Source: Tubulanus polymorphus
Lineage: Eukaryota > Animalia > Nemertea
Assembly (NCBI RefSeq): GCF_964204645.1
Contig: NC_134033.1
Coordinates: forward strand, 640,131-704,130
Direction of reading: 5' to 3'
DNA length: 64,000 bases
Below the pieces are notes generated by a model. It did no database searches, had not been told where the DNA came from, and saw only the letters and a list, made by a program, of their open reading frames with translations. Below, one piece after another: positions 1 through 64,000 of this stretch (within the stretch, counting starts at the first letter, position 1; each line of letters starts with the position of its first letter). A program made the position numbers and the translations under genes.

Positions 1-641
1 CTTATTCTCTTTCTCTATTTCAAAAAAAATTCTATTGCTGTGATATATCTGATGAATATCCTAGCTGGAGATATTGAATCAGTGATAATAAACACTAGTG
101 CTTGATAATGTACTAAATGCCTGACCTACTGTTTGTGTTCATTTCAAGTTTCTCAATGTTTAGAATTTTGACTAAAGAAAACTCTAAATTTGATGTTTAC
201 AAATCACCGAGACTCACCACAGAAATTACTAAACAATTGAATAATCTCACGTTAGTAATTAGGATAATTACTGAGTAATTTTATATTTTTAATTACAGTA
301 ATTACCAAAACATCCAGTGATAGAATTTTCTATGTTTTATTTGATTGTTAATTATTTCCCTGATAAAGAAAGGAATTCAATGATTTGAATTTCTGTTTCA
401 GTTGAATTGAACCTCTCTACTCTGGTACCCGGCTCAACCCAGTTGTGTTAACTTATCGCATTTATTTTCTATCAAAATTAGAATCTTTCAGATGTTTCTA
501 TCTTAAGTAGTTTCTTAGATAAGATGACTCAATTTCAGCCGGGTTCACTCGGGTTCAGTTTTAGGCTCAAAACACTTTGACATTCATGAATTAAACATAC
601 AAAATTTTACTCTCTTCTATAACCTTTGCCTCTGGGTGCAT

Positions 642-798
642 TAGGCTAAACAAAAATGATACCTTGTTTCTCCGCAGCGGCCGGGTCATTTTTGTAAAAT
701 ATGATAAAATTAATGTATAGGGTAGATAGGCGGCCGGCCGGGTCAACATTTAAGCTCAGCAGAGCGGAGAAACAAGGTATCAATTTTTTTTAGCCTTA
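642..798. mobile_element. MITE-like element with terminal inverted repeats, copy 1
   Basis: taggctaaa..aatgataccttgtttctcc at the left end pairs with ggagaaacaaggtatcaattttttttagcctta at the right end. An inverted, diverged copy is at ~11012-11196. Confidence 0.7.
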
Positions 799-914
799 TG
801 TCAGCTCATATATATAGTGGTAAACAGGACTAATGAGCTAATTAAGGGGGTGTAGCCCTCGACTATGGGGGTTTCTATGTATAAAAAGTCTGGAGAGTTT
901 TCTTACAATTTCAG

Positions 915-3410
915 GGTAAACACATGTATCAATTGATGGATTTATTCGCATTGCCCGAGATGACTTTACTTTCAAACGTAATCAATGTAAGTTTGAAAAT
1001 ACAACGAATAAGATTCGTTTTGATTTGGAAATCGGGCTCGACTTCTTTCTGAGTTGAAATTACTTGACTTTTGATAAGTCAATGCTGCGTAGATATCCAT
1101 TTTAAACTCATTACACATATATTTGTTTTTCAGTATTTCCATCTGAACAATATTCCTTACGATCCCGAATACGTTTTCTATGATGTAAAAGTAAGTGAAT
1201 CGCAACTTTCTAAATTTCGAATCGAATGATTACATTATTTCCTAATTGATGGTTATGTTATTTCAGAGCGCTGTACAGGGATTACACTCCACCGGTGCCC
1301 TGCATTCATGTGTCGTAAAAGATCTCGGTAAATTATAGTTTCTGAAGTAGTTTAAAGGAATCTTTAGAAAGATTTGATAAAATGATCAATTTTGTTGAAT
1401 GATTCTGGGAAAAATCTTGATCTTACAGACTAAGGGTGTCTAAGTTGGTTGTACACAGACTCTCTTAACCTTAAAGTTGATTGCCTTGGATTCTGGCGTA
1501 CCTAACAATACAATACAAATTATTTACCCTAATTCATCGTAACAATCACCCATCCTTGCCATAGCTACCCCAGAATTCTCGCGTACTTCAGAGTTCACTG
1601 GTTGTGCGAGATCAGAGGCAAACATCGAGTCAACTGGAGCAGCAAAAACCCATTTAAAAAAGAACAATATGAAATACTTTAACACTTTCTCTGCTCTGTT
1701 TGATGTGAGATTGTTTCCTCTATTGATAGATGAATACATGACAGACGGACGCGGTATACAATCAATGCTTAATCGTTTAAAAGACAACAATAAAAAACTG
1801 TTTCTCATCACGAACAGTCCGTTTTCATTCGTGTAAGTAGAATTAAACTCACTGGGCGCCTAGGAATAAAGTGCTTAAGTCAATTTTGTTCATCTGGGAT
1901 CGCTTTTTGGGGAATAATGCACAATTAATCGTGATGTAATTGCAGTGATCGAGGAATGCATCATATCGTCGGCCCTGATTGGACGGATTTGTTCGATGTA
2001 ATCATAGCCAGTGCTAGAAAACCAAAATTCTTCAACGAATCAGCGAGGTAAAGTTCTCGGAATGTTCGCACGTTCGTCTAGTGCTATTTCAATTGTACGG
2101 AATGTCGTGACATTCTTTTTGCTTTAATTTCAGGCCTTTTCGGCGACTAGACAAATCACAGCGTGTTCGAACGTTCGGTCGAGTGACCGAACTTAAAAAG
2201 GGGGAAATATATTTAGAGGTAAACAGATGATGTCATAGGGAGAGTTGAGCTTTGTTCATTATCTTATCTAGAGATTTTTAAAATGATCTTGCGTATATTT
2301 TTCCGTGAATTCTAGGGAAATCTTGCTCATTTTCGAGAAATGACGAAATGGTTCGGATCGAAAGTTCTATATTTCGGTGATCATGTTTATAGCGACCTAG
2401 CGGTATGTTAAAGTAGTATCCGGTGAAAATCCACTCAGAATCGTATTTAGATCGTTTTTACAACGCTTGGTTGTGTCTTTTTTTTTCAAGGATGCTAATC
2501 TAAAACATGGCTGGAGAACGGGAGCTGTAATTCCGGAATTAGAAAACGAGATCAAAGCTTTAAATTCGCCGACGTTTAAACATTCAGTTCGTTGGTCGTC
2601 TGCGTTACAGGATCTCATTCATAAAATGCAGGTAGGAATCTGCTCTGTTTGTTTCTCTACCAGGCTGAGCTCTGGTGGTGGAAGCTTATTGAGATACAGT
2701 GGAAGCTCATTGAAATCTTTATTTGCAGGTTTATGAGGACGCAGAATCGCAGGCAATTCTGAATGAATGGATGAAAGAAAGGGATGAACTGAGGTACATT
2801 AGAAACTTATACACTCTCTTAGAACTGAGTTCCCTGATTCTCAACTCAGTGAAATATTTACAGCAGTCTCAACACGACCGAGTTCCCTGATTCTCAACTC
2901 GGTGAAATATTTACAGCAGTCCCAACCCCACCGAGTTCCCTGATTCTCAACTCGGTGAAATATTTACAGCAGTCCCAACCCCACCGAGTTCCCTGATTCT
3001 CAGCTCGGTGAAATATTTACAGCAGTCCCAACCCCACCGAGTTCCCTGATTCTCAACTCGGTGAAATATTTACAGCAGTCCCAGCCCTACCGAGTTCCCT
3101 GATTCTCACAATCTATTTTTCTCAACTTAAATTTTGCTTCTCTTTCAGTCCAGATCCTGTCATTAATATCCTGTTCTCCCAGTATTTCATGATCTTTTCT
3201 TGTCTATTTTTCAGAGTTGTAACTAAACAGGTGTTCAATCCACAGTTCGGTAGTTTATTTCGTACGCATCACAACCCGACCTATTTCTCGAGGCGTCTCG
3301 CGAGATTCGCCGATCTTTACATGTCTTCAATCGAAAACTTACTGAACTATTCAGTAAATTATACGTTTTATCCTCGACGCTCAGCTTTACCTCACGAGGT
3401 TTTACTTTAA
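915..3410 (+). CDS. NT5DC3: 5'-nucleotidase domain-containing protein (NT5DC2/NT5DC3-like, cN-II HAD family), 3' part; 5' exons lie outside the window
   Basis: GT/AG exons in continuous frame: 915-986, 1134-1190, 1267-1327, 1730-1832, 1946-2047, 2134-2218, 2316-2402, 2491-2631, 2729-2793, 3215-3410. They give family motifs [106 protein letters not shown] and [13 protein letters not shown]. Confidence 0.92.
2826..3110. repeat. Intronic minisatellite, ~53-bp unit
   Basis: Tandem gagttccctgattctcaactcggtgaaatatttacagcagtcccaaccccacc, about 5.5 copies. Confidence 0.9.
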
Positions 3411-4236
3411 ATTCAGTCGTTTATAGAACAGAAATATGTCCTCACGCAGTTATTGTTTTAACGCTGGCCCAGTTTTTTTAGGTACCATAACTCAAAACAT
3501 TGAAATGGCTTTTTCATTGTGCGTATAAAGTGAATATCTAGTCTATTACTGGGCCCTGTCTAATCGTAACTCCGAAACGTTTTTAAGCGTGAGTAAATAT
3601 TCTAAGGTTCCAATCAAAGGTCCTGCTTACTTGAAATTAATGACTTACGATTCTGTTAATGGATTTATGAAAAAATGCTGCTCGGTGAAAAAAGTGTCGT
3701 TTGAAATAATTTCGCACCATATCAAAAACCAAAGGTATACATGTATTTTATAATATTCTACGTAGACAGACATTTCGAGGAAGATAACTTTGTAATTCAA
3801 TGATATCATAGAGGGATCTATGTAAGGTCTTTGTACTAATTTGCATAATTCTGAATTCATCGTTTGAGATGATGACGTCAATACATGTATATAGCAGATC
3901 ATACAATGCTAGTCGAAACGAAATTGATGATGTCATCACACAGGGACGTACGTAAGCTGCTTATTAGCATATTCCGAATTTATGAGCGATGTATTAGATA
4001 ATTATGGGTATTATTTTGAAATAGTATCTGTTTGAAATATAAGGTACATTGTATATAAAATGTAGAAATATAGTTACAACGTTTATGGTATTGTTATAGG
4101 GAATTGTTGTTGCTTTGCTCAATAGTTATCAGTACTAAAACAGTATTGAATAGTATTGTCAGCTTTGCCATTGTTGTTGACGGTACTTGTCAATTATCGA
4201 GTCCTGTAATGAATATCTCCTCCGCGACGAGGAAAA

Positions 4237-4359
4237 CCTTGGAGCATGGACGTATAAACTAGAATATATAGTTTATACGCCCATGCTTGGAGTAATCATT
4301 CAAATGATTGCTCCAAGCAGGGAAGTGTGATGAGATCATCACACTTCCCTGCTCCAAGG
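4237..4359. repeat. Nested palindrome: three adjacent hairpins enclosed by an outer inverted repeat
   Basis: Outer ccttggagca/tgctccaagg. Inner gcatggacgtataaact/agtttatacgcccatgc, gcttggagtaatcatt/aatgattgctccaagc and gcagggaagtgtgatga/tcatcacacttccctgc. Confidence 0.8.
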
Positions 4360-5250
4360 GAAAACGTTTATTTCAATCGCTTCTACAACCTGTTCTGTGT
4401 TACCATTGGTCGGTTGGCTGATACGAATTGACCAATCAGGAGTGGCTTTTACATCTAGAATTCTCATTAAATCGTTTTCTAATGATTTGACGTTTGAAGA
4501 TTTTTACCTTGATACGAATTTTAAATTATATTTCGATTTTCTGATTGTTTTATCGATTTTTAAATTCTCGGATTATTTTTTTTCGCGTGTGAAGAATTTT
4601 TGTTGATAATTTCTGTGATATCCATTATTTTCCTGATGATTAAATTGTTTATTTCTCAGAGTCGAGAGAGGTGTTGGAAGAAGTGGGAGTGCCCCTTCGT
4701 GGATTTAATCATATGCAAATTTATTTGTGAATCGATTTAATTTTCTAAAAACAACTTATGCAAAACTTGTTTGTTTTTAATTCAGTATTATTTGTAAAAA
4801 TACACACGCCATACGTAATAATGATTTTTATCACGGTCATAATGACGTCATATCGACATTTCGATGACAACGAATTGACCTATTTTAAGTGGGAATCTCT
4901 CAACTGTCCCGAAGTGTCTTTTCCCTGCAGTACGAGCTCACCTGTGCTGCTGCTGCTGTTGTATATAGAATAGACGTGTATTTATGATGGTTGAATTGTT
5001 TCTGATCTTCTCTCAGTTGATTCAAATGATCAGATGTGATTGTTAACGTTTTTTAACGAGTGCGAAAAAGATCGAAAAAATTGTAAAAACCATTTTACAA
5101 ATGTTTCAAATATAGAGAGAAAAAAATACAAAATCGATGTCTTTGCTGTTAATTAATGGACGATTGAAGAGTTGAAGCTAAAAAGAATTTACATAGTGGA
5201 TTCAGAAGCATTATTCAGTCATTCCTGTGTGTCTAAACATCAGTCTTGAA

Positions 5251-5362
5251 AGCTATGGACTATGTGTTAATTGGAGGCTATGGACTATGTGTTAATTGGA
5301 GGCTATGGACCATGTGTTAATTGGAGGTTATGGACCATGTGTTAATTGGAGGCAATGAACCG
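5251..5362. repeat. 25-bp minisatellite
   Basis: ggctatggac(t/c)atgtgttaattgga, about 4.5 copies. Confidence 0.85.
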
Positions 5363-5565
5363 TGTGCAAAACTGTCAGTAAATGTTACGGTTTCAAATTA
5401 AACTTTCTTGTATGTTATCATTGAAGAAGAAACAACTAGGCCGGTTCCTGATCTATTAAGGCAAGGCCACTTTTATAGAACGGTTTTAACTTAAACCCAA
5501 CTAAAAGTCAAACGGGTTTACTCGGGTTTAGAGTAAACCGTTGCTGAAATGTTCGATACCCCGGT

Positions 5566-5808
5566 TTAAAGAAGCTCTTCTCGGGGATCACCATCAACTG
5601 CATACTGATATTCACGCAGGTATTTATCTGTGGCGTGTTCGGCTTGCGATACTTGTCTGGTCCTCCTGCGTCGAGGAAGTCTCGGAGTGTCGATAACTTC
5701 GGCATGTTCTTCTATAACCGGAGGTCTATTGGCGATAGTGGCGCCATCGACGTCGTCCCATAGAGGAAAACCAAGCACAGTTAGCAGAAGAGACATCGCG
5801 AGCATCAT
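5566..5808 (-). CDS. Putative small secreted prepro-peptide (80 aa)
   Basis: Hydrophobic N-terminus MMLAMSLLLTVLG and polybasic RLPRRRRTR site. A splice acceptor lies just upstream of the ATG (~5817), a donor at ~5954-5958 and a TATA box (tatataaaa on minus) at ~6013-6021. This matches the 5'-UTR-exon layout of the neighbouring genes. Confidence 0.55.
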   Translation of the reverse strand: MMLAMSLLLTVLGFPLWDDVDGATIANRPPVIEEHAEVIDTPRLPRRRRTRQVSQAEHATDKYLREYQYAVDGDPREELL

Positions 5809-6888
5809 TTTAATTTCTACAACCGATTATTAAAAAAGCCTGGTTGATAAGAAATATATTCCAGTAATATCAACCCGATTGATTAACAATTCCCACAAAA
5901 GATGGTTGAACAATCCGATGATCTCAATGATTCAATCAATTTACTCTTAATGTTACCTCTTATCTTCATGAACATCAGAAATCCTGCGTGCGTCATGTTT
6001 CCGGCGTCTTCTATTTTATATACACGTACAGTAAATGAATGTTTAATACTGCAGCTGGCCATTAAACTACCATTACACAAAAGAAAAGTATCGAAACAGA
6101 GACACGAATCGCTTGAGTACAAAACAGTTCCAGCGACTGGGACAAGGGAAATAACAATATGGCAGTGCTAAACTAATTTAACTAATTTACAAACTGGACC
6201 GCGATACCTTTTACCAATTCGCCAACAATTTCTACTGTGTCAAGTTGTTCGCATCAGAATCACTTTCCTTTACCAACTAGGCCAAGATGCCCCTGTACAA
6301 ATAACCTCAGAACCCATTTCAACTCTGTGCCAAAATGTGCAGCACCTATTTGCCAACAACAGGGCAACATTGTCCATGTCCATTGGCTAACAATCCTTTC
6401 CAGCGAATGAACAGGGCCAACCACAGATAGAGAAGTCAACAAAAACGAAACGAAAGATGAATTCCGAAAGGAAAACTTTTATCGTTCGTTATATCAGTGT
6501 GGGATTCTCTTTATACCGTTGTTGACGTCACACAATATACGGACGTATCACCTACGGTTAACGAGGTTAACTAACCCGGAGGTAGATAGTTTCCCATTAT
6601 TGTTATTGCAGGCGAATCAAGAATAACTAACGCACAAAGCCTTCATTTTTGTAACCCTTATAGCACTTTTATTTTTTTTCAATGAAATCTGTCTGAGTCT
6701 TACATTCAATTATACCAGTACTGGAACGACTGTCGTTATGACGTCGTCATCAGTCTGTAACCATCAGATACCTTCGTTCTTCCTGGAAAAAGAATATGGA
6801 TAACGTAATGAACGCCATCGCTGAAGACGAAGCGCGCTCGATTATTTCAGAATAGTTGTTTAAGAAAATTACCGAAGTTGGAATATGT

Positions 6889-6931
6889 CTATTTATCATC
6901 CGTGTAAGTATCTGCAGGTTCTGGTTCTGGT

Positions 6932-6969
<38 letters not shown>

Positions 6970-8717
6970 GTCATCATCTTCACCATCGTCTGACCTTCCA
7001 ATGCCACCATAGTAGCCATCACCACCATCTTCAACAACGATGTAACTATCGTCGTATTCACCGGCCTCGCTACCGTAGCCATCTTCATAATGGATTTCAA
7101 CATCTCCGGCTTCATAGCCGTAGCCGTTGTCATAGTAAGCTTCCTCCTCTTCATAATCATCATCATCATAATGGATTTCAACGTCATCATAACCAGCTTC
7201 ATGGCCATAACCGTTGTCATAATAAGACTCTTCCTCTTCGTGGCCATAGTAAGACTCTTCCTCTCCATAGCCATAGTAAGCTTCTGCCTCTCCATAGCCA
7301 GCTCCATAACCATAACCATCATCGTAATGGATTTCAACGTCACCGTAACCGGATTCATAGCCATAACCGTTGTCATAGTAAGTTTCCTCCTCATCATAAC
7401 CATAGTAGGCTTCATCCTCATCGTAGACAACGGTATTGTCGTAATTATAGTAGTTGTCTCCGTATCCACCAGCGCTTCTACCATATCCAGCTCCGTAGCC
7501 ATAGCCATTATCGTAGTAAGACTCTTCTTCTCCGTAATACGGCTCAGCGGCGTAGTAAGCCTCTTCCTCTCCATATCCATAACCATAGCCATTGTCATAG
7601 TAAGCCTCTTCTTCGCCATAACCATAACCATTGTCATAGTAAGCCTCTTCTTCGCCATATCCATAACCATAACCATTGTCATAGTAAGCCTCTTCTTCGC
7701 CATAACCATAACCGTAGCCATTGTCATAGTAAGCCTCTTCTTCGCCATAACCATAACCATTGTCATAGTAAGCCTCTTCTTCGCCATAACCATAACCATT
7801 GTCATAGTAAGCCTCTTCTTCGCCATATCCATAACCATAACCATTGTCATAGTAAGCCTCTTCTTCGCCATATCCATAACCATAACCATTGTCATAGTAA
7901 GCCTCTTCTTCGCCATAACCATAACCGTAGCCATTGTCATAGTAAGCCTCTTCTTCGCCATATCCATAACCATTGTCATAGTAAGCTTCTTCTTCGCCAT
8001 AACCATAACCATTGTCATAGTAAGACTCTTCTTCTCCGTAGCCACCTGCACTCCTACCGTACACTACTTCAGAACCATAGCCAGCTTCGTAACCATAGCC
8101 ATCATCATAGTAAGCCTCTTCCTCTCCATAATATCCTCCTCCGTGGCCTCCGTAATAGCCTCCATCTTCGTAGTAACCACCCCCATGACCTCCATAGTGC
8201 CCATGTCCATGACCTCCATAGTGCCCATGTCCATGACCTCCATAGTGCCCATGTCCATGACCTCCATAGCGCCCGTATCCGCGGTCATATTCCTCGTGGC
8301 CGTATCCAGATTCCTCACCGTAACCGCCATCAGCACCATATCCAACCTCGTCACTGTATCCTGAATCATCGCTGTATTCGGATTCAGCAGGTGCACTGTA
8401 TCCAGTATCAGCAGGTCCACTGTAACTAGATTCAGTAGCTGGTGCCGCCGGCGCTACTGGTGCCTGATCGTACGTGGCCGATTCTAAGTAACCAGAATCT
8501 TCTCCATAATAGAAACTACGCCCTTCAACTGCTGGGGCCTCGGTAACAGGTTCAACCGTCGGCTCTGTGTAATACATTAAATATCATGTCATTTAGAATT
8601 CATCGTGTGTATGTTGTGATCATATTGATATTTTCGATCAAAGTTTCATTCGTACTTACCATCATCAACGGCCATACAGCACCCAGCCAACAAGGCAAGA
8701 AGCAGTAACTTCCACAT
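6889..8717 (-). CDS. Secreted Tyr/Gly/Glu-rich repetitive protein (~577 aa)
   Basis: Signal exon 8660-8717 (MWKLLLLALLAGCCMAVDD, gtaag donor) splices in phase to exon 6889-8564. Contains YGGHGHGH repeats, about a dozen GEEEAYYDNGYGY(GY) repeats and an (EP)n tail. Upstream UTR donor at ~8855 and TATA at ~8965-8973. Confidence 0.88.
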
Positions 8718-9967
8718 AACTACACATTTATATGAAAAAACAAAAGCAAACATGTTATATCCTGATTAAAACTACTTTGCCAACTATTTGACGGTTCTCT
8801 TTTAAGTTTCTTATAAACTAGGGAATCAGTAATGAAAAAGTAATGAACTTTTATTACCTTTTTTGTTTTCACTTCTTTGAGTTAAAAACGAGATTCCTCG
8901 ACGGCTGAAATCAACAGCCTTGTGCGGTCAATAATAATGGCGCCGAAACACAGTCGACCGAACCCTTTTATAGTCTAGAGTCCGGATAACCATAGATTTA
9001 CTGGCAGACCACGTGTTGAAATTTATGATATTCAAGGCCCAACTTTCATTGTCCGCTCACGTCAGATACATAGGTGATAAACTTCGTTAGGGACATTCGA
9101 AAAATCTGTGCCTCTTGGCGAAGTTACCATAACGGCGAGATTTATGCCGTCTTCTTACGACATTTCGTTCTGAAGGTCGCACAGCTTGCGTCAGGGGTCA
9201 GCATTCCGGATGATTCTAAAATCGAACCACACGAACGAAGAAGGAGCGATCGATATTACAGGGAAACATGTTACCGTTTCTGCGCTTACTATAATAGATG
9301 GTTTTTCGTGTGTTACTTGCGAATAAAACGTAAAATCGTATCACCTCTCATTTGTAAACGTTTGAGACAAATAGCACTTCGAAGGTCACCTAGATTTGCG
9401 TGAAGTACAAGCTTTCGTTACGCAGTTCTATCACTGGTTCACCTGTGAAGCTACTTTAGGCATCAGTAGCACTTTGAAAAGATCTAGCGGTACTTTCTAG
9501 GTACTACTTGTATTCACGTTTATCTACTCGACATCTGGTTATCATGGCTTCGCTGCAATTTTTCTCATTTATAATACCACCATTTGCTATGATTTTCCAC
9601 ACGTTTCGATTCAGTTTCCTATAAAACGTTTTTTCTTCAGTTCATCTTTTTTATATCACGGAAAATGACGTTCTGCTAAACTGCACGTCATGTTTTCCGC
9701 GTCATGTTTATAAAACGTATCTTCAATTGACCGTGAAAACTATGCGAAAGTTAACTAACTAACTTTATTTGTCGCGTTACATGAACAGATAAATCAGAAT
9801 TCTTCTCTAATTTCGAATCTCAAGTTCCAGTCTGCCTCAATTAATATATAGCTTTTGGTTTGAAAAATCCCCCTCTCGGTAATAATAACAGTTCACTTGT
9901 AAATTGCTGATAATACGTAGGGCCTGAAGTGTATTGTCAGTGAATTGAGAATAATCGACTCAAGATT

Positions 9968-10140
9968 CACCACACCTGACTGGTCACCAGTCACCACACT
10001 GACCAGACTAACTTCCAGTCAATCACTACTGGTCTATGGTCTAATGGTTAGCGTGCTAGACTGGCAGGCCGGAGGTCTGAGGGTCGAGTCCCAGCTAGGG
10101 TTAGGGTTAGTGACGAGCTAGGGTTAGGGTTAGCGATGAG
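9968..10140 (+). mobile_element. tRNA-derived SINE-like element with TTAGGG tail, copy 1
   Basis: A-box-like tggtctaatgg and B-box-like ggtcgagtcc, preceded by cacacctgactggtcaccagtc and followed by ctagggttagggttag. A related copy is at ~46 kb. Confidence 0.6.
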
Positions 10141-11011
10141 TTGAGCACGAGTCCGACTAACTACGCTTAGGGCCACGGTCGAGCCGTATTCCATACTACG
10201 TGTCTCACGGTTTTAAGCCTCCTTTTCGAATAATTATATTTTTTTACAGGTCGCTGTCGTAATTCTCGATCGATCTATTGGTGTTAACCAGCAGATTGTT
10301 TAGTTAAACCTAGTTCACAATAAGCATTGTTCTAGCAGTGACGCAGTGAGGCAGTCGTGTACGCACACTCCGCCACGCCCACCCCACTGATATTTTTATC
10401 AGTATGTGACACCTGCAGACACACCTGCAGCCATCTCTCCGCGTATGCTTGTAATTAATCGCCTTCAATTACACCTGGTCACGACAAAACCGACTCCTTC
10501 TAAGACTCGATCCAAATATCTATTCACATTCCACGCGCGATTTAAAAAGAAAAAAACCTTTGAACTGATAATGATTCAAATATTAGGTCAGTCTGTGATC
10601 GGTAACTGTCGTTTCGTCATCTCCCCAGTCAAAGCAGAGCTCATTATCATACAAACGAAAAGATTAATAGAATTATGTAAATATGATATCGATTTTGCAA
10701 TTAGAGAGAATTATAATTACTGATAATAAATTATGCGGCGATGCATAAAAATTCGCGTAATTTTAATGTTATAATGAAACATATTGCGACCAATAAATCG
10801 AATACAATCATGGCGTTAAATTCATTATAGGAACAAACCCGATCGGCTTTACAAGTCTTCTTATCGAGACCGACGTCGAAAAAATGGTTTTCAATTCTAT
10901 TTCAGAACCCCCTGATATCTCATTGACAGAGTGGGTTCTTTGTCTCATGGATGAAAAGACAACCACGAAAGATCAGTAAAGCAGAACGATTCGAAATCGA
11001 AGGTAGGTATT

Positions 11012-11196
11012 CAGGCTAGAAAATGAATACTTTGTTTCCCCTTTCTGCTGTTGACCCGGCCGGCCGCCTATCTACCCTGTACATAACATTAAAATCACGA
11101 TAAGCTATAGATATGAACTGATTACAAATTTCATCGCAGTTTACAAAATGACCCGACCGATTAATAGAAACAATTGGTATCATTTTCTTAGCCTTA
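11012..11196. mobile_element. MITE-like element, inverted copy of 642-798
   Basis: Carries gttgacccggccggccgcctatctaccct (reverse complement of the core at ~718-748) and aggcta.../tagcctta ends. Confidence 0.65.
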
Positions 11197-11599
11197 CAGA
11201 AGGACTCGTAGCATTTTTGGTTTGGATCTGACCGCGCGCGAAGTCGTCAGTTTTTTTAACCCAGTGTTAGGACGAGGATGAAATAATAGCGGAATATTAG
11301 ACACATGTAGAAAGATACAACTCGTTGTGACAGATGGATTTACTCCGAGGAGCCTATAACATCAATAGTATGTTGTTAACGGCGTGGAGATATGCGGAAT
11401 GTGGATCGAAGTCTTTATCGAAAAGGTAAGCATTTTCCAATTGCTGAGGAAGTGGATTTAATTCCACTATAGAAACGTCGTAAACCGTGTAGAAAGTATT
11501 ATCAATTAACTCAAGCTTTAAAACAGATGATCAACGTGTCACATAGTTCCATATCTTTTTGAATGTTCCATTGCGACTTGATTTGACCGTAAGGCTTGT

Positions 11600-11790
11600 T
11601 TCACAGTTGACTGGGTTTCATTTGACTATAGATCCAGTTCCACAGCTGGGTTTAATTTGACTCTTGAACCTAGTTCCACAGTTGCGTGGATATAATTTGA
11701 CTTTGGATCCAGTTCCACAGTTGCGTGGATTTAATTTGACTCTCGAGCCAGTTCCACAGTTGTGTGGGTTCAATTTGACTCTCCAGATTT
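11600..11790. repeat. ~39-bp minisatellite
   Basis: ccagttccacagttgcgtggatttaatttgactct variants, about 5 copies. Confidence 0.75.
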
Positions 11791-13231
11791 GCGTGGGTTT
11801 AACTAAAACGTCATTTCTGATGATGCAATAACACGAAAATAGAAATCCACCTCACCCTCCAGAAAAAATGACCGCCTTCCTGCATTTTGTTTTCGTATGT
11901 GATTAAATTGACGAACCTTAACAAACACAAATAGGTTAATATGTAAATTCCATCCATGACGTCATAGGGAGATTCTGTGATGACGGCCATTTTGTCTGTA
12001 TTCATGTATTCAAGAGCTAGCGGAAACGTGTTTAGATTCAGTACCGCAGACGAACAGCTCTATTCTATAACGAGTAGGTTGAAGTTTTTCATATGTCACC
12101 TGCATCAGTTCAACTTCGATGGATACGTTTTCGCGAAAGACAATAACAGCTGAACAATGGCCGCCGCCGCCGCCGCCGGTACTGGGCAGCAATTGTAGAT
12201 GATATTTATTCACCCACTCGTGCAAAAATTATTAATTACTTTTACGCAGTTATATAAAGCGCACCGCTTGAATTCTTTATTAGCAATAGAATCCACATTA
12301 AAACCCACTCCGGAATACGGTAAGCTATCGGATATTTTTCGAAAAATTATACATGATTTTCGATTTTTACCAAAAAAGCCGTTTTCTATTAACTTCTATT
12401 TCTAGCTGCGGATGCTAAATTTTAGACACTATATGCAATTAGATATTTTTTGATTCTGTTAAAAAAGTTAAAATTCTAAACCTAACTCAACTTGAAAATC
12501 TCTATCACGTCTTTCCGAAAACAATTTTTTAATTTCTTTTAGATTATTCAAGCAATATAAACTGAATCAAGAAAGAGATTTATGGATTATAAATTTTGGC
12601 CGATATATGTTGACACATGTAACCATCTTTACTTTAATCCTCAATGAAATATTGATATATCATTTCTTGGGACGAAATCTTAAGTCACTAATCTATTTAT
12701 TTTTCTATAATATGTTTCGACCAAAATAAACTATAAAGATTATAATGCAACCTCAGTAAACTAACGGAGGATAGATATCTGTTAGCTCTGGAAGATCGGT
12801 AATTTGGTTAAAGATAACCGGCGGGTCAATACCGTGATAACAATCAACTTTTAATAGTCAGTACTCTCCACCGGTTAACTCTAATCAACTTTTGAGCGCA
12901 TGGCCCTGTGGTCAATTGGATCTTTGTTTGCGCAAACAGGTTCATATTGACCTGAAAAGAACCGAACTTGAAATCGGTGTTAATTCCGATTCAGATAAGT
13001 TTTTTACGAATGTACTTATTCCGATAATGAAAAGTCTTTATTGTCAATAGTAAACAAAACGCATTTTGGATCGAATTTTATATCAACATAAAAATATTTA
13101 TGTCGGGCAGCCAAAACATGTCAAACATATTTTTTGTGTATACATACATGTAAATAGAAGAAAAATGATCTAAAATGTTCACTTAGGTTTTTTATTCACG
13201 ATTTCTTTTCTCTGCAGTGGATTGAAAGAAG

Positions 13232-15296
13232 ATGAAGTTAGCGTTGATATTGTTAGGATTGCTAGCAGTAGCGTACGCCCCCGCGCCACCGCGACACGAG
13301 GAAGTACCCGAACACGTGATCGATTCGATTAAAGAGGAAGTGATATCACCTCATCACGAGGAGGTGCACGAGGATAAACCGGAATACATTGAAGATCACG
13401 GTAAAGGTGACGACGATGTTGTCATTGTAGTCGAAGGAAAATGTAAGTCATTAGTATAAATGATGATGTTTTAATTATGTCAAACTTAAAATAATCAATT
13501 GTCTATGTTATGCGGTAGACTTCGCATTACTCGAAAATGGATTCTCTCCGGAGTTAGGATCGGTCGTTAAAGCGAGTGAAATGATGAATATATTTCATGC
13601 TTAAGGAATTCATATCTGATTGAAATTACAAGCATGCATTGAACACCAATGTATTGGGGTGGTTTGTGCATTTTGAATGGTGTAAGTGCTAAGTTCTAAT
13701 AGATAGCCTGATCTGGCTGGAGGATAGCTTACTCTGGGGATAGCTTACTCTGGGGATAGCTTACTCTGGGGATAGCTTACTCTGGGGATAGCCTGCTCTG
13801 TGGGATAGCCAACTCTGGGGAAGAGCCTAGTACTCTGGGGAAGAGCCTAGTACTCTGGGGAAGAGCCTAGTACTCTGGGGAGGAGCCTAGTACTCTGGGG
13901 AAGAGCCTAGTACTCTGGGGAAGAGCCTGCTCTGGGGGATACCTGCTCTGGGGGATACCTGCTCTGGGGGATACCTGCTCTGGGGGATACCTGCTCTGGG
14001 GGATAGCCTAGTACTCTGGGGGATAGCCTACTCTAGGGGATAGTCTGGTCGAATTTTCACTGTAACCCCATCTTGGTCAGGTACACAGCCTCTTAAAGAC
14101 TTATTTGTAATTGCATATGAATTTCGTACTAGTGTCGGCCATTAACTCTGTCGTAGTAAAAACTACTTCGTTATTGCAAGATATGAGATAAATAGAATGT
14201 AATATTTTCTCTCGCTTCAGCCGGCGGCGGAGAAGAAGTCATAACCGTCATCGAAGAGCCACATTACAGCGAAGAGGAACTCGTGGTCGTCTATGAACCG
14301 CCAGAGGGTAAATCATCAGGACCTCCGGTATACGCCGATCTTTACGGAGATTACTACGATGACGATGGAGCTGATTGTGGATACAGCTATCCACATTACC
14401 ACTTACCGCCTCAGCTTCCACCACCGCCTCCACCTAAACCTATCGTCTACGACTACCCGGCCTACAATGGTATGTGTGACTATGGAGATTATTACTATGA
14501 CGATATTATCATTGTTGAGGAATTCGGACACGGTGAAGAGGTAAGATGGATGCATTATTTCAAAATCCATTTAAAATTGGTCCTGGGAAATTGGTCCTGG
14601 ACTCCAAAAAAAGATGGCTACATCTATGTTACCACTACATGACATCATTAATTGCTTTTCTGGATCTATAATCTATAAAACCTTTTAATGCCCCAGACCT
14701 AAATTACCTTGGTATCTACTTTGTTGTAGTTTTCGCCACAATTTGACATATTCTGATTGTGAGCATATTTTGATGTTTTTAGGAGTAATTGAACTCCTTA
14801 GAGAGTAGTGACTACACTAGTCGGGTCTGATGACTGTAACCATAAAATTCCCGCATGCCATCATTAAATGCTTTCCATTTGAGCTGTAGACTTCTAAAAG
14901 GATTCTTCCAAAAATCGGCTGCCTCCGTCAAAATACTTCTATGAGGGAGGATGAGTGTGATCATTGGTCGATGGCAATGATAATTCTATACACTGACATC
15001 AATTTACACTTTTCCAGGGTGTCGTCTACAAAGATGATATCGGCCGTTCCGATGACGGCATCAAGAAGGACGAAGAACCAGTTGTCGACGAGGCTTTCGA
15101 GGAGAACGAATCGGTCGGAAATCCCAAACCGCACGACGAAGTAATCGAAGACGCCATTGCCGAGAACGAGGAAACGAAATCGTTCGAAAAGCCATTGATC
15201 GCCGAAGCTTTGGAAATCAACGAAGACAAAAAGTACCCGAAACATCCGCATGAGGTCGCTGAAGAGGTCGTCGACTATAACGAAAAAGGACATTAA
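13232..15296 (+). CDS. Secreted acidic Glu/Asp/Tyr/His/Pro-rich protein (~269 aa), three coding exons
   Basis: Exons 13232-13442 (signal MKLALILLGLLAVAYA), 14221-14540 (YADLYGDYYDDDGADCGY, poly-Pro, MCDYGDYYYDD) and 15018-15296 (GVVYKDDIGRSDDG...DYNEKGH*), with compatible phases. Candidate TATA at ~12252 and UTR donor at ~12320. Confidence 0.8.
13720..14043. repeat. Intronic G-rich minisatellite (15-20 bp units)
   Basis: ggggatagcttactct / ggggaagagcctagtactct / gggggatacctgctct arrays. Confidence 0.9.
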
Positions 15297-15860
15297 ACAA
15301 ATGGCAAGAATCATTTATAAATCATCCAGAAAATATGGTAGCCTGCTCAAATTCCCCTTTGGCATCTGGCATTAAGTTTTGCAAGTTGCTTTTCAATCCT
15401 CAACTCCAAATCCTACAGTTTTGGGTTTATCATTTTTCAGAGGATCTTAAATCTATGTTTTAAAGCATCACTTCACACTTTACTCGGATATTTACATTAG
15501 AAATGTTCGACGTGTAAATGAAATGTTTGTTGATTCTATTTCCAGTGCTGCAACGGTTGCTTCCAAAGACGCAAAAAATCGGACAACGTCCTAAACGACG
15601 ATTTGTACTCGAAGAAGTCTCTTGTAAATTGTTATTAGAAATAGAAATGAAAAAATCGGAAATATTTTTAGTTTTCTTTCATATTGTTTTAGAACATCCT
15701 ATAACGTCCTTGTTATGATTAACTGTCCTGGTGGGCCTCACTTAGAGCTTCTGTTGTGACGTTTTGCTGTTCACATATGATAAGAAAAGCATAAAAAATT
15801 AATTTTAAGCAATGATCGAACATTATTTTATTCCACATGAAAGGATGACACGCGATTCAT

Positions 15861-16351
15861 CTAAAGAGCAGGAGTAGCAGCCTCCTTTTGGTAAGCCTCA
15901 TCATCAGCTGGTCCATATTGGTCTGTAACGAAGATCGTATCACCGTTTGCCAGATCAATGACATCAGAATTTCCCTTACGATAACGATCAACGATTTTCT
16001 CGCCTTCTAAATCAGCTTCTAAAGTGCCTGGTTTTGGTCGTCCGTAACTTAGTCTTCTGCGGGGTGGAGACGGATTAGTTTGTATAAACCACCAGCCCAG
16101 AATCCATAATCCCCGTAGTACCTTCCTCCATAACCTTCGTGACTTCTTACTCCTAAACCTCCACTTCCTCCATATCCTCCCATATCATATCCTTCTCCAT
16201 GACCTCCATAATGCATAGCTTGAACTAAGGAATATCAAATGAATTCTTTCATCGCCTAGTTTTAACAGTGTTATCGTTGATGAAATGATTTCTGTGTAGA
16301 CCTACCGAAGGCGACACTGGTCAAAGCAATCACTACCAATAATGTATTCAT
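15861..16351 (-). pseudogene. Family paralogue A, frameshifted
   Basis: Signal exon 16306-16351 (MNTLLVVIALTSVAF) and exon 3 from 16224. A 1-nt loss in the Arg/Pro linker gives TAA at 16049-16051 before the conserved module, which survives in another frame. The TATA box is also altered (ctatctaaac). Confidence 0.75.
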
Positions 16352-18042
16352 AACTTCTTTTGTCGTCAGTTTGTCTTCCTACAACTACAACAAACAAGAG
16401 CAAATAGTTAAACACTATTATGAAAGAAAACATAAATACAACTGAATTTTGTAAACAATGCAAAGAAAAATGTTGAACTTACTTTCAATTAGGATATTTC
16501 AATCTATCCCTGGTTCTACCCTAAGCTTTCAAACTTAGCTGTATGAACTGTTTGCCATATCGTCCAGAGGAGTTTAGATAGTTATCGTATCATTCTTAAA
16601 TCTTACATAACGTGTCAGTTTTCGTCGGCAACCTGTCAACTCTTAATTTAGTTCGATGGTTGTTTATTCCGAGGAGTGCGACGGAAAAACCTTAATGAAT
16701 ATTTTCACAGGATATATTTGAACCAGTTGTTCACGTGGTACAGATGTTAAATCTAGTTGAATCAAAAATTTTAAAACCTTTTTTTTATCGGATAGAGCTA
16801 AGAATATAGAGCACATAGCCAGTAAACTAGGGTATTTTTTAACATGTCTTCAGAACCACTTGTCCTCTATTGAGATTCCTCAGAATGAAACAAAATAATA
16901 TAGGCATAAATGGACATTTGTTGTATCCACAGAAAGCATATCGACGTTCCTTCGATTGAAACTGTACGTTATTTTTCAAACCGGGCTCGTATAGGCCTAT
17001 AGGGAGAGGTTCTGGGTGTTCAAATGACACTCTTCCAGCTCAGCCACCAAGATGCCGGCCTTAAAGAAATTCTTGCATCGATCTTCAAGGGATTCGCTCA
17101 TTGGTGAAACATTTGTGTTAGTTGTCGTTCAAAATGTCTTTGAAACTGACTTCATTCCAAGCCATTGCGCCGTAAAATGATAATTCAGTAATTTAATTTA
17201 GTAATTTAATTCTTTAATGACCGATAAACGGTAAGTGAATGGGTAATGATATCAATATAATGGAATGCGCCGTTGAAAATTGTATCACAGTGAAATCCCA
17301 GGGGAGAACTCGATCCCAGGACCTCCGATCTACACACCCTTCGGCGTTTGCGCCTGATATAAAGTCCACTTTCGTAAATCAAACCACCACAATGACGGAC
17401 CTGCATCTTTCAATGTTGTTCTGAGCTACTTCTAAATCCCCACGAATTGACGCGAATTGAAACGGTAATTTCCCAAATGTACAGAAAAAAATCCTCGTCA
17501 TTTTTGGCCGCTATATTCAGTATTCGGAATACCAACATAAAAATAGCATATGAAGCCTTCATATCCAAATATGTTTCGCTTTCCATCTTTTTATAGTCAT
17601 CGTGTATGTATTAGATTAGTCAGTTTCTGTCGGCCACTTTTCAACCATTATTTCATAGTTCAATGGTTTCAGAGTTCAATCGAAATGCTAGTTCATGTGT
17701 AACGCGAGTCCTATTCTGTTGAGGTCTCTGTGCAAATTTTTATTAGAAAGAAGAAATGAAAAAATTGGAAATTACTTTGTTTTTTGTATTGTTTTCTTTT
17801 TTAATCCCTAAGATGTCCTTGTTATGGTAAATTGGCTTCTTAGGCGTCACTTTGAACTTCTATTGTCACGTTCTATTATTCACATATAATAAGAAAACTA
17901 AAACAAGATATTCCATGTAAAACGTAAAATGAAATAAACCGTGTAAGCTTTTATTGATCATTAAAATGATCGAGCAACTTTTATTCTACATGAAGGAGGA
18001 AACACGATTCATACAAGAATTACTCATTACCTATTATGAACC

Positions 18043-18511
18043 TTATTTTCCACCACCGAATCCAACATAAGCCGCATCATCAGCTGGTCCATATTGGTCG
18101 GTAACGATGGTCATCGTTTGCCAGATCAATGACATCGGAATTTCCCTTACGATAACGATCAACGATTTTCTCGCCTTCCAAATCAGCTTCTAAAGTGCCC
18201 GGTTTTGGTTTTGGTCGTCCGTAATTTGGTCGTCTGCGTGGAAGGCGACGAACTCCAAGGTATCTTCCTATATAACCTCCGTGACCTCTTCCTCTATATC
18301 CTCTACCTCCAACATAACGTCCACTATAACCTCCCAAATTATATCCTCCTGCATGAATTCCTGGTCCATTTTCATAATTCTGTGCTTGAACTTAAATATA
18401 AGAATATTTCAATGAAATTCCATGAACTTGTTTTAACAATGATTATGATTTCTGTGAAGACTTACCGAAGGCGACACCGGCCAACACAACCACTACCAAT
18501 ATTATATTCAT
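18043..18511 (-). pseudogene. Family paralogue B, frameshift near the C-terminus
   Basis: Signal exon 18466-18511 and exon 3 from 18390. A small deletion after DLAN shifts the frame (DDHRYRPIWTS*, stop at 18080). The ancestral tail DDAAYVGFGGGK* remains out of frame to 18043. Confidence 0.7.
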
Positions 18512-19337
18512 AGCTTCTTTAATCGTCAGTTTGTCTATAAAAACAGCAGGAGCAAATGGCATTATAGAACTTTTCGCGGTAGAAAACCTTTATAAAACCG
18601 AACATTATAAAACAATGAAAAGAATCGATGTTGAACTCACCTTCAAATGGGATATTTCAATCTATCCCTGGTTCTACCCTAAGCTTTCACACTTAGCTGT
18701 ATGAACTGTTTGTCACACTGTCCAGGGCGGTTTATAAAGTCAACGTATGGATCTTAAATCTTACATAACGAGTCAGTTTTCGTCGGCAACTTGTCAACTC
18801 TTAATTTAGTTCGATGGTTTTTTATTCCGAGGACTGCGAAGGGAATTCCGAAGTCTCTATAGATTTCTCGATAAAACCGACAAAAACAGGCGTCACATAT
18901 AAACCATCAGTTGTTCACGTGTTACAGGGATGTCTTATCCAGTTGAATTTAAAAAGGGTTTTGTGGATAGAATTTGAGATTCATACAGCCAGTAAACAAA
19001 CAGAATTTCTAACATGTTTTCAGAATCACATAACTACTTTCGCAATTACTAAATTTGTATGTTCATGTTTCATATCGTATTCGTTTACTATATTTTTTTA
19101 AGATTGCAAAATAAAATACAAAAATAAGACCAAAATATAGGTTTGTATTAAATGGACATAAGATGTGTCCACAGAAAGCATATCGACGTTCCTTCGATTG
19201 AAACTGTTATTTTTTCTCATGTATCAGGCTGTTATTTAGGGGGTAGATTCTCGGATTCAAACGACCTTTCCTCTGTCCATCGAGGAAGGTCCATCTAGAT
19301 CCCGCCGGCCTTAAGAAACTCCTTGCATCGATTTTTA

Positions 19338-19571
19338 AAGAAGGACGAAGAACCAGTTGTCGACGAGGCTTTCGAGGAGAACGAATAGGTCGGAAACCCA
19401 AAACCGCACGACGAAGTCATCGAAGACGCCATTGCCGAGAACGAGGAAACGAAATCGTTCGAAAAGCCATTGATCGCCGAAGCTTTGGAAATCAACGAAG
19501 ACAAAAAGTACCCGAAACATCCACATGAGGTCGCTGAAGAGGTCGTCGACTATAACGAGAAAGGACATTAA
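19338..19571 (+). pseudogene. Duplicated, 5'-truncated copy of the last exon of the 13232-15296 gene
   Basis: Near-identical to 15063-15296 but lacks the splice acceptor and has TCG>TAG (gaa tag gtc). Confidence 0.85.
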
Positions 19572-20262
19572 ACAAATGGCAAGAATCATATCATTTATAA
19601 AACATGCATTCATGTTACACAAATTTCTTTTATGGCATCAGATTTTGCAAGTTGCTGTTCAATTAATGTTCAACTCCAATTCAAAAGTCTACAAGGACAT
19701 TAAACAAATGGCAAGAATCATATTATCTATAAATCATCCAAAATTATGGTAGCCTGCACAAATTTACCTTTGGCATCTGGCATCAACTTTTACTTTTCAA
19801 TCTTCAACTACAAATTCAAACGTTGACCTACAGTTTCAGGACTTACATTTTCCAAAAGATCTTATATCTTCTAATTAAAGCATTACTTCACACTTTACTC
19901 GGATATTTACATTAGAAATGTTCGACGTGTAAATAAAATGTTTGTTGATTCTATTTCCAGTGCTGCAACGGTTGCTTCCAAAGACGCAAAAAATCGGACA
20001 ACGTCCTAAACGACGATTTGTACTCGAAGAAGTCTCTTGTAAATTGTTATTAGAAATAGAAATGAAAAAATCGGAAAATAGTTTCAGTTTTCGTTTATAT
20101 TGTTTTCTTGTAAACATAACAGTGGTATGTTAACTTCTGTTGTTGTGATGCTTTGTTTTCAACAAAGTTCAAAACAGTAAAATGAAAACATTCCATGAAA
20201 GCTTTCATTGATCATCAAAATGATCGAGCAACTTTATTTCACACGAAAGAAGGACACACAAT

Positions 20263-20790
20263 TCAAGCACTAATAATCCCATTACCACCGTCCATATCTA
20301 CTGGGGGTACATAAGCCGTATCATCAGCTGGTCCATATTGGTCTGTAACGATGATCGTATCACCGTTTGCCAGATCGATGACATCAGAATTTCCCTTACG
20401 ATAACGATCAACGATTTTCTCGCCTTCCAAATCAGCTTCTAAAGTGCCCGGTTTTGGTCGTCCGTAATTTGGTCGTCTGCGTGGACGACGACGAACTGGT
20501 CTGTATCCACCACCAGCACTTACTCCATAACCTCCATGGTATCTTCCTATATAACCTCCGTGACCTCTTCCTCTATATCCTCCACCTCCAACATAACGTC
20601 CACTATAACCTCCCAAATTATATCCTCCTGCATGAATTCCTGGTCCATTTTCATAATTATGTGCTTGACCTTAAATATAAGAATATTTCAAAGAAATTCC
20701 ATGAACTTGTTTTAACAATGATTATGATTTCTGTGGAGACTTACCGAAGGCGACACCGGCCAACGCAACCACTACCAATATTATATTCAT
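20263..20790 (-). CDS. Family paralogue C, secreted Gly/Tyr/Arg-rich protein (~150 aa)
   Basis: Exons 20745-20790 (MNIILVVVALAGVAF) and 20263-20669. Open frame through the conserved module. Confidence 0.85.
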
Positions 20791-20915
20791 AGCTTCTTTA
20801 ATCGTCAGTTTGTCTATAAAAACCGAAGAGGCAAATCATATGATAAAACCTTTCGCGGTAGAAAACCTTTATAAAACTGAACATTATAAAACAATGAAAA
20901 GAATCGATGTTGAAC

Positions 20916-21020
20916 TCACCTTCAAATGGGATATTTCAATCTATCCCTGGTTTTACCCTAAGCTTTCAAACTTAGCTGTATGAACTGTTTGGCACATTGT
21001 CCAGAGAGGTTTATATAGTA
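20916..21020 (-). promoter_or_regulatory. Representative family TATA box plus non-coding exon 1, repeated before all 12 paralogues
   Basis: Minus strand ctatataaacctctctggacaatgtgccaaacagttcatacagctaagtttgaaagcttagggt...gatagattgaaatatccc...g|gtgag. Equivalents at ~16480, 18637, 22248, 23616, 24957, 26288, 27351, 28817, 31873, 34418 and 38710. Confidence 0.8.
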
Positions 21021-21654
21021 AATATACACATCTTAAATCTTACATAACGTGTCAGTTTTCGTCGGCAACTTGTCAACTCTTAATTTAGTTCGATGGTTTT
21101 TTATTCCGAGGACTGCGAAGAGAATTCCGAAGTCTCTATAGATTTCTCTGTTAGCTTTAACTTGTCTTAAAAATTTGATAAATTGCCGAGAAACGTGAGT
21201 CTGACGTGACACATCTTCTGAATACATTCAAGATTTGTTCGGGCACTACGAATGTATATAAAATCGTTATCTTTATTCCAAAGAGAAGAAAAGATACGAA
21301 ACCGTCCTAGCAACGACACAAACACTGTAAAATAGTTATCAGAAAATAGAAATAAGAAGATTGGCAATGAGTTATAGCCTCCTTTTCTTTATATCGTGTA
21401 CGTAGACGTAGATCATTTCCCGACTATAACCAGTTCTACGTTTGTGTCACGAAGAACTTTTGTTTTCACGTTTTGAATAAATAATGCAATATCCTTTTGA
21501 CACACTAGAATAGATAATAGAAAGTTGGCACAAACGAATCATAATCAGTGATTATTACTTGATTTATTCTATTTCACACGAAAGGAAGACACAAGATTTA
21601 TATTATGCAATTTGAGATTTCCATTTGCTACATTTTTTTTTCTTTCTATCAATT

Positions 21655-22122
21655 TTATTTCCGCCCAAAGCCGTAAGCCGCGTCATCAGCTGGTCCATAT
21701 TGGTCAGTAACGATGATCGTATCACCGTTTGCCAGATCGATGACATCAGAATTTCCCTTACGATAACGATCAACGATTTTCTCGCCTTCCAAATCAGCTT
21801 CTAAAGTGCCCGGTTTTGGTTTTGGTCGTCCGTAATTTGGTCGTCTGCGTGGAAGGCGACGAACTCCATGGTATCTTCCTATATAACCTCCGTGACCTGT
21901 TCCTCTATATCCTCTACCTCCAACATAACGTCCACTATAACCTCCCAAATTATATCCTCCTGCATGAATTCCTGGTCCAGTTTCATAATTCTGTGCTTGA
22001 ACTTAAATATAAGAATATTTCAATGAAATTCCATGAACTAGTTTTAACAATGATTATGATTTCTGTGGAGACTTACCGAAGGCGACACCGGCCAACGCAA
22101 CCACTACCAATATTATATTCAT
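21655..22122 (-). CDS. Family paralogue D (~130 aa, ends AYGFGRK)
   Basis: Exons 22077-22122 and 21655-22001. Confidence 0.85.
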
Positions 22123-22986
22123 AGCTTCTTTAATCGTCAGTTTGTCTATAAAAACAGCAGGAGCAAATCATATGATAAAACCTTTCGCAGTAGAAAACCT
22201 TTATAAAACTGAACATTATAAAACAATGAAAAGAATCGATGTTGAACTCACCTTCAAATGGGATATTTCAATCTATCCCTGGTTTTACCCTAAGCTTTCA
22301 AACTTAGCTGTATGAACTGTTTGGCACATTGTCCAGAGAGGTTTATATAGTAAATATACACATCTTAAATCTTACATAACGAGTCAGTTTTCGTCGGCAA
22401 CTTGTCAACTCTTAATTTAGTTCGATGGTTTTTTATTCCGAGGACTGCGAAGAGAATTCCGAAGTCTCTATAGATTTCTCTGTTAGCTTTAACTTGTCTT
22501 AAAAATTTGATAAATTGCCGAGAAACGTGAGTCTGACGTGACACATCTTCTGAATACATTCAAGATTTGCTCGGGCACTACGAATGTATATAAAATCGTT
22601 ATCTTTATTCCAAAGAGAAGAAAAGATGCGAAACCGTCCTAGCAACGACACAAACACTGTAAAATAGTTATCAGAAAATAGAAATAAGAAGATTGGCAAT
22701 GAGTTATAGCCTCCTTTTCTTTATATCGTGTACGTAGACGTAGATCATTTCCCGACTATAACCAGTTCTACGTTTGTGTCACGAAGAACTTTTGTTTTCA
22801 CGTTTTGAATAAATAATGCAATATCCTTTTGACACACTAGAATAGATAATAGAAAGTTGGCACAAACGAATCATAATCAGTGATTATTACTTGATTTATT
22901 CTATTTCACACGAAAGGAAGACACAAGATTTATATTATGCAATTTGAGATTTCCATTTGCTACATTTTTTTTTCTTTCCATCAATT

Positions 22987-23490
22987 TTATTTCCGCCCAA
23001 AGCCGTAAGCCGCGTCATCAGCTGGTCCATATTGATCAGTAACGATGATCGTATCACCGTTTGCCAGATCGATGACATCAGAATTTCCCTTACGATAACG
23101 ATCAACGATTTTCTCGCCTACCAAATCAGCTTCTAAAGTGCCCGGTTTTGGTTTTGGTCGTCCGTAATTTGGTCGTCTGCGTGGAAGGCGACGAACTGGT
23201 CTGTATCCACCACCAGCACTTACTCCATAACCTCCATGGTATCTTCCTCTATAAACTCCGTGACCTGTTCCTCTATATCCTCCACCTCCAACATAACGTC
23301 CACTATAACCTCCCAAATTATATCCTCCTGCATGAATTCCTGGTCCATTTTCATAATTATGTGCTTGACCTTAAATATAAGAATATTTCAAAGAAATTCC
23401 ATGAACTTGTTTTAACAATGATTATGATTTCTGTGGAGACTTACCGAAGGCGACACCGGCCAACGCAACCACTACCAATATTATATTCAT
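22987..23490 (-). CDS. Family paralogue E (~142 aa, ends AYGFGRK)
   Basis: Exons 23445-23490 and 22987-23369. Confidence 0.85.
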
Positions 23491-24354
23491 AGCTTCTTTA
23501 ATCGTCAGTTTGTCTATAAAAACAGCAGGAGCAAATCATATGATAAAACCTTTCGCAGTAGAAAACCTTTATAAAACTGAACATTATAAAACAATGAAAA
23601 GAATCGATGTTGAACTCACCTTCAAATGGGATATTTCAATCTATCCCTGGTTTTACCCTAAGCTTTCAAACTTAGCTGTATGAACTGTTTGGCACATTGT
23701 CCAGAGAGGTTTATATAGTAAATATACACATCTTAAATCTTACATAACGAGTCAGTTTTCGTCGGCAACTTGTCAACTCTTAATTTAGTTCGATGGTTTT
23801 TTATTCCGAGGACTGCGAAGAGAATTCCGAAGTCTCTATAGATTTCTCTGTTAGCTTTAACTTGTCTTAAAAATTTGATAAATTGCCGAGAAACGTGAGT
23901 CTGACGTGACACATCTTCTGAATACATTCAAGATTTGCTCGGGCACTACGAATGTATATAAAATCGTTATCTTTATTCCAAAGAGAAGAAAAGATGCGAA
24001 ACCGTCCTAGCAACGACACAAACACTGTAAAATAGTTATCAGAAAATAGAAATAAGAAGATTGGCAATGAATTATAGCCTCCTTTTCTTTATATCGTGTA
24101 CGTAGACGTAGATCATTTCCCGACTATAACCAGTTCTACGTTTGTGTCACGAAGAACTTTTGTTTTCACGTTTTGAATAAATAATGCAATATCCTTTTGA
24201 CACACCAGAATAGATAATAGAAAGTTGGCACAAACGAATCATAATCAGTGATTATTACTTGATTTATTCTATTTCACACGAAAGGAAGACACAAGATTTA
24301 TATTATGCAATTTGAGATTTCCATTTGCTACATTTTTTTTTCTTTCCATCAATT

Positions 24355-24831
24355 TTATTTCCGCCCAAAGCCGTAAGCCGCGTCATCAGCTGGTCCATAT
24401 TGATCAGTAACGATGATCGTATCACCGTTTGCCAGATCGATGACATCAGAATTTCCCTTACGATAACGATCAACGATTTTCTCGCCTTCCAAATCAGCTT
24501 CTAAAGTGCCCGGTTTTGGTTTTGGTCGTCCGTAATTTGGTCGTCTGCGTGGATGACGACGAACTCCATAACCTCCATGGTATCTTCCTATATAACCTCC
24601 GTGACCTCTTCCTCTATATCCTCCACCTCCAACATAACGTCCACTATAACCTCCCAAATTATATCCTCCTGCATGAATTCCTGGTCCAGTTTCATAATTC
24701 TGTGCTTGAACTTAAATATAAGAATATTTCAATGAAATTCCATGAACTTGTTTTAACAGTGATTATGATTTCTGTGGAGACTTACCGAAGGCGACACTGG
24801 CCAACGCAACCACTACCAATATTATATTCAT
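24355..24831 (-). CDS. Family paralogue F (~133 aa, ends AYGFGRK)
   Basis: Exons 24786-24831 and 24355-24710. Confidence 0.85.
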
Positions 24832-25695
24832 AGCTTCTTTAATCGTCAGTTTGTCTATAAAAACCAAAGGAGCAAATCATATGATAAAACCTTTCGCGGT
24901 AGAAAACCTTTATAAAACTGAACATTATAAAACAATGAAAAGAATCGATGTTGAACTCACCTTCAGTTGGGATATTTCAATCTATCCCTGGTTTTACCCT
25001 AAGCTTTCAAACTTAGCTGTATGAACTGTTTGGCACATTGTCCAGAGAGGTTTATATAGTAAATATACACATCTTAAATCTTACATAACGAGTCAGTTTT
25101 CGTCGGCAACTTGTCAACTCTTAATTTAGTTCGATGGTTTTTTATTCCGAGGACTGCGAAGAGAATTCCGAAGTCTCTATAGATTTCTCTGTTAGCTTTA
25201 ACTTGTCTTAAAAATTTGATAAATTGCCGAGAAACGTGAGTCTGACGTGACACATCTTCTGAATACATTCAAGATTTGTTCGGGCACTACGAATGTATAT
25301 AAAATCGTTATCTTTATTCCAAAGAGAAGAAAAGATACGAAACCGTCCTAGCAACGACACAAACACTGTAAAATAGTTATCAGAAAATAGAAATAAGAAG
25401 ATTGGCAATGAGTTATAGCCTCCTTTTCTTTATATCGTGTACGTAGACGTAGATCATTTCCCGACTATAACCAGTTCTACGTTTGTGTCACGAAGAACTT
25501 TTGTTTTCACGTTTTGAATAAATAATGCAATATCCTTTTGACACACTAGAATAGATAATAGAAAGTTGGCACAAACGAATCATAATCAGTGATTATTACT
25601 TGATTTATTCTATTTCACACGAAAGGAAGACACAAGATTTATATTATGCAATTTGAGATTTCCATTTGCTACATTTTTTTTTCTTTCTATCAATT

Positions 25696-26163
25696 TTATT
25701 TCCGCCCAAAGCCGTAAGCCGCGTCATCAGCTGGTCCATATTGGTCAGTAACGATGATCGTATCACCGTTTGCCAGATCGATGACATCAGAATTTCCCTT
25801 ACGATAACGATCAACGATTTTCTCGCCTTCCAAATCAGCTTCTAAAGTGCCCGGTTTTGGTTTTGGTCGTCCGTAATTTGGTCGTCTGCGTGGAAGGCGA
25901 CGAACTCCATGGTATCTTCCTATATAACCTCCGTGACCTGTTCCTCTATATCCTCTACCTCCAACATAACGTCCACTATAACCTCCCAAATTATATCCTC
26001 CTGCATGAATTCCTGGTCCAGTTTCATAATTCTGTGCTTGAACTTAAATATAAGAATATTTCAATGAAATTCCATGAACTTGTTTTAACAGTGATTATGA
26101 TTTCTGTGGAGACTTACCGAAGGCGACACCGGCCAACACAACCACTACCAATATTATATTCAT
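25696..26163 (-). CDS. Family paralogue G (~130 aa, mature region same as D)
   Basis: Exons 26118-26163 and 25696-26042. Confidence 0.85.
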
Positions 26164-26767
26164 AGCTTCTTTAATCGTCAGTTTGTCTATAAAAACGGAA
26201 GGAGCAAATTATATGATAAAACCTTTCGCGGTAGAAAACCTTTATAAAACTGAACATTATAAAACAATGAAAAGAATCGATGTTGAACTCACCTTCAAAT
26301 GGGATATTTCAATCTATCCCTGGTTCTACCCTAAGCTTTCACACTTAGCTGCATGAACTGTTTGGCACACTGTCCAGGGAGGTTTATAAAGTCAACGTAT
26401 GGATCTTAAATCTTACGTAACGAGTCAGTTTTCGTCGACAACTTGTCAACTCTTAATTTAGTTCGATGGTTGTTTATTCCGAGGACCGCGAAGAGAATTC
26501 CGAAGTCTCTATAGATTTCTCGATAAAACCGACAAAACATGCATCTCATTAATGGAACATCACCTTTTAAACATTGCAATAGAATGATAGAAAAGTATAA
26601 TAAAAAGATCCATGTAAAAAGTGAACTAGATAAACTTTGATTGATCGTGAAAATGATCGAGTAACTTTATTCCACGTGAAAGGAGGACACAAATCAGATA
26701 GTCCCATTCTACCACCCACAGGTACTGAAGGTACATATCAGTTTTGTTTTTCTTTTCATTATGAATA

Positions 26768-27226
26768 TCATTTTCCCCTTCCATAAACCGCGGAATCGGC
26801 TCGACCATATTGGTCGGTAACGAAGATCGTATCACCGTTTGCCAGATCGATGACATCAGAATTTCCCTTACGATAACGATCAACGATTTTCTCGCCTTCC
26901 AAATCAGCTTCTAAAGTGCCCGGTTTTGGTCGTCCGTAATTTGGTCGTCTGCGTGGAAGGCGACGAACTCCAAGGTATCTTCCTATATAACCTCCGTGAC
27001 CTCTTCCTCTATATCCTCCACCTCCAACATAACGTCCACTATAACCTCCCAAATTATATCCTCCTGCATGAATTCCTGGTCCAGTTTCATACTGCTGTGC
27101 CTGAACTTAAATATAAGAATATTTCAAAGAAATTCCATGAACTTGTTTTAACAGTGATTATGATTTCTGCTGATGCTTACCCAAGGCGACACTGGCCAAC
27201 GCAACCACTACCAATATTATATTCAT
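26768..27226 (-). CDS. Family paralogue H (~127 aa, ends VYGRGK)
   Basis: Exons 27181-27226 and 26768-27105. Confidence 0.85.
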
Positions 27227-28158
27227 AGCTTCTTTAATCGTCAGTTTGTCTATAAAAACCGAAGGAGCAAATTATATGATAAAACCTTTCGCGGTAGAAA
27301 ACCTTTATAAAACTGAACATTATAAAACAATGAAAAGAATCGATGTTGAACTTACCTTTAGTTGGGATATTTCAATCTATCCCTGGTTCTACCCTAAGCT
27401 TTCAAACTTAGCTGTATGAACTGTTTGGTACATTGTCCAGAGAGGTTTATATAGTAAATATACACATCTTAAATCTTACATAACGAGTCAGTTTTCGTCG
27501 GCAACTTGTCGACTCTTAATTTAGTTCGATGGTTGTTTATTCCGAGGACTGCGAAGAGAATTCCGAAGTCTCTATAGATTTCTCGATAAAACCGACAAAA
27601 ACAGGCTTCTCATATGAAACACCACTTTTCAACACAGGAATTATATTTGAAACAGTTGTTCACGTGGTACAGATGTCTCAGTCAGTTGAATTGAAAACTA
27701 AAAACCTTTTTTCGGATATTTTTTCAGATTCTGGAACATGTAGGAAGTAAAACACAAGTTAGCTTTAACTTGTCTTCAAAATTTGATAAATTGCCGAGAA
27801 ACGTGAGTCTGACGTGACACATCTTCAGAATACATGCAAGACTTGTTCGGGCACTACGAAAATCAGAAAATAGAAATAAGAAGATTGGCAATGAATTATA
27901 GCCTCCTTTTCTTTATATCGTGTACGTAGACGTAGACCATTTCCCGACTATAACCAGTTCTCCGTTTGTGCCACGAAGAACTTCTGTTTTGACGTTTTGA
28001 AAAAATAATGCAATATCCTTTTGACATACCAGAATAGATAATAGAAAGTTGGCACAAACGAATCATAATCAGGGATTATTACTTGATTTATTTCATTTCA
28101 CACGAAAGGAAGACACAAGATTTATTGAAGATTCAAGTTTTTCTTTTCTTTATTAACT

Positions 28159-28694
28159 TTATTTTCCACCACCGAATCCAACATAAGCCGTATCATCAGC
28201 TGGTCCATATTGGTCTGTAACGATGATCGTATCACCGTTTGCCAGATCGATGACATCAGAATTTCCCTTACGATAACGATCAACGATTTTCTCGCCTTCT
28301 AAATCAGCTTCTAAAGTGCCCGGTTTTGGTCGTCCGTAACTTGGTCGTCTGCGTGGACGTCGACGAACTGGTCTGTATCCACCACCAGCACTTACTCCAT
28401 AACCTCCATGGTATATTCCTCTATAAACTCCGTGACCTCTTCCTCTGTATCCTCTACCTCCAACATAACGTCCACTATAACCTCCCAAATGATATTCTCC
28501 TGCATTTATCCCTGGTCCGTTTCCATACTCCTGAGCTTAAAATCGAAACAAAACAGGTAAGAAACACGAAAGCCAAACTGCATGTATATCACGTCATCAT
28601 TAGTGATGATGCTGTTATGTGAAGATTGTGATTTCTGTGTAGACCTACCGAAGGCGACACTGGCCAAAGCAACCACTACCAATATTATATTCAT
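28159..28694 (-). CDS. Family paralogue I (~140 aa, ends YVGFGGGK)
   Basis: Exons 28649-28694 and 28159-28535 (AQEYGNGPG...). Confidence 0.85.
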
Positions 28695-30553
28695 AGCTTC
28701 TTTAATCGTCAGTTTGTCTATAAAAACCGAAATGAGTAAATTATGATACGAACTTTCATGGTAGAAAACATTTATAAAACTGAACTTCGTAAAACGATGA
28801 AAAGAATCAATGTTGAACTCACCTTTAATTGGGATATTTCAATCTATCCCAGGTTCTACCCTAAGCTTTCAAACTTAGCTGCAAAAAATGTTTGTCACAT
28901 TGTCCAGGGAAGTTTATATAGTCAATGTATGGATCTTAAATCTAACGTAACTTGTCAGTTTTAGTTGGTAAATTGTCAACTCTTTATTTAGTACGATGGT
29001 TGTTTATTGCGAGCACTGCGATGGGACTCCTGAAGTCTCTATAGATTCATCCATAAAACTGACAAAAACATGCCTCTCATATGTAACATCAGTTTTTAAA
29101 CATACTTACAGGATATTTTGAACAGCTGTTTGCGTTGTAAGTGTGACTGATTCAGTTGAATTAGAAAATAGAAAATCTTATTTTGGAAAGAATTGAGAGG
29201 GCGTGTAGTAGTAAATAGAAGTCAGACATCTAAGATTGCTTTATATGAAGAATAAAACATGTTTTAAAGGTGTGTAAAACATGGAATTCCGCTGTGTCCA
29301 CATAAAACCATGTCGACGTTCCTTTGACTGATACTGCTATCTCTCATGAAACGTTAAGAATCACAATATCCGTGACAAAGACTCGATGAGTAACAAATCC
29401 CACAATGTGTGAACGAATCTAACAAAGAAATAATTTCTTCCTCTTCTATTTTTTGCCAGTCATTTTAGACTAAAGAAGGGTGGTAGCAACCACTCGAAAT
29501 ATTTCTAATTTTTCAATAAACTTTTTAGATTCGTTTTCACAAATTTTTTTTCTCATGCTATCTTTTCATTCTTCGATGTAGTTCTGTGAACTGCTTCAAA
29601 TACTTCAGATGGAACTTTGAATCGATTAAATCTAGTCACTATGATTCAGATCACCAAGATATGAATGACAAGCGTGTAAATATGCCAAAAATCCACTTCG
29701 TTTCTTGGGCAATTTTTTTAGAACATCACCATTAGAAACAGCATGTAGAATATGTTTCGCCTTCTTTAATCGATGTATTTCCTTTGCTCTGTGGATCTTA
29801 CAAAGACATTAAATAACTATTCAACTGATTAAATCCATGTAACCGAGCAAAACGTCAATCAATTTTATTTCATAACACGAAAAACGGACACAAAAATTTC
29901 ATCATCCATTATCAGATTCTTTATTCGTCAGTCACGATATTCAACATCAGTTACATTAGATTTACTTTTACTTCTGGAATGACGGATTCAAGACTGCAAC
30001 AGATGATAGAGAGAGAATCGTGTTAGTCATTTTGTAATATTCGTCTTGAGTATAGTGAAGGCTGGTCAGAAACATGACATTTCTAAAGATAAAGTTGGGC
30101 TCTAGGTTAAACTATGCAATGGTCGCCATTAAAACTACCTACGACACAGTTACATAGCGGGGCGAGGTTGGACAATAGAAGTCACAAAGGGGCATTTTGA
30201 TGTCCGAAAAAGCGTACTCCCGGACTGAGGGACTAGTTTTGAAGAACTTGTCGAGTCTCAAAAGGACTGATGTCCAAAAAGGCCATGTTAAGCGTACTCC
30301 CGCTTTGAAAGGAACAAACTTCTTTTTTGACAATATGAAAAGGGGCACTCACTGGATCCACCCCTGTGTTTTATCAACAAAAACATCATCAACATGATAT
30401 CCTTGGAAATAAAGTTAGGCCTTAGGTAGATCTATGCAATGATCTCTATCTAAACTAACTATGATACAGTTACATACCATCAATTTATCCACGATGATAA
30501 TACAATTTAGATATATATATAATGATTAATTTACCGTTTATCGAAAATCCAGT

Positions 30554-31746
30554 TTATCCTGTCTCCTGGTCGACATATATCACACCGTCACCGTCATCTT
30601 CCTTATCGTCATCTTCATCAACATCATCATCGTCATCATCACCATCAGATCGCCCCATACCATAATACCCATCCTCTTCATAATAACCGTCCTCTTCATA
30701 ATATACCTCATCGACCTCGTATGTCTCCTGGTCGACGTAAGTCTCCTGGTCGACGTATGCCTCTTCGTCGACGTATGTCTCCTGGTCGACATATGTCTCC
30801 TGGTCGACATAAGCTGGACCATACGCATCTTCTACGACGATTGTATCACCGTTTGCCAGATCGATGACATCAGAATTTCCCTTACGATAACGTTTAATGA
30901 TTTTCTGGCCTTCCAAATCAGCTTCTAAAGTGCCTGGTTTTGGTTTTGGTCGTCCGTAACTTGGTCGTCTGCGTGGACGACGACGAATTGGTCTGTAGCC
31001 ACCACCTCCTCCAACATGGCCACCTCCACCGCCACCTCCATAACCTCCTCCTCCAACATGGCCACCTCCACCGCCGCCTCCATAACCTCCTCCTCCAACA
31101 TGGCCACCTCCACCGCCGCCTCCATAACCTCCTCCTCCTACATGACCACCTCCTCCATGGCCTCCTCCTCCATAACCTCCACCTCCGACATGACCTCCAC
31201 CATGTCCTCCACCACCACCTCCTCCGTAACCTCCACCATGACCTCTGTGCCCTCCGTGGCTTCCATGACCTCCTGCTATTCCAACGTATCCCCCACCTGG
31301 AGCTGGTCGATCATGACCTCCTCCACCACCGCCATAGCCTCCTACATGTCCTCCATGACCATGACCTCCTGAAGGACCTGGGCCATAACCACCTGGTCCT
31401 GACGGGCCTGGGCCATAATCTCCTGGTCCTGGGCCGTATCCACCTGGTCCCGCTGGGCCTGGGCCATGATCTCCTGGTCCTGCTGGGCCTGGACCATAAT
31501 CTCCTGGTCCTGCTGGGCCTGGTCCATAATCTCCTGGTCCTGCTGGACCTGGCCCATAACCACCCGGTCCTGGCCGATGATCAGCTGGTCCTGGCCCATG
31601 ATCAGCTGGTCCATACTGAGCTGAAAGTTGGAGATAGAAATGTATAAGATGCGGTAAATCAAGTAAATCAGTGTAATTAATGATTTCTGCAGAGACTTAC
31701 CGAAGGCGACACTGGCCAACGCAACCACTACCAATATTACATTCAT
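30554..31746 (-). CDS. Family paralogue J, long form (~370 aa): GPGPAGPGDY repeats, Gly/His block, conserved module, YVDQET repeats, acidic tail
   Basis: Exons 31701-31746 and 30554-31620. Manual translation from 31620 to 31081 is stop-free and in frame with the 30554 stop. The ORF track shows only the part after an internal TTG. Confidence 0.88.
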
Positions 31747-32848
31747 AGCTTTTTGGCGTCTTTACAACCTCCTGAACAAAAAACAGACAATAGTAAACAT
31801 TCAGTAGTTACAAAGCAATAGCTTTACTTTTAATGTGGCTTTGTGAAGTAAATGCAAAGAAATTCGTTTAGCTCACCTCGAATTGGGATATTTCAATCTA
31901 TCCCTGGTTCTACCCTAAGTTTTCAAACTTAGCTGCATAAACTGTTTAGCGTATCGTCCAGACTGGTTTATATAGGCGTCCCTTACGTCAGACTCCAGCT
32001 TTCATTTTATGCAAAAGCAATATTTCTGTCGGCTATTTGTCAACTTTGATGGCATTCAGTTTGGTTCAATTGCTACATTTCGTCGAGGACCGCGAAGGGA
32101 ACTCCAAATTCTATACGAATTGCTCAATAAAATCGTTAATAAAATGCGTCTCGTGTCGAGCGTCGTTTCTTACAAATGTTCTATGGACATTTAAAACACT
32201 TGTTGGTTCGTGTTCTAGTGGTACAGGTGTTATATACTGACGAATTAAAAACTGATATAATGGAATCTTTTTAAAGGAATGCATTAAGAGTTTTTTTCGT
32301 ATCGTTACGTAAGTTTTAGCACAATAAATTACCAATTAGTATTACAATCAGTCGGAATGCTATAGAATATTCTAGCCTTTTGCAGAAATACCATCTATCA
32401 ATTGATTGATTCATATTCTATATAATACCAACTGAGACTCCTCCCAAAGACATTACGTACGAATCTGCATCATTGAGATTGAAAGGGCGTCCATCTTCTA
32501 GAATTTCGAGCAAAACATTAAGCAAACGTAAAACTAAACTTTCCATGTAACTGAGCACATCATTATTCAACTTTATTTCAAACAAAATATTCGTGAATTT
32601 CAGATCTATGTCACCAGTTACATTTGGATTTCCCTTTATCTCTCGGCTGTTTTGAGGATGACGGCTGCGGAACTGGAATAAAAAAGAACAAAGAAAAGAA
32701 AGCTGTTAATCATTTCTTTCATCTAAGCTCATCTAGGTAAAGGACAAGAACATATCACATCAGAAAAAAAAAGATTTCGGCAATAGCGCAATGATCTTGT
32801 GAATTCAATGGACTCGAATCAGTGAAATAATCATCTTACCGTCTAAAC

Positions 32849-34280
32849 CTACTCATCGGCATCGGCATCGGCATCTGCATCATCGGCATCTGCAGCATCG
32901 TCAGTAGCGGCATCATCATCGGCATCATCTGCATCAGCATCATCAGCATCATCTTCCACATCAGCGGATCGACCTATACCCGATGTAGTACCGTAAGTTA
33001 CTTCCTCGTAAACCTCTGCTTCGTAGCTTCCTTCATCGTCATAGTCTCCAACATCGGCACGACCCTGAGCTTCACCGTAACTTTCTGCCTCGTAAATCGC
33101 CTCGGCGTAACTCGCTTCCTCGTAACTTTTTTCGTCCACGTAGTCTCCAACATCGGCACGGCCCTGAGCCGCTGCTGCCGCTGCTGCCGCCGCCGCAGCT
33201 GCCTGCTCTTCCTCGTATTCTGCCTTTTCGTAATCTTCTTCGGTATCGTACTCTTCAACATCGGCACGTCCAGCGACCTCTTCAGGGACCTCATAATTAT
33301 CATTGTCATCATCATCACCCTCTCCATAGGCGTCCTTTATGACAACCTTTCCACCGTCATCCAGATCCAGTATTTCATCATCTCCCTTACGGTCCTTTTT
33401 AACTACTTTCTTGCCTTTCAATCCTCTTTTTAATTGAGCTTTACTTGGTCTTGGATGTCCGTGAATTGGTGGTCTGTGAAGAATTGGTCCGTATCCAAAG
33501 CCTCCTCCTCCACCACCGCCTCCATAACCTCCTCCTACGAAATGACCTACACCATGTCCTCCTCCATAACCTTCTCCACCACCTCCTCCATAACCTCCTC
33601 CGCCTCCTCCTCCATAACCTCCTCCACCACCGCCTGCGAAATGACCTACACCATGTCCTCCTCCATAACCTTCTCCACCACCTCCTCCATAACCTCCTCC
33701 GCCTCCTCCTCCATAACCTCCTCCGCCGCCTCCTCCATAACCTCCTCCGTGACTCATATGACCTCCTCCATAACCTTCTCCGCCACCTCCTCCATAACCT
33801 CCTCCATAACCTCCTCCATGATCAAAATGACCTCCTCCATAACCTTCTCCGCCACCTCCTCCATAACCTCCTCCATGATCAAAATGACCTCCACCATGGC
33901 CCATATGGGCATCTGGTCCGTAACCTCCAGCTCCGTGATGGTCCATATGGTCCATATGCCCACCTGGTCCATATCCGCCATCTCCTAAGTGGCCCATGTG
34001 GTCATCTGGTCCGTAACCATGGTCCATATAGCCTCCTGGACCATCTCCTAAATGGCCTCCAGGTCCGTCCATATATCCTCCGCCATGGTCTGGACCTGGG
34101 CCATAAGGACCGTAGTCCATATCAGGACCACCATAACCTTGTGCTGAAAATCAAATAACGAAACGTAAGAAGTTCGTTAACGAAAAACATGTCATGTTAT
34201 TTTGATGATGATTATGATTTCTGCTGATGCTTACCCAAGGCGACACTGGCCAACGCAATTGCTACCAATATTATATTCAT
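32849..34280 (-). CDS. Family paralogue K, divergent long form (~446 aa): His/Met/Gly block, GGGGY repeats, divergent Lys-rich module, poly-Ala, GRADV repeats, (DA)n tail
   Basis: Exons 34235-34280 (MNIILVAIALASVAL) and 32849-34143. Module variant LKGKKVVKKDRKGDDEILDLDDGGKVVIKDAYG. Confidence 0.88.
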
Positions 34281-37051
34281 AGCTTCTTTTGTCGTCAGTT
34301 TGTCTATAAAACAAAAGCAAATAATATTTAAAACCTTTCATGGGTGAATACGTTCATACAACTAATAATTCATGCTGAACATTGTAAAACAATGGGGGGG
34401 GGGGGAATAATGAAGAACTCACCTTCAATTGGGATATTTCAATCTATCCCTGGTTCTACCCTAAGCTTTCAAACTTAGCTGCATAAACTGTTTGGCACAC
34501 TGTCCAGGGCGGTTTATATAGTAATCACTTGCGACAGACCTGCATCTTTTTTAATTCAAGAAGTCATTTTTCTGTCGGGCGTTTGACAACTTTGATGGGA
34601 ATAAATAAGATTTTGATGGTTATTTTTTTCGAGGGCTGCCAAGGAATTTCAAAGTCTGTCTCGATGTTTTGATGAAAGCGAATTGTATACTTTCCCCTTA
34701 ACGTGTGCCTCATTACGAGCATCCTATTTTTTTCTTATTTTCCCTTTGTCGGTACATATAACACACTTGCGGCTGTGTTTGTTCAAAGTACCATGCTGGC
34801 GACCAGGTGTTTTATACTGTTTAGACATTTAAAAAAACAAACATGTATCTACCACTTTCTTGCAATTGTGAAATTATTATTTGAAAGGTACCATGAACTT
34901 ATCATCCAATCATCTTTAGCAACTCGTGGCTTTTGTTGTTTTAATGGTCACATTTGAATAAATCTCTATCTAAAATACATGTTGTTTATAACGCCACATT
35001 TGGTTGTAATGGAAACGTATAAGGATTGTTGCATACGACGATGAGTTTTCGATAGTGTGCGCAAAATGGCAGGACTTCGTGAAGTGCATCAGAACGTTTC
35101 CAAATGTGTACACGAAAATAACGAAGACACTGAACTGACCAGGTACATGATGCTTAATGTATCTGAACAATGAAATAGTTTTGGACCGCCGTCATTTACA
35201 AACGGTTTCATCCTAAAATGCAGTTCTTCAGTTTATCCACAACTTTTTTTATATACGTCATGTAGTTTTGTTTCAAGGAAAATTTTACAATTAGTTATTT
35301 TGCTAAGGTCAAAGTTGACATTAATAGCAAAGTTCCACCACTCCCGGCAACCGCCAAGTAAAAGCTTAGTCCTAGATTACGTAATGCTTTTATCTTCCGA
35401 TTTCCCACCAAATTCCGCAATCCACCTCACAATTTTCTGAACAAATCTCATAATAATAGTTCATTTTCATTCCATTGTCCGCCGTCAAATATATTTAAAA
35501 TATGTAGTTACGAAGAACAAATTTACTTATTAGTCTGGGAGCAATCCAATCGAGTGGGAAATGATTGTTAGAGCAAGACACCTTCAAGTATTAGAAAAAT
35601 CTTTGACCCAAATTTTCGACTGTTGTCCTGTTGCTATAACGACGGTTTTCTCGGCAACAATTGGTAACTCTGATACTCAGCCTATGAAATCGGTCCCAGG
35701 ACTACCAGGTACTTACTCTAATCAGAGTATAATTGATGATAATAAAACAGACATGTCACAGAAGGCAAACAAATACAACGGCTCACGTGAACAGCTTAAT
35801 AATAGAGGAAATATGTTTCGAGGTAATGTCTGACGTTTTGAGTTAATGTCTGGTGTATTGAAGGAAAATGAAAATTTCTAATTCACTCATCCGTGACCCA
35901 TGATTATCCGCCTTAATTGCGGAGGTCCTGATATTGCGGCACATAAACCACGGGAGTTGACAGTTTTGTATGACAGGACATTAAAGCTCAGATAAAAAGT
36001 GCGTGTATTCATGACACGTGTTGTTGTTCGGAATGTTACTGGTTACAGCTGGTTTATATTGCTGTCGAACACGTCACGCATTAGTCACGTCCCAGTCACG
36101 TGTTATGGCTGTAGATAAAAACCGATGAACAGTGAGTATGTTCGGAGAAACTTTGTCAAGTGGTCAGCGGTTAAGGTTTTTGTTCGTAAGCGATATGCCA
36201 TTTATTTTAACATTGTTTTTCCTCTATGGCTCAATGTCAGATTGAGTTGCTGAAATGGTGTTGGGCATCATATTGCGCTAGAGACGAGGAAGACATCAAT
36301 GAGTAGAACGTTACAGCTTCGTGTTACAGCTAACCTCATTATACGGCAAAATCTCGTTGAAGGTGATATTTGGGCGTTTAGGTATCATGCTAAAATACAT
36401 TTCATCTGAAGAATACGTTTGATTATAATCGGCGTGTCGTAGTAATAGATGTTGGGTTACATGTAGAAGCGGCTGGTGAACTAGGGACGCGCGGATCTGT
36501 AGACACGATGCAACTTCTGCACCATCGACCTAGTACACGCTGGTCTTATTCTGTAAACCCCAATTTCAGCTCATTGCAACTTTTGTAGATTCCTCCGCAC
36601 AACACTTTCCATCGCGCCACAAACATAGTAAGCCGCGCAATTAATGGGTTTCTGGTGGTACATTTTTATGCAGGAATACAACGATTTTCTCCCTTTACTC
36701 AAGTGTGACAAGAAGACCTAAACAAAACGTATGACGTCACCGAGCAACTAATGCGTTTACTTTTATTTCATAAAAAAGAATGAGGACACAGATTCGATAT
36801 CGACATCCGGCATTAGTTACGTTGCCTCTTTCAATTTCGTCTTTGAAATTTCCTTTGGTGAGGTAGTAGTTGAAATGATGTACCGCGAAGCTACAAAAAA
36901 ATAAGAACAGAATACAATATAATTTATTCGAGAAACTAGAATCTGATTATAGAACTAGAAGGATAGCCTTTAACAATGCAAATATGAGTAATATCATTAG
37001 TAAATGGAAATTGGAAAAATGACTTTCGGTATATATAAAAGATGGATGGGT

Positions 37052-37171
37052 TGGTTGCTCAAAAGTTAGCAGAAGTTAACTTTGCTAACTTCACCAATTC
37101 ATCCACTACATACCAGTAGACATATTACTAATTAAAATGAGGTAAACTTGAAACTGACTTTTCAGCAACTG
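37052..37171. mobile_element. MITE-like element (gttgctcaaaagtt TIR family) in the 3'-UTR intron of paralogue L
   Basis: ggttgctcaaaagttag ... ctgacttttcagcaactg. Related to 42530-42643. Confidence 0.5.
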
Positions 37172-37269
37172 CAACCGCGGGTCTTTCCATGTCTTGCGAT
37201 TAAAGAAATGAGAATTTTGATTTTTATTCGTGCGTCAAATTATGGATAACAAGTATAACACCTTACCAT

Positions 37270-38517
37270 TTATTCATACTCATCATCGTCATCTTCCTCA
37301 TCGTCGTATGAATCTTCCTCGACGACTGTAACTGTTTCTCCGTCATCGGAACGTCCGCCATAATAGCTTTCCTCCATTCCGTAAGACTCTTCATCGTCGT
37401 AATAGGTCTCCTCGTCGACATAGTCCTCGTAATCTTCGTAATCCTCATAATCTTCTCGATCTTCGTAATCCTCATAATCCTCATAATCTTCATGATCTTC
37501 GTAATCTTCATGATCTTCGTAATCTTCATAATCTTCGTAATCCTCATAATCTTCATGATCTTCGTAATCCTCATAATCCTCATAATCTTCGTAATCCTCG
37601 TCATAACTATCAGCTGGACCATACGCATCTTCTACAATGATCGTGTCACCGTTTGCCAGATCGATGACATCAGAATTTCCCTTACGATAACGATCAACGA
37701 TTTTCTCGCCTTCTAAATCAGCTTCTAAAGTGCCTGGTTTTGGTTTTGGTCGTCCGTAACTTGGTCGTCTGCGTGGACGACGACGAATTGGTCTGTAGCC
37801 ACCACCTCCTCCAACATTGCCTCCTCCACCACCTCCTCCAGCATGGCCTCCTCCATAACCTCCACCTCCTACATGACCACCTCCATGTCCTCCATGACCT
37901 CTTGGTACACCAACATATCCTCCAACTGGACCGGGGCCTTGGGGACCTGGGCCATAAGGTCCAGGACCTGCTGGGCCTGGGCCATAACCTCCTGGACCAC
38001 CTGGTCCAACTGGACCTGGGCCATAATCACCTGGTCCAACTGGACCTGGGCCATAATCACCTGGTCCTACGGGACCTGGTCCATAATCACCTGGTCCTGG
38101 GCCGTATCCTCCTGGACCACTTGGCCCTGCTGGGCCTGGGCCATAACCACCTGGACCACCTGGTCCTACTGGGCCTGGTCCATAATCACCTGGTCCTGGA
38201 CCAATAGGACCTGGTCCATAAGGTCCAGGTCCACTTGGACCTGGACCATAATCACCTGGGCCAGGGCCAATGGGACCTGGACCGTATCCTCCTGGACCAC
38301 CGATAGGTCCATGGCCACCGGGACCTGGACCATATTCAGCGGGGCCTGGGCCCATGGCCATAGGACCTGGTCCTGGTCCATACTGAGCTGAAAGTTAGAG
38401 AAAGATATGTTGATTAAGATGCGTTGAACCAAGATTAATCAGTGTCCTTAATGATTTCTGCAGAGACTTACCGAAGGCGACACCGGCCAACGCAACTACG
38501 ACCAATAATATATTCAT
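37270..38517 (-). CDS. Family paralogue L, long form (~387 aa): silk-like GPGxY repeats, conserved module, (EDY)n acidic tail
   Basis: Exons 38472-38517 (MNILLVVVALAGVAF) and 37270-38387. Confidence 0.88.
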
Positions 38518-39554
38518 AACTTCTTTTGTCGTCTCAAGGACCTGAAGAAAATAAACATTCATTATAGATCAAACAACTCGGGCACAGTTAGTCAGCTGAA
38601 TACCTGGTATAACAATGAAGTTAAATTATCAGCCGGTTTTCTTCAACCAACTTCTGAGTAACTGCAGCTACAGACTCTTTGTTTAAAAAAAAATCAATGA
38701 AAATAATGACTCACCTTTAGATGGGATATTTCAATCTATCCCTGGTGCTCTACCCTAAGTTTTCAAACCTAGCTGTGTGAACTGTTTGTCACATTGTCCA
38801 GAGAGGTTTATATAGTCACTAGTAACATCGTACATCTTTCATTTACGTAGGCAATCATTAGTTTATTTGACCACTTGTCATTTTTAATGGCTTCCAGTTC
38901 ACTCGGAGGGTCATCCATTTTTTTTCGAGGCTAACGAAGGAATTCTGATTTTCTTTTCGGAAATATCAATTTCGATCGGTGGAAATCGATTCTGCGCGCG
39001 TCCCAATGTGAGCATCGTATTTTTATATCCTATCGCTACATTTAGAACACTTGTCGATACCGATTCATGGGACGCAGGTGTCCGCGAGTGTCGCCATAAA
39101 AATAACCTGCACGTCCGGAAATTCCTTGAATTATCGCAATGTTTAGAAAACCATTGAGAGTAAACAGTTCGTTGAAGGTTGATGCAATCAATTCATAAAA
39201 CTGCGCCCACTCATGGGGTGGTGACGCGGGCTTCGTTGAAATCAAGGACACATTTATCAATTACATTCATGCTTTATGTTTCGGGTGATTTGACTTAACT
39301 CTTTCATAGGCCTACACATTTGGTGGGTATTTTAGGTGAAATTGGAAACAGAGAAATCACGATTAACTTACTGTTAGTATCTAAAAGGGTAACACAGGGC
39401 TCATATTGTAAAAGATAATCTTTTGATTTGCAGTTAAACATCATGCTTAAGTCGTGCACGAATGTGACAGTCGTTTCTCTACGAATTTTTCACTTGCAGA
39501 CAAGAAAAGTCTTGCTGCCTATTCTGCATCAATTCAATATCAAGGAAATCAACA

Positions 39555-39645
39555 AGCAGCAGCTTCTGCAGCAGCACCACCAACAGCAGCACAAGCAGCA
39601 TCAGCAGCAGCACCAGAACCACCACCGGCAGCAGCAGCAGCAGAC
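39555..39645. repeat. CAG/CAC trinucleotide microsatellite
   Basis: Imperfect (cag)n. Confidence 0.8.
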
Positions 39646-42529
39646 TTGTGATTTACTCCGAATTACTTTCGTGCCATTCATGCCTTACCAAATTTCCTAT
39701 GTCTTAGTTCTCTCTCCTTTTATTATTTTTCTGTTAGTGCACATCTTTGTGTCACACATTTTTGTTTTTTGTCTGTTTGTTATTATTGTTGTTTTCTTCA
39801 TTCACAATCTTATACTTTGGATTTATGATGAATAAATTGAAATTGAAATTGAATATAGATCCACGGCCTCTGAAACATTGGGAATTTTACAACTTTTCAT
39901 CATCAATTTCTGTCCCCATTCTTTGCAACTTATTCATTCAATTTCATTCACTTTAATAAGTCCAATTTAGAAATTCCATATTCATAATGCGAACAGAACT
40001 CGAAGCTCATAGCTTCGTATTCTTGCTCCAGGGATGTCTGCATCAATTCAATCCCGAGGAAATCAACAGGCAGCAGACGTTTGAATTACATCCGAATCGG
40101 TCTCCGTACTCGAGACTGTGTCTCGTTCCCTTGAGGCTTTAATGCATAAAAAAACCATAGCGCAGCGAGAAATAATTATTGAAGCAAATAAGAGATCAAT
40201 TTTATTGATTAGTAGTTTTGTTGTATGCTATAAGCTGTGTGTTGCATACAGATGACATTTCAGTGCGGAGCTGCACGCACGAACTGGAGAGACAGAGGAG
40301 AGCCGCAGATCATAGTCAACAAGCTTCATTAAGGATCGACTTAATTAATCGTCTTATCACGTATGTTAAATTTACATATTTCAGTTTTATGATAGGATAG
40401 AAATGAACTGTGTCTTATGTGCCGGTTAATTCTGTGGTGCGGGTTTCATTAGTGGAGCATCATTCAAGCAAAACCATGAGTGCGTTGTGAAACGTTAATG
40501 AACATTAATTTAAATGGACAAATACAATATATCCAGGATCAAGTTCACAGTTTCTTGGGTGGACTGGTGGCCGCTGAGCGCCAGTGATTGGCTATAAATA
40601 TAGACTGGTGGCCGCTTAGCGGCAACCTGTCCGCCCGTGTTGACGTGAGTTTCTGCGGAAGGCAACAAGCGAGGGTTAATTCAGGAATTGGGGCAAGGAA
40701 TTTCATGTTGGGCTCATCGTTGCCTATAAACTATACCAAATAGTAGGATCGGCACTGACAAAGAAAGTATGATTTAGTGTTGGGAAGTTTAGTAAAAATA
40801 TATCATTCATTGTCAACCAGAGACGCGAGTAGAAATAATGACAAATAGACAGACAAATAGACTGACGAGTTTCCAGTTCATTACTGGAACTTCCGCCGCC
40901 GCGAGGAAAGAGGGGGCAGTCAATAGATATGCGGAACTGTTGATTGAGTTCGCTGAACTACAAACACATTCACAATCAATTTCATCTCCTCCCTGATAAA
41001 ACCGATGAAATGTCTAAAGGGCTTGAATACATAGTTGGTTGAGTATTTTGAGAAGATCTTTTTTAAGTTGATTCCATTGAAACTATTTCTAGCTCCAAGA
41101 ACACAACTGAGGATCCAGTTACAAGGTCGGTTTATGAAACATGTCCGCAACATACAGGAAGCTTCAACAAGGACATCTTTGAATTGGTATACTATTAAGA
41201 ATCAGGTTACCAATTACTAAGAAACATCCAGTAAAGCTATTAAAGGGACATTTTTACCGGTAAGCGTCCTAAACGTAGTTCCTTTATTAATAGGCCACTT
41301 CATGTTAAATGAATGCGAGACGGAATGCGGTTTCATCGAGAACAAAATAGATCAGAGATAATAAGATAAAAACTCACTATTTCTATACAGATTTAAAAGT
41401 TTTGAAATAAAGACTTCATTCCATCTTGATTTAAAAACTCATAAATCTGTATATAGTGGGTGTTTCAACATATATTATCTGTGTTCCACGTGTGAGTGTA
41501 CGGGTCATTCTACTGTGAAAAGCAGAGATGTCGCATTTTGTACGAGGAAGCTGTTTCTGACGAACATCAAGAGCTTGTTGGAGACGATTCAGCGATCAAT
41601 TTTTGCTGTACATCGTGTGTGCGCCTGATAGATATATCTATTCTATTCTTGGCAAGTAGAAGAAAATAGACCTGGTACTCGATACAGGTGTGGAGTGTAT
41701 CAATCAACACGTCGCGTCTCCAGTATCGTACATATATTAATACTGCCTACATCATGTTTCAGATCATTAATAATCTATCAGTTCATTATACATAACAAAC
41801 AAAAAACATCTGGATCCCACACACACGTGCACCTTAGTCGCTGTACCACTTATATTAACATTCAGGGGCGGATCCAGCGACCACTGTTGAGCGAGACTAG
41901 CACAAGGCATAATCCAGGACAAACGAAGGGGTCTTTGGGTCCCCCAGAACATTTTGTTGAAGATTATCCGCCTCGTCTTGTGAAAATATGCCACTTTCTA
42001 CTTTTATAGGGACACCCTTTTTTTTACTTTCGGGATGAACAGATGGAAATGGCACGAAATATTCACGACGGTAGCAGCACGTGACTATACGGTGTTCCGA
42101 ATCCGCAGCCGATATTACACAGTGCTCGCTTACCACTCGAGATGCAGTTATTGACCTTTTTGTCGACAACTAAGGGAGATCTAATGCTCGGGTATTGGCA
42201 TGAAGGCTTGTCGTCGTTAATAGCGTAACATCGAGAAACCTATTATTTATCGTGACTGGCAAATTGAATGAGAGTAATTTTTCTAATGATGTCGAGGTCA
42301 TTGTGAACACGCGCATTATCGAGGAAATAATCAAATAACCATTAGACGCCAATTCGGGCCACACTGTCTCGTACGAGATTGATACATATCACGTAATGCT
42401 CATCGTCATCTTCATCATCATCGTAATATATGTCACATCTCTTGGGGCAGCAGTGAAAACCAGCAACACTTTGGCTATCGATGCATGGATCCCCATACAC
42501 AATGTAGGCCTATTATGTATAAGACAGGG

Positions 42530-42643
42530 GTCAGTTGCTCAAAGATTGGTTAGAGTTAACCATATGGTTGACAATATTAAAACTTCATTGTTTCTATGGC
42601 ATTTATCTACCGGTTATCTTCAACCAACTTTTGAGCAACTGAC
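42530..42643. mobile_element. MITE-like element with ~22-bp TIRs
   Basis: gtcagttgctcaaagattggtt ... aaccaacttttgagcaactgac. Partial relatives at ~12880 and ~38640. Confidence 0.65.
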
Positions 42644-43649
42644 AGGATCCTGTCCTAAATTGGATTAAGCTGGATTTATTGATTCATTTGACTTGAAATC
42701 CAGTTCAACAGGGTGTGGACTTACAACTTGATATTCATAACAATCAGAGGAACAAAATACCCATCATGGGCAGTAGGAACAGCTTAGGTAGGCTTTAAGT
42801 GCCATACCATGATGAAACAATAGAAATCCCACTAATTGTTGAAAGATCAAAAATATATTAAAAATAATAGAAATATTTCGGGTGGATTTTACCATCCTCC
42901 TTCAGTCTAAATAGGGGTAAGAACCACCGCCTGAAATAATTCTACTATTTTCATCGATACAACTGTGTTTTGAGTACGGATGATCTTTACAGTGAATTCA
43001 ACTCATAAATCATCGCTTCTAAATCGGTTTTAAGTTTTCCATCGTATTTTGAGGTTTTTTCCGCATTATCATTCGCCTGAGAGACTTTACTAATTAGGTT
43101 TAATGGATCTGTTTATCTTAAGACTTGATTCGGTTTTATGAGACATTGAACAATTAATGAGCCATTCCGCGCAATCAAAACCAGCTTTGACATGATCCGC
43201 CGCGGTGCGGATGATTAATCAAAATGTCTGTTCTGCGGTCTCCCAGGAACTATCGTGCGCGACAACAATCTGAGCCGTTAGCTAATTACAAACATCGTTC
43301 CTTCCTCACCTGGGATTTGAGGTTTCTTCGAGTGGTTTATGCTGCGGATATAGACTATGGGTCTCGTTTACATGAACGCTGGTCGCTAATTACTGAATAT
43401 ATTGATATTGATATCATTTCCATCAATACTGATATAGTAGTAGTCTTTCATATTTACTATTATCATCACACGTGACTCGGTGTTGGTTCTCTTTATCATG
43501 TTTGAATTAGTATTGAACTGTTGTTGGCTTCGTTAATGGTTGCAGTGGCTATGTAAATACTCGAGTGGGCACTGTATGATCTGGTGCAGTGTGGTTGTTC
43601 CAAGCTATTTCAGTGAGGATGAATAAATAGAACCATGAACTTAGTTGCC

Positions 43650-43830
43650 GGTCTAAGCTAAATCTGGTTCTAGCCAATCTCTGACAACTTGAGACTAAGT
43701 TAAGCTCATTTTGGTTAGCCAACCTAACAACATGAGACCAGTCTTAGCTCATTTTGGTTCTATAACCAATCCAACAACTCAAGACCAGTCTAAGCTCATT
43801 TTGGTTCTATAACCTATCTGAAAACGTAGG
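43650..43830. repeat. Dispersed minisatellite-like repeat (taagctcattttggttctataaccaatc)
   Basis: Several tandem units here and again at ~49135-49270. Confidence 0.65.
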
Positions 43831-45972
43831 GCCAGCTAAATTCCATCTAACAATTCGGAGATTTATGTATACAGAGATTTATTTGATACCATGTTTTAAT
43901 GTCAGTAATCATTATCGAGGCATCTAATGCTTTACAGGATCCATGTCCATCACACACGCAGACGACTCTCATTCTGTTTCGTGTCGTCTTCGTCGTGAAA
44001 TTAGCTTTATTAGACTTCTTATAAAGCCGTAATTGGAAGCCGAAAAACTGCCATGTGCTTTCAATAGCTCTCCCATCATCATCACCATCAGCAGCAGCAG
44101 CAGCAGTGGCAGCAGTGGCAGCAGTGGCAGCTAGTACGGTATAGGCCTAGTCGTGCCGTGGCGTGTTGAAGATTACTGGGTGTCATTTTGTGATGCGACA
44201 GTGGTAAAAGCTTAGTGTGAATTGATTTCATGATGCGCCGAGTAAATGTCGTCGACTGCATCTGTTTCTATCTCAAGGGAGAAAGAGACAGAAATCTTCG
44301 GGTTGATTACGAAGGTGTTGCTTGCACCGATTTACGCGTAGTTGATTAGTTCGTCATCGAGGAGGTGTCGCGACGATTTACGTGAAATTGATTACCTCAT
44401 TTTCTCATATGAGAGAAAATAAAGCCTGTATAGGGAAGAGTGGAGGAAGGACGTATAACAGAAAGGGTAGAGATCGTGGGTAGGGGGAGAGAGGGGGGTT
44501 GCTTAGATGCCAGGAGAGGAGACAGAGGGAGATAGGGCAAGGTAAGAGAGGTAGATAGGGAGGGATATAGAGAGGAAGAGAGGTTACTCAATATAGGGCA
44601 AGGTAAGAGAGGTAATGAGGGTGATGAAAGGGATGAGAAAGGGAGGGGTGAAGGATGAGGGTGAGAGAGAGAGAGGGGGTGGGAGATGGAGAGAGGGGTG
44701 AGGTAAGAGAGGGAGAGAGAAAGATAGGGGAGGTGAACCAGGGTATAGCCAACAATTCTTCATAAATCCAGTAATCAAAATTACACTTGTTGAGCTATAC
44801 ATAATCAGAGATAAATCATGTTGTAGTCAGTGTTGTAACCCTTCCTCGCAATCTGTAATATTACTGACAGTAGGCTATGTAATACATTCTTCAATAATCT
44901 GATCACGATCCTCTAAACCAGACGCCGGTCACATGAAGAAGCCGAGCCGTCTCTCTGGGGAGAGAGCGAGAGCGAATATAAATCTGGAACGGTTCATTGA
45001 ATACTAATTTACATCAGGAGAAACAATCGCCGTGATCCGATTACAAACAAGTCTCTTATTCTTCGTTTACCTGTGCTGTGGATATGACGTCATTCGATCC
45101 GACCTTGACCTTAATGCACCGAGCGCTCGACGAGATAAAATCGATAAAAAGTTGACGGTGTAATTCTAGGGGGGATCTTGAATTAGAAAACGGATAGTGG
45201 TTAAGGATCGATTAATCGAAATATTTAACACAGCCTGAAACTTAAAGATATCACAGAAGTATCCGTGGAATGTTATTCAGAAGATAAAGTTATATCAACA
45301 CTGATTACAGAATTACGGATCTGAATGTTTCGCGCAGTTTTTGGGGTTGGTCGCGTTCGATTTTGCGAAGCGAAGAACTTTTTCAGATATATACTGAAAT
45401 CAGTGAACTCTGACGTTGAGCCGGCGGCCCATCAATCAATCTTAGCGTAATCCCGAAATATCCCAGGTGAAAACTCTTTACCCTGACACCCTAGAACAGC
45501 AGCGGTAGCAGCAGCGACAGCATGACTGATGATAGAAATACATGACGTCACACGGTCGACTGGTGACGAGTGATCGATGAGGTTTCCGATCTAATCTCGT
45601 GTTATGTTTTAATCGCTTGAGACGGATACATTTTCTAGATCAATCGATCAATCAAACTAGAATATTAAAAACAAATGATTTTTGCGACGGGCGCCAAGAA
45701 CGCCCTAATCCCCCCCCCCCCTAACCACCACGGCATTCGTCCATCCATAAACAGCCGTCGGCTCCTCCTCATAAATAAACCTGACATTAATGAGGCCGAT
45801 TTTCGTGGGTAATTACTCGGAAGAATATTGCGATGTTGTTTATGCTGCTATTTGTCTCGACTGCGCTCCCAACAACAACAACATGACAAGGAGAACGTTT
45901 ATCGGTCACGAATCCCGAAATATCACCTTAGAGCTTTCGTTATACCTGAATAGAAGATGATGGTTTGCAGAG

Positions 45973-46256
45973 CCATCACACCTGACTGGTCATCAGTCCC
46001 CTCACCTGACTGGTACCAGTCCCCTCACCTGACTGGTTACCAGTCCCCTCGGCCTGACTGGTACCAGTCACCACACTGACCAGGCAAACTTACAATTGCT
46101 ATCTAACACGACTGGTCTATGGTCTAGTGGTTAACACGCTCAGCTGGCGCGCTGAACGTCGCAGGTTCGAGTCCTGCCATGGTTAAGGTCATCGCCGAGC
46201 TAGGGTTAGGGTTATGACCGAGCTAGGGTTAGGGTTACCGTCAACCTAGGGTTATG
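45973..46256 (+). mobile_element. tRNA-derived SINE-like element with TTAGGG tail, copy 2
   Basis: cacctgactggtaccagtcccc repeats, then tggtctagtggttaacacgc (A box), ggttcgagtcc (B box) and gagctagggttagggtt. Confidence 0.6.
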
Positions 46257-46954
46257 GGCTATCAAATTGTAATCAGTTTTGGCACAGCTGAACTCGGTAG
46301 TTTTGAACATTTTCCGTTCAAATGCCTACATTTTGTATCCAAATAAAGTGCCTACATTCATACAAATTCATACGTATTATCATTTCCATTTTATATACCC
46401 GCCTGCCTGTCTGTAATGACTGGAAACTCTGCTCCCTACGGTGACATTTATGGAGTACACTGTAATGTGGAAAATGTTCGATATGAAAAAGAACAGTACT
46501 ACAATGAAAATTGATTGGTATTAAACTACATGTAAATAAAAAATCCCGATGCAGAATAGAAAAACTGAATTAATGGAAAACGATAGAAATGGAGACTGTC
46601 GTCTGTGACGTCACACTGTCTGGTATTTTCGTCTATTTTTACACTTTCGCCACATCTAGTGCGGATGAGCGCTTAAACAGTTCTATCATCAGTTTCCCCG
46701 CAGACAAACTGATCTTTAATGACGTTCTGTCAAATCTATCATGTTCATCAATTTGTTAGCCAATACGATCAATCGACAGGCAGGCGGCTCCCTTCGGTAC
46801 TCCCTCCGTCCTCCCCTCCTTACTTATCACACATTGATCTTTTATCTGTGAATTTACATGACAACGTGTTAGCAGTCGTTTTGATCAAAACCATTCATCA
46901 TCAGTCATCAATAAAAACCACAGCATCCCCAGTACCAGCACCAGTACCGGTAGC

Positions 46955-47060
46955 GCAGCAGCAGCAGCACCACCACCACCAGCAGCAGCACCACCACCAG
47001 CAGCAGCAGAACCAGCACCAGCACCAGTACCAGCAGCAGCACCAGTACCACCACCAGCAG
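46955..47060. repeat. CAG/CAC microsatellite
   Basis: Imperfect (cag/cac)n. Confidence 0.8.
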
Positions 47061-48149
47061 CTCAATTCAAAATCACGATCTATTTTTTTTCGTCAATAAC
47101 TTCTGGCTATTTCTCTGAATCACTCTCTGGGATCCATTTAACACAGAATTCCGATTTCACATCAATTAATTACTAGACATAAAACGAGATGCCAGCTATT
47201 TTAAATAGAACTGCGGGTTTCAATTACTTGCGCAATTCATTTCAACTTCGTGAAAACGGACGTGCACTTTCAGAAAACAAACTGCAGTCCAATCAATGAC
47301 GTCATTGAGAATGAGAAGGTTCTGTCAATCGTAACTGATGAAGACGATTTTTTGAAATTCCAACAAATCAATTTCGTCTGGTGTTAACCGCGTTGCGCGC
47401 AGACGTAGGACTGAATGAGTTTTTTTCCTGTGTTCCCCCACGGGATCAATCACGTTTTGAACCACGTTCAATTTTACACCCAACAGTGCCGAGCGTTGAT
47501 TATAAGTTGTTACCATGGACACGCGTGTGAACGCGCCATATTTGGTGGGTAAGGCACTTAACGTTTGGAGCTAAAATCGTGCGCGCGACCTTGACCGGGG
47601 GTAAGCCGAGATCACAGCATCGGAATTTGACATTTCGTAGTAATATCTGCGCGAACATGGCGGCGTTGAAACTAATATCCGGAACACTGCGGACGAGGAA
47701 CCGGAATAGCACCGCCTGATGTACGGTTCGCCGGAACAATATGTGAAATATGTTCCGCATTTTTATGAAAAAAAAACATTCTTTTCTTTAATTTCTATCC
47801 TCGAGTTTATCGTCGAACTCAAAAGTAGCTGCTAAATAGATTGATCATATTTATCCTGTGGGAGATCAGGTGATCACACTAAGTGTCCATTTAAGCCATT
47901 TGAAATACCGCTATTGGCGATTTCTATCAATGTTCGACGTTGCTATCAATGATCTATACGATTGTTGACCACTAGAGATGTTGCCCAGGGTGATCTTTCA
48001 CCGATTGTTGACCTGTCGTGATGTTGCTATGAGAAGAGGCACGAAGGGGATGTAAGTGGAGATGTTATATTAGATTAATGTTGTTTTTATATCAGATCCG
48101 AATCGGCGATGAAAACACGGTTTGAAATTAATGGTTTGCGCGACACGAG

Positions 48150-48310
48150 GCGAGTGAGAGAGGGAGAGAGAGAGAGAGTGAGAGTGAGAGAGAGGGAGAG
48201 AGAGAGAGAGTGAGAGAGAGGGAGAGAGAGAGAGAGAGTGAGAGTGAGGGAGAGAGAGAGAGTGAGAGTGAGAGAGGGAGAGAGAGAGTGAGAGTGAGAG
48301 AGAGGGAGAG
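48150..48310. repeat. (GA)n/GAGT microsatellite
   Basis: Read directly from the sequence. Confidence 0.9.
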
Positions 48311-50536
48311 CGCTGATGATGCAGCAGCACCGAGAAGTAATCGAGTGATGCTGACTGCCCGTGACAGTAACAGCACTGGAAGCTGACTGATGCTGCTGCT
48401 GCTGCTGCTGCTGCTACCGTCAAATCCATTCTGATATTTATTATTAGTTGAAATATCCAGAGCTGTCGACAGAATTTTCGTGCGTCGACAATTGAAAGTG
48501 ATTGTGTTCGGCTAATATCGGTGTGATTTACACAGGACTCTCTCTCTCTCAACTGTTGTTTGTATTAATTCTGATCTATCGGAGCTATATATCTACACTG
48601 AGACATTCGTCAGCTCTGATCTCTGGTAAACGCTTTAAGCCGGTAAGTTTTGATATGATATTTCGAATAGTATCTCATTAATCGAGATACTGAAACTTCT
48701 GAATGTCTATTTGATGAAATCGCTCACTTTTCGTGGTTTGATAATCCGGGATTCTGCAGCTGCAGGTCCGAACGAGTCTGAGTTTATATTTCACCCATCG
48801 GATAGCGAAGTAATTTCAACTCTAAATTCAAACTCGATCCAGCATGATCTCGTTAAAGTGGAGACAACGTCTTCTTCAGTACTGATAATACATAATTCGC
48901 TAATGGGTTTTGAGATTTTCAAGGCTGCAATTCTCAGTGTAAGAGGCACAAACACAGAGTAAGAGTATACAATAAAGTCAGCTTGAGATCAACTGGTCTC
49001 TGCGTGCTTGGAGTAATGTCTGATCGGACTAATGTTAAATTGTCCACGAGACAGAAACCTCGGAGTATATCAGACTTAGGCCATGCTTATTTTCGTTGAC
49101 CTGTCTTCGTTATATAGCCGATCTAACAAATCTAACAGCCAGACTAAGCTCATTTTGGTTCTATAACCAATCTAAACTTAAAACCAGTCTAAGCTCATTT
49201 CAGCTCTAAAGCCAATCTTACAACTTAAGACCGGTTTAATCTTCATTCTTTTACCAATTCAAGACCAGTTTAAACGCGTAAGAGCCTCATATATATTTAG
49301 CACTAGAATATTGCACTGGGCAGTGAAAATAGAGAGAACTGAGGGAGAGGGAGAGATATATAGAGAGATGTCTCGTCTCGTCTCGTTACGCGCTCGTCAC
49401 ATTTCCCTTAATGACATTATATAATTTCATCGGCTCGTTAATGAATAGCGAATGCAGCCGGGGGCAAGCGAGGAATGAATGTTCGTTAGTGTTCACTTAT
49501 ATTCTGGCGCTGTTATACGCGAGAATTTACGAGATTTTACGATATTTTGACGGCTCGGTATAGCGGGTCTAATCCCCGAACGCGAAAGTGGCTTTTAAAG
49601 CGATTTGTAACGAGTCGTGATTTAAATCTTTGAGATTTCACAGAGCAGAGTTTAATTTTATGAGAATTTTATTTTACGAATTTTGTCGGAATAAGTAATA
49701 ATCAATATTCGATGCTGTTAGACGGTGATTATTGGAGCGACCTCTCATTTATGTATAAGAATAGATGTATAGATCCTAAAAAATCTCGAAATAGATATCG
49801 AAATATCATAAAATATCAACGTAAGATCTCAAAAATATAATCATTGATTGAAGGATATCGGAAAATTATCGGAAAATTGTTTCATCGAATTTAACTCAAT
49901 TTCTGCAGTTATTACGAAGTCATTATCTCATCACAAATCGATTTGAATATCAAAAAACCGTTAGAAACCGTTATTTTACTCAGCGTGAAATCACGAGTTC
50001 GAATCGATTTGAATATAAAAAAACCGTTAAAAACCGTTATTTCTCTCAGCGAGTTCGAATCGATTTGAAAATTGTCGAGATAATTCTAACCAGGGTATAA
50101 CCACCCGGTGTCACGTGACCAAGACTTCCGGTTTTATTGTACTCTGTTCATTCGAGGACAAAGGTTTCAAACTGCGTTTCGCCGAATATTTCAATTTTAA
50201 GTGACTCATTTTTCGATGTTTGTCACGTAGAAATTCTACCTGTTTTGACGAAAACATTGTCTACAGTTTGTTCTATTATTAACACTGTTGTGGTGAGTTC
50301 ATACTTTTATAAATTACCGTTAATTTGTTGTGGAACGTTAACGCGACGGACTCAACTAAAAACTTCGATAAATTCGATTGATAATTTCATTTATCTTGCT
50401 TAAAGACGTTTAGATCGTGTTTTCCTATCATTCATTTAACCTCACGAGGGGACCACGGCTTTTCGTGCCCGCACACTGTAAGCAGCCAGCAGGACTCGAA
50501 CCCACTTGTGTCACCCCTCCTATATAGATCTCATCC

Positions 50537-51676
50537 ATGTATTCCACCGCAAACTCGACGATACTGCCCGCCGTCGCTACGGGGTCTAATTTCTCCTCAT
50601 CGGCGTCGACTGTTAAAACTACAACTTTAAAAATATTCCGGCCGCATTTGCGATGTAAAACGATCCACTACGCCGACTACAAACCGTTTTATCTAAACAT
50701 GTTCTACCAGGTTATGAACTACGTAATCTTCAGCGTCGGTTTATTCGGAGTTTGCGGAAATTTCTTATCGTTTTTGATCTTGTTTTTATCGCGATCTAAA
50801 AACACGAGTATTTTCTATCTGAGATGTTTAGCGGTCACCGATTTATTCACTTGTCTGTCGTTCATCGTGTTCGGATTCTACGCTAAACTCTACAGTCATA
50901 CTCTGTTACTGGACATGAGTTTACCGATTACTCATACTATAAAACGTCTTTATTCGTACACTCAGAACTTCAGAATCACATTTTCGGGAATCAACGATTT
51001 ACTGATCGTACTCGTAGCCGTTGAGAGGTATGTAGTCGTCTGCTGGCCCCTGAAAGCGGCTCAGTTGGTCACGAAGAAGGGCGCGAGAATCAAGGTCGTC
51101 GCGGCCGTATTTGTGACGTTGATATTCGATACCAAACGCTATTTCATGTATAAAACAAACCGAACGATAAACCCGTGCACCGGCTACGAGCGCTGGGCGC
51201 AAAAACTGACCACATTCGGCAAAAGTAAGACTTTAAAATACCTGGATCTGTTCGTCTCGGCGCCATTATTGACCTTGACCCCGGCGGTCGTTGTTCTGGC
51301 CGTGACCGTCAGGTTGGTGTTGACGTTGAAAACGGCGGAAAGCGATCGCGGCGACCTCTCTGGCGGCTCAACCTCGAATAGTAAACCGAGTAATGAGCGT
51401 AGTCTGACGGTAACGTTGATCGCGATATCGTGTTTATTTCTAGTAAAGAAATCCCTCTATCTCTACGGTGCTATAAATAACTTAATCAGTTTCTATCGAG
51501 GGAGTAGCGGTATGGCCGCATCTACCCCTTACACGACTAGGAGTTTGGATTTACTGAGAATGAGTATTGCATCGGCGAATTTCTTTATCTACTGTGCCTC
51601 GAGGCGTCGGTTTCGTAAACAGTTACTCGAGCTGTTCCGATGCGGCGGTACCGCGACGACCTTGAAACAGCGATGA
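50537..51676 (+). CDS. Class A (rhodopsin-like) GPCR, FMRFamide/sex-peptide-receptor-like group; intronless ORF
   Basis: Seven hydrophobic segments, N-terminal N-glycosylation sites (NST, NFS), TM1 GxxGN, TM2 YLxxLAVTD, TM3 VAVERYVVVCWP, TM7 SANFFIY and helix 8 RRFRKQL. Confidence 0.9.
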   Translation: MYSTANSTILPAVATGSNFSSSASTVKTTTLKIFRPHLRCKTIHYADYKPFYLNMFYQVMNYVIFSVGLFGVCGNFLSFLILFLSRSKNTSIFYLRCLAVTDLFTCLSFIVFGFYAKLYSHTLLLDMSLPITHTIKRLYSYTQNFRITFSGINDLLIVLVAVERYVVVCWPLKAAQLVTKKGARIKVVAAVFVTLIFDTKRYFMYKTNRTINPCTGYERWAQKLTTFGKSKTLKYLDLFVSAPLLTLTPAVVVLAVTVRLVLTLKTAESDRGDLSGGSTSNSKPSNERSLTVTLIAISCLFLVKKSLYLYGAINNLISFYRGSSGMAASTPYTTRSLDLLRMSIASANFFIYCASRRRFRKQLLELFRCGGTATTLKQR

Positions 51677-53204
51677 CGTGACGTCATCGACTGCGTGACC
51701 TTGCCACGTAGCTGACGAAAAAACATTTCTCTCATATTTTTCGCTCTCTCTCTTCCTCTCACTTTCTCAGCGGCGAGAAGAGCTGGCCCGGGAGAACAAA
51801 CATTACTGTATTATCGGCTATGTTAATGGCTTGGTTGATATAATTTATCACCGATATATTCTCAATGATTTATATCTCAAAATGGTGCAGGATAAAATCA
51901 ATAAGAGCCTTTCTTAGACTGAGTAAATATCAACACATAAAAACTACCAGATCCGGCACTGATAGTTTCTCAATTCATGGTGGTTTGATGCCAAGCCTTA
52001 CTCTCTAGTTTAATCACAATATACATTAATAAACCAACGCGCTTCATCGATTTCAACATCATCAATATTCAAATATATATAATCAACACTTCATCACATA
52101 TACCTCATAAAATATGCAAATTGAAATGAATTTTTCGATTGTGCTAAATGTCAACGAAAACCTCAAGAGTGTCTGATGTTTACCATATGAATTCAGCATG
52201 GATCAAATTTGAAAGTATGTTTCGGATAACGGGAAAGCCGGCCAACTCCACCTGTCGGAAGGTATAAGAGTTATGGGATGATTCGGCCACTTCTAATTCT
52301 AATCAATTCTAAACATTCAAAATATTACGGTGAATGAAACTTTAATATTTACACGGCATGTTATTGGTTTAGACAGTAATAAAGCTTTAGTCGAACAAAA
52401 CAAATATCATTAAAGCATATGGACACGTTTTATAACATCCCCAACACGAGTTGTGTTTCCTGGCAATGTTAGATCTCTGAAAGCAACACCCAAGGTATTA
52501 CGGGAAGCGTCGTTGATTAATCTGTAACTGTGCCTGGGAATAATCGTTGACATTCGTACAAAACCGCATTGATTAAAATGCCGAGGATTTGAATCCGAAA
52601 GATTTAATCGATTTCCTGTGTAACGGATTAAATTGTTGACAGAACTGTGGGAGAGAGTTCTGTATAATGTAACGGATGATATATATTTAGCCACAATCAC
52701 CGACCACGGTGACAATCACACCAGACCTTCGTGACAATCACAGCACAGTTTATGTATTAGAACCGATGATTCGTTCGATGAAAGTCGTTAAATACCTGAG
52801 ATTAGTCTGTCTAAACATCGCCAGTCCGACGGATGGAAATAGATAACACCTTTTATTGTAATATCGCTGTTGGGCGAGAATGAAGATAAATTGCACGATA
52901 AGCATCATTTCTGGGAGTGGGACTTTTCTATTTGTTAAACTACACCTAATTTGTTACGGATACTGATAATGGTTGGTTCCTTGTTTGAGTCAGCTGTCAA
53001 TTTTCTTTAAAAAAAACACAATAAGTTCCCAAAGAAGAACTCAGTTCGATATAGATCGCTGAATCATGAATTGGTGTTTATGGTCGGCAATATTCTCTAT
53101 TTTATATTTAGATGTCGCCAGGACCGGGGTTTCCAGAGGTTCGGCCGCACAAACATGCATCCATCAACCATCTCATCGTCAATAACGACTAGAATTGGAA
53201 TATA

Positions 53205-56200
53205 ATGCGTTCACAAGATCGACTTCAGGGGGCGCTAGTAGTTGTCGCTGTGTTGCTCGCAGTCGTTGACGCTAAACAACCCGATTACGGACAATGTACA
53301 CGTGAGTAGCATAAAATCAGGGGTCTCAGTAGGGGGAGCTACGAGCAGGGTATTTATGACGATAGATTTAACGGTTTATTATTTCAGCGCATCAGTTACC
53401 GGAACGCTACGTCGGCGAAACGTGGAATTACCTGGAAAGCGATAAAGATGGCGTCGTCGTTAAATTACCACTTCCGGTCGCGTATCATGGCCGCGTGTAT
53501 AATTTTACGTATGTAAGTCTATAGTGTGTTCATAAAACATGAATTTGAAACAAGCATTGTATGTGATATCACTTTTTTAAAGTGACAATCCTAGCAGAAG
53601 ACATGTGCCTTTTCCACATGGCTACGGCCATTTTGATGGCAACATTTGATTCTCCACAACATGTTAAAACTAATGGCCAACCGCAATCAAGGTTGTTCTT
53701 TATAAACCCATCCTATCCCCATTTTTAAGAGATCCACTCATAGTTAAGTGGCAAAAAGATCGTCGTAGCCGCAGGATAAGAGAAGAGCTTTTTAAACACC
53801 GGGTAAGTAGCTGTAGGTAGTATCAAACGCTAGATGGACGCGGCCATCTCTCTCTCTTCTCTCTCATCACGACGCATAAAAACCTAATCTTCTGCTTCGG
53901 ATTTATTAACACGGATTCATTTTGTCATATTGAATGCTACGTCTAGTTAACGTCACTTACGCTTGATGATATATCTATTTAGATCAGTAATTTCGGATAT
54001 ATTGCACTCGGTAACTCTTCAACATCTCAACGGGAAATACCCAGACCAGCTACTGGATTCCCACAATACACAGCGACCCGATTAGATCAGCCAATCATCG
54101 CGCCCTATTTCATCGACAAATCGCAAATGACCAGAGCACGTGGCGCCGTCTATTATCGACCGACTAGAATAGTAAGTACTAGCCGGAAGTGGGGGAAATT
54201 CGGTCCCAAAATGGAAGTAAAAAAGTCTAGCTGACGAATTTTACTTTCAAAGGATAAATTCGACTTCGATTTGAACGTCCGACCGCAGTTTCCACCGACC
54301 TTCACCCGACCGATCGTATCTCGGAGACAAAGTAAACTACCACCGTCTGAGATAGAAGGCATAGAAGTACTGTGGTGCCACCTGGTGTTCGACGAAGATT
54401 ATTGGCTTCATCCGCAACCAGTGAGTGATAACAAAGTGTTTCCAGTGCGAGTTTCGAATCAATGAACTAAAACGTGTTAGGAATTGATAAAAATAGAACT
54501 ATTTCTTAGATATTTTACATTTTACGACAGCCGCTATGGTTTAGAATTTCTATTGCAGGTGAACACGTTTCATTTGATTTTAGGAGTCGATCCTTTCGAT
54601 TCGAAAACCTATTCGATCACCCGTTACTATAAGCTGGATGCAGAGAAAAGCGGCACAGCAGCAACAGGTGCACTGGTACGTAGTTACAGTTAACTCAGGT
54701 GCACTTGGAGGTAGGTACATTCAATACAGGGGTAATGGAATGTACCAACAAGTGCATCTGCATCGGAGAGTTACATTCAAGGGCAATGGAATGTAATATT
54801 GGCTAGGTTTTCGATAAATCGCCATTTTGACTAAATTTTATCCGACGAGCATTCTCAACGTTATTCTTTTTTCTAACATTGTAGACCGGTTTCAATTGGG
54901 GCGACGGTTTAGGTTGGTACCCGTTGCCCAGGGTAACGGGCTCACCGGCTCTGTTAGCTGAATCTGATGTGATGAATTTCACGTATGGAATTGAGCAGGG
55001 ACATCGCGATAACGGCTCGTTTTACTACGAGATATCGGATGAGAGAGTTGTACAAGGCGGATGTCAGGTGATGGGTACTACCAATAGACTAGGTAAGGTA
55101 CTGCGCCATCTCTATTCAAAACCATTTAAAAGCGAAAAACCGAGAAACCTTTTTAAGGAACAATATAGCTTTGTACAAGGTAGGTCAACACAGACGCAAC
55201 TTCTGCAGTAAATTGAAGATAGAACCGATGACTTCTTGATTGTGGTGAATCATTGGCCGTTGTAATGTTTCTCGACTTTCAAAAAGCCTTCATTAAAGTC
55301 GCCCATATGAGAAAGTAGAAAATAGTGACATAAAATGAAACTTGCTCCACTGGATAAAGGTGACCTTATAAAAGAAAGGTCACGGTCTGTAATGATTGAA
55401 GGCTCGAGATAAACTTTCCGTAACAAGTGGAGTCCCTCAAGGTTGTGTTTTTGGGCCAGTGCTATTCGCAATTTGATAGGAGAAACGCAAAGAAACTATT
55501 CTTATGTCTGCTAACGAAACAGTTCAAACTTCGGGAAGACATTTTAAAGATGAATTGATTCGTCTCAAAAATGCATTTTGTATTATTTCAGAAATCAGTC
55601 CTCACGGTTTCACTCAGCTCGGCGGTAACAATGTCTACTCGAATTATCGTTGCTATGACCGCTCGACCGGCACACGTGACAACTACCTCGTCTACACGAC
55701 GCCCTCTGGCGACAGTATACGCAGCTCGATGTGTTTGACGAAAAAGGGAGATCAGTTCCAGGACAGGTGCTCGATATCTAACGTAAAAGAGTCCGGTCAC
55801 TTTGTCGTAAAATCAGTATTCGTCGTCCCGGTAACAGACGCAGAATATTCGACTAATTTTACTAATATTTATAACGTAGGTTAGTGACTAATCTAATCTA
55901 TATTCATGGCTAAAGAATATCTTCTAGAATTAGATAAAATTGTTACAGCGGTTTTATTTATTGCCGAACTATATTGAACGTTAGATTAAAACAAACTTAA
56001 GCAGGTGTGAATAAATGATGTGATTGATGAGACCCGCTTAAAACCAGAATTCGTTTAGGGCCTATAAATTAGAATTAGAATCTAACAACACGACGGTTTG
56101 GACTTCTTTTTTCCCTCCCCCATTTATCATCCGTCCTTCCATCCATCCGTCCGTCCCTCCATCCATCCTACCTCCCTCCCTCCCTCCATCCTCCCGTCGA

Positions 56201-59200
56201 TCCCATCCCTCTCTCTAGAGACCATCATCAGGTGTGTTAAGACCTCGATCTATAAATACTGGGAAGGAAGATTGATTCAGAAATTATCGGTTTTATTTCC
56301 TGTTTAAAGGCAACAAAATGAAATGAATACAAATAACTGTTTTATTTGATCGGCAGGTGTTTTAAAGGTTTCTATAACTCAGTAAGTCATTATTTCCATT
56401 TTCTGGATTCTGTATTTTCAGTACCACACGATCGATATCCGCTGCTGGTTCGGTTCACTGACGACAATTGGATGAATTTAAAACCGAAGAATTTCACAGT
56501 GAAATTACGGACGAACAACGATCTAAAAACCGTTAAATATCCGAGTTATTTGAATTTGAAATCAGTGACGTCACCGTTCCAAGAGGTAAATAAGTCGAAA
56601 ATCATAGATTCTTTTTGAAAATCTTGTGTTGGATATAAATGCAAAAAAAATATTAAACGTGAAATAATTCGTTTTTATGCTAATTTTCAGCTAAAAGGGC
56701 CAGAATTACGCACACTGTACGGTGTAGTGCTAGAGTTAAACAATGTAACTACAATGGATCCAACGTCTTTACATTGTGATGAACGCACCGCATCAGACAA
56801 CTGCCAGAATGAATTCGGGGTTTTACAAGTTCACGGGTTTGTACTATCTTTCGATTGAATATCCCTAATTCAAATTCCACGATCGCACGTGGTCTATTTT
56901 GTCCAAGCCAAATTGGCCCGGATCAGGCCCGAGCCAAATTTGACTCGTTTCTGATTAAGAGAGCGCGCTCACACGTAAACCACTCACACGATACTAAAAC
57001 AATGCTTTAAAAAAAGCGAAGTGAGTCACTTCCGGAACCAGTTGCAATTAAAACGCAATCATTTGTCCCGGTCTGATACTTGGCTTGGGCAAAAAAGGCA
57101 CGTACCCATATGGCACCACTGTGTGAACAGTTTTCGGCCCAACTTGGTAAAAAACGCTCGCTTATCTCTGCTGTAGAGAGTGGTCACGTGTAATACCGTT
57201 AGGATGGTATATCGACAGATCGATGCGCAGACGACACGGTGCTGATTGGCTCGATCAAAAATGTACGAACTGGTCGCGATCGGAGGTGAACGATACTGAT
57301 TGGTTGAACGGGCTCGAACCCTGTCCCTGTACGCTGCAACAAGCGCTGGTCGACATTGGAAGCTGGGTATCGGACCCGGACTGTCGTCTGCCCACGTCAC
57401 GATGCCCGTATCATCCTACAGCCGTTCACTGCGTAGAGAGTGCGTTACCCAGGTAATAGCGCGACCAATCAGCGATCAGCTTTCATATGTAAAATCAACC
57501 AATCAAAAGAAAACTTGAATTGATGGAACTAATAATGAAATATACTTCCGGTTGTAAATACCCGTATGTAACCTGTTTCCGTTTTCAGCGTCGATGGCTC
57601 GGGCAACAAGTGTTGCTATGGAAACGACAGCGCGCTGATCTACACGCAAGATCGTTGCGACGGTAGCGCCCCCATGCGGTATCACAGTCGATCAACGTTA
57701 CCGTACGTACCGACGTTATCTCATTACGCCGGTGACGTCATGCCGTGGTTTTACTGCTGTCGTTACGTCAACGATCGTCTGCACGACGTGTACGCCAGGG
57801 GGCGCCCAACGTCGAGTTGTACGAATTATAGACCTCCAAAATTTGGTAAGAGATATTTGGTATTCGCTATTGTCTTAATGAGTATAAGTCATCAACCAAT
57901 TGAAAAGACCAAATTTTTACGTATTAATTCCATCGTTAAATTGGCACCATTGAATAGTCGACCATTATTCTGTCCCTTGTGTGGGAAACCCCCAATGTGG
58001 CAAGCAAGAATCCACCAGGGGCTGGCGCAGGAAAACCCTGTTTAACTGCTAACCGTGGTTAGTACACTATGGATAGCATAAATGGGTGCAGGGAAACGCT
58101 GTTAGCGCTAACCATTGTCTTCGTGTGGCCTCTTATTTCAAGCTGGTTAGCCTAACCACGGATAAGCCACTAACCACGGTTAGTGTAACAAGGTTTTCCT
58201 GCGCCCGCCACAGCGCCCGCCCCTGGTTCGTGGTGGGTCATGGATTCGGGGGCCTAGAAATTCAGTTTGAGTTTTATTGATAATGAACTAATCTTTTACA
58301 ACTGAAGACGCCATCTGGCGGGTTAACTTGTTGTTGCAGCTCTCCCCGACTATTAGCTTATATCGTATTTTCAGCGCGCGTGTTCGGTTTATCTCATATA
58401 CAGACACTGGACGGTGATCTGTTCACTTTCGGGGGTATCGGTGAATTCTGGTTATTAAGACAACACGATCCAAGTCGACTGTTTATACAGGCCAGATTCG
58501 AGAGACATACAAACGGTAAATCTTTCATAATCTTACCACACAAATCATCCTGTGATGTAATAAAGGGAATAGCCATTTTTGAACAGTCAAAGGCTTTAGA
58601 TATATCTAAAATAGTTGATATATCTACAAACAATCGATATATCTATTTTATATATCTAGGATAGTTGATATATCTATAAACAATTGATATATCGCTAACA
58701 TTTGATGTATCTAAAATTTGATGTATCTGTTAATAATTGATAAATTAAAATAGTTGATATATCTGCTAACATTTGATATCCCTGCTTACAATTGATATAT
58801 CTACAAATATTCGATATATCTTCTATTATACTTGTTGATATCCCTACTAATAACTAACAACTGATATGAATCTATAAACAATTTTAAGATGTCGATGTAA
58901 TAATTATCTGTGCAGGTAAAACGTCGTATTTATCGACGGTAGTTTTCCAGACGACACCGGTAGATACGATAGAATTCAGAGTGAACCATCGATTACTGTA
59001 TCGCAGACGTAAACTAGTGATTTTATACAACAACAGACGAATCTGGTTCGACGAACCCGGTGAAAAATGGCACGATTTAAAAGGTTTGACGTCATCGGGA
59101 TCATTTTAATTCTCCATTTTCTACGGGATCCGTGTATTCAAGTTAAATTCACGTTATGTCAATTTTCTTTATATAACTAAACCTCAATCACTTTAATCTA

Positions 59201-61500
59201 TATTCTGTTTCAGTGATGACAATCTTCACGAACTCAGAAGATAGTTCAAATTTTACGGTTTTATTTCCGTACAATAGAGCAGTACAGGTCACCAGTAGCA
59301 ACGGTATTATTCAAATTATACTCAGCTTACCGGCCAAACAATTGGTTAGTATTAGCCCCGCCCACTAGCACGATTTACATATCAATTACGTGTGTTCCCC
59401 TTATCATTTAAGTTATTTTTACGAACAATTTATTTTTTGGGAATTAAATTCTAACTTATTGGGCATGATCTCTGTTGCACGCGAATCAGCCAGAATATGA
59501 ATATTACCAACTTCATTTGAATAATTTATGTTGCAGGCATTAGCATACGGTCTATTAGCTCCCTATTCGTTGAACAGAAACGCCGCCGTTAGACGGCGCT
59601 CCTCTATAGATAGAAGACGATATAATCAATTATCTAAAAAATGTGAGTTTTTTATTCATCTTTTTCTTAACTAGATTTAAATTCAAAACAAAAAAGATTC
59701 GATATTTACGTTACGGTTGAGTGAAATGAAAGAGTTTTGGTTGCATATTTCAGGGCGAGTGACGTCGCAAGATTCTTTATTTTTCTACAAATCGTTCGAA
59801 TCGCATCGACAATTCAACACCGTACCAACCGACTACAGACCATCCTTCCAGCCGAACACTGACCGTACCAGTCCACAGTGTAAACGGGTCAAATTCTGTG
59901 ACCTTGACCTACAGGCGACAGACGATACGTCGCTGTCGCAGACGACTCGAGTGACGTACGAACGGCTACTCGAATCTCGCGTCCACGCTCTTCCAAGTAC
60001 GAGTTTTACCTTTATCCTAGTACAGTTTCACACAGTAAGAAATCCCAATAATGGTGGATCTTTGATATGAGACCAAAACCATTAGTGTTTGAATCCACCC
60101 ATTAATGGTGGATCTTTGATATGAGACCAAAACCATAACTGTTTGAACTCGGCATTAAAGGTTCTGATTTCAACGACCTCCAAAACGAACAAATCAAAGA
60201 CGTCGCACAAGAGACAATCACTTAATATAAATCAAATTTTTGAAAAACTGATCTTCCAACTTCAATAGCTTAAACGCGTCCTAAACTGACTGAACCAAAC
60301 CAGCAGAATAACAACCAACCACAGTAAGGGAAAGGTGAAACTTTAGGCCAGGGAGGCACCGATTTCAGATTCTAATTCCCGTTCATATTGAAAGCCAGAC
60401 TCCACCAACTAACTGATCATCCAATTCAGAGACAGGTTCCAATTTAAGGCTAGTCTTACTGAGTTAAGAGGCGAATGCTCAAATATGACTCTCAGTATTG
60501 TCTATTTTTTTTCAGTACCAACTTGTGATCCGATATTTATAAACCACACGATTAGAAATAGTTCTGATTTTCGAGTCGGTTCAGTGATTCGCCTCGATTG
60601 TTGCTGTAACAGATACAGTTCCGGTGAGGAAATATACACGTGCTCGCTTGCCGCAGACGGCTCTCCAGTCTGGCGACCGCATATTAGATTCATCTGTAAG
60701 GTTCCAGGTGAGAGTAATTATCATTTCGGACTCGTCAATTTCCAGGGAGCGGCATCAAAGTAAATCCTAAACCTAGGCCCGGTTTGGAGTGTGGCTACAA
60801 ATCTTCGAGAGAAATTCAAAACTGAACCAATAGTTCAGTGTTATCTCCCATGAATGAAATCCGTGAAAATATTTTGAATCTGAACTCTTTTGGCAACCTT
60901 GATATTCTAAAAAACCTACAATCCACCTTGCTAAATTCATTAAAAAAGGCTTAGATGTATATAGATCCCTCCAATAATTATCAAGTCGTAAACAGTGTAT
61001 GTTTATATTGTTAGTAACTTAGTTATATTTCATCAAAACGAGTTTATACTTTCTGTTAATTGTAAATATTGTATACTTTGTATAAGTCTCCCTCCGTGTA
61101 CCTTAGAAATGGTTGGAGAGTATATAACATCCTAATCCTAAATGCGTTGATAACTTTGTTATATGTCATTAAGAAGAAACGTTTATATTTCCTGTTGTTT
61201 TGTTAGTATTGTATATACGTATCTTAAAGTCTCCCTCCATGGAAATGATTGTAGTGTCAGTTCCTAACTGATTCACACGTGGTCCAAACGTTTAGGTTCG
61301 AATCCTGATAACAACGTTTATTATTTATTTCAGATAATTTGGTGCTAATAATTGGATCGATAGCAGGGTTTGTTACACTAGTAATCATCGTCATCATCAT
61401 CATTCTCTACATCAGGGATAAACGGCGCCGCGAGGAGATGATCGCCAGCGATTACCGTTATTCGGAGCAGGCGAAAAATCTGAAAAATAGTTCCGTTTAA
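53205..61500 (+). CDS. Mesh/SUSD2-like type I membrane protein (signal-NIDO-Ig-like-AMOP-VWD-Sushi-TM)
   Basis: Signal exon 53205-53301. NIDO exons at ~53388-53512, 53983-54171 (IIAPYF..GAVYYR), 54253-54420, 54559-54675 (NTFHLIL) and 54885-55092 (GFNWGDG). WSRVIPLGWY plus AMOP at 57177-57452 and 57589-57845 (PCPCTLQQA, YHPTAVHCV, GQQVCY, PWFYCC, RPTSSCTNYRPP). VWD from 58375 (HIQTLDG..FTFGGIGEFWL). Sushi at ~60516-60707. TM and tail at 61334-61500. Confidence 0.85.
55151..55480 (+). mobile_element. Degenerate non-LTR (CR1/L2-type) reverse transcriptase fragment in an intron
   Basis: Broken frames giving QYSFVQGRSTQTQLL, FLDFQKAF and TSGVPQGCV(L)GPVLF, which are LINE RT motifs. Confidence 0.75.
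58015..58226. mobile_element. MITE-like element in an intron
   Basis: ccaggggc..gcgcaggaaaacc..ctaaccgtggttagt mirrored by actaaccacggttag..ggttttcctgcgc..gcccctgg. Confidence 0.7.
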
Positions 61501-62024
61501 TCGCACAAGATGTCGCTTCTATCGTATTAACCCTTCGATATCTATAACCGATTTAATATTGAAAATGATTAGGAAATAATGATTTATGATCATGATAAAA
61601 TTTCTTCGATTCAAATCTATTAACATATGTACAAAGATATTTTGTATCCATCGAACTTTTCGATATTCATCCATTTTTTCCGAATCTTAAAATATATTTA
61701 AAAAAATATATTTTACTCCTCAATCGAAAACACGAAGATGGCGCTTTAGCCGCTAAAAGTGGTTTTATAGATAATCTGAACTGAAGGGTGTCGGGATATT
61801 TTTCAAACTGTTTCACGGTAGTTACGATGATGAACACGTGACCTGTTTGGTGTTTTTTCAATTCTCTTTCGTCGATTTTTTTTTTATCATGAAACTGAAA
61901 TAGATCGATTATTATTGATTGTGCGTTCAATTGAAATTAAAATCAAACATTTTTATATGAAAAGAATTATATTTTTTGGAGTTTATCTTTCGATTATTGA
62001 GTCTTTGCTCGCTTCCCTTTCACT

Positions 62025-62313
62025 CTCCACCTCTCTCCTAACCTCATCTCTCTCCTCATATCTCTCCTCATCTCTCTCCTCATCTCTCTCCCAGTCTCCT
62101 CTCTAACCGCTGATCCTAAAACCATTCTCACTCCTCCCTCTCCTCTTGCTTGTTCCTCTCCATCTCACCACTCTCTCCTCATCTATCTCCTCATCTCTCT
62201 CCTCATCTCTCTCATCTCTCTCCTCATCTCTCTCCTCATCTCTCTCCTCATCTCTCTCCTCATCTCTCTCTATCTCCTCATCTCTCTCCTCATCTCTCTC
62301 CTCATCTCTCTCC

Positions 62314-62347
<34 letters not shown>

Positions 62348-62892
62348 ATCTCTCTCCTCATCTCTGTCCTCATCTCTCTCTATCTCCTCATCTCTCTCCT
62401 CATCTCTCTCTATCTCCTCATCTCTCTCCTCATCTCTCTCTATCTCCTCATCTCTCTCCTCATCTCTCTCCTCATCTCTCTCCTCATCTCTCTCCTCATC
62501 TATCTCCTCATCTATCTCCTCATCTCTCTCCTCATCTCTCTCCTCATCTCTCTCCTCATCTCTCTCCTCATCTATCTCCTCATCTCTCTCCTCATCTCTC
62601 TCCTCATCTCTCTCTCTCTCCTCATCTCTCTCCTCATCTCTGTCCTCATCTCTCTCTATCTCCTCATCTCTCTCCTCATCTCTCTCTATCTCCTCATCTC
62701 TCTCCTCATCTCTCTCTATCTCCTCATCTCTCTCCTCATCTCTCTCCTCATCTCTCTCCTCATCTCTCTCCTCATCTATCTCCTCATCTATCTCCTCATC
62801 TCTCTCCTCATCTCTCTCCTCATCTCTCTCCTCATCTATCTCCTCATCTATCTCCTCATCTCTCTCCTCATCTCTCTCCTCATCTCTCTCAA
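62025..62892. repeat. Pyrimidine-rich 12-bp satellite (tctctctcctca)n
   Basis: About 870 bp of tandem tctctctcctca variants. Confidence 0.95.
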
Positions 62893-64000
62893 TCTCCGTC
62901 TGTTCAGGAGATGCTGGATTCCACACTTCGCCCCTCGTCGTATTTGAGGATTTAAACATATTCTCTATGATCGATATATGTTATGTTTTTAAATCTCCAA
63001 TACCGCGTACAGACGGAAGAATCTCAATACGTCGTATGACTCTGAGAAGATTACGTTGTAATACAGAAGGCGCCAGCATTTCCTGACAACAGCAGCTTGT
63101 GCCGGATCAATCAGTTCATAAGGTATAAAAACATACATTTATTTTATTAATTTCGAGTTATGTGAATTTATGATTATCTTGATTTCTTGGACTCGCTTAA
63201 GGACTAGATTTATAGAATTCGGAATACAGTGATATTTCATTCCGAAGATTTCGGAAAAAAAAACAACATAAACATGTTTACAGCCGTGATCGAATTTGAT
63301 TTAAGCTAATTAGATTTTAAAATGATATTTCTTTTTGGTTATTGAAAGTGAAAGTATTCAATCCTTTGTTCAGATTGATTTATGAAACATGTGTCTGACA
63401 CTCGGTGGTTTAACCACGTCTTGTGTGTTTCACTAGGAGTAGCAGCTGAAATATAGCTACAAAGCAGCGACATCGGGTTTCTGCCTAACTGCTTCAAATG
63501 TCGCACTGGGAAGCGTGCGAAGATTTCATCGAAATAATTTGATTAATTGATGTTTTAATACTCAAATATAGCCTACACCTATAACTGTATATAACTTATG
63601 ATAACTGAATAATAATTTCATGTAGTTTTATGTATAGAAGATTCGAGCGCTCAGGTCGAATCTGATGAAATCGTAGAAAACTGTTTAAATCTGAAGTTCG
63701 TTGAAATATCCTGATGACACCACTGAATCTATATGAAATACATCATAACACATCATGTACGACTCTTTGACAAGTTTTCAATATCCTGAAATGTCCGACT
63801 TAAGCGATTCCGAAGTCATCTGATATTGAATTGTATATTGTTTCTTTACCCAGTCTCCGAAGCTGGTCTATTCTAAGTGTTATTTTATCAACATCTGCCG
63901 AAACATAAGATACTTTAATGGTTTTGGGTGAAATTTTTCCATTATTCTAATCTATTAATTAGGTCACACAGTAATTAGCGATGGATAGCAATAATCTGTT

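What the first reader, a model, noticed from the sequence alone, without database searches (positions are those of the whole stretch)
5566..38900. A ~33 kb cluster of secreted low-complexity proteins resembling an undescribed biomaterial kit (tube, cement, cocoon or mucus)
Seen: 15 signal-peptide genes or pseudogenes side by side (a 12-member family plus 3 other genes). They are built from Gly/Tyr blocks, His/Gly blocks, GPGxY repeats, polybasic Arg linkers and Asp/Glu/Tyr tails, and none has an enzyme domain I recognise. Known: sandcastle-worm cement, squid-beak HBPs, polychaete jaw proteins and mussel foot proteins use oppositely charged, Tyr/His/Gly-rich sequences for coacervation and DOPA or metal cross-linking. 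Inference: short forms with Arg-rich N-halves and long forms with strongly acidic tails are co-secreted parts of one self-assembling material.
Basis: partly seen in the sequence, partly recalled or inferred. Interest (0 to 1): 0.9.

Follow-up and report, generated by a model that had tools for sequence, protein, structure and literature searches.

The report
Ribbon-worm secreted charged-protein gene cluster
A tube-secreting ribbon worm carries a block of 14 mostly unannotated genes for secreted, glycine/tyrosine-rich, strongly charged proteins that share a gene layout and an apparent cut site, so they probably build one gland-made material such as its tube, though no expression or protein data show this yet.

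Summary
Confirmed with corrections. The window is from Tubulanus polymorphus (ribbon worm). It holds a 12-member tandem family (3 long acidic, 7 short basic, 2 frameshifted) and two further very acidic secreted genes (G_YE, G_plus). The 15th gene (80-aa ORF at 5566) is doubtful. RefSeq records only two of the genes I could check; no relative outside this genome was found. New here: (1) a Gly-Arg|Ser/Ala motif accounts for 11 of 15 Arg in the acidic regions of five proteins, across dissimilar genes (shuffle mean 0.25; motif chosen post hoc), and six short forms end in Gly-basic, pointing to shared proteolytic maturation or amidation; (2) long forms and G_YE share a four-exon layout; (3) all 12 paralogues keep a 67-nt 5' exon folding into two hairpins; (4) a 38-aa predicted beta-meander core, weakly like bacterial RTX repeats (noise level). 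Simple short-plus-long coacervation is weak: net +42 against -366. Best reading: a co-regulated structural secretion, probably tube or sheath (about 0.55). Rival: short forms are glycine-rich antimicrobials. No RNA run exists. The scan noted similar clusters elsewhere in this genome.

The parts
37270..38812 (-). F1, long acidic member (387 aa; GPGxY block, Gly block, Arg linker, core 37618-37731, DYE tail, GR|S site at 37356-37348); predicted 3'UTR intron donor at 37266
32849..34518 (-). F2, divergent long acidic member (446 aa; His/Gly/Asp block, core 33323-33436, four GR|A/S sites, Asp/Ala tail); 3'UTR intron donor at 32839
30554..31972 (-). F3, long acidic member (370 aa; GPG and Gly/His blocks, core 30818-30931, GR|S site at 30655-30647); 3'UTR intron donor at 30534
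28159..28918 (-). F4, short basic member (140 aa, pI 9.6, ends Gly-Lys)
26768..27451 (-). F5, short basic member (127 aa, ends Gly-Arg-Gly-Lys)
25696..26389 (-). F6, short basic member (130 aa) = RefSeq XP_074658561.1 / LOC141911439
24355..25056 (-). F7, short basic member (133 aa, ends Gly-Arg-Lys)
22987..23715 (-). F8, short basic member (142 aa, ends Gly-Arg-Lys)
21655..22347 (-). F9, short basic member (130 aa; unit 99.3% identical to F6)
20263..21015 (-). F10, short member (150 aa, different C-terminus without Gly-basic end)
18043..18737 (-). F11, short member with a frameshift near 18110 inside the core (RefSeq LOC141911415 models it as 135 aa from an upstream ATG)
15860..16579 (-). F12, short member with a frameshift near 16065 before the core and an altered TATA box; probable pseudogene
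6889..8972 (-). G_YE, 577-aa Gly/Tyr/Glu repeat protein (net -147, four GR|S sites, no core); same four-exon layout as the long members (3'UTR intron donor at 6872)
12731..15296 (+). G_plus, 269-aa Glu/Asp/Pro/Tyr secreted protein; coding exons 13232-13442, 14221-14540, 15018-15296; GR|SDDG site at 15042-15050; putative TATA at 12731 and noncoding exon with GGATAGAT at 12769
34423..34489 (-). Example (F2) of the conserved noncoding exon 1, present in all 12 members, predicted to fold into two cap-proximal hairpins with UUGAAA-type loops
5566..5808 (-).

Best explanation
A lineage-specific gene cluster for co-regulated gland proteins that are matured by single-Arg cleavage and assembled into an extracellular structural secretion, most likely the epidermal tube or sheath of Tubulanus. 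Inferred steps: (1) the paralogues are switched on together from a shared promoter and 5' exon; (2) the precursors enter secretory granules, kept soluble by Asp/Glu tails and probably sulfated Tyr; (3) a convertase or trypsin-like protease cuts at Gly-Arg|Ser/Ala, shedding acidic end-pieces, and the exposed Gly and the Gly-basic ends of short forms may become amides; (4) on release into seawater the polyanions set with Ca/Mg and with the Arg-rich blocks, while Gly/Pro/Tyr blocks give elasticity, His blocks bind metal, and the 38-aa beta-meander acts as the shared association module; (5) Tyr in the Gly/Arg blocks may cross-link. Shown: genes, composition, motif enrichment, shared layout, orphan status. 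Not shown: expression, tissue, cleavage, modifications, assembly.
For: [quoted passage not shown] Signal-type N-termini on all members. GR[SA] in 11 of 15 Arg, shuffle mean 0.25, max 4 in 100,000; one each in F2 tail, G_YE and G_plus p = 0.0002; encoded by different codons. Gly-basic ends on F4-F9. Exon 1 identity 0.90 against introns 0.59-0.60. Shared 3'UTR intron in F1, F2, F3, G_YE. Core keeps its sequence between F1 and short forms (5-6 synonymous against 2-3 non-synonymous codon differences). No Cys in any family member and no toxin or enzyme domain. Precedent for protease-activated glue (PMC3040736) and polyion glues (PMC11277488).
Against: No RNA or proteome. Charge imbalance +42 against -366. 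The motif and hairpin were chosen after looking. In L. longissimus larvae, monobasic sites usually have a second basic residue 3-6 positions upstream (PMC8557429), which these sites lack, so the enzyme is uncertain. The genome has many other candidate clusters for the tube. I found no paper stating that T. polymorphus itself builds a tube or what the tube contains. No cross-linking enzyme lies in the window.
Confidence: 0.55

Rival explanations
1. The short forms are glycine-rich cationic antimicrobial peptides of the skin mucus, amplified recently from a structural ancestor, and act apart from the long acidic proteins.
For: The N-halves (Gly/Tyr/Arg, net +10 to +12) resemble armadillidins in composition (PMC7017220). 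Gly-basic C-termini suggest amidation. Recent tandem birth and death (units 96-99% identical, two broken copies).
Against: They keep the same 38-aa core and Arg linker as the acidic long forms and the same 5' exon. Copies are near-identical rather than diversified in the mature region. It does not explain the five acidic proteins.
Confidence: 0.15
2. The proteins build pseudocnidae or the sticky proboscis secretion rather than the tube.
For: Tubulanus has multilayered secretory pseudocnidae (PMC7897414) that are released in adhesive mucus in another palaeonemertean (PMC12846013). Granule maturation by propeptide removal would fit.
Against: Pseudocnidae occur across palaeo- and pilidiophoran nemerteans, yet no relative was found in other species, although low-complexity genes are poorly annotated. 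No Cys for a capsule wall of minicollagen type (own knowledge of nematocysts).
Confidence: 0.12
3. A structural or gel protein set for another product: egg coat or spawn jelly, larval or gut secretion, body-wall matrix.
For: Gly/Tyr-rich tandem clusters with short signal exons are typical of eggshell and cuticle genes (own knowledge). Recent copy amplification fits a burst of demand.
Against: No positive evidence for any such tissue.
Confidence: 0.15
4. The genes are neuropeptide or hormone precursors, with Gly-Arg as amidation sites and acidic spacers.
For: Gly-Arg followed by acidic spacers is a peptide-precursor signature (own knowledge; PMC8557429 for nemertean amidation).
Against: The predicted products are 30-345 aa low-complexity chains with no conserved short C-terminal pharmacophore; no Pfam match.
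Confidence: 0.03

Closest known systems
Sandcastle-worm cement proteins Pc1-Pc5 (Phragmatopoma californica; PMC11277488)
   Same: Secreted low-complexity polybasic and polyacidic proteins, Gly/Tyr/His-rich, in a tube-dwelling worm.
   Different: No sequence homology found. The anions here are Asp/Glu/(sulfo)Tyr, not phosphoserine (Ser 2-4%). The cation is Arg and weak in net terms. Acidic and basic forms are paralogues with a shared folded core. Gly-Arg processing sites.
Barnacle cement curing model (trypsin-like activation; PMC3040736) and fibrinogen-type acidic peptide release
   Same: Single-Arg cleavage that could remove acidic pieces and trigger assembly.
   Different: Unrelated proteins; cleavage here is only predicted; may be intragranular convertase plus amidation instead.
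Squid-beak HBPs and Nereis/Glycera jaw proteins (own knowledge)
   Same: Gly/His blocks in F2, F3 and G_YE.
   Different: His is only 2-6% of mature chains; nemerteans of this group have no jaw; no chitin-binding domain found.
Flagelliform silk / GPGxx elastomers (own knowledge)
   Same: GPG-based repeats in F1 and F3.
   Different: Short blocks of about 100-150 aa, no spidroin terminal domains; convergent composition.
Armadillidins and other glycine-rich antimicrobial peptides (PMC7017220)
   Same: Cationic Gly/Tyr/Arg composition of the short forms' N-halves; signal peptide; possible amidation.
   Different: Short forms are 110-135 aa with an acidic folded core; no GGGF repeat; activity untested.
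Bacterial RTX-associated repeats HCBP_related (PF06594) / BapA_N (PF22783)
   Same: A 20-residue beta-hairpin stretch of the core aligns to these repeats.
   Different: Per-repeat scores 5-15 bits, Pfam E about 0.001-0.02, equal to a spurious Scm3 hit, below cut-off; fold searches give no RTX match.
Other secreted Gly-rich clusters noted in this genome (s1-500189, s1-500267, s1-503447, s1-503652)
   Same: Orphan, tandem, secreted, low-complexity genes proposed as biomaterial parts.
   Different: Not compared directly; the 38-aa core found no other representative.

Membership tests
Sabellariid cement (Pc1-Pc5) type | Sequence homology to Pc proteins | tested here: not met
   No relative outside this genome (word and length limits apply).
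Sabellariid cement (Pc1-Pc5) type | Poly-phosphoserine polyanion | tested here: not met
   Ser 2-4% in all acidic proteins.
Sabellariid cement (Pc1-Pc5) type | Oppositely charged secreted proteins encoded | tested here: met
   pI 4.1-4.6 against 9.2-9.8, but unbalanced.
Sabellariid cement (Pc1-Pc5) type | Co-packaging in gland granules; DOPA and catechol-oxidase curing | not testable with these tools
   No RNA run; no protein data.
Glycine-rich antimicrobial peptides (armadillidin type) | Signal peptide plus cationic Gly-rich chain | tested here: met
   Short forms Gly 21-24%, pI above 9.
Glycine-rich antimicrobial peptides (armadillidin type) | About 50-aa mature peptide, about 50% Gly, GGGF-type repeats | tested here: not met
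Glycine-rich antimicrobial peptides (armadillidin type) | Antimicrobial activity | not testable with these tools
   Needs a bench assay.
BapA_N / HCBP_related domain | Pfam score above gathering cut-off over the domain | tested here: not met
   15-19 bits against cut-off 27; 36 of 123 positions; no HCBP_related hit.
BapA_N / HCBP_related domain | Matching fold | tested here: inconclusive
   Model pLDDT 66, helix plus three strands; best Z 3.2, no RTX protein. hhalign 95.5% is circular because the bacterial rows were picked by the match.
Neuropeptide precursor | Short repeated peptides between basic sites with a conserved C-terminal motif | tested here: not met
   Predicted products 19-345 aa, low-complexity.
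Nemertean cysteine-rich toxins and cytolysins | Disulfide scaffold or pore-forming domain | tested here: not met
   No Cys in mature family members, 1% in G_plus; no Pfam toxin hit.
Known Rfam cis-element (5' exon hairpins) | Rfam match | tested here: not met
   No match at exon 1 even at E up to 10.

The most novel reading that the evidence does not exclude
This is the tube-building kit of tubulanid ribbon worms, working in a way not described for worm tubes: paralogous polyanion and polycation forms share one small beta-meander docking module, are matured by one Gly-Arg protease or amidation step across dissimilar genes, use sulfotyrosine as the main anion, and are co-ordinated by a 5'UTR double hairpin. 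In the most extreme form the module was borrowed from a bacterial RTX adhesin repeat (about 0.1 on its own).
Probability: 0.15. Interest if true: 0.8.

Novelty: new variant of a known kind. Interest (0 to 1): 0.5.

Why it matters
I found no paper on the composition of nemertean tubes or pseudocnidae in the library searched. This cluster supplies named, mostly unannotated candidate genes and sharp predictions: neo-termini at Gly-Arg, amidated ends, sulfated Tyr, shared expression. One tube proteome and one tissue RNA set could test them all. If right, it adds an independently evolved, protease-matured underwater material from a phylum with none described. The worth is tempered because orphan low-complexity secretory clusters are common in invertebrates and this genome has several.

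Tried and rejected
Homologue searches: short form found only its own RefSeq entry; F2 core region none; G_YE none; core profile against 1.84 billion proteins found itself plus seven repeat proteins by summed weak hits; metagenome contigs none; ESM Atlas none for core or the 80-aa ORF. Blanks are limited by query length and annotation gaps. Fold searches gave only generic meanders. Horizontal origin of the core was not accepted: noise-level scores and a circular profile test. Expression: the three runs holding the region cover introns and intergenic DNA and show no GT-AG joint, so they are DNA-like. The hairpins show no two-sided compensatory change, so RNA structure is not proven; DNA-level promoter elements or gene conversion remain possible. 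Furin cleavage in the Arg linker: a strict RX[KR]R site occurs in only 4 of 10 intact members, so it was not adopted. Direction of evolution (short from long) is not resolved; the tree only separates the 9 short from the 3 long members at 80/80 support and has no root. The findings index could not search 'tyrosinase'. External searches were run exon by exon by reference; joined spliced models were used only inside scripts and not searched, except RefSeq's own P0001.
Full report
Source. The window is from the palaeonemertean Tubulanus polymorphus, record OZ123234.1.

Observation. Twelve paralogues lie head to tail on the minus strand between 15860 and 38812. Each has a TATA box, a 67-69 nt noncoding exon, a 46-nt signal exon and one large exon. 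F1-F3 are long and acidic (370-446 aa, net -33 to -68). F4-F10 are short and basic (127-150 aa, net +3 to +8, pI 9.2-9.8). F11 and F12 are frameshifted. F6 equals RefSeq XP_074658561.1; in the 20 kb around it only F6 and F11 are on record, and F2 and G_YE did not even find themselves in the protein collection. Two more acidic secreted genes are G_YE (577 aa, Gly 22%, Tyr 23%, Glu 17%) and G_plus (269 aa, plus strand). The 80-aa ORF at 5566 is doubtful. The count is therefore 14 supported genes, 12 intact.

A folded core. All members share 38 residues after the Arg linker. AlphaFold predicts a short helix and three strands, pLDDT above 80 in the strands, 66 overall. Between F1 and the short forms the core shows 4-6 synonymous and 2-3 non-synonymous codon differences, a sign of constraint on small numbers. 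Its last 20 residues resemble repeats in bacterial RTX calcium-binding proteins and Pfam BapA_N (E 0.001-0.02). A spurious Scm3 hit scores the same, per-repeat scores are 5-15 bits, and fold searches find only generic meanders. I treat this as a lead, probably a convergent beta-hairpin.

A shared processing-type motif. In the acidic regions (tails of F1-F3, all of mature G_YE and G_plus) 11 of 15 Arg lie in Gly-Arg-Ser/Ala. Shuffles give a mean of 0.25 and a maximum of 4; the chance of one site each in F2 tail, G_YE and G_plus is 0.0002. The last site reads GRSDDG in F1, G_YE and G_plus, with different codons, and precedes an acidic end-piece of 26-39 aa (82 aa in G_plus). The motif was chosen after inspection and some sites are internal repeats, but the effect is large. 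F4-F9 end in Gly-Lys, Gly-Arg-Lys or Gly-Arg-Gly-Lys, as note s1-500584 also saw. From established knowledge, X-Gly-basic is the convertase, carboxypeptidase and amidation signal of dense-core granules, and Gly-Arg| is also a trypsin-family site. Nemertean peptides are amidated, but their monobasic sites usually have an upstream basic residue (PMC8557429), absent here. A clotting-like extracellular protease, as modelled for barnacle glue (PMC3040736), is therefore as likely. Cleavage is inferred, not shown.

Shared gene layout and regulation. F1, F2, F3 and G_YE all have a GT donor 3-19 nt after the stop codon and a downstream acceptor and poly(A) signal; short forms lack it. G_YE thus has the long members' four-exon plan and end motif and may be a distant relative without the core. 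Exon 1 is 0.90 identical among divergent members against 0.59-0.60 for introns. It folds into two cap-proximal hairpins (z -2.6 to -3.2), with one-sided changes that keep pairs but no two-sided ones and no Rfam match. The 8-mer GGATAGAT occurs 13 times in the window: once in each exon 1 and once 38 nt after a TATA upstream of G_plus on its sense strand (chance mean 2.5 per window). A hairpin with the same UUGAAA loop lies at 12968, the only plus-strand one. These are post hoc and tentative. Conserved UTR and signal exons are also common in gland-peptide families, as note s1-487803 reports for this genome.

Charge and tyrosine. Summed net charge is +42 for the seven short forms and -366 for the five acidic proteins. 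Tyr in acidic context: 91 of 128 in G_YE, 24 of 43 in F1, 0-2 in short forms. Tyr in Asp/Glu tracts of secreted proteins is often sulfated (PMC9372746), which would widen the gap. In sandcastle glue, charge balance involves polybasic proteins, phosphoproteins, sulfated polyanions and Mg/Ca (PMC11277488). Here, binary coacervation would need a large excess of short forms; divalent ions or other cationic partners are more likely. The recent amplification of short copies could be a dosage response, which is speculation.

Expression. Three public runs hold the region; on 28150-34149 all cover introns and spacers with no spliced joint, so they are DNA-like. They confirm the locus in a second sample but say nothing on expression.

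Which material. [quoted passage not shown] Tubulanus also makes pseudocnidae (PMC7897414). I found no composition study for either. The short N-halves resemble glycine-rich antimicrobials in composition (PMC7017220). I put a co-secreted structural material of tube or sheath type at 0.55, other matrices 0.15, antimicrobial short forms 0.15, pseudocnidae or proboscis glue 0.12, neuropeptides 0.03.

Novelty. No relative was found outside this genome within the tools' limits, and it is not a member of any named family. It works like the polyion secretions of tube worms and mussels. The scan has noted several comparable clusters in this genome, unchecked by me, so this is one candidate among many. 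The shared Gly-Arg motif, layout and core make it a new variant of a known kind. Interest 0.5.

Noticed in passing
window 19335-19682: Partial duplicate (97% aa over 78 residues) of the last G_plus exon with downstream DNA, carried along in the tandem duplication between F10 and F11.
   Followed up: partly
window 28184 (loose ends): Contigs of the DNA runs carry short-form C-termini not present in this assembly, so further alleles or copies of the family exist.
   Followed up: no
window 12961-12978, + strand: Hairpin with the same UUGAAA loop as the family's exon 1 but a different stem, about 260 nt upstream of the G_plus ATG; may be in intron 1 or the 5'UTR.
   Followed up: partly
window 50537-51676, + strand: Intronless rhodopsin-type GPCR (7tm_1), FMRFamide-receptor-like by eye; annotated gene used to identify the species.
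   Followed up: partly
window from 55071 to about 60800, + strand: Multi-exon gene for a 766-aa AMOP-domain protein, with vWD-like and sushi-like exons by eye.
   Followed up: no
window 5566-5808, - strand: 80-aa ORF with a weak signal peptide and an RRRRTR furin-like site; could be a small unrelated prepro-peptide.
   Followed up: partly
window 62042-62890 and 13717-14047: 849-nt 12-mer purine/pyrimidine microsatellite; 16-20-nt minisatellite inside a G_plus intron.
   Followed up: no
window 9960-10160 and 45977-46263: Two copies of a repeat element with GGTTAGGGTTA-type 23-mers and CACCTGACTGG-type repeats, probably a nonautonomous mobile element.
   Followed up: no

Follow-up and report, generated by a model that had tools for sequence, protein, structure and literature searches.

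We detected a short conserved module in an array of genes in the ribbon worm Tubulanus polymorphus (Nemertea), for which the status of an orphan domain in an orphan family is well supported, and on which purifying selection is supported by codon models and by the conservative replacements in its most divergent copy. Judging from the gene sequences, the array could encode secreted, mostly disordered proteins that lack cysteine and form a lineage-restricted family; this, jointly with a role in a secreted material, is our best explanation, and we put its chances at about even.

Organization of the array

Twelve module copies, all on the minus strand, were located by a six-frame regular-expression search and tblastn within 15,912-37,758 of the window, i.e., the whole 64,000-nucleotide stretch of DNA analysed (Table 1). 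Module coordinates were delimited from YG to YG, giving 45-47 codons per copy. The first-pass annotation, made from the letters of the DNA, had described a ~40-aa module in all 12 paralogues. The 12 copies are there, but only 10 of the 12 module genes are intact, the exceptions being A and B with frame-breaking deletions, and the conserved block takes in the polybasic linker, reaching ~60 aa (the DNA similarity between L and D spans 37787-37609). This linker precedes every module copy and is conserved along with it. In copy A, the 1-nt linker deletion leaves the module out of frame with the gene's own signal peptide and Gly/Tyr region, and the product modelled by RefSeq for gene B (XP_074658529.1) has 135 aa and carries the module in truncated form.

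Table 1. Positions of the module copies and associated gene features in the window
Feature	Position	Strand	Remarks
Module copy L	37618..37758	-	47 codons, from YGRPKPKPG at the end of the linker to DAYG; reference copy; AF2 model
Module copy K	33323..33463	-	Divergent paralogue; 38-42% aa identity to the others; gapless L24-G60
Module copy J	30818..30958	-	
Module copy I	28204..28338	-	45 codons, one KP fewer
Module copy H	26804..26938	-	
Module copy G	25735..25875	-	Product RefSeq XP_074658561.1 (LOC141911439, uncharacterized, 130 aa)
Module copy F	24394..24534	-	
Module copy E	23026..23166	-	Single E-to-V change
Module copy D	21694..21834	-	Exon 3 identical to G
Module copy C	20332..20466	-	
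Module copy B	about 18075..18262	-	5-nt deletion inside the module, after LAN
Module copy A	15912..16046	-	Module itself intact; 1-nt deletion just upstream, in the linker
Rest of polybasic Arg/Pro linker of L	37759..37797	-	Whole linker net charge +10
Gene L large exon, phase 1	37270..38387	-	GPGxY repeats, Gly/His block, linker, module, 115-aa Asp/Glu/Tyr tail (net -65)
Gene L signal-peptide exon	38472..38541	-	ATG at 38517; GT donor after 38472
Gene L promoter core and non-coding exon 1	38700..38850	-	TATA box 38814-38807
Gene K large exon (open frame)	32849..34150	-	Gly/Tyr/His region, weakly basic linker, basic module, 157-aa Ala/Asp/Glu tail (net -56)
Gene J large exon, start approximate	30554..31610	-	Short upstream intron reads open; signal-peptide exon ATG at 31745
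Seven intact small genes C-I	20263..28536	-	Units ~1.1-1.4 kb; mature products ~110-135 aa, net +3 to +8

The genes share a common plan, consisting of a TATA promoter, a non-coding exon, a signal-peptide exon and a single large exon, with GT-AG introns, and the large exon encodes, in this order, a Gly/Tyr-rich region, the polybasic Arg/Pro linker, the module and a tail. Besides the module, the promoter with exon 1 and the signal-peptide exon are conserved across all 12 genes, at 84-95% on the nucleotide level. Sixteen alignment columns are invariant in 11 of the 11 aligned copies; the module alignment also bears out the consensus string of the first-pass annotation, ending in (T/E)D(Q/A)YG, and the pattern that it ascribed to the divergent paralogue K (L-x-G, RKG, DL-x-x-G, D-x-YG). 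The statement that the flanking regions change completely holds between the small (A-I) and the large (J, K, L) genes, but not elsewhere; along their full length, units D-G share 95-98% identity.

The family proteins contain neither Cys nor Trp and consist of 38-57% Gly and 7-21% Tyr. They fall into two charge classes, the small cationic C-I (+3 to +8) versus the large polyanionic J, K and L (-33 to -68), and the module of K has a net charge of +4 versus -5 in the other copies. With a signal peptide, an extreme Gly/Tyr bias and a block charge architecture, they have the features of secreted structural or adhesive low-complexity proteins, which are a functional class and not a homology family. 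In composition, the small paralogues would pass just as well for antimicrobial peptides.

Selection on the module

Being 95-98% identical throughout, units D-G are very recent duplicates and therefore uninformative on selection, and the conservation among the nine small copies owes much to recent duplication. Between A and D, the module is 96% identical at the nucleotide level, the promoter, intron and Gly/Tyr region 72-79%, and the 3' flank 61%. The dS of the copy A module (0.07-0.18) is about half of the intron divergence despite the frameshift, so gene conversion may contribute to the conservation among the small copies. These observations also fit the alternative of a module without selection as a domain, which would be nearly invariant owing to recent duplication and gene conversion and would stand out as the sole stretch that is non-repetitive and still alignable. 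The values for the frameshifted A (module 96-98% identical, flanks 72-79%, module dS below intron divergence) are consistent with such a history, and so are those for K, whose pairwise omega is 0.65-1.0 and whose amino acid identity (18/47) is no higher than expected in the neutral simulation. However, codon models rejected omega=1 both without K (omega 0.19; 2dlnL 17.3) and with K (omega 0.32; 2dlnL 13.75), and the small copies compared with L gave pairwise omega values of 0.13-0.20, with a 5-7 fold excess of synonymous over non-synonymous differences per site. K and L align without indels across the core, and their comparison reaches a BLOSUM62 score of 117, versus 60 +/- 16 under neutral simulation at equal nucleotide divergence (P=2e-4); the replacements in K are thus far more conservative than neutral. 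L and K also yield the same predicted fold. Duplication and conversion alone are, in our judgement, an improbable explanation, and the codon models speak for purifying selection on the module, even though the pairwise values of K are high. Since omega is well below 1, we rejected the idea that the conservation is due to an element acting at the RNA or DNA level; an Rfam scan of the window gave no match.

Predicted fold and search for relatives

AlphaFold2 (AF2) predicted a short helix and a three-stranded beta-meander for L and K alike, with a core pLDDT of 76-82 for L and about 77 for K and a moderate mean pLDDT of 61-69, the single alignment behind both models being shallow (effective depth, about 1.5 sequences). 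With moderate confidence, the ~40-aa foldable part of the block would thus comprise a short helix and an antiparallel meander, in agreement with the small beta-hairpin or meander proposed earlier. Fold comparison with this short, moderate-confidence model gave a best E of 0.24 in Foldseek against the PDB, Z <=2.4 in VIA-align and TM <=0.51 in the ESM Atlas, and the matches in Foldseek PDB, VIA-align wide and the ESM Atlas were generic beta-meanders only, from mixed families. A protein-language-model atlas search gave no usable match.

Nowhere else in the 268-Mb T. polymorphus genome does the module occur, and the sole true relative found by an exhaustive profile search of 1.84 billion representative proteins was copy G itself. 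Matches below this self-match were rejected as repetition artefacts, with P0002 and P0006 aligning only the Pro-rich/LxG part, and the remaining ones were bacterial HCBP/BapA repeats with <=13 bits each. A word-index protein search found no match with the L module region as query and, with a small paralogue as query, only that gene itself. When the module profile was compared with PDB sequences, only non-significant DARPin and YD-repeat rows appeared; the bacterial repeat profile retrieved nothing from the PDB, so there is no solved template for the look-alike motif. The module HMM gave only insignificant partial matches to the tails of J, K and L and to neighbouring cluster genes. The searches took spliced gene models one exon at a time. 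In Pfam and NCBIfam, only sub-threshold BapA-prefix matches were found, in line with the first-pass annotation, whose author did not recognise a named domain. That annotation would have given way to a strong match to a known domain, or to the lack of both a predicted fold and purifying selection; we found no strong match, and both a predicted fold and purifying selection.

Resemblance to bacterial adhesin repeats and ankyrin repeats

The best match to the BapA prefix-like Pfam family PF22783 scored 18.1 bits (E 0.0018-0.0022; curated cut-off 27) and covered only positions 32-65, ~34 of the 123 profile positions, while the best match to NCBIfam NF033677 scored 15.5 bits (E 0.012; curated cut-off 35). 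The BapA prefix-like and HCBP_related sequences share with the module a strand-turn-strand-turn-strand arrangement and the motif R-x-G-N/D-D-h-h-x-L-x-x-G-D/E-x-I-x-V-x-D-x-aromatic. One could propose true, if remote, homology of the module, whether ancient or by transfer, to the beta-meander core of these repeats from RTX-type adhesins, in which case its role in packing or linked to calcium might be similar. All 11 copies including K match positions 32-65 of Pfam BapA_N (E about 0.002) as well as NCBIfam NF033677 (E 0.012), four bacterial repeat proteins below the self-match (P0003, P0004, P0005, P0007) carry HCBP_related, BapA_N and/or RTX repeats, and the bacterial repeat motif resembles the last two strands of the module, K agreeing with one P0004 repeat in 15/21 residues. 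The hhalign probability of 94.6% over 24 columns comes from a circular test, as the partner alignment was picked from the best matches. Besides, BapA-type scores of 15-18 bits lie under both cut-offs, and single bacterial repeats stay at <=13 bits, the library E-values summing 4-22 repeats. HCBP_related (PF06594, a 42-position profile) gave no match to the module at E<=10. The IE.I.FADGT part, which makes up the second half of that profile, is missing, DAYG continuing instead into the acidic tail. Whereas BapA belongs to giant bacterial repeat adhesins with RTX/Ig-like repeats, and HCBP/BapA units form tandem repeats beside RTX nonapeptides, the module is single-copy and sits within an ordinary exon of an animal gene that has introns, a signal peptide and low-complexity arms, and its neighbours are not bacterial-like. 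We consider homology very improbable, and the similarity is best read as resemblance, not membership.

The module is also reminiscent of an ankyrin repeat (designed ankyrin N-cap) in its motif G-x-K-h-h...R-x-G...D-h...L-A-N-G-x-D-h-N-x-x-D-x-Y-G. Unlike ankyrin, it is a single unit, needs two gaps to align and is predicted by AF2 to form strands and not helix-turn-helix. Membership was rejected, with PDB DARPin matches at E 0.18 or worse and no Pfam Ank match.

Possible role of the family

A conserved signal and pro-region combined with a hypervariable mature peptide is a familiar pattern in defence peptides, and the small paralogues could accordingly be precursors of host-defence peptides, with the cationic Gly/Tyr/Arg/His-rich domain and the Pro/Arg stretch as the active part and the anionic module as a neutralising, chaperoning pro-piece. 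Their cationic, Arg/His-rich products (Gly 38-42%, Tyr 15%) place the stretch RRxPRRRP...RPKPKP, which recalls proline-rich antimicrobial peptides, before the module (-5). The tandem array duplicates rapidly, the Gly/Tyr part varies between a conserved signal peptide and a conserved module, and several tails end in G-(R/K)-K, a possible amidation signal. In general terms, glycine-rich and proline-rich antimicrobial peptides such as diptericin likewise combine a Gly-rich cationic part, a Pro/Arg-rich stretch and a tandem array. On the other hand, J, K and L, with their 200-aa GPGxY/Gly arms and tails of net -36 to -65, are polyanionic and do not resemble antimicrobial peptides, the module has no counterpart in diptericin-type peptides, and no Pfam antimicrobial family was matched. 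Each Arg run is followed by Pro, which disfavours convertase cleavage. A defence function therefore seems unlikely to us.

We favour the explanation that the family proteins serve to build a material, such as a glue, mucus fibre, tube or egg coat, that gland cells would secrete at high output; as a whole, it could equally prove right or wrong. The tandem amplification into units 95-98% identical is consistent with a product needed in quantity. The linker and module would be the one ordered 'sticker' common to all members. Because aliphatic residues lie on both faces of the predicted meander, one copy by itself is unlikely to be stable and would probably pair sheet-to-sheet or edge-to-edge with another. 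The assembly or oligomerisation hub suggested in the first-pass annotation would be a plausible role. The polybasic linker would probably bind the Asp/Glu/Tyr tails, and both interactions together may let cationic and anionic members co-condense. The low-complexity arms would evolve fast by repeat slippage, with the module held by selection.

Known materials offer parallels of function. The conserved non-repetitive terminal domains of spider silk are thought to control storage and assembly, and, as a functional analogy only, they too are small ordered domains kept among paralogues with freely diverging Gly-rich arms (GPGxY-type in J and L). Unlike them, the module is internal, ~40 aa long and predicted to be beta instead of a helical bundle, and it has no sequence or fold relation to them. 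The oppositely charged cement proteins of the sandcastle worm and the Gly/Tyr/Arg-rich mussel foot proteins provide examples of basic Gly/Tyr-rich proteins and strongly polyanionic partners, and the composition of the ribbon-worm family similarly suits complex coacervation and curing via tyrosine. The two groups are not homologous; the ribbon-worm proteins owe their anionic charge to Asp/Glu/Tyr and not to phosphoserine, and they share a folded module, which those systems are without.

In its most specific form, the favoured explanation would make the locus a self-contained two-component condensate, in which small cationic and large polyanionic paralogues co-assemble via the predicted meander as a previously unknown docking module and via linker-tail electrostatics, the product being either the sticky glue of the proboscis or the pseudocnidal matrix; this much detail is quite unlikely to be right. 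The structural compounds of pseudocnidae, the eversible secretory bodies of the nemertean proboscis, have been described as uncharacterised (PMC7897414).

Should the module truly be a mini-domain that associates with itself, disordered block-polyampholyte proteins would here be organised by a minimal ordered 'sticker' of a new kind, of relevance to bio-adhesives and condensates. To our knowledge, the structural proteins of nemertean secretions are essentially unknown, and the family would then offer the first molecular handle on these secretions.

Module copies and their conservation

Twelve copies of the module, the non-repetitive block that follows a polybasic Arg/Pro linker in the neighbouring paralogues A–L (small genes A–I and large genes J, K and L) of the palaeonemertean ribbon worm Tubulanus polymorphus, were recovered on the minus strand by a six-frame motif scan and by tblastn with the L and K modules. 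This bears out the first-pass annotation, whose consensus was correct and whose pattern is kept in the divergent paralogue K. Its description of a module of ~40 aa shared by all twelve holds for the presence of the copies and for the module itself (39–40 aa), but A and B are damaged by deletions and the conserved coding block, including the linker, is ~60 aa long, as the similar patch between L and D spans both. In copy A, a 1-nt deletion in the linker places the module out of frame with the signal peptide, while copy B has a 5-nt deletion within the module, after LAN. The alignment of the 11 in-frame copies contains 16 invariant columns, and no indels between L24 and G60.

Between L and D, DNA similarity is confined to three patches (see table). 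Units D–G are 95–98% identical across their full 1.3 kb and are thus uninformative on selection, for which the older comparisons are informative. Omega of the module (Nei-Gojobori) was 0.07–0.15 for the small copies against A, 0.13–0.20 for the small copies against L, 0.35–0.56 against J, and 0.65–1.03 for K against any other copy. A Goldman-Yang codon model gave an omega of 0.19 without K (2dlnL = 17.3 vs omega = 1) and 0.32 with K (2dlnL = 13.75). When neutral substitution was simulated starting from L, at the observed 55 differences in 141 nt, the K–L amino acid identity (18/47) was not above the neutral expectation (16.4, P = 0.31), whereas the BLOSUM62 score was (117 vs 60 ± 16, P = 2e-4), indicating that the physicochemical pattern persists in K despite turnover of its charges. 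Gene conversion may contribute to the conservation of the module, since that of frameshifted A is still near-perfect and has a low dS (0.07–0.18, about half of the intron divergence), but it does not account for the fact that synonymous changes exceed non-synonymous ones.

Features of the window and identities between paralogues
Feature	Position	Strand	Detail
Module copies	15,912-37,758	-	n=12
K module	33,323-33,463	-	pattern kept
K charge swap	33323-33510	-	linker and module
Invariant residues (L numbering)			P8, G15, P19, L24, L28, G30, K32, R38, K39, G40, D46, L47, G50, D57, Y59, G60
Gene L TATA box	38,814-38,807	-	
Gene L non-coding exon	between TATA box and signal-peptide exon	-	
Gene L signal-peptide exon	ATG 38,517; GT donor after 38,472	-	
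Gene L large exon	38,387-37,270	-	single, phase-1
L vs D promoter/exon 1			87% nt identity
L vs D signal-peptide exon			90% nt identity
L vs D linker plus module	37,787-37,609	-	91% nt identity
A vs D module			96% nt identity
A vs D promoter			79% nt identity
A vs D intron 2			79% nt identity
A vs D Gly/Tyr region			72% nt identity
A vs D 3' flank			61% nt identity
K promoter/exon-1 core	34400-34530	-	
Copy B RefSeq model	18050-18531	-	135 aa
Gly/Tyr/Glu-rich open frame	6889-8577	-	
Aliphatic islands	7027-7044; 30827-30844; 37627-37644	-	
Aliphatic island	14505-14522	+	
Two open frames adjoining the array	13232-13459; 14283-14642	+	
7TM receptor frame	50537-51676	+	intron-less
(E/I)(E)RDEE repeat frame	62270-62959	-	GC skew -0.5

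Predicted fold and relation to known domains

With L first, AlphaFold2 predicted a short helix (23–26) and three strands (33–39, 42–47, 52–56) at a mean pLDDT of 68.6 (76–82 in the core blocks). The K-first run gave the same topology (helix 19–25; strands 31–37, 40–45, 50–54; core pLDDT about 77), but the two are not independent as both used one shallow alignment of 11 sequences. Structure searches (Foldseek against the PDB, VIA-align against 48,161 chains, and an ESM Atlas shape search) retrieved only generic three-stranded meanders (best E 0.24; Z ≤ 2.4; TM ≤ 0.51, with mixed families). Read directly, the strands carry aliphatic residues on both sheet faces, which a lone three-stranded sheet would be unable to bury; this is the main, inferential ground for expecting that it packs against a partner. 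The earlier proposal of an unnamed small beta domain is supported as one under selection, with moderate confidence.

Across the 268-Mb genome the module was confined to the array, each of the 12 matches at E ≤ 1 being an array copy. When 1.84 billion representative proteins were searched exhaustively with a HMMER profile, the hits were the product of copy G itself (E = 5e-35) and six repeat proteins, whose E-values are sums over 4–22 weak repeats, none scoring above 13 bits. Four of these six are bacterial, with HCBP_related (PF06594), BapA_N (PF22783) and/or RTX repeats, and the motif they repeat is similar to the final two strands of the module. BapA_N (E about 0.002; 18 bits, cut-off 27; profile positions 32–65 of 123) and NCBIfam NF033677 (E 0.012; 15.5 bits, cut-off 35) matched below their cut-offs in all 11 copies, K included. 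The HCBP_related profile did not match the module, which lacks the conserved second half of that domain. The hhalign probability (94.6% over 24 columns) is too high, as the alignment used for comparison had been selected from the top library hits. The similarity is taken as a resemblance at the motif level, with scores below cut-offs, and not as membership of BapA_N or HCBP_related. PDB sequence matches to designed ankyrins were not significant (E ≥ 0.18). Since module-profile searches gave only sub-cut-off matches, the module corresponds to no named domain, as first suggested.

Gene models and neighbouring features

A small paralogue matches RefSeq XP_074658561.1 ('uncharacterized protein LOC141911439', Tubulanus polymorphus) at 100% identity, and XP_074658529.1 models the frameshifted copy B, with the start extended upstream and the module truncated. 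J, K and L were not found in either of the two protein collections, which were searched with exons one by one, unspliced, and may therefore be unannotated.

The promoter/exon-1 core (84–95% nt) and the signal-peptide exon (83–95% nt) are common to all 12 genes. The core of K is 92–95% identical to those of B–H (I, 91%; A, 86%), closer to the small genes than that of L (87–89%; A, 81%), although the module of K has diverged far more than any other (68% nt). Either the 5' region was homogenised, or it is constrained more strongly than the coding block.

Elsewhere in the window, a large frame encodes a Gly/Tyr/Glu-rich repeat protein with GYGYGEEEAYYDN units, a His-Gly block and a PE-repeat end; it lacks the module, the array promoter and the array signal exon. 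Like J, K and L, it carries a short G-x-G-R-S-D-D-G-E/D motif close to the C-terminus. Aliphatic 'islands' (x-I/V-I/V-V-E/D-E/D) sit isolated within acidic, hydrophobic-poor sequence. The strict pattern occurs four times (0.13 expected from shuffled sequence), twice as strand 3 of a module, in J and in L, and twice in other genes of the cluster, with relaxed forms of it in the tails of L and J. As pure speculation, they could be single-strand partners for the edge of the module sheet. One of the two frames adjoining the array combines a clear signal peptide with an acidic His/Glu-rich body that ends in KGDDDVVIVVEG, and the other is Tyr/Asp/Pro-rich; both may be further secreted low-complexity members of the cluster. 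Farther along are a rhodopsin-family 7TM receptor (Pfam 7tm_1, E 3.8e-11) and a long repeat frame that is more likely to be a simple repeat than a gene, as both strands read open.

Protein architecture and possible role

The proteins comprise a signal peptide, Gly/Tyr-rich arm, polybasic linker, module and tail, with no Cys or Trp anywhere. The arm measures 40–55 aa in C–I (Gly 38–42%, Tyr 15%, plus Arg and His) and about 200 aa in J, K and L (Gly 48–57%), with GPGxY-type repeats in J and L. Net charge is +7 to +10 in the linker (K only +2) and −3 to −6 in the module (K +4). Tails are 11–22 aa in the small genes and 87–157 aa in J, K and L, where they consist of Asp/Glu/Tyr or Ala/Asp/Glu (net −36 to −65), so that mature proteins carry +3 to +8 (small) or −33 to −68 (large). 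In K, the linker went from about +10 to +2 and the module from −5 to +4, through several Glu/Asp-to-Lys changes; as one lost charge while the other gained it, their sum stays positive.

The best-supported reading is that A–L form a family of secreted low-complexity proteins, structural or adhesive and restricted to one lineage, in which linker plus module is the sole ordered and selected element. Its main rival takes the products of the small genes to be Gly-rich/Pro-Arg-rich defence peptides, the module serving as their anionic pro-piece; this suits the small genes but does not fit J, K and L. For a structural or adhesive family, the module could act as the hub earlier proposed, its pairing and linker-tail electrostatics uniting cationic and anionic members. 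We found no description of such proteins in the literature searched, and a review of pseudocnidae describes their structural compounds as uncharacterised (PMC7897414). The module represents a new family, yet of a familiar kind, that of orphan ordered modules embedded in secreted repeat proteins that evolve fast.
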